Source of the DNA: Histomonas meleagridis 2922-C6/04-290x
Taxonomy: Eukaryota; Protista; Parabasalia
Assembly: GCA_020184695.1 (NCBI GenBank)
Contig: JAANOX010000204.1
Coordinates: 1-47,141, forward strand
DNA length: 47,141 bases
Direction of reading: 5' to 3'
Part shown: positions 1-47,141 of the stretch, one piece after another
Layout: each line of letters begins with the position of its first letter
How positions within the stretch are numbered: the first letter of the stretch is position 1
Notes under the pieces: model-generated
Seen by the model: the letters and a program-made list of their open reading frames with translations, nothing else
Database searches by the model: none
Told to the model about the DNA's origin: nothing
Translations under genes and position numbers: made by a program

Positions 1-3000
1 GAGCACCCAGGCGGTGAGACCCAGGTGGCAGAGACCCAGGCAAGGTGGCAGACCCAGGCAGGCTGGAACCAGGTGGCGACACCCAGGCAAGTGGTGACAC
101 CCAGGCAGGAGACCCAGGCAGGTGGTGGAACCCAGGCGGTGGCACCAGTGGACCAGGCAGGCACCAGGCAGTGTGAGACCAGGCGGGGTGAGGACCAGGC
201 AGGAGCATCCAGGGCAAGGTGGAGGCCAGGCAGGCTCAGGGTGCAGTGGAGGCGAGGTGGCAGGAGTGGCCTGGCAGGTGAGACCCAGGTGGTGGAGACT
301 CAGGGCAGTGAGACTCAGGTGGTGGTGGACCCATGAGGGCAGGCAGGCACTGAAAGGCAGGCACCCAGGCAGGTGAGACCCAGGCGGCAGGATCCAGGCA
401 AGTGCGGGAGGAACCAGGCAAGGTGGTGACTCCAGGCAGGGAGGACCCAGGTGGGTAGAGACTCAGGCAGGTGAGGCTCAGGTGGGTGTGGAGGCCAGGT
501 GTGGTGGCAACCTGTGCGTGGCACCCAGGTGCGTGGCACCAGGCAGTGAGGCACCAGTGGAGGCCTCAGTGGAGGCACTGGCGCGTGGACAACCAGGCAG
601 AGATGATCCAGGCAGGAGGACCCAGGCAGTATGAGGCAGTGAGACCCAGGCAGTGGAGACCCAGAGCGTGAGGCCTCAGGTGTGGCACGAGGCGGTGAGA
701 CCCAGTGGCGGTGGAGGCCCAGGTGGTGAGGACTCAGGTGGTGCAGTGAGACCGCCAGGGTGGACACCAGGCAGGTGAGACCCAGGTGGTGAGACTCACA
801 GCATGACACTGAGGTACGGTGGAGGTGGCGGTGAGGCCAGGTGGGTGAGGCCAGGTGGCAGGGAGACTCAGGCAGGAGACCCAGGCAGGTGGAGACCCAG
901 GCAGGTGGAGACCACAGGTGGTGGAGACCAGGTGGTGGAGACCCAGCAGTGGTGGAGACTCAGGCAAGCAGGTGGTGGCACAGTGGGAGACTCAGGTGGT
1001 GGACACAGGGCAGTGGTGGACCCAGGGCAGGTGGAGCACTCCAGGTGCGTGAGACTGTGGCAGGCGGCACGCGCGGCCCAGGGCGTGGCACTCAGGTGCG
1101 TGGCGTCTGCGCGTGCGGCGACCCAGGGTGAGCCCAGTGCGCATAACGAGGCAGTGAGACCAGGCACAGGGAGTGGTCCAGGTGCAAAGTGGAGACTCAG
1201 GTGTGTGAGACCCAGGGTGGTGGCACTCAGGTGGTGGCACCCAGGTGTGGCACCCAGGGTGGAGAACCCAGTGGAGTGAACAAAGCAGTGGCACGAGGCA
1301 AGTGGTGGCAATCCAGTGATAATCCAGGCAGTGAGACCCAGGCAGGAGACCAGGTGGAGACGAGGTGGCAGGAGCCCAGTGCGTGGCACCCAGTGTGTGA
1401 GCACTGTGTGCGTGGCAGCCCAGTGTGTGGAGCCGTGTGCAGTGGCACCCGTGCGCAGGCCCAGTGCGTGGCGACCCAGGCAAGTGATAACCCAGATGTG
1501 ACACAGGTGTGTAGACTCAGGCAGGGAGACCCAGGTGTGGCACCCAGTGCGTGGCACCCAGCGCGTGGTTCCAGTGCGGGCACCCAGGTGCGTGGCATCC
1601 AGGCAGGTGAACAGGCAGGCAGACCAGGCGGTGGAGGAACCAGGCAGAACTGAGGTGGACACCCAGGCAGGAGACCCAGGTGTGGCACCAGGTGAGCCAG
1701 GTGGTGGTGGAGACCCAGGTGTGTGGCACTCCAGGGGCACAGGTGAGACCAGGCGGTGAGACCCAGGTGAGACCCAGCAGGTGAGACCCAGGGTGGCAGG
1801 AGCAACCAGGCAGGAGACTTAGGTGGTGGTGGTGGAGACCCAGGCAGGCAGAGGCCAGGTGCACCAGGCAGGTGTGGAGGCCAGGCGTGGCACCCAGGTG
1901 TGTGGCACCCAGGTGTGGCACCAGGTGGTGGCACCCAGGTGGTGACACCCAGTGGTGGCACCCAGGCAGGTGAGACCCAGGCAGTGGAGACCCAAGCAGG
2001 AGCACCCAGGCAGGTGGGAGGCCTGGCAGAGACCCAGGCAGGTGACACTCCAGGTGGTAGACCCAGGCAGTGGAGGCACCCAGGCAGGTGGAGACCCAGG
2101 CAGGTGAGGCCTGAGGCGGCAGTGGCCCAGGGCAGGAGACCCAGGGAGCGGTGGAGACCCAGGCAGCAGGAGGTCCAGGCAGGAGGTCCAGGCAGTGAGC
2201 AAAGGTGCGTGAGCACCCAGTGTGAGGTCAGGTGGTGTGGAGACTCAGTGTGTGGCACCCAGGTGGCACCCAGTGCGTGGCACTCAGGTGGTGAGGCACC
2301 AGTGGTGGTGAGACCCAGGCAGGTGGAGACCCAGGGCAGGTGAGAATCCAGGGCAGCAGTGAGCCCTAGTGGCAGGAGACCCAGGTGGAGCACGAGGCGT
2401 GGAGACCAGGTGGCACCCAGGCGAGGTGGCACCCAGTGGAGACTCAGGTGGTGGCACTGCGTGGCGCCAGGCATGTGAGACCAGGCGAGGTGGAAACGCA
2501 GCGATAACTAGGCAAGGGACACCAGGCAGGTGACACCAGGCAGAAATGTGGTGAGGCAGGCGTGGAGACCAGGCTGCGGCACCCAGTGCGTGGCACCCAT
2601 GCGGGTGGCAACCAGGCGCGGCGCCCAGTGCGGCGACCCAGGCGCGGCGACCCAGGCGCGTGGATGCCCAGGCCAGGTGGAGACCCAGGCGGCGGATAAC
2701 CATAGGCGTGACACCAGGCAGCAGGAGACCCAGGCAGGAGACCAGGTGGTGGGAGCACTCAGGTGGTGGCACCCAGGCAGTGTGAAGGTGTGGAGGCTCA
2801 GCAGGTGGCACCCAGTGCGTGGTGGCACCCAGAAGTGGCACCCAGTGTGGCACTCAGTGGCACCCAGCAGTGACACCAGGCAGTGATAACCCAAGCAAGG
2901 TGAGACCCAGGTGGCAGGAGACCAGGCAGGTGGAGACCAGTGTGTGAGCACCAGGCAGGCACCAGTGTGTGGCACCCAGTGGTGGCACCCAGGCGGGCAC

Positions 3001-6000
3001 CCAGGTGGTGTGAGACCCAGGTGTGGGAGAACTCAGGCAGGGAGACCCAGGCAGAGTCTGAGGCAGCAGGAGACGAGGTGGTGGAGACCCAGGTGGTGGA
3101 GGTCAGGTGGTGGCGACCAGGCGTGTGGAACCAGGTGTGTGAGGCCCAGGTGGCACTCAGGTGGCAGGGAGCACCCAGTGTGGAGAATCCAGGTGGCAGT
3201 GAGACCCAGGGTGATGACCAGGCAGTGGAGACTCCAGCGGTGGTGAGGACCAGGCAGGTGAGACCCAGGCAGTGGAGACCCAGGGTGAGCAACCAGGCAG
3301 TGGCACCAGGTGGTGGGACCCAGGTGCGTGGCACCCAGGCGAGGCACCAAGGCAATCCAGTGGCAGGAGGTAACAGGGAGTCCAAGGCAGGCACAGGTGG
3401 TGGAGAATCCAGGCAGGAGACCCAGGTGGTGGTGAGACCTTAGGTGAGACCAGTGGGTGCGGCACAGTGGTGCACCCAGGCGTGGCACCCAGTGGTGGCA
3501 ACCCAGGCGCAAGTGGCACCCAGGCGCGTGAGACCCAGGCATGAAATACACCTAGGCAGTGGTGGAGACCCAGGTGGTGGTGCGAGGCATTGAGGAGGCA
3601 GATGATGAGGGTATGTGAGACCCAGGCAGGTGGAGACTGAGGTGGTGGAGACCAGGTGTGGAGACGAGTTGGTGAGACCCAGTGGAGGAGACCCAGGAGG
3701 AAACGAGGCAGCGAGACACACAGAACAGGGCATACACCAGTGTGGGAGACTGAGGCAGGAGACCCAGTGGAGGACTCAGAGCACCAGGCAGTGAGGACCC
3801 AGGTCAGGCACCGCGGTGGGAGCACCCAGGCAAACCCACGAGCACCAGTGTGTGAACACCACAAACCAGCAGTGGTCAGTGCAACCAGGTGGTGGAGGCC
3901 CAGGTGTGCGCATGACCAGGTGGACACCCAGGCAGGTGGCACTCAGGCGAGTGGCACCAGGCAGATAACCAGGCAGAGACCCAGGGCAGCAAGAGACCTA
4001 CAAGAGACAGGCAGGGAGACTAGGGTGGTGAGCACTCAGTGGTGAGGCACCAGGTGGGTGGCACCCAGTGCGTGGCACCCAGTGCGTGGCACCCAGTGTG
4101 GTGAGACCCAGGCAGTGGAGACCCAGGCAGTGAGACCCAGGGCATGAACGAAGGCGCGATAACTGCGCGCATAACCATGCAGTGGCAATCTGCGCGCGCG
4201 ACGCTCAGTGCAGGACCGCGCGGCGTCTGCGCGCGCGGCGCCCAGCGCGCGGAGCCACTGCGCGGCGCCCAGCGCGTGGAACAGGCGCGCGATGAACCAG
4301 GCGCGCGGTGAATCAGCAGGTCAGGTGGTGGAGCACCCAGTTGGTGGAGCACCAGGCAGAGCACACAAGTCGCAGTGGATGAGGCCAGGCTGAGCCTGAG
4401 GCGAGACCCAGGCAGGTGAGGCCCAGTGGTGGAGACGCAGGTAGTGGAGACCAGGCATGTGAGGCCCAGGCAGTGAGGACCAGGCAGTGGAGCAATTGGT
4501 GGCAGGAGACCAGGTGGCAGCAGATGGACCCAGGCGGTGGAGACTCAGGGGTGTGAGGCTCCAGGCAGGTGGCACCCAGTGTGGCACCCAGGTGTGGCAC
4601 CAGTGGTGGGAGCCCAGGTGTGGAGACCAGGTGCAGGAGAACCCAGTGGCGGTGACACCAGGTGGTGGTGGAGACCAGGCAGGTGAGACAGAGGTGGTGG
4701 AGACTAGGTGGGTGGTGGAGACCCAGGCAGGTGAGGCCCAGGTGGACCAGGTGTGTGTGGAGGCCCAGGTGCGGTGGAGCACCAGGGTGGCAGGTGAGGC
4801 CCAGGTGGTGAGACCCAGGGTGGCAGGAGAACCCAGTGGCAGGTGAGACCCAGTGGTGACACCAGGTGCAGAACCAGCGTGGCACCCAGGGTGGCGCCCA
4901 GGTGGTGGTGGCACCCAGGTGTGTGGCACCCAGGCAGTGGCACCCAGGTGCGTGGCACCCATGGCAGTGCAGATCCAGGCAAGTGTATAACCAGGCAGTG
5001 AGCAATCCAGGTGGCAGGAGGCAGGTGAGGTGGTGGAGCACCCAGGCAGGAGGCAGGGTGCGGTGACACCAGCAGGTGGAGACCAGGCGGTGGCACCCAG
5101 TGTGGCACCCAGTGCGTGGCACCCAGTGCGTGGCACTCCAGTGTGGCGACCCAGGCAGTGGCACCCAGGCAGTGAGAACCCAGGCAAGGAGCACTCAGGT
5201 GGTGGTGAGACCCAGGCGGTGGCACCCAGTGCGTGGCACCCAGTGCGTGGCACCCAGGCAGGTGGAGACCAGTGTGTGGCACCCAGTGCGGCACCCAGGC
5301 GTGGCACCCAGTGCGTACAACCAGGCGCGGTGAAACCCAGGTGGTGGAGGCCGCAGGAGACGCAGGCAGTGAGGACCAGTGGTGTGGGAGACTCAGGTGG
5401 TGTGGAGGCCCAGGTGTGGTGGAGACCCAGGTGTGTGGCACCAGGTGGTGGCACTCAGTGGTGTGGATACCCAGGCAGTGTGGCGACCCAGGCAGTGAGA
5501 CCCAGTGTGAGCACCCAGGCAGGTGACTGAGGCGGCAGCAGGAGACCAGGTGGCAGTGCACTCCAGGCAGGAGCACGAGGTGGCAGGTGGAGGCGAGTGG
5601 CGGTGGCGCCCAGGTGTGGCACCCAGTGCGTGGCACCCAGGCGTGGCACCGCGCGTGAGCACCCAGGTGGGCAACCAGGCAGGTGAGACCCAGGTGGTGC
5701 AGGAGACCCAGGCAGACACCCAGGCGCGGTGAGACCCAGTGCAGTGGCACCAGGGCGCGGCACCAGGCGTGGCGCACCAGTGCGGCGTCTTGCGCGCGAG
5801 GCGCCCAGGCGACACCCAGGCGCGTGGCGACCAGCGCGCGCGGCGTCCAGCGCGCGCGGCGAACCAGGTGGCAGTGATGGACCCAGGTGGTGGTGGAGAC
5901 CCAGGCAGGTGAGCACCCAGGTGTGGCACCAGGGGCAGTGGTCAGGCCCAGGTGGCACCCAGGTGTGGCACCCAGGGTGGTGGAGACCCAGGCAGCAGGA

Positions 6001-9000
6001 GACCCAGGCAAGGGTGGAGCACCCAGGCGCGCGACACCCAGGCAGTGGAGACCCAGTGCGTGGAAAATGGCAGGTGGAGACTCAGGTGGTGACACGCAGG
6101 TGTGGCACCCAGGTGGTGCACCCAGCGTGGCACCCAGGCAGTGAGAACTGAGGCAGGCGTGGAGGGACCCAGGCAGCGTGATAACCCAGGTGAGACCCAG
6201 TGTGGACACCAGTGGTGTGGCACCCAGGTGCGTGGCACCCAGGCAGGTGGCACCCAGGCGTGGTGGCACCAGGCGTAGACCCAGTGTGGCACTCCAGTGC
6301 GTGGCACCTGTGCAGCGGGCACCACGCGTGGCACCAGTGCGGCAACCAGGCAAGTGCGAGCACCCAGGCAGCAGTGAGACCAGGCAGTGAGCACAGGTGG
6401 AGACTCAGGTGGCAGGAGCACTCAGGTGGTGACTACCCAGGTGGCAGGAGGCTCAGTGCAGGCCAAGTGCGGTGACCCAGGCAGGTGAGGCTCAGTGTGG
6501 TGGAACCCAGGCAGGAGACCCAGGTGCAGGTGAGACCCAGGCAGGAGACCAGGCGTGCGACACCCAGGCGTGGCACCCAGGCGTGGCACCGGTGGCACCA
6601 GGTGGCACTCCAGTGTGGCACCCAGTGCAGGTGGAGCCCCAGTGCGTGGCACCCAGTGGCACCAGGCAGTGGTGGAGACCCAGGCAGGTGGAGACCCAGA
6701 TGTAAGGCAGGAGACTGAGGCAGGAGAGAACCCAGGCAGGAGGCACTCAGGTAGGAGGCCCAGGTGGTGGAGGACTCAGGTGTGCACCCAGGTGTGGAGA
6801 CCCAGGTGGCGTGGTACTCCAGTGGTGAGGCGCAGTGTGTGAGACCCAGGTGGAGACCAGGCAGCAGGAGAACGCAGGTGGCAGGAGCACCAGGTGGTGT
6901 CCAGGTGGTGAGCAGGTGAGACCCAGGTGGTGCGTGGCACCCAGTGCACTCAGGCGGTGGTGGAGACCAGTGCACCAGTGCGTGGCACCCAGGAGCAGTG
7001 GTGGAACCAGGCGTGAGAACCAGGCAAGTGAGGACCAGGTGGCAGTGAGAAGGAGTGGTGAGACCAGGCAGTGAAACTCCAGGTGGTGGCACCCAGGCGC
7101 TGTGGCACCAGCGTGGCGCCCAGGCGTGGCACCCAGGTGCGGCACCCAGGTGAGCACTCCAGGCAGGAGACCTCAGGTGCGTGAAGAATCCAGCGGCAGT
7201 GAGACCCAGGCAGGCAGGAGAACAGGTGGAGGACCCAGGTGACACCAGGTGGTGGAGCACCCAGGCAGGAGACCCAGTGGTGGAGGCCCAGGCAGGTGAG
7301 GCGCAGTGGTGGGAGACCCAGGTGCGTGGCACCAGTGGCAGGCCCAGGGCAGGTGGCGAACCAGGAAGTGCGTGAGAACTCAGGCAGGTAGAGGACCAGG
7401 GCAGCAGGTGCAGAGACCCAGGCAGGTGGACACCAGGTGGCAGGGAGCACCAGTGTGTGGAGACCCAGGTGTGTGGCACCCAGGTGTGTGGCACCCAGTG
7501 TGTGGCACCCAGGCAGGTGAGACCCAGGCAGTGGCAACCAGGTGGTGGTGAGCACCCAGGCGCAGATAACGAGGCGTGGTGAGGCACCCAGGTGGCATGA
7601 GACTAAGGTGAGGACCAGGTGGTGGCACTCAGGTGGTGGTGAGGCCAGGCACCAGTGGTGGAAACAGGCAGTGGAGACCCAGGTGCAGTGGTGGCACTCA
7701 GTGGGTGGCACCCAGGTGGTGGCACCCAGGCAGGAGGCCCAGGCAGCAGTGGAGCAACCCAGGCGCGATAACCAGGCGGTGAGCACGCAGGCGCGGCGTG
7801 GAGACCAGGTGGAGACCTACGCACACCAGGCGGTGGCACCAAGCGGCACCCAGCACCCAGTGCGGAGACCCAGCGCGCGCGGCCCGCGCGCGCGGTATGA
7901 TCCAGCCGCGCATGACCCAGGTGGCAGACACCAGGTGGAGGTGGAGGTCTAGGGCAGGAGCACTCAGGTGGAGACCAGTGCGTGTGGCACCCAGGATGCT
8001 GGTGGAGACCAGGTGGTGTGGCACGAGGCACTCAGTGCGTGGCACCCAGCGGCGGCACCCAGGCAGTGAGACCCAGGCAGGAGCATCCAGGCAGTGGAGA
8101 CCCAGGCAGGGAGACCCAGTGGTGGAGACTTAGGTGTGTGACGACGCAGGTGAGACCAGGCAGGGAGAGACCCAGGTGGGTGGTGAGACTCAGGGTGACC
8201 AGTGTGGCACCCAGGTGGTGGTAGGACACGTCAGGTGGAGGACCCAGGCATGGACCATGGCAGGAGACCAGGCAAGAGACGAGGTGGTGTGGCACGCAGT
8301 GGTGAGACCCAGGTGGACCCAGGGTGGTGATAATCCAGTGTGTGGCACCCAGGTGTGGAGGAATCAAGGTGGAGACCAGGTGGGTGGCGACACCAGGCGT
8401 GGAACCCAGGTGGTGGTGGTGACCAGGCAAGGCAGTAACTCAGGCAGAGACCCAGGCACATGTGAGACCAGGCAGGTGGGAGACCCAGGTGGTGGTGGAG
8501 GCTCAGGTGGTGGCACTGCACCCAGGTGGTGGCACCCAGTGTGGCACCCAGGCAGGTGGCAGCAATCAGGGCGGTGCAGTGGAACGAGGCAGGGTGGCAA
8601 TCCATGAGTGATCCAGGCTGGTGGACACCAGCAGGAGACGAGGCAGTGGTCCAGGGTGTGTGGCACCCAGGTGTAGCACTAGTGTGGTGACACCAAGTGG
8701 TGAGCACTCAGGTGCGTGGCACGCAGTGCGTGAGCACCCAGTGGATGACCCAGGCAGTGGTGGGTGGCCCAGGCAAGTATAACCAGGTAGCGGTGACACC
8801 AGGTGAGCACCCAGGTGGTGAGACTCAGGTGGTGGTGGCACTCCAGGCAGTGAGACCAGGTGGTGGCACCCAGGTGCGTGAGGCCCAGGTGAGTCAGGCA
8901 AGGTGGAGGCCCAGGTGGTGGAGGCACCCAGGTGGTGGCGAACCCAGGCAGTGGAGAACCCAGGCAAGTGACAACCCAGGTGCAGTGGCATCCAGGTGGT

Positions 9001-12000
9001 GGTGGAGGCCCAGGTGTGAGGCCCAGTGTGAGTGGCCCAGGTGGGTGGAGACCCAGGCAGCGTGGCACCCAGTGTGTGCAGGCCCCAGTGCGTGGCACCA
9101 GGTGGCAGTGGCACCCAGGGGTGGAGACTCAGGCAGGAGGAACAGGCAGTGGCACCGAGCGTGGAACCCAGGCAAGCAGGAGAACCCAGGCGTGATGACC
9201 CAGGTGGGTGAGACCCAGGTGGTGGAGACCCAGTGCAGGCACGAGTGTGGAACAGGTGGCAGGAGACCCAGTGTGGTGGCACCCAGGTGCGAGTGGCACC
9301 CAGGCATAACCCAGGCAAAAGATGATCAGGTGGCAGTGGAGGCCCAGGCAGCAGGAGGCCCAGGTGGCAGTGGAGAACCAGGCAGGAGACCCAGGGCAGG
9401 TGGGAGACCAGGTGGTGTGGCACCCAGGTGGTGGAGGCTCCAGGTCAGGTGGAGGACTGAGGCAGCAGGGTGACCAGGCAGGAGTCCAGGTGCTGGAGGC
9501 CCAGGCAGAGGAGCACCAGGTGGCAGGAGACTGCAGTGGTGGAGACCCAGGTGGGTGACACCAGGTGGTGGAGGCCCAGTGCAGGCACCCAGTGGTGGTG
9601 GCACCCAGGCAGGCAGTGAGCACCAGGCGGGTGGCACCCAGGTGGCAGAGGCCCAGGCAGGTGGAGGCACCCAGGCGCAGTGAGATCCAGGCGGGTGACA
9701 CCAGGTGCGTGCAGACCCAGTGGGTGAGCACCCAGTGGGTGGTGTGGCACCCAGGGTGCAGGACCCAGGGTGCGGTGCAGGCCCAGGCGTGGCACCCAGT
9801 GTGGCACCCAGGCAGGAGGCCCAGGGGTGAGACCCAGGCAGCAGGGCAACTATCGGCAGAGGACCAGGCGGTGGCACCAGGCAGGTGGAGACAGGTGCAG
9901 GAGACCCAGGCGTGTGGCACTCCAGGGTGGTGGCACCCAGTGCGGTGGCACTCAGTGGCGTTCCAGGTGGCACCCAGTGGCGTGGCACCCAGTGGCACCC
10001 AGGTGCGTGGCACCCAGGTGAGTCCAGGGTGAAAAGAGGACCCAGGCAGTGGAGACTGGCAGTGAAACCCAGGTGGTGAGACAGGTGGTGGTGGACCAGG
10101 TGCGTGGAGCCCAGTGTGGCACCAGGTGCGTGGAGGCTCAGGCGTGAGACCCAGTGTGTGGCACCCAGGCAGGAGACCCAGGCAGAGCATGGTAACCCAG
10201 GCATGGCAGTGGAGGTGGAGCACCAGGTGAGGCCCAGGTGGTGAGGACCAGGTGGCACCCAGGCGTGGCACCAGGTGAGGCTCGGCAGTGTGGCACCCAG
10301 GCAGGAGACCAGTGGGCACCAGTGCAGTGGCAACCAGGCAGGTGATAACCAGGCAAGGCACCCAGGCAGGAGACCCAGGCAGTGTGAGACCCAGGTGGCA
10401 GGCGCACCCAGGTGTGCAGACCAGGCGTGGTGGAGACCCAGTGTGAGTACCAGTGTGGCACCCAGTGCGTGGCACCCAGGCAGTGAGACCCAGGCAGTGG
10501 ATAACAAAGACAGGCAGGAGACCCAGGCAGAGCACAGGTGGCAGGAGACCAGGGTGGTGGAGGCCCAGTGTGTGGCACTCCAGTGCGTGGAGGCCCAGGT
10601 GTGGCACCCAGGCGTGAGTCCCAGTGGTGGTGAGACCAGGTGGGCAGGTGGCACCCAGGCAGGTGATAACCCATATGAGACCCAGGCAGGTGAGACCAGG
10701 TGAGACCAAGGCAGACACCCAGGTGTGAGACTCAGTGGTGGCACCCAGTGGTGGCACCCAGGCGTGGCACCCAGGTGGTGTGGAGACCCAGGCAGGTGAG
10801 ACCCAGGCAAGGTGGTACCAGGCATGAGGAACCCAGTGGGGCAGGACACCAGGTGGTGGATAACCAGGCGGTGGAGACTCAGGCAGGAGACCCAGGTGCA
10901 GGTGGAGACTCAGGGCGTGAGACTAGGCACTCAGGTGAGACCCAGGTGCGTGGCGCCCAGGCGTGGTGACACCAGGTGGTGGTGGCACCCAGGTGCATGA
11001 CCCAGGCGGTGAACTGAGGCAGCAGACCAGGGCGTGAGGCTCAGGCAGTGGAGCACCCAGGCGGTGTGGTGAGACCCAGGTGTGTGGCACGCAGTGGGTG
11101 GTGGCACCCAGGCAGTGGTGGAGACCAGGTGGTGGTGGAGGCTCAGTGGGTGAGGACCAGGTGTGGTGTGGCACCAGTGAGACCCAGGCAGACCCAGGCA
11201 GGTGAGACCCAGGCAGAGCACCCAGGCAGTGAGGCTCCAGGTGGTGGTACTCAGGTGGCAGGACCAGTGGTGGTGAGGCCCAGGTGGTGGTGAGACCCAG
11301 GGCAGGAGGACCAGTGTGTGGCACAGTGTGAGGCCCAGGTGGTGGAGACCCCAGGCAGGCAGACACTGAGCAGGTGGAAACCAGGCACAAGTGATGACTC
11401 AGGTGGTGGAGACTGGCAGGCAGGAGACCAGGCGGTGGTCAGCCAGGTGGCAGGTGGAGGCCAGGTGTGTGGAGACCCAGGTGGGAGGATCAGGCAGGAG
11501 ACTCAGGTGGGTGGTGAGCACTCAGTGGCAGGAGACTCCAGGTGGTGGAGGCACGCAGGTGGTGGAGACCAGGTGGCACACTGAGGCGGTGATGAACCAG
11601 GCAGGTGGAGGACCAGGCGGTGTGAGACTCAGGCAGGTGAGGACTGAGGGTGCATGGAGACCCAGGCAGGTGGAGGCGCAGTGGTGAGGCTCAGGTGGTG
11701 CACCCAGGGCAGGAGTGCCCAGGTGGTGGTGACTCAGGCAGGTGGAGACCAGGTGGTGGAGTCACCCAGGTGGTGGTGGTGAGACCAGGCGCAAGTGAGA
11801 ACCAGGCAGGAGAGGTCCAGGGCAGGAGCACCCAGGTGCAGGAGGCCCAGGTGGTGGAGACCCAGGCAGGAGACCCAGGTGTGAGGCCCAGGTGCGGCAC
11901 CAGGCGCGCGTGAGCCCAGGTGTGGCACCCAGTGTGGCACCAGGTGGTGGCACCCAGGTGGTGAGACCCAGGCGTGACAACCCAGGCAGTGGCAACTGAG

Positions 12001-15000
12001 CAGTGGTGAGACCCAGGCAGAGCACTCAGGTGGCAGGACACTCAGGTGGCGTGGAGGCCCAGGGCGTGTGGAGACCCAGGTGGTGACCCAGGCAGGTGGA
12101 GACCAGGTGGTGGCACCCAGGTGGTGAGACCCAGGCAGTGTGAGACCCAGGTGGAAGACCCAGGCAGGAGACCCAGGCAGTGAGACTCAGTGGTGCGGGA
12201 GACGCAGGCAGGAGACCCAGTGTGGCACGTGTGGTGGTGAGCCCAGGTGTGGCACCAGGTGCGTGGCACCCAGGCGTGGCACCCAGGCGTGGCACCCAGG
12301 CGTGGCACCCAGTGTGGTGGAGACCCAGGCAGGGTGCAGAACCCAGATGGTGACGACCCAGGCAGAGACCCAGGGCAGGAGACCAGGTAGAGACTCAGGT
12401 GCGTGCAGACCCAGGTGGTGGCACCCGTGGTGGTGTGGGCACCGCAGGTGCGTGGCACCCAGTGTGTGGCGCCCAGTGTGTGAGGCCCAGTGGTGGCAGA
12501 GACCAGGTGGCAGGAGACCCAGGCAGCAGTGGAGACCCAGGGCAGGCAGGAACGCAGGTGGCAGGCGGCAGGTGAGCACTCAGTGTGTGGCACGTGGTGG
12601 TGGTGTGGGAGCACCAGGTGGGTGAGCACCCAGGTGGTGGTGGAGAAGGCTGGTGGTGGCAGTGACACCCAGGTGGCAGGTGAGACCCAGGTGGCAAGAG
12701 ACCCAGGCATGATAACCCAGGCAGGAGAGGTGGTGGCAGGTGGAGACCCAGGTGGTGGACGAGGTGCAGGCACCTGGCAGTGGTGGCCCAGGCAGGAGGC
12801 CTTAGGCAGGTGAGCACCCAGGTGTGGTGGCACCCAGGTGGGCAGGAAACCAGGTGGTGGTGGAGACCCAGGTGGTGCATGGAGACCCAGGCGGCAGTGA
12901 GGACCAGGCAGGAGACCAGTGGTGGAGAAGAGGCGGCAGAGACTCAGGCAGGTGGAGGCTCGAGGTGGTGTGGAGGCTCAGGTGGTGTGGCGACCCAGTG
13001 TGTGGCACGCAGGTGGCACTCAGGCGTGGTGGCACCCAGGCAGGTGTGACCCAGGTGGTGGAGCATCCAGGCAGATGAGACCCAGGCAGGTGGAGGTCCA
13101 GGTGGTGGGAGTGGCCCAGGCAGGCGAGGCGAGGTGGTGCGCAGGCACTCAGTGTGTGGAGGTTTAGGCAGGTGGAGGCCCAGGTGTGGGAGGCTGCAGG
13201 TGCAGTGGCGACGCAGGTGGTGGTGGCAGGCGCAGGCAGTGGAGCATCGAGGCAGGAGGCCTGAGGCAGGGTGAGACCCAGGTGGCAGTGGAGACCCAGG
13301 CAGGAGACCCAGGCAGGAGTGAGCAGCAGTGCAGTGAGCACCCAGGCGTGGAGACTGGCAGGTGGTGGCACCCGAGGTGGCGCAGGCAGTGGCAGGCAGT
13401 GCGAGCGACCAGGTGGTAGCACCAGGCGTGGCACCCAGTGATGACCAAGGTGAGCCCAGGCAGGAGACTCAGGCAAGCAGGAGCACTCAGTGTGTGACCA
13501 GGTGGTGACCCAGGTGGTGGCACTCAGGCGTGCGTGGCACTCCAGGCAGTGGCACCCAGGCAGGCGATGCACCAGGCAGGTGGAAACCCAGGCAGCGTGG
13601 AGCAGTGTATGTGCAGTCGGCACGACCCAGGCAGCAGTGAGACACCAGGCGCAGGTGGTGAGCACCCAGGCGTGGTGGAGGCCCAGGTGCGTGCTGCGCA
13701 GGTGGTGAGGCTCAGCAGGTGGCGTGAGCCCAGGTGCGGTGGCGCCCAGTGCGTGGAGCACTCAGGTGGGCAGGCACCCAGGCAGGTGAGGACCCAGGCG
13801 TGAGCACGAGGCGTGAGTGACCCAGGCAGGACCAGGTGAGTGACCCAGGCAGGTGAGACCCAGGCAGTGGCACCCACAGGCGTGGTGGAGCACTCAGGTG
13901 CAGGTGGAGGCTCAGTGTGGCGTCATTGTGGTGTGGCGCTCAGTGTGTGGCACTGGTGGTGGTGAGACTCGCAGGTGGAGAATTAGGTGCACTCCAGGCG
14001 TGGCACCCAGGCGTGGTGAAGCATCCAGGCAGGTGAGACCAGGTGGCGAGACGCAGGCAGGTGAGACCAGGTGGTGGAGGACCCAGGTGGCGCAGGTGGG
14101 TGAGGACGAGGCAGTGGTGGCGCAGTGGTGAGTGCGCAGGCAGGTGCGAGGCACGAGGCGGTGTGTGGAGCCCATGTGGCGGCTCCAGCGTGGTGGCACC
14201 CAGGCAAGTGAGATCCAGGCGTGATCCCAGGCATGGAGGCCCAGGCGCGTGGCACCCAGTGCGTGGGTGGCACGGTGCGGTGGTGGCACCCAGGTGGTGG
14301 CGAGTCAGGCAGTGGTGGTACCCAGACGTGGAGGCAGGCGGGAGTGGCCCAGGCAGGTGGCAGCAGGCAGGCAGGTGGAGCAGGCTAGTGGTGGTGGCAG
14401 TCAGTGGCGTGGTGGCACCCAGGCGTGGCACCCAGGTGTGGTGAGCACCCAGGTGGCATCCCAGGCAGTGTGCAGGCCCAGGGCAGGTGGTGGAGACCCA
14501 GGGCAGGTGAGCATCGAGGCGGGTGCGAGTGCACTGTGGTGGAGAGCCTGCAGAGACTCAGGTGGAGCGCCCAGGCAGCAGTGTGGAGACTCAGGTGTGG
14601 TGGAGGCGCAGGTGGTGGTGGTGGAGGCTGTGGCAGTGAGACTCAGGCAGGGTGGGAGACCAGGTGGCACTGTGTGCGTGGCACCCAGGCATGTGGAGCA
14701 CCCAGGAGGTGGTGAGTGGAGGACCCAGGCAGTGGGTGGAGACGTAGGCAGAGGACCCAGGTGCAGCAGAGGCGCAGGTGCAGCAGGAGCAGTGGGTGGA
14801 GGCTCAGTGGCAGGCAGGAGTGACGAGGGTGGTGGAGCACCCAGGCGGTGGTGGCGACCAGGCATGGTGGGAGACCCAGGTGCAGTGAGGTGAACTCAGG
14901 CAGGAGGATCACCCGAGGCAGGGAGACAGGCAGGCAGTGGTGGCACCCAGGCAGGTGGAGCACCCAGGTGGCAGTGGCACTGAGTGTGGCAGGTGGAGGT

Positions 15001-18000
15001 GGCAGGCAGTGTGAGCACATGCGCGTGGTGGCAGGCCCAGGTGCGCGGCTTAGGCCCAGGTGGCGCTCAGTGCGGTGCGGCACCCAGGCAGGTGAGTACT
15101 CCAGGCAGCGTGGAGACCCAGGCAGGCGTGTGCAACCCAGGCAGTGAGCCCAGGCGGCGCGACACCCAGGGCGCGCGGCGTCCAGGCGCGATGACAGGCG
15201 CGGCGCTGTGGCGCGTGGCGTTCCAGTGGCGCGGCGTCTGCGCGCGTGGCGCCCAGCGCGGTGCGGCGTTCCAGTGCGCGTGCGCCCAGGTGCGGCGTCA
15301 GCGTATACCCAGCGCGCGCATAACCAGCGCAGGCGATGAACCAGGCGCAGTGCATAACCAGGCAGTGGTGAGCACCTGAGTGGTGGAGACCAGGGCAGGT
15401 GGAGCACCAGGTGGTGAGACTCAGGCGGTGGTGGAGACCCAGGCAGGTGAGCCAGGCGTGTGGCAATGGTGACAGGTGGCAGCGACCCAGTGCAGGTGGC
15501 ACCCAGGTGCGACCCAGGTGCAGTATAATCCCAGGCAGGCGATGAACGCAGGCAAGGAGGCCCAGGTGGCAGTGGAGGCTCAGGCAGGCGAGGTGTGGAG
15601 GCCCAGGTGGTGTGCAGGCCAGGTGCAGTGTGGAGGCCCAGGCAGTGTGGAGCACGCAGTGGCGTGGACTCAGTGGTGTGGACTCAGGTGGTGGAGGCTC
15701 AGGTGGTGGAGGCCCAGGTGGTGAGACCAGCAGGAGGACCCAGGTGGGTGGGTGAGAAACTCGAGGTGCAGGTGGAGGCCCAGGGTGGCAGGAGGACCCA
15801 CAGGCAGCAGTGGAGGACGTGTGCAGGTGGCAGGCCCAGGTGGCGTGGAGACCCAGGTGGTGGCAGGTGGAGGTCCCAGGCAGGTGGAGGCTCAGGCGCG
15901 CGTGGCTCAGGCAGGCGTGCGCGCGGAGGCTCAGGTGCGTGCACTCAGGCGCGGTGGCACCCATGGCAGTGCGTGGCACCCAGGGCAGTGGTGATGACCC
16001 AGGCTGCAGGAGGCCCAGGTGGTGGTGAGGACCCAGGCAGCGTGAGGGGTGGCAGGCAGCGACTAGGTGGCAGCGGTGAGACCCAGGTGTGGTGAGACCA
16101 GGCAGGCACCCAGGCGTGTGGTGTTCGAGGTGTGGTGGAGGCGCAGGCAGGCAGGAGGCTCGCAGGCAGGTGGAGGCTCGTGGTGGCAGGATGGAGATCG
16201 AGGCAGAGACCCAGGGCAGGAGACCCAGGCGCGTGGCACCCAGGTGGCAGGTGGAGAACCCAGGCACAGTGATGACACCCAGTGCGTGGAGCCCAGGTGG
16301 CGAACGAGGTGCGTGGCACCCAGTGCGCGCGGCGAACGTGCGGCAGGTGGTCCAGGCGGGCGCGCGGATAACCCAGGCAGTGGAGGCAGGCGGGTGGTGG
16401 AGCTCAGGTGGTGGTGAGGTCGTGTGGCAGGTGCGCCTAGGTGGTGGTGGCGACCCAGGCGCGTGAGGTGCGGTGGTGGTGAGACTCAGGTGGTGGTGGT
16501 GGAGACCCAGGGTGGCGGGAGCACCCAGGGTGGCAGTGGTGGGAGCCAGGCAGGTGAGAATCCAGGTGGCAGGAGACCCGAGGCAGGAGGCCCAGGCAGG
16601 TGGGAGGACCAGGTGCGAGCACGTGGTGGTGCGAGGCGCAGGCAGGTGGCACTCCAGGTGGTGGTGGCACTGTGGTGGTGGTGTGGTGGACCCCAGTGTG
16701 TGGCACCCAGGGTGCAGTGTGGCGCCAGGCAGGTGGCGCCCAGGTGTAGAGACCCAGGCAGGTGAGCAACCCAGGCAGTGGCAGGAGGCCCGAGGTGGCA
16801 GTGAGTGACGCAGGCAGATGAGCACTGAGGCAGTGGTGGAGCACCTGCAGGTGTGTGGAGGAATGCAGGTGGTGGTGAGGCCGCAGGTGGCAGGAGACTA
16901 CAGGTAGTGGCACCCAGTGCGTGGCACGAGTGCGTGGTGACCCAGGCAGGTGAGACCCAGGCAGAGCACCCAGGCAGGCAGGACGACCCAGGCAGGTGGA
17001 GCACTCCAGGCAGTGAGATCGAGGCAGAGTGGCGGACTCAGCGTGAACCAGGCAGGACTCAGGCAGGTGCGTAGAGCAGGTGTGTGAGAGCTCCAGGCAG
17101 GTGGAGAGGCAGGTGGCAGTGGCGAATGGTGGTGGAGAGACTCAGGTGTGTGGCGGCTCGTGCGTGGCGCCCAGGTGTGGCACTCAGGTGTGTGGCACTC
17201 GTGGAGACCTCAGGCGGAGACCCAGGTGGCAGTGAGTGACCCATAGAGCATGGAGTGACCAGGTGGCAGTGGAGGACCAGGTGGTGGTGGTGGAGACTAG
17301 GCAGGTGGAGACGAGGGCAGGTGAGGACTCGCAGGGTGGCAGAGACTCAGGTGGGTGGAGCTACTCCAGGGTGGTGTGGAGTAATGGTGGTGGTGGTGGA
17401 GACTCAGGTGGTGGTGAGCACGAGGTGGTGGTGGAGACCAGGCAGGCACGCAGGGTGGTGGTGCAGAGACGCGCAGGTGAGGTCCAGGTGGGCAGGAGAA
17501 TCGCAGGCAGTGAGACCAGGCGTGGAGCACCAGGTGAGCACCCAGTGCAGCAGTGACGCCCAGGTGGTGGTGGTGAAGTACGAGGCGGTGGTGGTGTGCG
17601 ACTCAGTGGTGGTGTGGAGGCTCAGGCAGGTGGTGGCACTCAGGCGCGCAGGCACTCCAGGTGCGAGTGGCACCCAGGTGCGCAGAGCACCAGTGCAGTG
17701 GCGTCCCGAGGCAAGTGCGATAACGAGGTGCAGTGAGCACCCAGGGTGCAGTGAGGACGAGGCAGGTGAGACGAGGCAGGTGAGCACCAGGCGTGGAGGC
17801 CAGGTGCAGGTGTGAGGACTCAGGCAGGTGTGGCAGTCAGGTGCAGTGTGGCAACCAGTGCGTGGCGACGCAGGTGTGGCACGCAGCGTGAGTGGCACCA
17901 GGTGGTGTAGACCTCAGGCAAAGGCATGGATGACCAGGTGGCAGTGCAGGCAGCAGGAGGAGGCAGGCAGTAGAGCACCTCAGTAGGTGGCAGACCCAGG

Positions 18001-21000
18001 TGGAGACGCAGGTGTGGTGGAGGCCAGGCAGGTGGTGGTGGCACCTAGTGCAGTGGTACCTTAGGTGTGGTGGCACCCAGGTGGTGTGCGACTCAGGTGT
18101 GTGGCAGACTCAGCAGTGCGGTGAGACCACAGGCAGTGGAGACTCAGGGCAGCAGTGAGCACCCAGGTGCAGTGGTGGAGACCCAGGCAGCAGGAGCTGG
18201 GCAGGTGTGCAGGCACCCAGGGTGCGTGGTGAGGCTCAGGCGTGTGGAGCTCAGGTGCGTGGCGCGCAGGCAGGTGTGGCGCAGTGGTGTGAGACGCACA
18301 GGTGGTGGTGGTGGCGCTGCAGCGTGGCAGCCCAGGCAGTGGTGTATAATCCAGGCAGGAGGACTGACCAGGTGGAGCACTTAGGGCAGGTGAGCACTGC
18401 AGTGTGTGGTGGAGGCCCAGGTGGCAGGAGGCCCAGGTGGGTGGCACTAACAGGCGTGGTGGAGGTCGCAGGTGTATACCAGTGTGTGTGGACCCAGTGG
18501 TGTGGCACCCAGGTGGTGGCACCCAGGCAGAGGAACCAGGCAGTGAGCAACCAGGAATGGTGGAGACCTGAGGCGGGCGTATGAATCCAGGCGGCAGTGT
18601 AAACCCAGGCAAGTGGAGGCTGAGGAGGCAGGAGACTCAGGGCAGCAAGGAGACCCAGGCAGGTGGAGCACCCAGGGTGGGGAGTGACACCCAGGTGGAG
18701 TAGAATCTAGGTGGAGAGGACCAGGTGGCAGGAGAACGACCAGGCAGGAGACCCAGGGAGCAGGAGACCCAGGAAGGTGAGACCACAGGCAAGGTGGAGT
18801 GGCACCCAGGTGGTGGTGAGAACCAGGCGGTGGAACCCAGTGGTGGAGCACCCAGGCGTGGAGCCAGGTGGTGGCACCCAGGGCAGGAACCCAGGCAGGT
18901 GGCACCCAGGGCAGTTGAGAACCCAGGAGTGGAGACCCAGGCAGAGGACTGGCAGGAGGCAGGCAGTGAGGCTCAGGCAGGTGGAGCCTAGGCAGCAGGG
19001 AGGCACAGGCAGGAGACCCAGGTGGGTGGAGACTCAGGTGGTGAACAGTGTGGCGCTCAGGTGTGTGGCACCCAGGTGTGGTGAGACCCAGTGGTGCAGG
19101 TGAGGCCCAGTGGTGAGAGCCCAGCAGTGAGACCCACAGGCAGGAGAATCCAGGTGAGTGAGTCCAGGAGAGACCCAGGCAGCAGACCCAGGCGCGTGGA
19201 AACAGGCGGGCACTCCAGCGTGCGGCACCAGGCGTGGCACTCAGTGCGTGGCGCCCAGTGCGGAGGTGTGCGTGCAGTACCAGCGACGCCCAGGTGAGCG
19301 GAGACCCAGGCGTGGGGGACCCAGGCAGGTGGTGAGCGACCCAGGGGCGGTGGGAGACTCAGGTGGTGAGGCTCAGGCAGGTGAGACCAGGTGGTGGTGG
19401 ACCAGTGCGTGGCACCAGGTGCGCGAGACCCAGGCAGGTGAGAACCAGGCGTGGCACGCAGGTGCACCCAGTGCAGCGGACCCAGGTGTGGCACCCAGGC
19501 GCATGGCCCATAGCAGTGAGACCAGGCGTGGTAGACCCAGGCGGCAGTGAGGCCCAGGGTGGAGACTCAGGCAGGAGACCAGGTGGTGTGGAGACCCAGG
19601 GCAGCGGGGAGGACCCAGGGCAGTGGCACGAGGGTGGTGAGGCCCAGGTAGGAGTAACCCAGGTGGCAGGAGCACCCAGGTGGTGAGACCCAGGTGGTGG
19701 AGACCCAGGCGGTAGGAGGAACCCAGGCAGGAGGACTCAGGGTGGCAGTGTGGTGACCAGGTGGTGAGACCCAGGTGGTGGAGGCTGGTGGTGGACCAGG
19801 TGGTGACACCAGGTGTGGTGGAGGCCCAGTGTGTGGCACCCAGGCGTGGCACCCAGGTGGTGGCACCAGTGCAGGCCCAGTGCAGTGGCGTGGTGGTGGC
19901 ACCAGGTGGTGGCACCAGGTGAGACCCAGGTATAACCCAGGCAGTGGAAAGTGAAGGCAGGAGACACCCAGGGTGGCGTGGAGACCCAGGCAGGAGACCC
20001 AGGTGGTGGCACTCCAGATGTGAGGTGCCAGTGGTGGAGACTCAGGCAGTGGTGGCGCCCAGGTGGTGGTGGCACTCAGGCAGGTGTGGCACCCAGGCAT
20101 GGCACCCAGGTGAAACCTAGGCAGGTGGAGACCAGGTGGGCAGGAGACCCAGGTGAGCGATGACTCCAGGGCGGCAGTGGAGGCCCAGGTGGAGGCCAGG
20201 CGTGGAGGACTGAGGCAGGAGAGACCAGGTGCGTGGAGACTCAGGTGGTGCAGTGGAGACCCAGGTGGTGGTGGAGACGAGGTGGCGTGGTGGCACCCAG
20301 GTGGTGAGGCCCAGGCAGGCAGAGACCCAGGTGGAGACCCAGGCAGGTGAGAACGTGGCGCAGTGAGACTGAGGCAGGAGGTGGTGGTGGTGGTGGAGAC
20401 CCAGGTGTGAGGCCCAGGCAGGTGGAGACTCAGGTGGTGGAGGCCAGGCAGGAGACCCAGGTGTGGAGGCCCAGGCAGTGGTGGCACCAGTAGGTGGCAC
20501 GCAGGTAGGTGGAGGGTCTTGTGGTGCGGCACTCCAGTGGTGGAGGAGACTCCAGGCGTGTGAGACCCGATAGCAGGGTGAGGACCCAGGCGTGGAGACC
20601 CAGGTGGCAGAGAAGGTGGCACTGGTGAGGCCCAGGCAGAGACCAGGTGCAGAGGACCAGGTGGTGGAGACCAGTGGTGGAGACCAGGTGGTGGTGGAGG
20701 CTCAGGTGGTGGTGGAGACCAGGCGGCAGTGAGAACCAGGCAAGTGGTGAGATCCAGGCAGTGGTGGAGACCCAGGAAAGTGAGCACCCAGGCGGTGGAG
20801 ACAGCAGGCAGTGGAGTGAACCAGGTGGTGCAGAGGAATAGGCAGGAGGCCCAGGTGGTGGAGGACCCAGGCAGTGGAGACTCAGGGTGGTGGAGGCAGG
20901 TGAGACCAGGCAGGTGGAGGACTCCAGGTGAGACCCAGGTGGCAGAGACCCAGGCGGGCAGTGATGAACCCAGTGAGTGAACGCAGGGTGGAAACTCAGG

Positions 21001-24000
21001 TGGCGTGGAGAACAGAGGCAGGAGCACTCAGGTGTGGAGGCGCGAGGCAGGTGGTGGAGCCTAGGGCAGGTGAGGTCGCAGGTGGTGGAGGCCCAGGCAG
21101 CGTGGCGAGACCCAGTGGTGTGAGTACCAGGCAGTGAGTGCGAGGCAGGTGAGTGAGGCGACCCAGGCAGGAGACCGAGGCAGGAGACCCAGGCAGTGGA
21201 GGACTCAGGCAGGTGGAGACCCAGGAGGTGGTGAGCACCCAGGTGGTGGTGGTGGAGGCCAGGCAGGTGGAGACCCAGGTGGTGAGCACCCAGGCAGGTG
21301 GAGAACCCAGGTGGTGAGGAATCCAGGCAGGGTGGAAATCACGCAGTGGAGGTCCCAGGTGGTAGGACACCCAGGCGTGGGATGACCTGGTGTGTGGAGG
21401 CCCAGGAGGTGTGAACAGGTGGCACCCAGGTGGTGGACCAGGTGGTGGTGGCACCCAGGTGCAGTGGCGACCCAGGGGTGGTGGCACTCCAGGCAGTGGC
21501 GAGCACCAGTGCAGGTAACCCAGTGGCGGAGAACCAGGCAGGAGCCCAGGCAGGAGGTCTGAGGCAGGAGAGGTGGTGGTGGAGACCCAGGCAGGTGTGA
21601 GACTGCAGTGGAGACTCAGGCAGTGGAGACCAGGTGACGCGAAAGGTGGAGGCGAGTGGGAGGTGGACCCAGGTGGTGAACTGCAGGCAGGAGACCAGCA
21701 GGTGAGACTCCAGGTGCAGGAGACCCAGGCAGGACCCCAGGTGGCAGGAGACGCAGTGAGGTCGAGCGTGGAGACGAGGGCAGTGGAGAACACCAGGTGG
21801 GATGGGCAGGCAGGAGACCAGTGGTGGTGGAGGACTCAGGTGGTGGTGGAGGCTCAGGTGTGGTGGAGACCCAGGTGCGTGGAGGCTGCAGAGAACCCAG
21901 GCAGGAGACCCAGGCAGGAGACCCAGGCAGGTGAGTGTGTGCGCAGGAACCAGTGGCAGGAACCACAGTGAGGTGGCAGCAGGAGACCCAGGTGGTGCAG
22001 GAGACTCAGGTGAGACCAGGTGTGTGGCAACCAGGCAGGTGAGACCAGGAGGTGGAGACGTGTGGCATGAGACCCAGGCAGGTGGTGAACCAGGTGGTGG
22101 CAGTGAGGCAATCAGTGTGGCACCCAGGCAGGTGGAGGACCCGAGGCAGGTGAGAACTGAGGCAGGGACATGGCAGAGACGCAGGCAGTGGAGGACTAGG
22201 GCAGGAGACAGTGGTGTGGCAGGAGACCTAGTGTGTGGCACCCAGGCAGGTGTGGAGACTCAGTGCGTGGCACTCAGGTGTGTGAGACCCAGTGCGAGAC
22301 GTGGTGTGCGAGGCACGAGGTGGTGAGACCCAGGCACGTGTGGAGCCGAGGCGGCAGGTCGAGCAGCGCGCAGGCAGTGGTGGATGAGGCAGGTGGTGGA
22401 GACTGGCAGTGGTGAGCACCCAGGTGGTGCGAGGCACTCAGGTGGTGGTGGAGCACTCAGGCGTGTGGCGACTCAGGTGGTGAGTGGCTCCAGGCGTGGT
22501 GGAGGCAGGCAGTGGTGGAGTGGCACCTCCAGGTGGTGTGCAGGCGCAGGTGCGTGGCACCCAGGCGTGGCACCCAGGCAGGCGGGATACGAGCAGGCGA
22601 GTGAGACGCAGGCAGTGCACTAGGCAGGTGAGCGACGCAGGTGGTGTGTGGCACCCAGGTGTGGTGAGGCTCCAGTGTGCAGGAGGCTCAGGCAGGTGTG
22701 CACTCCAGGTGGTGGCACCAGGCGTGGTGGCACCCAGGTGCGTGCACCCAGGCAGTGCGTGCGAGGCAGCGAGGTCTAGGCAGTGAGACGAGGTGGCAGT
22801 GGAGACGCAGGCAGGTGGAGGTCGCAGGTGGTGCAGTGGAGACTCCAGGTGGTGGAGACCCAGGTGGTGGCGACTCAGGTGGCAGGTGGTGCGCAGTGCG
22901 CAGGCACTCAGGCGAGACTCCAGGTGGTGGCACCCTGTGTAACCGAGTGGCGCGTAACCAGGTGGCAGGAGACCCGTGCAGTGAGCACGCAGTGTGGTGA
23001 GCGCCCAGGCAGGTGGAGACCCAGGCGGTGGCACCCAGGCAGTGTGAGACCCAGGCAGGTGGAGTGCACTCCAGTGCGTGGCACCCAGGTGGTGGAGACC
23101 CAGGTGGTGAGCACCCAGGTGGAGACGCAGTGGTGGGTGAGGCCAGGTGTGGTGGTGGCACTCCAGGTGTGTGAGACCCAGGGCAGGTGGCAGGCGCAGG
23201 CGTGGTGTAGCAGGCCCAGTGTGGTGGCGAGGCGAGGCAGGTGGAGACCCAGCGTGGCAGGAGGACCCAGGCTAGTGTGGAGGAGACACACATGGCAGAT
23301 GGAATCTCAGGCAGTGGAGGTCCAGGCGTGTGGAGACCCAGGTGGCAGTGAGGACCCAGGTGTGGAGGCGTGGTGTGTGGCACCCAGTGGAGTGACTCCA
23401 GTGCAGGCTGCAGTGCGTGCGTGGAGGCGCAGGCAGGTGGTGAGGACCCAGGCGGCGATGACGCAGCGGCGAGGCCTCAGGCGCGGAGGACTCAGGCAGG
23501 TGTGGATGCACCCAGGGCAGCGTGGAGTACTCAGGGGGTGGAGGCTTAGGTGGTGGTGAGACCCAGGGCAGTGAGCACCCAGGCGTGGTGAGTAATGCAG
23601 TGGTGGTGGCACCCAGTGGTGGTGGCACCCAGGCGTGCTGGCACGCAGTGGCGTCCAGTGCGCTACCCAGGCTATGGCAGTGACCCAGGTGGCAGAGCTG
23701 CAGGCAGGTGGAGTGACCCAGGCAGGTGGCAGCCAGGCAGCAGTGCACCCTAGGCAGCTCAGTGGCAGTGGATGACGCAGGGCAAGTGGTGGTGGAGACG
23801 CAGGCGGCAGGAGACCCGAGGCAGGTGGAGGCTCCAGGTGTGGTGAGGACGCAGGGCATGAGACGCAGGCGCGTGGAGGACCCAGGTGTGGTGGAGGACG
23901 CAGGGTGTGGTGGAGGCTCAGGTGCGTGGTGCAGGCAGCAGGTGGTGAGCACTCCAGGTGGCAGTGGAGGCCCAGGCAGTGGCTGGAGACCCGAGGCGGG

Positions 24001-27000
24001 TGAGACGCAGTGTGAGGACTGACAGGTGGTGGTGGACTGACGAGGGTGGCAGGTGAGAGGCCCAGGTGGGTGGAGACTGAGGCAGGTGAGGCTCCAGGTG
24101 CGTGTGGAGGCCTGAGGTGTGTGGAGCTCAGGTGTGTGGTACTCAGGTGAGGTTCAGTGTGTGGCACCCAGGCGTGGTGAGACCCAGGCAGTGGTGGCAG
24201 GACCCAGGCGTGGTGGACCATCAGGCAGGAGACCCAGGGCAGGCGTGATGACCAGGTGGTGAGCACCCAGGCGCGAGGCGCTTAGGTGGTGGTGGAGGCA
24301 CCCAGGCAGTGTGGCACCCAGGTGGTGGTGCACTCCAGGCGTGCAGTGGAGGCTCAGGTGTGCACTCCAGGTGGTGGTGACTCGCAGCGCAAGTGGCACG
24401 CCCAGGTGGCAGGTGAGCACCCAGGTGGCAGGAGAACCCAGGCAGTGAGGACCCAGGCGTGGGTGGAGCACCCAGGCAAGGTGGAGACGCAGGCAGCAGG
24501 AGACTGCAGGCGTGAGCACGCAGGGCGCGTGGCGCCCAGGCAAGGTGTGACGCAGGGCAGAGACCAGGTGGTGGTGCGACTCCAGGTGCGTGAGACTCAG
24601 GCAGCAGGAGTGGCACCCAGTGGTGGTGAGCGCCAGGTAGGGAGATCCAGGCAGTGATGACCCAGGCAGAGACCAGGCAGGACCTCAGTGCAGGCAGTGG
24701 TGGAGCACGCAGGTGCAGGAGACTGAGGGCGTGTGCGGCACTCCAGGTGTGAGTGGCTCGCAGGTGGCAGTGGCACTCAGGCGTGGCGGCTCTGAGGCAG
24801 TGGTGGAGTACTCAGTGTGCGTGTAGCCAGCGTGATGGCAATCCAGGCGAGAACCAGGCAGCTAACCAGGTGGCAGTGAGACTGAGGCAGAGACCAGGCA
24901 TGGTGCAGAATCTGTGGCAGGAGGACTCCAGTGGTGGTGAGACGCAGGTGGTGGTGGCACCCAGGTGTGACACCCAGTGGTGGTGGAGACCAGGTGGTGA
25001 GTGACCCAGCAGGTGAGACCCAGCAGCGAGGATCAGAGGTGGTGAGCACCAGTGTGGAGCACGAGGCAGGTGGAGACCAGGTGGTGGAGGCCCAGGTGGT
25101 GGCACTGCAGCGTGGTGGCACCCAGGCGTGGCAGACCAGGTGGTGGCACGAGGCATGAGACCAGGTGTGTGGCAATCCAGGCAGTGGTGGCACCCAGGTG
25201 TGGCAGCAGGCGTCTAGTGGTGGTGAGCACTGGCAGGGTGTGATGGACAGGCAGGAGGCCCAGGGTGAGCAGGAGGGCGAGGCAGTGGTGGAGACTGCAG
25301 GTGGTGGTGGGAGGCACTCAGGTGGTGGTGGACTCAGGTGTGCAGCGGCACCAGGCGTGTGGCACTCCAGGCGCGTGAGCGCGCAGTGTGGCACCTTGAG
25401 GTGGAGTGGCGCAGGTGTGGTATAATCCAGGTAGGAGACTCAGGCAGTGGGTGCAGGCCCAGGCAGCAGTGGCACTCAGGGCGGAGGACCCAGGCAGGCA
25501 GACCCAGGCGGGCAGGTGAGCACCCAGGCAGCAGGAGCACCCAGTGCGGTGGAGGCTCAGGCAGGTGAGACCCAGGTGGCAGCAAGATCCAGGTGGCGGA
25601 GCACAGGCAGTGACACTCCAGGTGGCGGTGCTCAGGCAGTGGTGAGGCACCAGGTGTGGTGGCACTCCAGGTGCGTGGCGCTCCAGCGTGGCACCCAGGC
25701 GGGCAAGTGGCACCAGGTGCAGTATGGAGTGCCCAGGCAGCAGGTGGAGCGACCCAGGCGGTGCAGTGAGGACTCAGAGTGGCGGCAGTGAGACAACTTA
25801 GGCAAGTGGTGCAGAGACACCAGGCAGGAGGCCCAGGCAGGTGTGGCAGCCCAGGCGGCAGGAGGCGCAGGCGTGGTGGAGACTCAGGCAGGTGGAGGCA
25901 CTTAGGTGGCAGGAGCACTGAGAGTGTGGTGGTGGAGCACTCCAGGGCAGGTAGAGACTCGAGGCAGTGGCACCAGTGGTGCAGAGCACCCAGGCAAGGT
26001 GGAGGCACGCAGGTGGCGTGGGAGACTCAGGCAGGATGGAGACTCAGGTGGGTGGTGGAGACCCAGGTGGCGGTGGTGGTGGCTCAGGCGGTGGCGCGCG
26101 CAGGCGTGAGCACCCCAGTGCGTGGCACCCAGGTGGCACCAGGCGTGTGGCACCAGTGCAGTGGCAGTCCAGGTGCAGGTGGCACCCAGGCAGGTGGGAG
26201 TGACCCAGGCAGGTGAGTATGAACTGAGGGCAGGATGCACTCAGGCAGGTGGTGACGAGGTGGAGGCGCAGGGTGGTGGAGGGCTCAGGTGAGTACTCAG
26301 GTGGTGGAGACGCAGGTGGTGGCGAGGCCCAGGTGTGGTGGCACTCGCAGTGTGTGCCTAGGCAGTGGTGGCGACCCAGGCAGGTGAGCACCCAGTGCAT
26401 GGTGTGGCACCCAGGCAGGAGGAGCGCTAGGCGTGGTGGCAGACTCCAGGCAGGTGAGTGCAGGCAGGTGAGGCGCAGGCAGGCACCCAGGTGGTGGCGA
26501 CGCAGGGCAGGTGGAGCACGAGGTGGTGGTGAGTCAGGCAGTGAGGCCTGAGGCAGGTGGTGGTAGGTACAGGTGGTGAGCACTCAGGTGCGTGTGCAGC
26601 CCAGGCACGTGAGCACTGAGGCAGTGGTGAATCAGGCAAGTGAGAATGCAGGCAGCGCAGTGAGGCCCAGGCGTGGGAGGCCGCAGGCAGGCAGTGGAGG
26701 CCAGGTGTGGAGTGGAGACTCAGGTGGTGGAGGCCAGGTGTGAGCCCAGGCAGCGTGGTGGCCAGGCAGGCACCAGGCGTGTGATGACCCAGGTGGTGGT
26801 GGCACCCAGTGGCGGTGGAGGCCCAGGCAGTGGTGAGGACCAGGGCGAGACCAGGTGAGAACCCAGGTGGTGGCACCCAGGCAGTGGGAGACTCCAGGCA
26901 GGTGGAGACCCAGGTGTGGTGGAGACCCAGGTGTGTGGCACCCAGCGTGGCACCCAGGTAGGTGGCACCCAGGGTGGTGGTGGAGACCCAGGTGGTGTGG

Positions 27001-30000
27001 ACACGAGGTGAGACTCGCAGGCAGGGAGACCCAGCGTGGCACCCAGGTGCAGGTGGCAGGCCCAGTGTGGCAGTGTGGCACCCAGGTGGCGTGGCACCAG
27101 GCAGAGCTGCAGACCCAGGCAGGTGGAGGCTCAGGTGCAGGAGGACCCAGGCGTGGTGGAGGCACGCAGGGTGGTGGAGACTCCAGGCAAGCGGTGGTGG
27201 GACCCAGGTGCAGGAGGTACCAGGTGGTGGCGAGACCCAGGGCAGGTGGAGGCACCAGGTGGTGAGACCAGGCAGGCAGAGACAGAGGCATGGTGGAGAA
27301 CCCAGGCATGATGGTCACTCAGTGGCGTGGAGACCCAGGGCAGGAGACCCAGTGTGTGGAGGCTCAGGGGTGTGGCGACCCAGGTGGTGGTGGAGGACTC
27401 CAGGTGCAGAGGCTCAGGCAGTGGTGAGTACCCAGGTGGTGGTGACACTCAGGTGGTGGAGCCCAGGCGTGATAACGAGGCAGTGGAGGTCCAGGCAGGT
27501 GGAGACCCAGGCAGGCTGGAGACGAGGCAGAGTGGAGACCCAGGGCAGGTGAGGCCCAGGCGTGGAGGCACCAGGTGGCAGGCACCAGTGGTGAGGCACT
27601 CAGTGTGCGGGACTCAGGCTGGTGAGCACCCAGGCGTGGTGGCACCCGAGGCAGGTGGAGACCCAGGCAGTGGAAGACCAGGCGTGGATGGTCCCAGGTG
27701 GCAGGTGAGGACTCAGGTGGTGGTGGAGACCGCAGCGTGGCAGTGGAGACACTCAGGTGGGTGGGAGGCCCAGGCAGGTGGAGGCTCAGGTGTGAGTACA
27801 GGCATGAGGCCCAGGCAGGGTGGAGGCTCAGGCGGTGGAGTGGCAGTGCAGTGGAGACTCAGGCAGCAGGAGCCCAGGCGGGTGGAGACTGAGGCAGGAG
27901 CGCCCAGTGGCGTGGAGGCCAGGCGTGCAGGCCCAGGAGTGGCAGGTGGTGGAGACCCAGGCAGAGACGCAGTGTGGTGGCACCCCAGGTAGGTGTGGAG
28001 ACCCCAGGTGGTGTGGAGGCTCAGGTGTGGCACTCAGGTGGTGTGGACACCAGGCGGTGTGGACCCCAGTCAGGTGGTGGTACCAGGCAGCAGGGAGGCG
28101 CGTGCGGAGGCCATGCTGCAGAGACCCAGTGTGCAGTGAGGACCCAGGCAGGTGGAGACCCAGGTGCAGGTGAGCACTCAGGCGTGGTGGAGACACCAGG
28201 CAGGCGAGGACCCAGGCAGGTGGCACCCAGGTGTGCAGGTACCCAGGAGTGGCACCAGGTGGTGGTGAGGCACCCAGGCAGTGGCCCAGGTGGAGACCAG
28301 TAGGGAGGGACCAGGCAGGAGACCCAGGTGGTGTGAGGCCAGGTGGTGTGGAGACCCAGGCAGCATGATACGCAGGCGAGGGACCAGGTAGGCGTGGGAG
28401 ACCCAGGCAAGGTGGACACCAGGCGAGTGGTGAGACCCAGGCAGCGTGGAGACCCAGGTGGTGAGACCAGGCAGGCGTGAGACTCAGGGTGGGACTGCAG
28501 GTGGAGGACGACCAGGTGGTGGCACCCAGGTGTGGTGGCACCCAGGTGTGAGACTCAGGCAGTGTGCAGGCCCAGGGTGGCAGGAGACCCAGGGTGGTCA
28601 GAGACCAGGTGGTGGAGACTCAGGTGGCAGGTGGAGGCCTAGGCAGGTAGGACTGCAGTGTGTGAGGTCAGTGGTGGTGAGACCCAGGTCAGTGGTGGTG
28701 ACTCAGGTGTGGAGGCCGTGCAGGTGTGGCACCAGGTGCGTGGTGTGGAGGCTCCAGGTGCAGTGGCACCCAGATGGTGAGACCTCAGGAGGGTGAGACC
28801 CAGGTGGTGGGGAACCAGGCAGAGACCAGGCAGGTGGACCCAGGTGGATGACACCCAGTGCGTGGCGGGTGCGGTGACACTCAGGTGGTGGCACCCAGGC
28901 AGGTGCGCGACTCAGGGTGGCGTGGAGTCGCAGGTGCGTGAGGCCCAGTGGTGGCACTCAGGTGGCACCCAGGCAGTGCGACTCCAGGCATGGAGAACCC
29001 AGCGTGATCGAGCGTGAGCACGAGGCAGGATGACCCAGGTGGATGATCGCAGGTGGTGGCTAACCAGGCGCAGGCGGCGCTCAGGTGGTGGCGGCGTACA
29101 GTGGTGGCTGCGGCTGCGGTGCGAGGGCTAGGTGGAAATGCGGCAGGCTGCGAGCTGAGGCGTGCAGCCCAGTGGCTGCGAGCGCGGTGTGGTGGATCAC
29201 GTGGAGTGAGCACCCAGCTGGTGGAGCACTCCAGGGTGGTGTGGAGGCTAGGTGGTGAGTGCAGGCTGAGCCCAGGTGATGAGACCCAGCGCGTGGCAAA
29301 ACTCAGGTGTGCGGCGACCCAGGGCAGGTGAGACCCAGGCAGGTGGAGTGATGCACTCAGGCGGCGTGGAGACCCAGGCAGTGGCACCCAGGCAGTGATG
29401 GCAGGCAGACTCAGTGGTGTGGCACCCAGGCAGGTGGCACCCAGGTGCAGCAGTCGTGAGCACCCAGGTGCGTGGCACCCAGGTGCGTGGACTCCAGGTG
29501 GCACTCAGGCAGGTGCAGACTCCAGGCAGCGAGGCCCCAGGCGGTGAGTGCACCAGCAGGTGGTGGAGGACTCAGGTGGCAGGCAGCACCAGGTGGTGAG
29601 GCGCAGGGCGGTGGAGACCAGGCGGTGGAGACCCGAGGTGGCAGGTGGCACCCAGGCGTGGGGCAGGCGCATGGCACTCAGGTGGTGGCACCATGGTGCG
29701 GAGACCCAGGTGGCAGGCATGCAGGCGCAGGCGTGGAGACCCAGGCGTGGTGGAGCACTCCAGGTGCGTGGAGGCACTGAGGTGCAGTGAGCACTCAGGT
29801 GCGTGGAGCACTCAGGCGTGGTGAGACCCAGCGTGCGTGGCACCCAGGCAGTGTGGCACCTGTGCGCGCGGCAGCTCAGTGCGGCGGCAGCCCAGGCGTG
29901 GCATAACCAGGCGTGGTGATACCCAGGTGGCAGTGGAGTGGCTCAGGTAGTGGTGGACCCAGGTGGTGGTGGGCACTCAGGTGTGGAGGCCCAGGCAGGT

Positions 30001-33000
30001 GGAGTGGTGCAGGTGATGGCTCAGGTGTGGTGGCACCCAGTGTGCAGGGCACCCAGGCGCAGTGGAGACCCAGGTGGCAGGTGCGCATGACCCCAGGCAA
30101 GTGCAGAGAGCCCGCAGGCAGGAGACCCAGGCAGGGCGAGCACCCAGGTGGTGGAGGCGACAGGGCAGGTGGCAGCGACTCAGGTGTGTGATGACTCAGT
30201 GTGGTGGTGGTAGGCGACCCAGGTGTGGCGACCCAGGTGGCGGACACTCCAGGTGTGTGAGCACCAGCGTGCAGGAAACCCAGTGGTGCGCGACCCAGGC
30301 GGCAGTGATGGGAACCCACGGGCAGTGAGACCAGGCAGTGGTGGAGCACTCCAGGTGGCAGACTCAGGTGGCAGAGGCCCAGGTGGTGGCACCCAGGTGG
30401 CACCGCAAGTGTGTGGCACGAGTGAGTGGCACTCAGGTGGTGGAGACCCAGGTGGCCAGGTGGAGTACCCCAGGCAGGCACCCAGGTGGCTGGATGCAGG
30501 CGCAGGAGACTTAGGCGTGGGTGGCAGACCCAGGGTGGCAGTGGAGTGACCCAGCAGGTGGAGACACTGCAGGCAGGTGGGAGACCCAGAGGCAGTGGAG
30601 ACCTGAGGCAGTGAGACCAGGTGGTGGTGAGTGACCCAGGCGTGGCACCCAGTGGTGGCACCCAGGTGGTGGTGGCAGGACCCAGGTGTGTGGCACTCAG
30701 TGTGTGGCACCCAGGTGGCTGAGGCATCCAGGCGTGGTAGACCAGGCAGGTGTGACTCAGGCAGGAGAACCCAGGTGGTGGAGGCTCAGGCAGCCCAGTG
30801 GTGAGCACCAGGCAGTGGTGGCACCCAGTGTGGTGGAGGCGAGGTGCGAGGCACCCAGTGGTGAGCACCAGTGGTGGCGTCAGCGTATAACCCAGGCGGC
30901 GAGAACCAGGTGGAGTGAGGCCCAGCGGGCAGGAGGCCCAGGCTGGCGTAGGTGGAGGCTCAGGCAGGTGGCGACCCAGGCGTGGTGGAACTCCAGGTGC
31001 GTGACGACCAGTGTGGTGCAGACTGCAGGCGTGGTAGGCAGTGCGACCCAGGTGCGTGGAGAACCCAGGCGAGAGACCCAGGTGGCAGTGGAGACTCAGG
31101 CAGTGGGCAGACCAGGCAGAGGCCAGGTGTGAGACTCAGGTGGTGGAGCCTCGCAAAGGGTGGTGGAGCACCCAGGTGGTGTGGCACCCAGGTGTGTGCA
31201 GGCTCAGTGCGTGGAGACCAGGTGGCAGCACCAGGTGTGTGAGCACCCAGGCAGGTGGAGAACCCAGGCGAGTGGAGTGACCCAGGCAGTGGCAGGACCC
31301 AGGCAGAGACCAGGTGGCAGGAGGACTGCAGGCTCAGGTGGGACCAGTGCGCAGCCCAGGTGGTGGACTCAGTGTGGCACCAGGCAGGTGGCACCCAGTG
31401 CAGGTGGCGCACCCAGGCTGGTCAGGGTGGCACCCAGGTGCAGTGAGACCCAGGTGCAGTGAGACCCAGGTGGATGGAGACCCAGGTGCATGCAGGCTGG
31501 TGGACACTCAGGCGGGTAGGTGGAGACCAGGCGGTGCAGCCCAGCGTGGTGGTGGCACCTCAGGTGCGTGGCACTCAGGTGCGTGGCACCCAGTGCGCAC
31601 CCAGGCGACACTCAGGTGTGCGGCACCCAGTGTGCAGACACCCAGGTGCGTGCAGACTGGCGGGCAGGTGCGGTGGCACCCAGGTGCAGGTGATAGGCAG
31701 GTGGGAGACCCAGTAGGGAGCACCAGGTAGGAGACCCAGGTGCAGTGGTGGAGGACCCAGTGTGTGTGGCACCCAGGCGCGAGGTCAGGCCAGCGTGGTG
31801 GCTACCAGGCAGGTGGCTACCCCAGTGTAGGTGACCTCAGGTGGTGGTAGACGCAGTGCGTGGCACCCAGCGCAGCACCCAGGCGCGTGAGCAACCCAGG
31901 GCGTGGAGACCCAGGTGGACCCAGGTGGGCACCCAGGCGGTGTGCACCCAGGTGCGGTGGCACCCAGCGTGTGCACCCAGGCGTGTGGTGATCGCAGGTG
32001 GTGAGGCACTCAGGCGTGGATACCCAGGTGGTGGCACCCAGGTGTGGAGACTCAGGTGCAGAGACCCAGGTGTGGCAACCCAGTGGTGGCATGACCCAGG
32101 CGGGCAGTGGCCGAGGCTAGGTGAGACCCAGGTGGTGAGCACGAGGTGGCCCAGGTGGTGGACCCAGTGGTGGCACTCAGGTGGTGTGGAGACGCAGGGT
32201 GGTGGTGGCACCCAGTGGCTAGGTGGCAGAGGGCAGCGCAGGCACCAGGTGGGTGGAGACCCAGGCAGGCAGGGCCCAGGGCAGGTGATACGCAGAGACG
32301 CAGGCAGGTGGATGAACGAGGCGTGGAGACAGGCAGGATGACGCAGGTGGTGGCAGACCCAGGTGGTGGTGGCACGTGAGTGCGATACCCAGGTGGTGGC
32401 ACTCAGGCAGTGGGACCCAGGTGGTGGAGACTCAGTGGTGGCAGACTGCAGGTGTGGTGGCCCAGGCGTGGTGGTGACCCAGGTGGTAGTGAGATCCCAG
32501 GCAGGCAGAGACCAGGCAGCAGAGCCCAGGTGGTGAGGACCAGGTGAGGCAGTGTGGACACCAGTGGTGGTGGAGCACCCAGGTGTGGTGACTCGAGTGT
32601 GTGGCACCCAGGTGGTGGCACCCAGGTGGCGTGGCACCAGGTGTGGTGGCACCAGGTGTGGTGGCACCCAGGTGGGTGAGCACCCAGGTCGTGAGCAACC
32701 CATGGCACGCAGGTGGTGGACCCAGGTGCGGTGGAGAGCACCAGTGCGTGAGGCACGAGGTGGCGTGTGTGAGTGGCACTCAGGTGGTGGCACCCAGGTG
32801 TGGCACCAGGTGGTGGCACCCAGGTGGCAGTGGAGACCAGTGTGTGCAGGTGGCACCCAGTGTGGTGGCACGGTCCAGGCTGAGCCAGGTGCAGATGACC
32901 CAGGTGGCAGTATGACCCTAGGTCAGGTGGAGACCCAGGTGGTGAGCACTCCAGGGCAGGTGAGCACCCAGGTGGTGGCACCCAGGTCGGTGTGGCACCC

Positions 33001-36000
33001 AGGGTGTGGCACTCAGGTGCGTGGCACTCAGTGTGGCACCCAGGTGCGTGGTGAGCACCCAGTGTAGGCTGGATGACCATGTGGTGGTGGCACCAGTGCA
33101 GTGCGTGGCACCCAGGCGGGCAGGTGGCAGCCCAGTGTGGAGAACCCAGTGTGTGGCACCAGGTGGTGGCACTCCAGGTGGCGGTGGCACTGTGGCATCT
33201 CAGGCAGCATGTGCAGTGGCAGTGTGGAGCCCAGGTGGTGGAGACCCAGGCAGTGGCACTCAGGTGGCCTGCAGTGAGGACCCAGGTGGTGGAGTACCCA
33301 GGTGTGGTGAGCACCCAGGCAGTGGCACCCAGGCAGTGTATAACCCAGGCGGGCGGGGAGACCCAGGTGAGTGGCAAGTCGAGGTGGCAGTGAGACCCAG
33401 GTGTGGCGACCCAGGTGTGGTGGCACTCAGGTGTGGTGGCACCAGGTGCGTGGAGACTCAGTGGTGGCACCCAGGGCGGTGGCACCAGGCGGTGGCGCAC
33501 ATCCAGGTCAGGTGTGAGACCCAGGCAGTGGTAGCCCAGTGCATAACCAGCGCAGTGGTGGCGACCCAGGTGGCATGGTGACCAGGCGCAGTGTGTGAGA
33601 CTCAGGTGGCAGGGTGGCACCCAGTGGTAGTGGCTACCAGGTGTGGCACCCAGGTGTGGTGCAGAGTAGGCGTGGTCAGCAGTGTGCGCCGGTGTGTCAG
33701 GCAGGTGGCACCCAGGTGCGTGGCACCAGTGGTGGCTGAACCAGGCAGGTGAGCACTCAGGTGGAAACCCGAGGTGACACTCAGGGTGGCAGGTGTGACT
33801 CAGGTGGCAGTGGTGATCAGGTGGTGGCACCCAGGTGGCACTCAGTGTGGACACAGGTGGTGTGACGATGTGCGTGGTGGCACGTGGTGGGACCCAGGTG
33901 GCACCCAGGCGGTGTGGCACCCAGGTGGTGGCTAACTCAGGCAGTGGTGGCACCAGGTGCGGCACCCAGGTGGTGGTGGCACCGAGGCGGTGGCACCCAG
34001 GTGTGGGCACGCAGTGTGCAGGCTAGTGCGTGGCACCCAGGTGTGGTACCCAGGCTGAGGTGGCGCTCGGCAGGTGAGACCTCAGGATGAGACGTGAGGC
34101 GTGGTGCAGGAGACTCAGTGGTGGTGGGCTCAGGTGTGAGACCCAGTGGTGGAGACGCAGGTGGTGGAGCACGCAGTGTGGCAGTAGTGCGGTGGCCCAG
34201 TGTGGTACTCCAGTGTGTGGCACCAGGTGGTGGTGGCACTGCAGGTGGCACCCAGGCGGTGGCACCCAGGCAGTGAGACCCAGGCGTGAGACCTTAGGCG
34301 GTGGTGACCAGAGTGGTGAGCACCCAGGTGGAGGCTCAGGCAGTAGACTCAGTGGTAGGCACTCAGGTGGACCAGGTGGCACCAGTGTGGCACCCAGTGC
34401 GTGGCACCCAGGTGGCACGTGGTGGCAGCCCAGTGCAGTGGCACCCAGCGTGTGGCAACCCAGTGCGCAGGCAGATCCAGGCGAGGAGACCAGGGTGCAG
34501 GTACCCAGGTGGAGTACCAGGCGTGGAGACCAGGCGGTGGCACTCAGGCGGTGGCACCCAGGTGCGGCACTCAGCACTCAGGTGGTGGCACCAGTGGCAC
34601 TCAGTGCGTGGCAGAGCCCCAGCGTGCGGCACCCGCAGGGTGGCACCCCAGGCGTGAGACGCCCAGCAGTGGTATGATCCAGCGCACCAGGGCAGACTGC
34701 GGTGGTGGCACCCAGGGTGTGGCATCAGTGTAGCACCCAGTGCGACAGGTGGCGACACCAGGTGCAGCCCAGTGCGTGGCACTCAGGCGCGTGGCCCAGT
34801 GGTGGCAACCCAGGTGCTGGCGCCCAGCGTGTGGCACCCAGGTGGTGGAGCACCCAGTGCAGTAGACCCAGTGCAGTGGCACCCAGGGCGTGGTAAGTGC
34901 GTGGCGCCAGGTGTGGTACTCAGGCGTGGCACCAGTGCGTGTGTGCACCCAGCGGCACGAGACTCCAGGTGGTGCAGCGCAGGTGGTACCCAGGCAGCGC
35001 ACCAGGTGGCATGGCACCCAGTGCAGGTGGCGACGCAGTGGTGGCAGGTGGTGGTGGCAGGTGGTGTGGCTCCAGGTGTGGTGGCACGCAGGTGTGGCAC
35101 ACGCAGGTGTGGCACCCGGTGTGTGGCACCCAGTGTGGTGGCACCCAGGCGAGTGGCACCCAGGCAGGTGCACCCAGGCGCATGGGACCCAGGTGCAGAG
35201 CAGCCCAGGGCAGGTGACCCAGGTGAGGACCAGGGTGGCAGTGCACGGCAGGTGGCACCAGGTGCAGGTGGACGCAGTGTGGTGACTCAGGGTGTGGCAC
35301 CCAGTGCGTGGCACCCAGGCGGTGGCATCCAGTGATGGCACCCAGGTGGGCAACCATGTGTGGCAGGTGACACTCAGGCAGTGTAAGAACTCCAGTGGCA
35401 GGGAGCCCAGGGAGTGGTGGAGACCTAGGCAGGAGACCCAGGCGTGAGTGGCACCGGCACTCAGGTGCGGCACCCAGGTGCGTGGCACCCAGGTGTGGCA
35501 CCCAGGTGCGTGGCACCCAGGCGTGTGGCACCCAGGCGTGTGTGGCGAACCTGCAGTGGTGATAATCAGGCTGATAATCAGTGAGACTGTGGCACTCAGT
35601 GTGGCAGGCACCCATGTGGTGGCACCCAGGCAGGTGGCACTCAGGTGGTGGTGGCACCCAGGCGTGGCAAGTGGCAGCCAGTGTGGAGACCTCAGGCAGG
35701 TGACACCCAGGTGCAGTGGTCAGGCACTCAGGTGTGTGGCGACCCAGCGTGTGGTGGCTCCAGGTGTGGCAGACCAGGTGTGTGGCAGGGAGCACTGCAG
35801 GGTGGTGGAGACTCCAGGTGTGGGGCACCCAGGTGCGCGACCCAGTGTGCACGCAGGTGTGAGGCACCCAGGTGGCGTGGCACCCAGGCGTGGTGAGTGT
35901 CTCAGGCGTGGCGAACCCAGGTGCGCACGTGTGGTGGCACCCAGTGGCAGGAGACCAGTGGCGAGCAGGGCAAAGAGATCCAGGCGTCGAGTGCGGCACC

Positions 36001-39000
36001 AGGTGCGTGGCAGCCCCAGGCAGGGCAGGCTCAGTGCGTGGCACCCAGGCGTGTGGCAACGGCGGCGTGGCTGCGCGAACCATGGTGGTGGTGGAGACCC
36101 AGGTGTGGAGACCCAGTGTGCGGTGGAGGCCCAGTGTGGCACCAGGTGTGGCACTCAGTGCGCGGTGGCACCCCAGGTGGCACCCAGGTGGACAGTGGCA
36201 CCCAGCAGTGCGTGGAGCAAGTGGCGTGCCCAGGTGGCGAAAACCAGGCGGTGACTGATCCAGGCAGGCGTCTCCAGGCAGAGCACCCAGTGGTGGTGAG
36301 ACTCAGTGTGTGGAGACCAGTGTGTGGCACTCAGGTGTGTGGCACGTGTGTGGCACCAGTGTGTGGTACCCCAGGTGTGGCACCTCAGGCGTGTGGCGTG
36401 TGGCCGGTGGTGAGCACCCAGGTGCAGTGTGGCACCCAGGTGGCAGCAGTGAGGCTAGGCAGTGTGGACGCAGGCGTGAGACCCAGGTGTGTGGAGGCTC
36501 AGGTGGTGCGCACTCAGTGGTGTAGGCCGCAGGTGTGGTGCAGGACTCAGTGGTGTGGCACCCAGGCAGTGGCACTCAGGTGTGTGGCACCCAGTGCAGT
36601 GGCACCCAGGTGTGTGGCACCTGCAGGTGGCGACCCAGGCTAAAGGCAGTGAGACCCAGGTGGTGAGGACCCAGGTGGCAGTGGGTGGCCCAGGTGTGCG
36701 TGGGACCCAGGTGGTGGAGACTCCAGGTGTGGTGGAGACCAGGTGGTGGTGGCACTCAGGTGGTGGAGACCCAGGTGTGGTGAGACCCAGGTGGTGGCAC
36801 CAGGTGTGAGACCTAGTGCAGTGAGACCCAGGTGGTGGCAGCACCAGGGCAGACAGTGAGACCAGGCAGTGATGTGACCCAGGTGGAGACCCAGGTGAGC
36901 ACCCAGGTCGCGTGGAGCACGCAGGTGGTGGCACTCAGTGTGTGGTGGCACCAGGTGGTGGTGGTGACCCAGGCAGGTGGCAGGCTCAGTGTGCGGCACC
37001 AGGTGCAGTGATGACCCAGGTGCAGTGTGAGACCCAGTGGCAGAGATCCCGAGGCAGGCAGGTAGGCACTGCAGTGTGTGGCACCAGGTGTGGCACTCAG
37101 GTGGAGGCTGCAGGCAGTGTGGAGACCCAGTGCAGTGGCACCCAGTGCGGTGGCACTCAGGTGGTGGCACCCAGTGTGTGGCGCCCAGGTCAGGTGTGGC
37201 ACCAGTGTGGTAGCAGACCCAGGTGGTGAGTGCAGCCCAGGTGATGACCCAGTGTGAGCACCAGGTGTGGCGGTGGCAGCACCAGGTGGTGGAGGCGTGG
37301 TGGCACCCAGTGCTGGTGGCACCAGGTGGTGGCGCCTCAGGTGTGCGGCACCCAGGCTGGCAGCACTCCAGTGCGTGGCACCCAGGCGTGCGGCACCAGG
37401 CAGTGGTGGCACCCAGCGTGAGTGCCCAGGCAGTGTGACAGCCCAGTGATGGGAGACCAGGTGCGAGCACCAGTGTGGTGAGACCCAGTGGGCGTGCATG
37501 CACCAGGGGCGTGGCATGCCCAGGTGCGCAGGTGGCACCCAGGTGGTGGCACCGTGGTGGCACCGCAGTGGCAGGTGGTAGTACATCCAGGTGGCAGCCA
37601 GTGGCAACTCCAGGCAGAGACCCAGGCAGAGCAGGTGAGCACTCCAGTGTGCAGTGAGCACCGCAGGGCGGTCGGTGGCACCCAGTGTCAGTGGAGACGC
37701 AGCTGGTGGACCTAGTGGCGTGTGTGGCACCAGGTGTGAGGACTCAGGTGTGGGTGAGGCCCAGGTGGTGGAGACTCAGGTGGCACGCAGTGCGTGGTGG
37801 CACTCCAGGCAGTGGCACCTGAGGCAAGGTAGACCCAGGTGGTGCATGGAGACCAGGTGTGTGACCCAGTGCAGGAGACGCAGGTGCAGCAGACCCAGGT
37901 GGTGGCACTCCAGGTGCGGCGCGCAGTGCGGGCGCAGCAGTGGTGGCAATCAGGTGCACCCAGGTGTGAGACGGTGCGCGTGGCACCCAGGCGTGCGTGG
38001 AGCCCAGGCAGGCAGAGCAATCCAGGTGTGTGGAGTCCAGGTGTGCAGTGAGGCTCAGGCTAGGTGAGACCCAGGTGTGTGGAGCACCAGGTGTGGACAC
38101 CCAGGTGGTGGAGCAGCCCAGTGTGTGGCACTCAGGTGGTGGTGGTGATCGCAGCGTGGCGCAGTGGCAGCAGTGTGAGACTCGAGGCAGGTGATGAACC
38201 CATGCAGTGCGACAGTACGCACAGGTAGAGGACAGGTGCAGTAGCACAGTGGCAGGAGACCCAGGCGTGTGAGCACTCTGTGTGCAGTGAGCACCCAGGC
38301 AGGTGGCAGCCCAGTGTGCAGAGCACCCAGGTGCGTGGCACCCAGGCAGGTGGCACGCAGAGGCAGGTGTGGCACCCAGTGCGTGGCGCCATGCGGCAGA
38401 CTCCAGGCATGGCACCAGGTGCGAGCCTGGCAGCGAGCAGGTGGAGCACTCAGGTGCAGGTGGAGCACCCAGGTGGCACGAGCGTGGCAGGCAGTGGTGG
38501 CAACCACAGGTGGTGGTGGTGCACTCAGGTGCGAGGTCTGGGCAGAGTCAGGCGTGGGTGTGCAGCGCAGTGCACGAGTCTGTGCGTGGTAACCGGCGGT
38601 AGACTCCCAGTGTGGCACTCCACGGTAAGTGGCGAGACCCAGGTGCAAGGGAGCCAGGTGGCACAGGTGTGGCACCCAGTGTGCAGGAGATCCCAGGTGG
38701 GTGAGGACTCAGGTGGTGGAGCACCCAGGTGCGTGGCAGGCCCAGGTGTGGCACCCAGGCAGGTGGCACCCAGGTGGGTGGCACCCAGCAGTGGTGGCGT
38801 CCCAGGCGTGTGGCACGCAGTGCAGTGGCACCCAGTGGTGGCAACCCAGCAAGTGCATAAGGCAGCATGCATACCCAGGTGGCAACGCAGGTGTGTCAGG
38901 CTGTGGCACTGAGGCGAGGCACCCAGGTGTGCAGCGCTGCAGTGTGGTGGAGCCTGCAGGTGCTAGTGTGCACCAGTGTGTGGCACGCAGGCGTGTGAAT

Positions 39001-41997
39001 CCAGTGTGGTGGCACCCAGTGTGTGCTGGCCCAGGTGGCAGGTGGCACCTTGTGCGTGTGGCACCCAGTGCAGTGCGACCCAGCGCAGTGCAGCACCCGA
39101 GGCGGCAGGAGACCTGAGGCGGTGGTGGCAGATCCTGCGTGGAGACCGCAGGCGTGGTGGCACCCAGGTGGTGGAGACGTGTGTGGCACCCAGGCGTGGC
39201 ACGAGCGTGTGTGGCGTCCAGGTGCAGTGGCACCAGGTGCACGCAGTGACGCAGGCAGCCCAGTGTGAACTGGCAGCAGGTGAGACCAGGTGGCGAGCAC
39301 CCAGTGCAGTGAGGCAACCAGGTGCAGGCACCCAGGTGTGCGTGCAACCCAGTGTGCAGGCACCAGGTGCGCGTGGCGCTCAGTGCGTGGCACCTGGTGC
39401 GTGGCACCCAGTGGTGGCACCCAGTGGCACGTGTGCATGTGGCAGCCCAGTGTGCAAGTGTGGTGACTGAGGCAGTGGCACCCAGTGTGTGGGCACAGTG
39501 CGGGCACCCAGTGCGTGGCACTCAGTGGGAGACCCAGGTGCGTGGCACCCAGTGTGTGGTGGCACCCAGTGGTGGCACTCCAGTGCGTGGCACCCAGGTG
39601 GTGGCACCCAGTGGATGTGGTGGCACCCAGCGTGTGGCACCAGGCGCGCGTGGCACGTGCAGGTGGCACCTATGGCACCCAGTGAGTGGCACCCAGTGCG
39701 TGGCACTCAGGTGTGGTGGCAACCCAGGTGGGTGGCACCCAGTGTGGCACTCAGTGCAGTGGCACCCAGTGTGGGCGCAGGTGGCACACCAGGTGGTGTG
39801 TGGCACCCAGTGTGGAGACCCAGGTGTGTGGCACCCAGTGTGGCAACCCAGGTGTGTGGCACCCAGTGGTGGCACCCAGTGGTGGCAACCCAGTGCATGG
39901 CACCCAGGTGGCACTCCAGTGTGTGCACTCAGTGTGGCACCCAGGTGTGTGGTGGCACCCAGGTGCAGGGCACCCAGTGTGTGGCAACTAGGTGCAGGGG
40001 GACCAGTGCGTGAGACCCAGGTGTGTGGCACCCAGGTGCAGTGTGGCACTCAGGTGTGTGGCACCCAGGTGTGGCACCAGTGTGGTGGCAGACTGCAGGT
40101 GTGGTAACCCAGGTGGTGGCACCTGGTGCAGCAACTCAGTGGTGCACCCAGTGCGTGGCGACCCAGGTGTGGCACCCCAGTGCAGTGGCACCCAGGCGTG
40201 GCACCCAGTGTGTGGCAACTCCAGTGTGAGACCCAGGCGTGGAGACTCAGTGGCACCCCAGTGTGTGGCACCCAGGTGTGTGTGGCACCCCAGGGTGCAC
40301 TGTGTGGTGACTCAGTGCGTGGCACCCAGGTGTGTGGCACCCAGTGTGTGTGGCACCCAGTGTGTGGCACCCAGTGTGTGGCACCCAGGTGCGGTGGCAA
40401 CCCAGTGCGGTGGCACCCAGTGCGGTGTGGCACCCAGTGCAAGTGTGGCACCCAGTGCGTGGCACCCAGTGTGTGTGCGCCAGTGTGTGTGTCCCAGGTG
40501 GCGACTCCAGGTGGTGGCACCCAGTGTGGAACCCTGTGTGTGTGGCACCCAGGTGTGGCACCCAGGTGTGGCACCCAGTGCAGTGGCACCCAGTGGCACC
40601 CAGGTGGACTCAGTGTGTGGCACCCAGTGTGTGGCACCCAGGCAGTGGCACCCAGGTGTGTGGCACCAGGTGTGTGGCACCCAGTGTGTGGCTAGGTGTG
40701 GTGGTGGCACCCGTGTGTGTGTGGCACCTGGCGTGTGTGGCACCCAGGTGTGCAGTGTGGCACCCAGTGTGTGGCACCCAGGTGTGGCATCCCAGTGGTG
40801 GCGACAACGTGTGGTGTGTGGCACTCAGTGCAGGTGGCACCCGCAAGTGCGGTGGCAACCTGCAGTGTGGTGGCACTCAGTGTGTGTGGCGACTGTGGTG
40901 GGAGCCTGTGTGGCAGCCCAGTGTGTGGTACCCAGTGCGTGTGTGGCACCCAGTGGTGGTGGCAGCCCAGTGCGCCAGCTGTGTGGCACCTCCAGTGTGT
41001 GGCACCCAGGTGTAGTGGCACCCAGTGTGTGGCACCCAGGTGTGCGTGCGAGTGACTAGTGTGGTGGAGACCCAGGCGGTGGCACCCAGGTGTGGCACTC
41101 AGTGTGTGGCACCCAGTGTGACTCAGGTGTGGCACCCAGTGTGTGGCACCCAGGTGTGGCGCCCAGTGCGTGTGGCACGGTGGTGGTGAGCCCAGGTGTG
41201 TGTGAGCACCCAGGCATGTGATCAGGCAGTGCAGACCAGGTGCGTGCGCAGCGCAGTGTGGCACCCAGGTGGTGGCACCCAGGTGTGGCACTCAGTGTGC
41301 GTGGCGCCCAGTGCGTGGCACCCAGTGTGTGTGGCACCAGGTGTGGCGCCCAGTGCGTGGTGGCAACCCAGTGGCGACCCAGTGCAGGTGGAGCCCAGGC
41401 GCGCATAACCCAGTGCGGCGGCAGTGCGCAGGCCCAGCAGTGTGTGGACGACCCAGTGTGGTGTACGGCAATCAGTGTGGTGGCACCCAGTGTGTGGCAC
41501 CCAGTGTGTGGCACCTTGCGTGTGTGTGGCACCCTGTGTGTGGTGTCCCAGTGGTGGCACCCAGTGTGTGGCACCCAGTGTGTGGCACCCATGTGTGTGG
41601 CACCCAGTGTAGTGATAGTGTGGCACCCAGTGTGTGGCACGTCTGTGTGTGGCACCCAGTGTGTGGTGCTTGTGTGTGGCACTCAGGTGTGTGGCACCCA
41701 GGTGGTGTGGCACCTAGGTGTGTGGCACCCCAGTGTGTGGTCACCCAGGTGTGGCACCTTGGTGTGGTGGCACCCAGTGCGTGTGGCGCTCAGTGCGTGT
41801 GGCACTCAGGTGGCAATGTGTGTGGCACCAGTGTGGTGGCACCCTAGTGTGTGCACCCAGGTGTGGCACTCAGTGCAGTGTGGCACTCAGTGTGTGTGGC
41901 ACCCAGTGTGTGGCACCCAGTGCAGTGTGTGCACTCAGTGTGTGGCACCCAGTGTGTGTGGCACTCCAGTGTGTGGCACCCAGGTGTGTGGCACCCA
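1..41997 (+). repeat. Strand-uniform degenerate mosaic of ~13-18 nt units built from a small vocabulary (GAGACCCAGG, GGCACCCAG, GGCACTCAGG, GGAGGCCCAGG, GGCAGG, GGTGG, GCGTGG, GTGTG); probably a degenerate or miscalled form of the adjacent 15-bp satellite
   Basis: The CCAG anchor starts at 7, 21, 36, 54, 69, 83, 101 and 114 (spacings 14,15,18,15,14,18,13; mean 15.3). Words keep the same orientation throughout, TT/AA/TA dinucleotides are scarce, and the sequence grades continuously into the 15-mer array near 42,000. That it is real genomic sequence is not established. Confidence 0.85.
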
Positions 41998-43698
41998 GTG
42001 TGTGTGTGTGGTACTTGTGTGTGTGGTACTTGTGTGTGTGTGGCTTGTGTGTGTGTGGTACTTGTGTGTGTGGTACTTGTGTGTGTGTGGTGCTTGTGTG
42101 TGTGTGGTACTGTGTGTGTGGTACTTGTGTGTGTGGTACCGTGTGTGTGTGGCACCTATGTGTGTGGCACCCATGTGGCACTCCCAGTGTGTGGTACCTG
42201 TGTGTGTGGTACTACGTGTGTGTGTGTGGTACTCGTGTGTGTGGTACTCGTGTGTGTGGTACTTGTGTGTGTGGTACTTGTGTGTGTGGTACTTGTGTGT
42301 GTGGTACTCGTGTGTGTGGTACTTGTGTGTGTGGTACTTGTGTGTGTGGTACTTGTGTGTGTGGTACTTGTGTGTGTGGTACTTGTGTGTGTGGTACTTG
42401 TGTGTGTGGTACTTGTGTGTGTGGTACTTGTGTGTGTGGTACTTGTGTGTGTGGTACTGTACGTGTGTGGTGTGTGTGTGTGTGGTACTTGTGTGTGTGG
42501 TACTTGTGTGTGTGGTACTTGTGTGTGTGGTACTTGTGTGTGTGGTACTTGTGTGTGTGGTACTTGTGTGTGTGGTACTTGTGTGTGTGGTACTTGTGTG
42601 TGTGGTACTTGTGTGTGTGGTACTTGTGTGTGTGGTACTTGTGTGTGTGGTACTTGTGTGTGTGGTACTTGTGTGTGTGGTACTTGTGTGTGTGGTACTT
42701 GTGTGTGTGGTACTTGTGTGTGTGGTACTTGTGTGTGTGGTACTTGTGTGTGTGGTACTTGTGTGTGTGGTACTTGTGTGTGTGGTACTGTGTGTGTGTG
42801 GTACTTGTGTGTGTGGTACTTGTGTGTGTGGTACTTGTGTGTGTGGTACTTGTGTGTGTGGTACTTGTGTGTGTGGTACTTGTGTGTGTGGTACTTGTGT
42901 GTGTGGTACTTGTGTGTGTGGTACTTGTGTGTGTGGTACTTGTGTGTGTGGTACTTGTGTGTGTGGTACTTGTGTGTGTGGTACTTGTGTGTGTGGTACT
43001 TGTGTGTGTGGTACTTGTGTGTGTGGTACTTGTGTGTGTGGTACTTGTGTGTGTGGTACTTGTGTGTGTGGTACTTGTGTGTGTGGTACTTGTGTGTGTG
43101 GTACTTGTGTGTGTGGTACTTGTGTGTGTGGTACTTGTGTGTGTGTGGTACTTGTGTGTGTGGTACTTGTGTGTGTGGTACTTGTGTGTGTGGTACTTGT
43201 GTGTGTGTGGTACTTGTGTGTGTGGTACTTGTGTGTGTGTGGTACTTGTGTGTGTGGTACTTGTGTGTGTGTGGTACTTGTGTGTGTGGTACTTGTGTGT
43301 GTGGTACTTGTGTGTGTGGTACTTGTGTGTGTGGTACTTGTGTGTGTGGTACTTGTGTGTGTGTGGTACTTGTGTGTGTGTGGTACTTGTGTGTGTGGTA
43401 CTTGTGTGTGTGGTACTTGTGTGTGTGGTACTTGTGTGTGTGTGGTACTTGTGTGTGTGGTACTTGTGTGTGGTACTTGTGTGTGTGGTACTTGTGTGTG
43501 TGGTACTTGTGTGTGTGGTACTTGTGTGTGTGGTACTTGTGTGTGTGGTACTTGTGTGTGTGTGGTACTTGTGTGTGTGGTACTTGTGTGTGTGGTACTT
43601 GTGTGTGTGTGGTACTTGTGTGTGTGGTACTTGTGTGTGTGTGGTACTTGTGTGTGTGGTACTTGTGTGTGTGGTACTTGTGTGTGTGGTACTTGTGT
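41998..43698 (+). repeat. Tandem minisatellite, 15-bp unit GTGTGTGTGGTACTT (about 110 units by length/15), with occasional 13- and 17-bp units differing by one GT
   Basis: The 60-nt lines at 42481-42780 are identical and contain four units each. Translation gives 5-aa repeats (VWYLC / VVLVC / GTCVC). Variant units lie at 42040-42310 and 42451-42477. Confidence 0.97.
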
Positions 43699-44026
43699 GG
43701 GGGGGGAGTGTGGGTGTTACATGTGGTGGTAGGAACATGTGTCTGTGTGTTACTTGTGTGGGGGGGAGTGTGGGTGTTACATGTGGTGGTAGGAACATGT
43801 GTCTGTGTGTTACTTGTGTGGGGGAGTGTGGGTGTTACATGTGGTGGTAGGAACATGTGTCTGTGTGTTACTTGTGTGGGGGGGGAGTGTGGGTGTTACA
43901 TGTGGTGGTAGGAACATGTGTCTGTGTGTTACTTGTGTGGGGGAGTGTGGGTGTTACATGTGGTGGTAGGAACATGTGTCTGTGTGTTACTTGTGTGGGG
44001 GGGGGGAGTGTGGGTGTTACATGTGG
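43695..44026 (+). repeat. ~58-61 bp minisatellite, cluster 1 (5 full copies plus 1 partial): GTGT-(G)5-10-AGTGTGGGTGTTACATGTGGTGGTAGGAACATGTGTCTGTGTGTTACTT
   Basis: Copies read directly and differ only in G-run length (8,7,5,8,5,10). Confidence 0.95.
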
Positions 44027-44040
44027 ATATGGTGGTGGGT

Positions 44041-44205
44041 GTGTGTGGGTGGTGCTTGTGTGTGGGTGGTGCTTGTGTGTGGGTGGTGCTTGTGTGTGGG
44101 TGGGTGGTACGTGTGGGTGGGTGGTACGTGTGTGGGTGGGTGGTACGTGTGTGTGTAGGTGGTACGTGTGTGTGTAGGTGGTACGTGTGTGGGTGGGTGG
44201 TACTT
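44041..44205 (+). repeat. Short 17-21 bp tandem units: GTGTGTGGGTGGTGCTT x3 (44041-44091), then GTGT..GGGTGGGTGGTAC and GTGTGTGTGTAGGTGGTAC variants
   Basis: Three exact 17-mers at 44041, 44058 and 44075, followed by related GGTAC-ending units. Confidence 0.85.
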
Positions 44206-44290
44206 GTGTGGGGGGGGGAGTGTGGGTGTTACATGTGATGATAGGAACATGTGTCTGTGTGTTACTTGTGTGGGGGGGGGGAGTGTGGGT
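44206..44290 (+). repeat. Isolated variant copy of the ~60-bp unit (GTGATGATAGG instead of GTGGTGGTAGG) plus a partial copy
   Basis: Matches the cluster 1 unit with two G>A changes; G-runs of 9 and 10. Confidence 0.9.
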
Positions 44291-44600
44291 GTTACTTGTG
44301 GATATGGTGGTGGGTGTGTGTGGGTGTTACTTGTGGATATGGTGGTGGGTGTGTGTGGGTGTGGGGTGTGTGTGGGTGTTACTTGTGGATATGGTGGTGG
44401 GTGTGTGTGGGTGTTACTTGTGGATATGGTGGTGGGTGTGTGTGGGTGTGGGGTGTGTGTGGGTGTGGGGTGTGTGTGGGTGTTACTTGTGGATATGGTG
44501 TGGGGTGTGTGTGGGTGTGGGGTGTGTGTGGGTGTTACTTGTGGATATGGTGTGGGGTGTGTGTGGATACTGTGGTGGGTGTGTGGATACTGTGGTGGGT
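44283..44600 (+). repeat. 35-bp unit (GTGTGTGTGGGTGTTACTTGTGGATATGGTGGTGG) with optional 17-bp insert (GTGTGGGGTGTGTGTGG), ending in a perfect 20-bp doublet GTGTGGATACTGTGGTGGGT (44561-44600)
   Basis: GTTACTTGTGGATATGG occurs at 44291, 44326, 44378, 44413, 44482 and 44534; spacings are 35, 52, 35, 69 and 52, i.e. 35 + n x 17. Confidence 0.9.
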
Positions 44601-44626
44601 GTGTGGGTGGTGCTTGTGTGTGGGTG

Positions 44627-45232
44627 GGTGGTACTTGTGGTGGTAGGTGGTACTTGTGGTGGTAGGTGGTACTTGTGGTGGTAGGTGGTACTTGTGGTGG
44701 TAGGTGGTACGTGTGGGTGGGTGGTACTTGTGGTGGTAGGTGGTACTTGTGGTGGTAGGTGGTACTTGTGGTGGTAGGTGGTACTTGTGGTGGTAGGTGG
44801 TACTTGTGGTGGTAGGTGGTACTTGTGGTGGTAGGTGGTACTTGTGGTGGTAGGTGTTACTTGTGGTGGTAGGTGGTACTTGTGGTGGTAGGTGGTACTT
44901 GTGGTGGTAGGTGGTACTTGTGGTGGTAGGTGGTACTTGTGGTGGTAGGTGGTACTTGTGGTGGTAGGTGGTACTTGTGGTGGTAGGTGGTACTTGTGGT
45001 GGTAGGTGTTACTTGTGGTGGTAGGTGTTACTTGTGGTGGTAGGTGGTACTTGTGGTGGTAGGTGGTACTTGTGGTGGTAGGTGTTACTTGTGGTGGTAG
45101 GTGTTACTTGTGGTGGTAGGTGTTACTTGTGGTGGTAGGTGTTACATGTGGTGGTAGGTGTTACTTGTGGTGGTAGGTGGTACTTGTGGTGGTAGGTGTT
45201 ACTTGTGGTGGTAGGTGTTACTTGTGGTGGTA
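44627..45232 (+). repeat. 19-bp minisatellite GGTG(G/T)TAC(T/A)TGTGGTGGTA, 31 units plus one 17-nt interruption at 44703-44719
   Basis: 44627-44702 = 4 x 19 and 44720-45232 = 27 x 19, counted by hand. Confidence 0.96.
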
Positions 45233-45528
45233 GGAACATGTGTCTGTGTGTTACTTGTGTGGGGGGGGAGTGTGGGTGTTACATGTGGTGGTAGGAACAT
45301 GTGTCTGTGTGTTACTTGTGTGGGGGAGTGTGGGTGTTACATGTGGTGGTAGGAACATGTGTCTGTGTGTTACTTGTGTGGGGGGGGAGTGTGGGTGTTA
45401 CATGTGGTGGTAGGAACATGTGTCTGTGTGTTACTTGTGTGGGGGGAGTGTGGGTGTTACATGTGGTGGTAGGAACATGTGTCTGTGTGTTACTTGTGTG
45501 GGGGGGGGGAGTGTGGGTGTTACATGTG
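45225..45528 (+). repeat. ~60-bp minisatellite, cluster 2 (same unit as cluster 1)
   Basis: Five G-runs (8,5,8,6,10), each followed by AGTGTGGGTGTTACATGTGG; units otherwise identical to 43695-44026. Confidence 0.95.
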
Positions 45529-45690
45529 GTTGTTGGGTGGGGAATATTGTGTGTGTGTGTGGGGGGGGGGGAGTGTGTGGGTGGGTGGTAGGTGTGTGTG
45601 TGGGTGGTACGTGTGGTAGTGGTGGGTGTGGGTGGTAGGTGTGGGTGGGGAGGAGTGTGGTGGTAGTGGGAGGTGTGGGTATGGTGGGTA
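45529..45690 (+). repeat. Irregular GT/G-rich low-complexity border of the satellite block, including a G-quadruplex-compatible motif at 45561-45585
   Basis: G11 run at 45561-45571, then AGTGTGT-GGG-T-GGG. Composition switches abruptly to AT-rich after ~45690. Confidence 0.75.
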
Positions 45691-45713
45691 TGTGTTTTAT
45701 GTTGCTAATTCGC

Positions 45714-45746
45714 GATATTTTTTTCGCCCTGGGCAAAAAAAATATC
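45714..45746. repeat. 33-bp imperfect palindrome GATATTTTTTTCGCCC-T-GGGCAAAAAAAATATC
   Basis: 16-bp arms (45714-45729 and 45731-45746) with one mismatch and a 1-nt centre. Confidence 0.9.
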
Positions 45747-46311
45747 CCAAAATCATTTGAGATTTCTGGAAACAAAAAATGTGGTGTGTAAAAAAACCTT
45801 AATAGTATCTGACGAATATTTTTTTCAATAAAAAGTTTAAATATCATATATGTATATAACACTAGATATGTAATATTTTAAAACATTGTTTTATTATGTT
45901 CCAATATATTATATATTAAGATAATTTGAATTTTTTTTGATATTTGATTCAATAGTTTATGTAACTTTTGAGTGTAAAATGATCGACTTCTTTCAAATAC
46001 ATCTGTTAATATTAATAAAAAAATATGTTATAATTCCTTTAATTTTGATTACTATAATTTCAAGTATTGATGTAATTTTGAAATTATGGGTTGGTCTTAA
46101 AATTTTTGAGTTGCCAAATCCAAAATTTATAATAATAAAATGATTAAATTTGCTAATTTTTTAGTGCCATTATTGACTTAAACATACTAATTTTGGTATG
46201 ACTATCATATGTTATTCATTTTAAGTAAATTAATTAGTATAATAATTTGAGTGTTACAGGTAATTCGTTGGGTGGTAAGATGGCAAATTTCAATATCATT
46301 CAATTACCCCG

Positions 46312-46447
46312 TATCGTTGCCCAAAAAGGTTATATTCAGAAAATCATGTACGATATGGGTAAAACCGCTTTTAAGTTGGGCTATCGTTACCCAAGGTTGT
46401 TCAATTCAGAAAATCATGTCCGATACGGAAAAAACGGATTTTAGGTT
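46312..46447 (+). repeat. Diverged direct duplication with 70-bp period
   Basis: 46312-46377 vs 46382-46447 match at 52/66 positions ungapped by hand count, with shared core ATTCAGAAAATCATGT-CGATA. Confidence 0.85.
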
Positions 46448-47141
46448 ATTGTTGCAAAAATCATTGGTTATTACGGTTTGTACTGGGGATCTCTTCCCAA
46501 AAAAAATTTAGAAATGGCTCGGGAACTCGGGAAAATCATTTTAGCCTATAAAAAAATATAAAAAATTGAATTTTCTGGTAATTTTTCATCGCATCTTCAG
46601 GAACAAGTAACCCAAAATGTATAAACCTTTTAATTTCTCCCAAACCATATAATGAGTGAAAAACGTTAAATATTCCATTTTCACGACTTTTGGGGAATCG
46701 GGAAAATTTTAGTAAAGTTCTGAATTTCCCCAGAAAAATTTAAATGAATTCCCTGAGAAAAAAATAAAGATCAAATTACATAGATTTAATCCAAACTCGG
46801 TACGTTTAAAACAGGGAAGTTTGTTGTGGTGTAGGAAACACGTTTAACAGCAAAAGTGACTTCGTTTTTTTTTCGGGAACATTCAATTTAAAAAATTCCA
46901 GGGAAGAAAAATTAAACTTCGGGAGGGAAAATTTCCGATTAGTGATTTTCCGGAAGAGATCCCTAGTTTATACGCAGATTAAAATAAAAAGTGAATTTAT
47001 TCAAACAGTAAAATTTTGGTGAGGAAAAGTGAAATGAGATGACTTCATTTTTTATATAAAAAAATTGAATTCGGCTTTACCCATTGGGTTGGGGTGGGTT
47101 TTCATTATCCCTGTAGAATTGGGAAAAATTAGCATCATTAG

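Follow-up and report, generated by a model that had tools for sequence, protein, structure and literature searches.

Layout of the window

The window, by which we mean the whole stretch of 47,141 nt that was analysed, encodes no gene and matches no Rfam family. A long GC-rich mosaic occupies most of it and passes through a short mixed zone into a clean 15-bp satellite array, which is followed by related, more complex satellites and by an AT-rich flank of unique sequence:

1..41990, + strand: mosaic of about 2,860 garbled 15-bp satellite units, 66% GC and T-poor, which we read as a very probable basecalling artefact
41991..42300, + strand: mixed transition zone, GGTACTT units among the intermediates GGTACTC, GGTACC and GGCACC (read directly and from word counts)
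42301..43699, + strand: clean (GGTACTTGTGTGTGT)n array, about 11% of whose units are a 17-mer with one extra GT
43679..45615, + strand: complex related TG-rich satellites (TRF, sequence, exact repeats up to 184 bp)
43,679-44,026 and 45,214-45,530, + strand: units of about 60 bp whose poly-G varies (TRF)
44,267-44,566, + strand: units of 35-87 bp (TRF)
44,598-45,234, + strand: 19-bp unit, reported as period 38/57 (TRF)
45700..47141, no strand: AT-rich unique flank, 28% GC (composition), used as positive control in the read analysis

The first-pass annotation had let the mosaic extend over 1-43698. This end lies too far right, since the mosaic stops at about 41,990 and 42,001-43,699 is already clean 15-mer (TRF: period 15, 111 copies, 93% matches). 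Of the 89 units between 42,201 and 43,690, 75 share one sequence and 10 are 17-mers; a single local glitch lies at about 42,458-42,482. All complex satellites of 43679..45615 have a GGTACTTGTG / GTTACTTGTG core in common. The roughly 100 ORFs of at least 150 aa in the mosaic are purely compositional and spurious, and in the flank (45700..47141) we found no ORF of that length, no Rfam match and only small repeats. The purely compositional ORF list and the empty Rfam search agree with the earlier statement that no enzyme for repeat writing is encoded here. A literature search with core words of the 15-mer returned unrelated primer matches only.

Repeat structure and composition of the mosaic

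The mosaic had been described as the 15-bp satellite rewritten, with a period of about 15 nt that matches the clean unit, roughly 2,800 units and an orientation that never flips. All three statements are borne out. Autocorrelation by base identity has maxima at lags of 13-17 and at their doubles in all 6-kb segments of 1-42,000, and the median spacing of the [CT]CAG anchor is 15-18 nt in 14 of 14 3-kb bins. Between 12 and 30 kb the median spacing is 16-18 nt, and the units underlying this part may be slightly longer than elsewhere. The true array under the mosaic may therefore include 17-mer variants. Wraparound alignment of the mosaic to GGTACTTGTGTGTGT counts 2,863 units of 14.4-14.9 nt each, with 52.6% matches, 35% substitutions and 12% indels relative to the template. 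As to orientation, CCAG occurs 1,782 times and its reverse complement 42 times, CACCCAG occurs 486 times and its reverse complement never, and only one of 27,414 14-mers has a reverse complement that is also present.

The words of the mosaic change along the window. GGTACTT is found 96 times in 42-44 kb and nowhere else, the commonest words of 40-42 kb are GGCACCC and CAGTGTG, and GAGACCC and CAGGCAGG become more frequent further left. With growing distance from the clean array, GGTACTT thus gives way to GGCACCC and this in turn to GAGACCC, and the graded anchor series noticed at first sight is recovered in the word counts. Words of the mosaic type include GAGACCCAGG and GGCACCCAG, words of the true-satellite type GTGGTACTTGTG; set beside the true 15-mer, mosaic forms read GGCACCCAGTGTGTG and GAGACCCAGGCAGGT.

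Composition sets the mosaic apart from its surroundings. Its GC content is 65-69% versus 28% in the unique flank, so the GC-ward shift does run opposite to the AT-rich flank, as had been pointed out. T makes up 13.6% of the mosaic versus 46.3% of the clean array, and TT, though present in every true unit, occurs only 35 times in 42 kb. Template positions other than T are called T in 0-1% of units, versus 6-9% in an unbiased-decay control that was aligned to the template in the same way as the mosaic. G1, G2, A4, C5, G10, G12 and G14 of the template are retained in 66-98% of units. Over all alignment columns of the mosaic, transitions account for 15.4%, transversions for 20%, deletions for 7% and insertions for 5%. 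Hypermutation of the deaminase type (RIP, APOBEC-like or ADAR-like) was considered and rejected, since it is expected to produce one transition class in a defined context and no indels.

The duplication history expected of a satellite is missing from the mosaic. Exact repeats within 1-41,990 reach at most 41 bp and every 50-mer is unique there, compared with maxima of 340 bp in the clean array and 184 bp in the complex satellites. Of 1,581 anchor-delimited units, 1,158 are distinct. Identical adjacent units make up 0.8% in the mosaic versus 70% in the clean array, and the edit distance between units is 0.307 at lag 1 versus 0.338 at lag 1,000. Similarity between neighbours is therefore essentially flat with distance, in line with the earlier impression that each unit was redrawn independently, and the self-repeat check supports the claim that long exact duplications are lacking. 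We looked for higher-order repeats in the mosaic and found none. A block structure of the miscalls at the scale of chunks (about 200 nt) was also considered and discarded: correlation from unit to unit is gone within about two units. Compared with a genuine homogenised satellite, the region 42.0-45.6 kb fits well, since neighbouring units are nearly identical, exact repeats are long and the unit families are related, whereas the mosaic lacks the higher-order repeats, the neighbour similarity and exact repeats above 41 bp.

These statistics bear on the reading of the mosaic as real DNA, that is, as a GC-rich minisatellite that arose from the 15-mer long ago and has since decayed or been hypermutated, with each unit diverging independently. 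The sequence does stand in a public assembly, and flat similarity is possible in principle for an array so old that homogenisation has ceased. However, the GC-ward shift opposes the AT-rich composition of the genome, T is not gained at non-T positions as unbiased decay would have it, and indels relate to substitutions as about 1:3. Moreover, a pristine array adjoins the mosaic through a graded zone of only about 300 bp, and transversions exceed transitions, so that there is no single deaminase signature. Together with the read evidence given below, this makes real DNA a very improbable explanation.

Mosaic words in independent sequencing runs

The read evidence consists of Logan contigs, not raw reads; they are direction-less and show presence better than absence, and the filter on Logan records may drop some. 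The runs X1-X4 contain 0.67-0.85 of the 31-mers sampled from the unique flank. For words sampled from the mosaic at 30,000-39,999, in contrast, no listed run contains at least 5%. In run X3, for example, less than 5% of the sampled mosaic 31-mers are present versus 73% of those of the flank.

Run contigs were placed on the mosaic at 36,000-41,990 only, and the positive control in the flank is the separate 31-mer sampling. Of the 30 bins of 200 nt in this region, 18 are covered by none of the four runs. Matches of X1, X2 and X4 are limited to three small places, at least two of which resemble true satellite; the loose ends in these three runs read TGTGGTACTTGT. X3 alone has contigs of 37-60 nt that match common mosaic words, as seen in the pieces and loose ends shown, and the identity of those that carry the commonest mosaic words reaches 99-100%. 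X2, which comes from the same sample as X3, yields four 33-nt pieces only, all at one site and 90-95% alike. GC bias may reduce short-read coverage at 66% GC, though hardly to zero.

Thus, the mosaic is not reproducible in the contigs of independent runs, as a genuine satellite array should be. The first-pass annotation had proposed two tests. Mosaic words are absent from runs that contain the adjacent flank, which speaks against a biological reading, and base-for-base agreement among independent data is lacking, so that the artefact reading stands. The short contigs of X3, with their high identity to the commonest mosaic words, are what the reads offer in favour of real DNA; against it are the low share of mosaic 31-mers in the same run, set beside that of the flank, and the few pieces at a single site in X2.

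The same data weigh on the second option raised at first sight, namely that a cellular or mobile-element polymerase copies one short template with high and biased error. The independence of the changes from unit to unit and the constant orientation would agree with it, and only these. However, the window holds no gene for such an enzyme, its ORFs are compositional and it matches no RNA family, the product is not reproducible in reads, and basecalling noise explains the same facts more simply. We therefore regard a repeat-writing polymerase as next to negligible, and this part of the earlier proposal is not supported.

Probable misreading of a satellite and possible base modification

The reading favoured from the outset, that one 15-mer array was systematically misread, agrees with both the read tests and the internal statistics. 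It is highly probable that 1 to about 42,000 is an artefact of sequencing and assembly, in which a uniform 15-bp satellite was garbled by a basecaller of the nanopore type and left uncorrected. The internal statistics in support of systematic misreading are the flat neighbour similarity, the loss of T in one direction and the high frequency of indels. We infer a nanopore platform from the type of error and from the short-contig profile of X3. The underlying DNA is most likely a homogeneous continuation of (GGTACTTGTGTGTGT)n by about 2,860 further units, which would bring the array to about 44 kb.

In the mechanism we propose, the basecaller would render the monotonous signal of the satellite as a different, GC-rich pseudo-repeat. 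This pseudo-repeat would retain the unit length and the skeleton of G, A and C, while nearly every T would be replaced. TT would become CC, G would often become A and many indels would be introduced, all drawn anew for each unit. Polishing would be unable to correct the wrong calls, since these have no 31-mers in common with accurate reads. What stayed in the contig would therefore be the garbled read itself, or else a consensus drawn from a few reads that disagree. Similar current profiles of the true and the false repeat, drift in signal scaling within a low-complexity read, or base modification may be the proximate cause. A difference of about 47% from the template is extreme for miscalling, and the noisy mixture of words likewise counts against it.

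Comparable errors are known. Errors of nanopore repeat calling lie directly next to the true repeat, have a similar period and show swaps such as CCCTAA to CCCTGG (Tan et al., 2022, Genome Biol 23:180, PMC9414165). They occur in non-telomeric repeats too, also with altered unit length, and the false repeats are absent from accurate reads (PMC9414165). The mosaic resembles these cases in that it is contiguous with the true array via the mixed zone at 41,990-42,300, keeps the period and phase of the true repeat, and has A to G as the main change on the complementary strand, as in CCCTAA to CCCTGG. Moreover, the false repeat is missing where the flank is present, with contigs as the data and the platforms inferred. 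Unlike in the published cases, the true unit is a 15-mer and not a 6-mer. Where those cases show one clean false repeat, the mosaic mixes different words, is noisy, has about 12% indels and drifts across tens of kb. It also spans 42 kb and was kept in the assembly. Miscalled satellites have entered ONT assemblies, for instance AAGAC read as AAAC; what gave them away was that Illumina or HiFi data of the same strain contain the true satellite and lack the false one (bioRxiv 10.64898/2026.07.13.738322). The same logic of absence from reads is applied here to the mosaic; that study, however, concerns 4-5-bp satellites with one consistent miscall, and our case a 15-bp unit with heterogeneous miscalls.

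A variant of this explanation accepts the misreading and gives it a biological cause. In the deep part of the array a dense modification, for instance a T of the hydroxymethyl- or glucosyl-uracil type, or 6mA at the A of the opposite strand, would shift the nanopore signal and derail a canonical basecaller. If so, the switch from clean to mosaic would be an epigenetic boundary inside a satellite array of about 44 kb. The miscalls are indeed concentrated at template T, with next to no gain of T at other positions. About 1.7 kb of the 15-bp repeat, next to the mosaic, is read without such errors, which means that its sequence by itself need not make basecalling fail; this clean part may, however, just mark where short-read polishing worked. 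Accurate-read data contain canonical satellite words only, which is what a modified base that sequencing by synthesis reports as T would produce. On the other hand, the published repeat-calling errors need no modification (PMC9414165), and the non-T positions G8 and G2 are miscalled too, though effects of neighbouring bases could account for this. On balance we consider modification of the array improbable as the cause, if somewhat less so than real DNA. Whether it triggers the miscalling is the sole possibly interesting residue of the mosaic.

Misreading without any such cause thus remains our preferred explanation, and the mosaic is most likely a quality flag and not new biology. About 42 kb of the record are probably fictitious and could mislead analyses of repeats, GC content, CpG and gene prediction. 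The case further suggests that nanopore repeat miscalling is not confined to short telomere-like units, and that it can make a 15-bp satellite look like a complex GC-rich sequence that drifts over a long distance. Useful signs in a simple screen for such regions would be a period without exact repeats, similarity between units that does not fall with distance, and loss of a base in one direction.

What is left as biology is ordinary: beside related 19-bp and roughly 60-bp satellites lies a large TG-rich satellite with a 15-bp unit. In telomeric arrays, the G-rich strand points with its 3' end to the end of the chromosome. Here, the 5' to 3' direction of the G/T-rich strand leads away from the array and into the unique flank, which would be the reverse of a telomere's orientation were the left edge of the window a chromosome end.

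Layout of the window and a shared 15-nt period

The window divides into the following features, given on the forward strand:

1 to ~41,990: mosaic, 65-69% GC, with a skew of G over C
41,990-42,300: mixed zone with the intermediates GGTACTC, GGTACC and GGCACC
42,001-43,699: clean array of the 15-mer GGTACTTGTGTGTGT (TRF: 111 copies, 93% matches)
43,679-45,615: complex TG-rich satellites related to the 15-mer (units of 19, 35-87 and ~60 bp)
43,679-44,026 and 45,214-45,530: two blocks of the ~60-bp unit, in which a poly-G run varies from 5 to ~11 G
44,267-44,566: 35-87-bp units, between these two blocks
44,598-45,234: 19-bp array, between the same two blocks
45,700-47,141: unique AT-rich DNA, 28% GC
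45,709-45,751: inverted repeat of 21 nt with almost adjacent arms, at the satellite/flank border
46,312-46,447: imperfect tandem duplication (unit 66-70 nt, 79% identity) in the AT-rich flank

The first-pass annotation had extended the mosaic feature over 1-43,698; the mosaic is present but stops near 42.0 kb. Its proposal that the mosaic is the 15-mer rewritten agrees with our statistics. In each 6-kb slice of the mosaic, base-identity autocorrelation has maxima at lags 13-17 and at twice these lags; the median distance between [CT]CAG anchors is 15-18 nt in 14 out of 14 3-kb bins. Moreover, when the mosaic is aligned by wraparound to the clean 15-mer, it resolves into 2,863 units, each 14.4-14.9 nt long, where roughly 2,800 had been predicted. 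As had also been claimed, orientation is single (CCAG 1,782 versus CTGG 42; CACCCAG 486 versus 0 for its complement), and word counts show that the series of anchor words forms a genuine gradient along the window: GGTACTT is found in 42-44 kb only, GGCACCC with CAGTGTG predominates at 40-42 kb, and GAGACCC with CAGGCAGG predominates farther from the clean array.

Within the clean array 10 of 89 units (~11%) are 17-mers, one GT longer than the 15-mer, and there is a local glitch at ~42,458-42,482. At 12-30 kb of the mosaic the median anchor spacing is longer (16-18 nt), which may reflect 17-mer-rich stretches in the hidden true array. The complex satellites form a nested TG-rich family with the common core GGTACTTGTG / GTTACTTGTG; the varying poly-G length of the ~60-bp unit may be due to homopolymer miscalling. 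Finally, the strand rich in G and T points 5' to 3' out of the array (1-45,615) towards the unique flank; were the window's left end that of a chromosome, a canonical telomere would have the reverse orientation. Thus, the array is probably internal or subterminal rather than telomeric.

Duplication history and spectrum of changes

The mosaic indeed lacks long exact duplications: no 50-mer occurs twice in its 42 kb, and the longest exact repeat measures 41 bp, compared to longest repeats of 340 bp in the clean array and 184 bp in the complex satellites. The 1,581 anchor-delimited mosaic units comprise 1,158 different sequences, of which 1,019 are seen once. Adjacent units are identical in 0.8% of cases, versus 70% in the clean array, and their normalised edit distance is 0.307, versus 0.338 at lag 1,000. 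Exact repeats and unit edit distances over these 1,581 units thus reveal no duplication history. Growth by slippage or unequal exchange cannot yield this unit pattern.

The changes have one direction. Template positions G1, G2, A4, C5, G10, G12 and G14 are retained in 66-98% of mosaic units, and T positions are replaced. T content falls from 46.3% in the clean array to 13.6%, and TT, present once per true unit, occurs 35 times in the 42-kb mosaic. T at non-T template positions is found in 0-1% of mosaic units, versus 6-9% in a simulation of unbiased decay aligned in the same way. The shift runs GC-ward, as noted in the first reading, in an AT-rich genome. Per alignment column we count 52.6% matches, 15.4% transitions, 20% transversions, 7% deletions and 5% insertions; this error spectrum is machine-like, and such a mixture rules out a deaminase-type process. 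Local excursions, in which the miscalling enters another regime, are almost entirely transition images of the unit. An example is a GCGC-rich island at 4,229-4,300, where GCGCGCGGCGCCCA is the exact all-transition image of GTGTGTGGTACTTG (all T->C, A->G, final G->A). The missing duplication history, the one-directional change and the machine-like spectrum together make the mosaic unlike evolved DNA.

Read evidence

Four DNA runs that contain flank words (X1-X4) come from one study with two samples and two runs per sample; they were surveyed not as raw reads but as Logan contigs, for which a filter may drop records. For the unique flank, 0.67-0.85 of the sampled 31-mers are present in each run. 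For the mosaic at 30,000-39,999, no run contained even 1/20 of 1,034 sampled words. Of the distinct mosaic 30-mers, 99.7% occur once within the window.

When contigs were placed on the mosaic at 36,000-41,990, 18 of 30 bins had zero depth in all four runs. Contigs of X1, X2 and X4 match at three small places only, at least two of which (36,320-36,352 and 41,644-41,678) resemble the true satellite; loose ends at the former read TGTGGTACTTGT. Among the four runs, X3 alone has contigs of 37-60 nt with mosaic words. The X3 pieces and loose ends shown are common mosaic words (GTGGCACCCAGTGTG is one example); of the 46 placed X3 records, 25 fit two places. X2, from the same sample, contributes only four 33-nt pieces at one single site (90-95% alike). 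This contrast within one sample indicates that the mosaic words are specific to the run, not to the sample. In X3 the mosaic is reproducible as words only, never as sequence. Thus, both read-based comparisons suggested in the first-pass annotation point to an artefact: the mosaic is absent from runs that contain the flank, and sequence agreement is not seen.

Probable miscalling and its alternatives

Internal statistics and read evidence support the reading favoured from the start, systematic misreading of one long 15-mer array, and we consider misreading by a nanopore-type basecaller very likely. On this reading the mosaic is no genuine feature of the genome, and the true DNA at this place is an unremarkable 15-bp satellite of great length, next to the related ones.

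Nanopore basecallers frequently miscall telomeric repeats (TTAGGG->TTAAAA, CCCTAA->CCCTGG or CTTCTT); these miscalls adjoin the correct repeat, are strand-specific, span basecallers, organisms, non-telomeric repeats and altered unit lengths, and have been ascribed to similar current profiles (Tan et al., PMC9414165). Miscalled satellites also enter ONT assemblies, where they were spotted because Illumina reads lacked them and because of strand skew (2026 preprint, 10.64898/2026.07.13.738322). On the complementary strand, the mosaic's main change is A->G, by analogy of the type of CCCTAA->CCCTGG. The mosaic differs from known miscalls in its 15-nt unit, its extent, and in being a noisy drifting mixture rather than one clean false repeat. 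It adjoins the true repeat, shares its period and is missing from the orthogonal data; by these three features it would belong to nanopore repeat miscalling, on a platform that we infer. It offers a clear example of long miscalled arrays in assemblies and a basis for screening for them.

A long read, maybe of the minus strand and running leftwards, would enter the array from the unique flank. The first ~1.7 kb of repeat would be correct, either from the basecaller itself or through polishing; farther into the array, the basecaller's reading of the monotonous signal would slip to a neighbouring solution and then drift further. Accurate reads would no longer map to the mosaic, so that polishing would leave it unchanged. 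Because it is mainly T, or A on the opposite strand, that is miscalled, the basecaller could be derailed by a biological trigger, namely dense modification of bases in the array, although we regard this as unlikely.

Mechanical calling on both strands of 1-43,900 gave 109 ORFs of at least 150 aa, the longest (830 aa) spanning the clean array; the scarcity of stop codons in the repeat accounts for them. A real GC-rich array is very improbable, and the repeat-writing polymerase that had been offered as the alternative is more improbable still; both are poorly supported. The window encodes nothing: these ORFs are compositional, and Rfam gave no match. Gene prediction on this record could take such ORFs for genes and produce false models.
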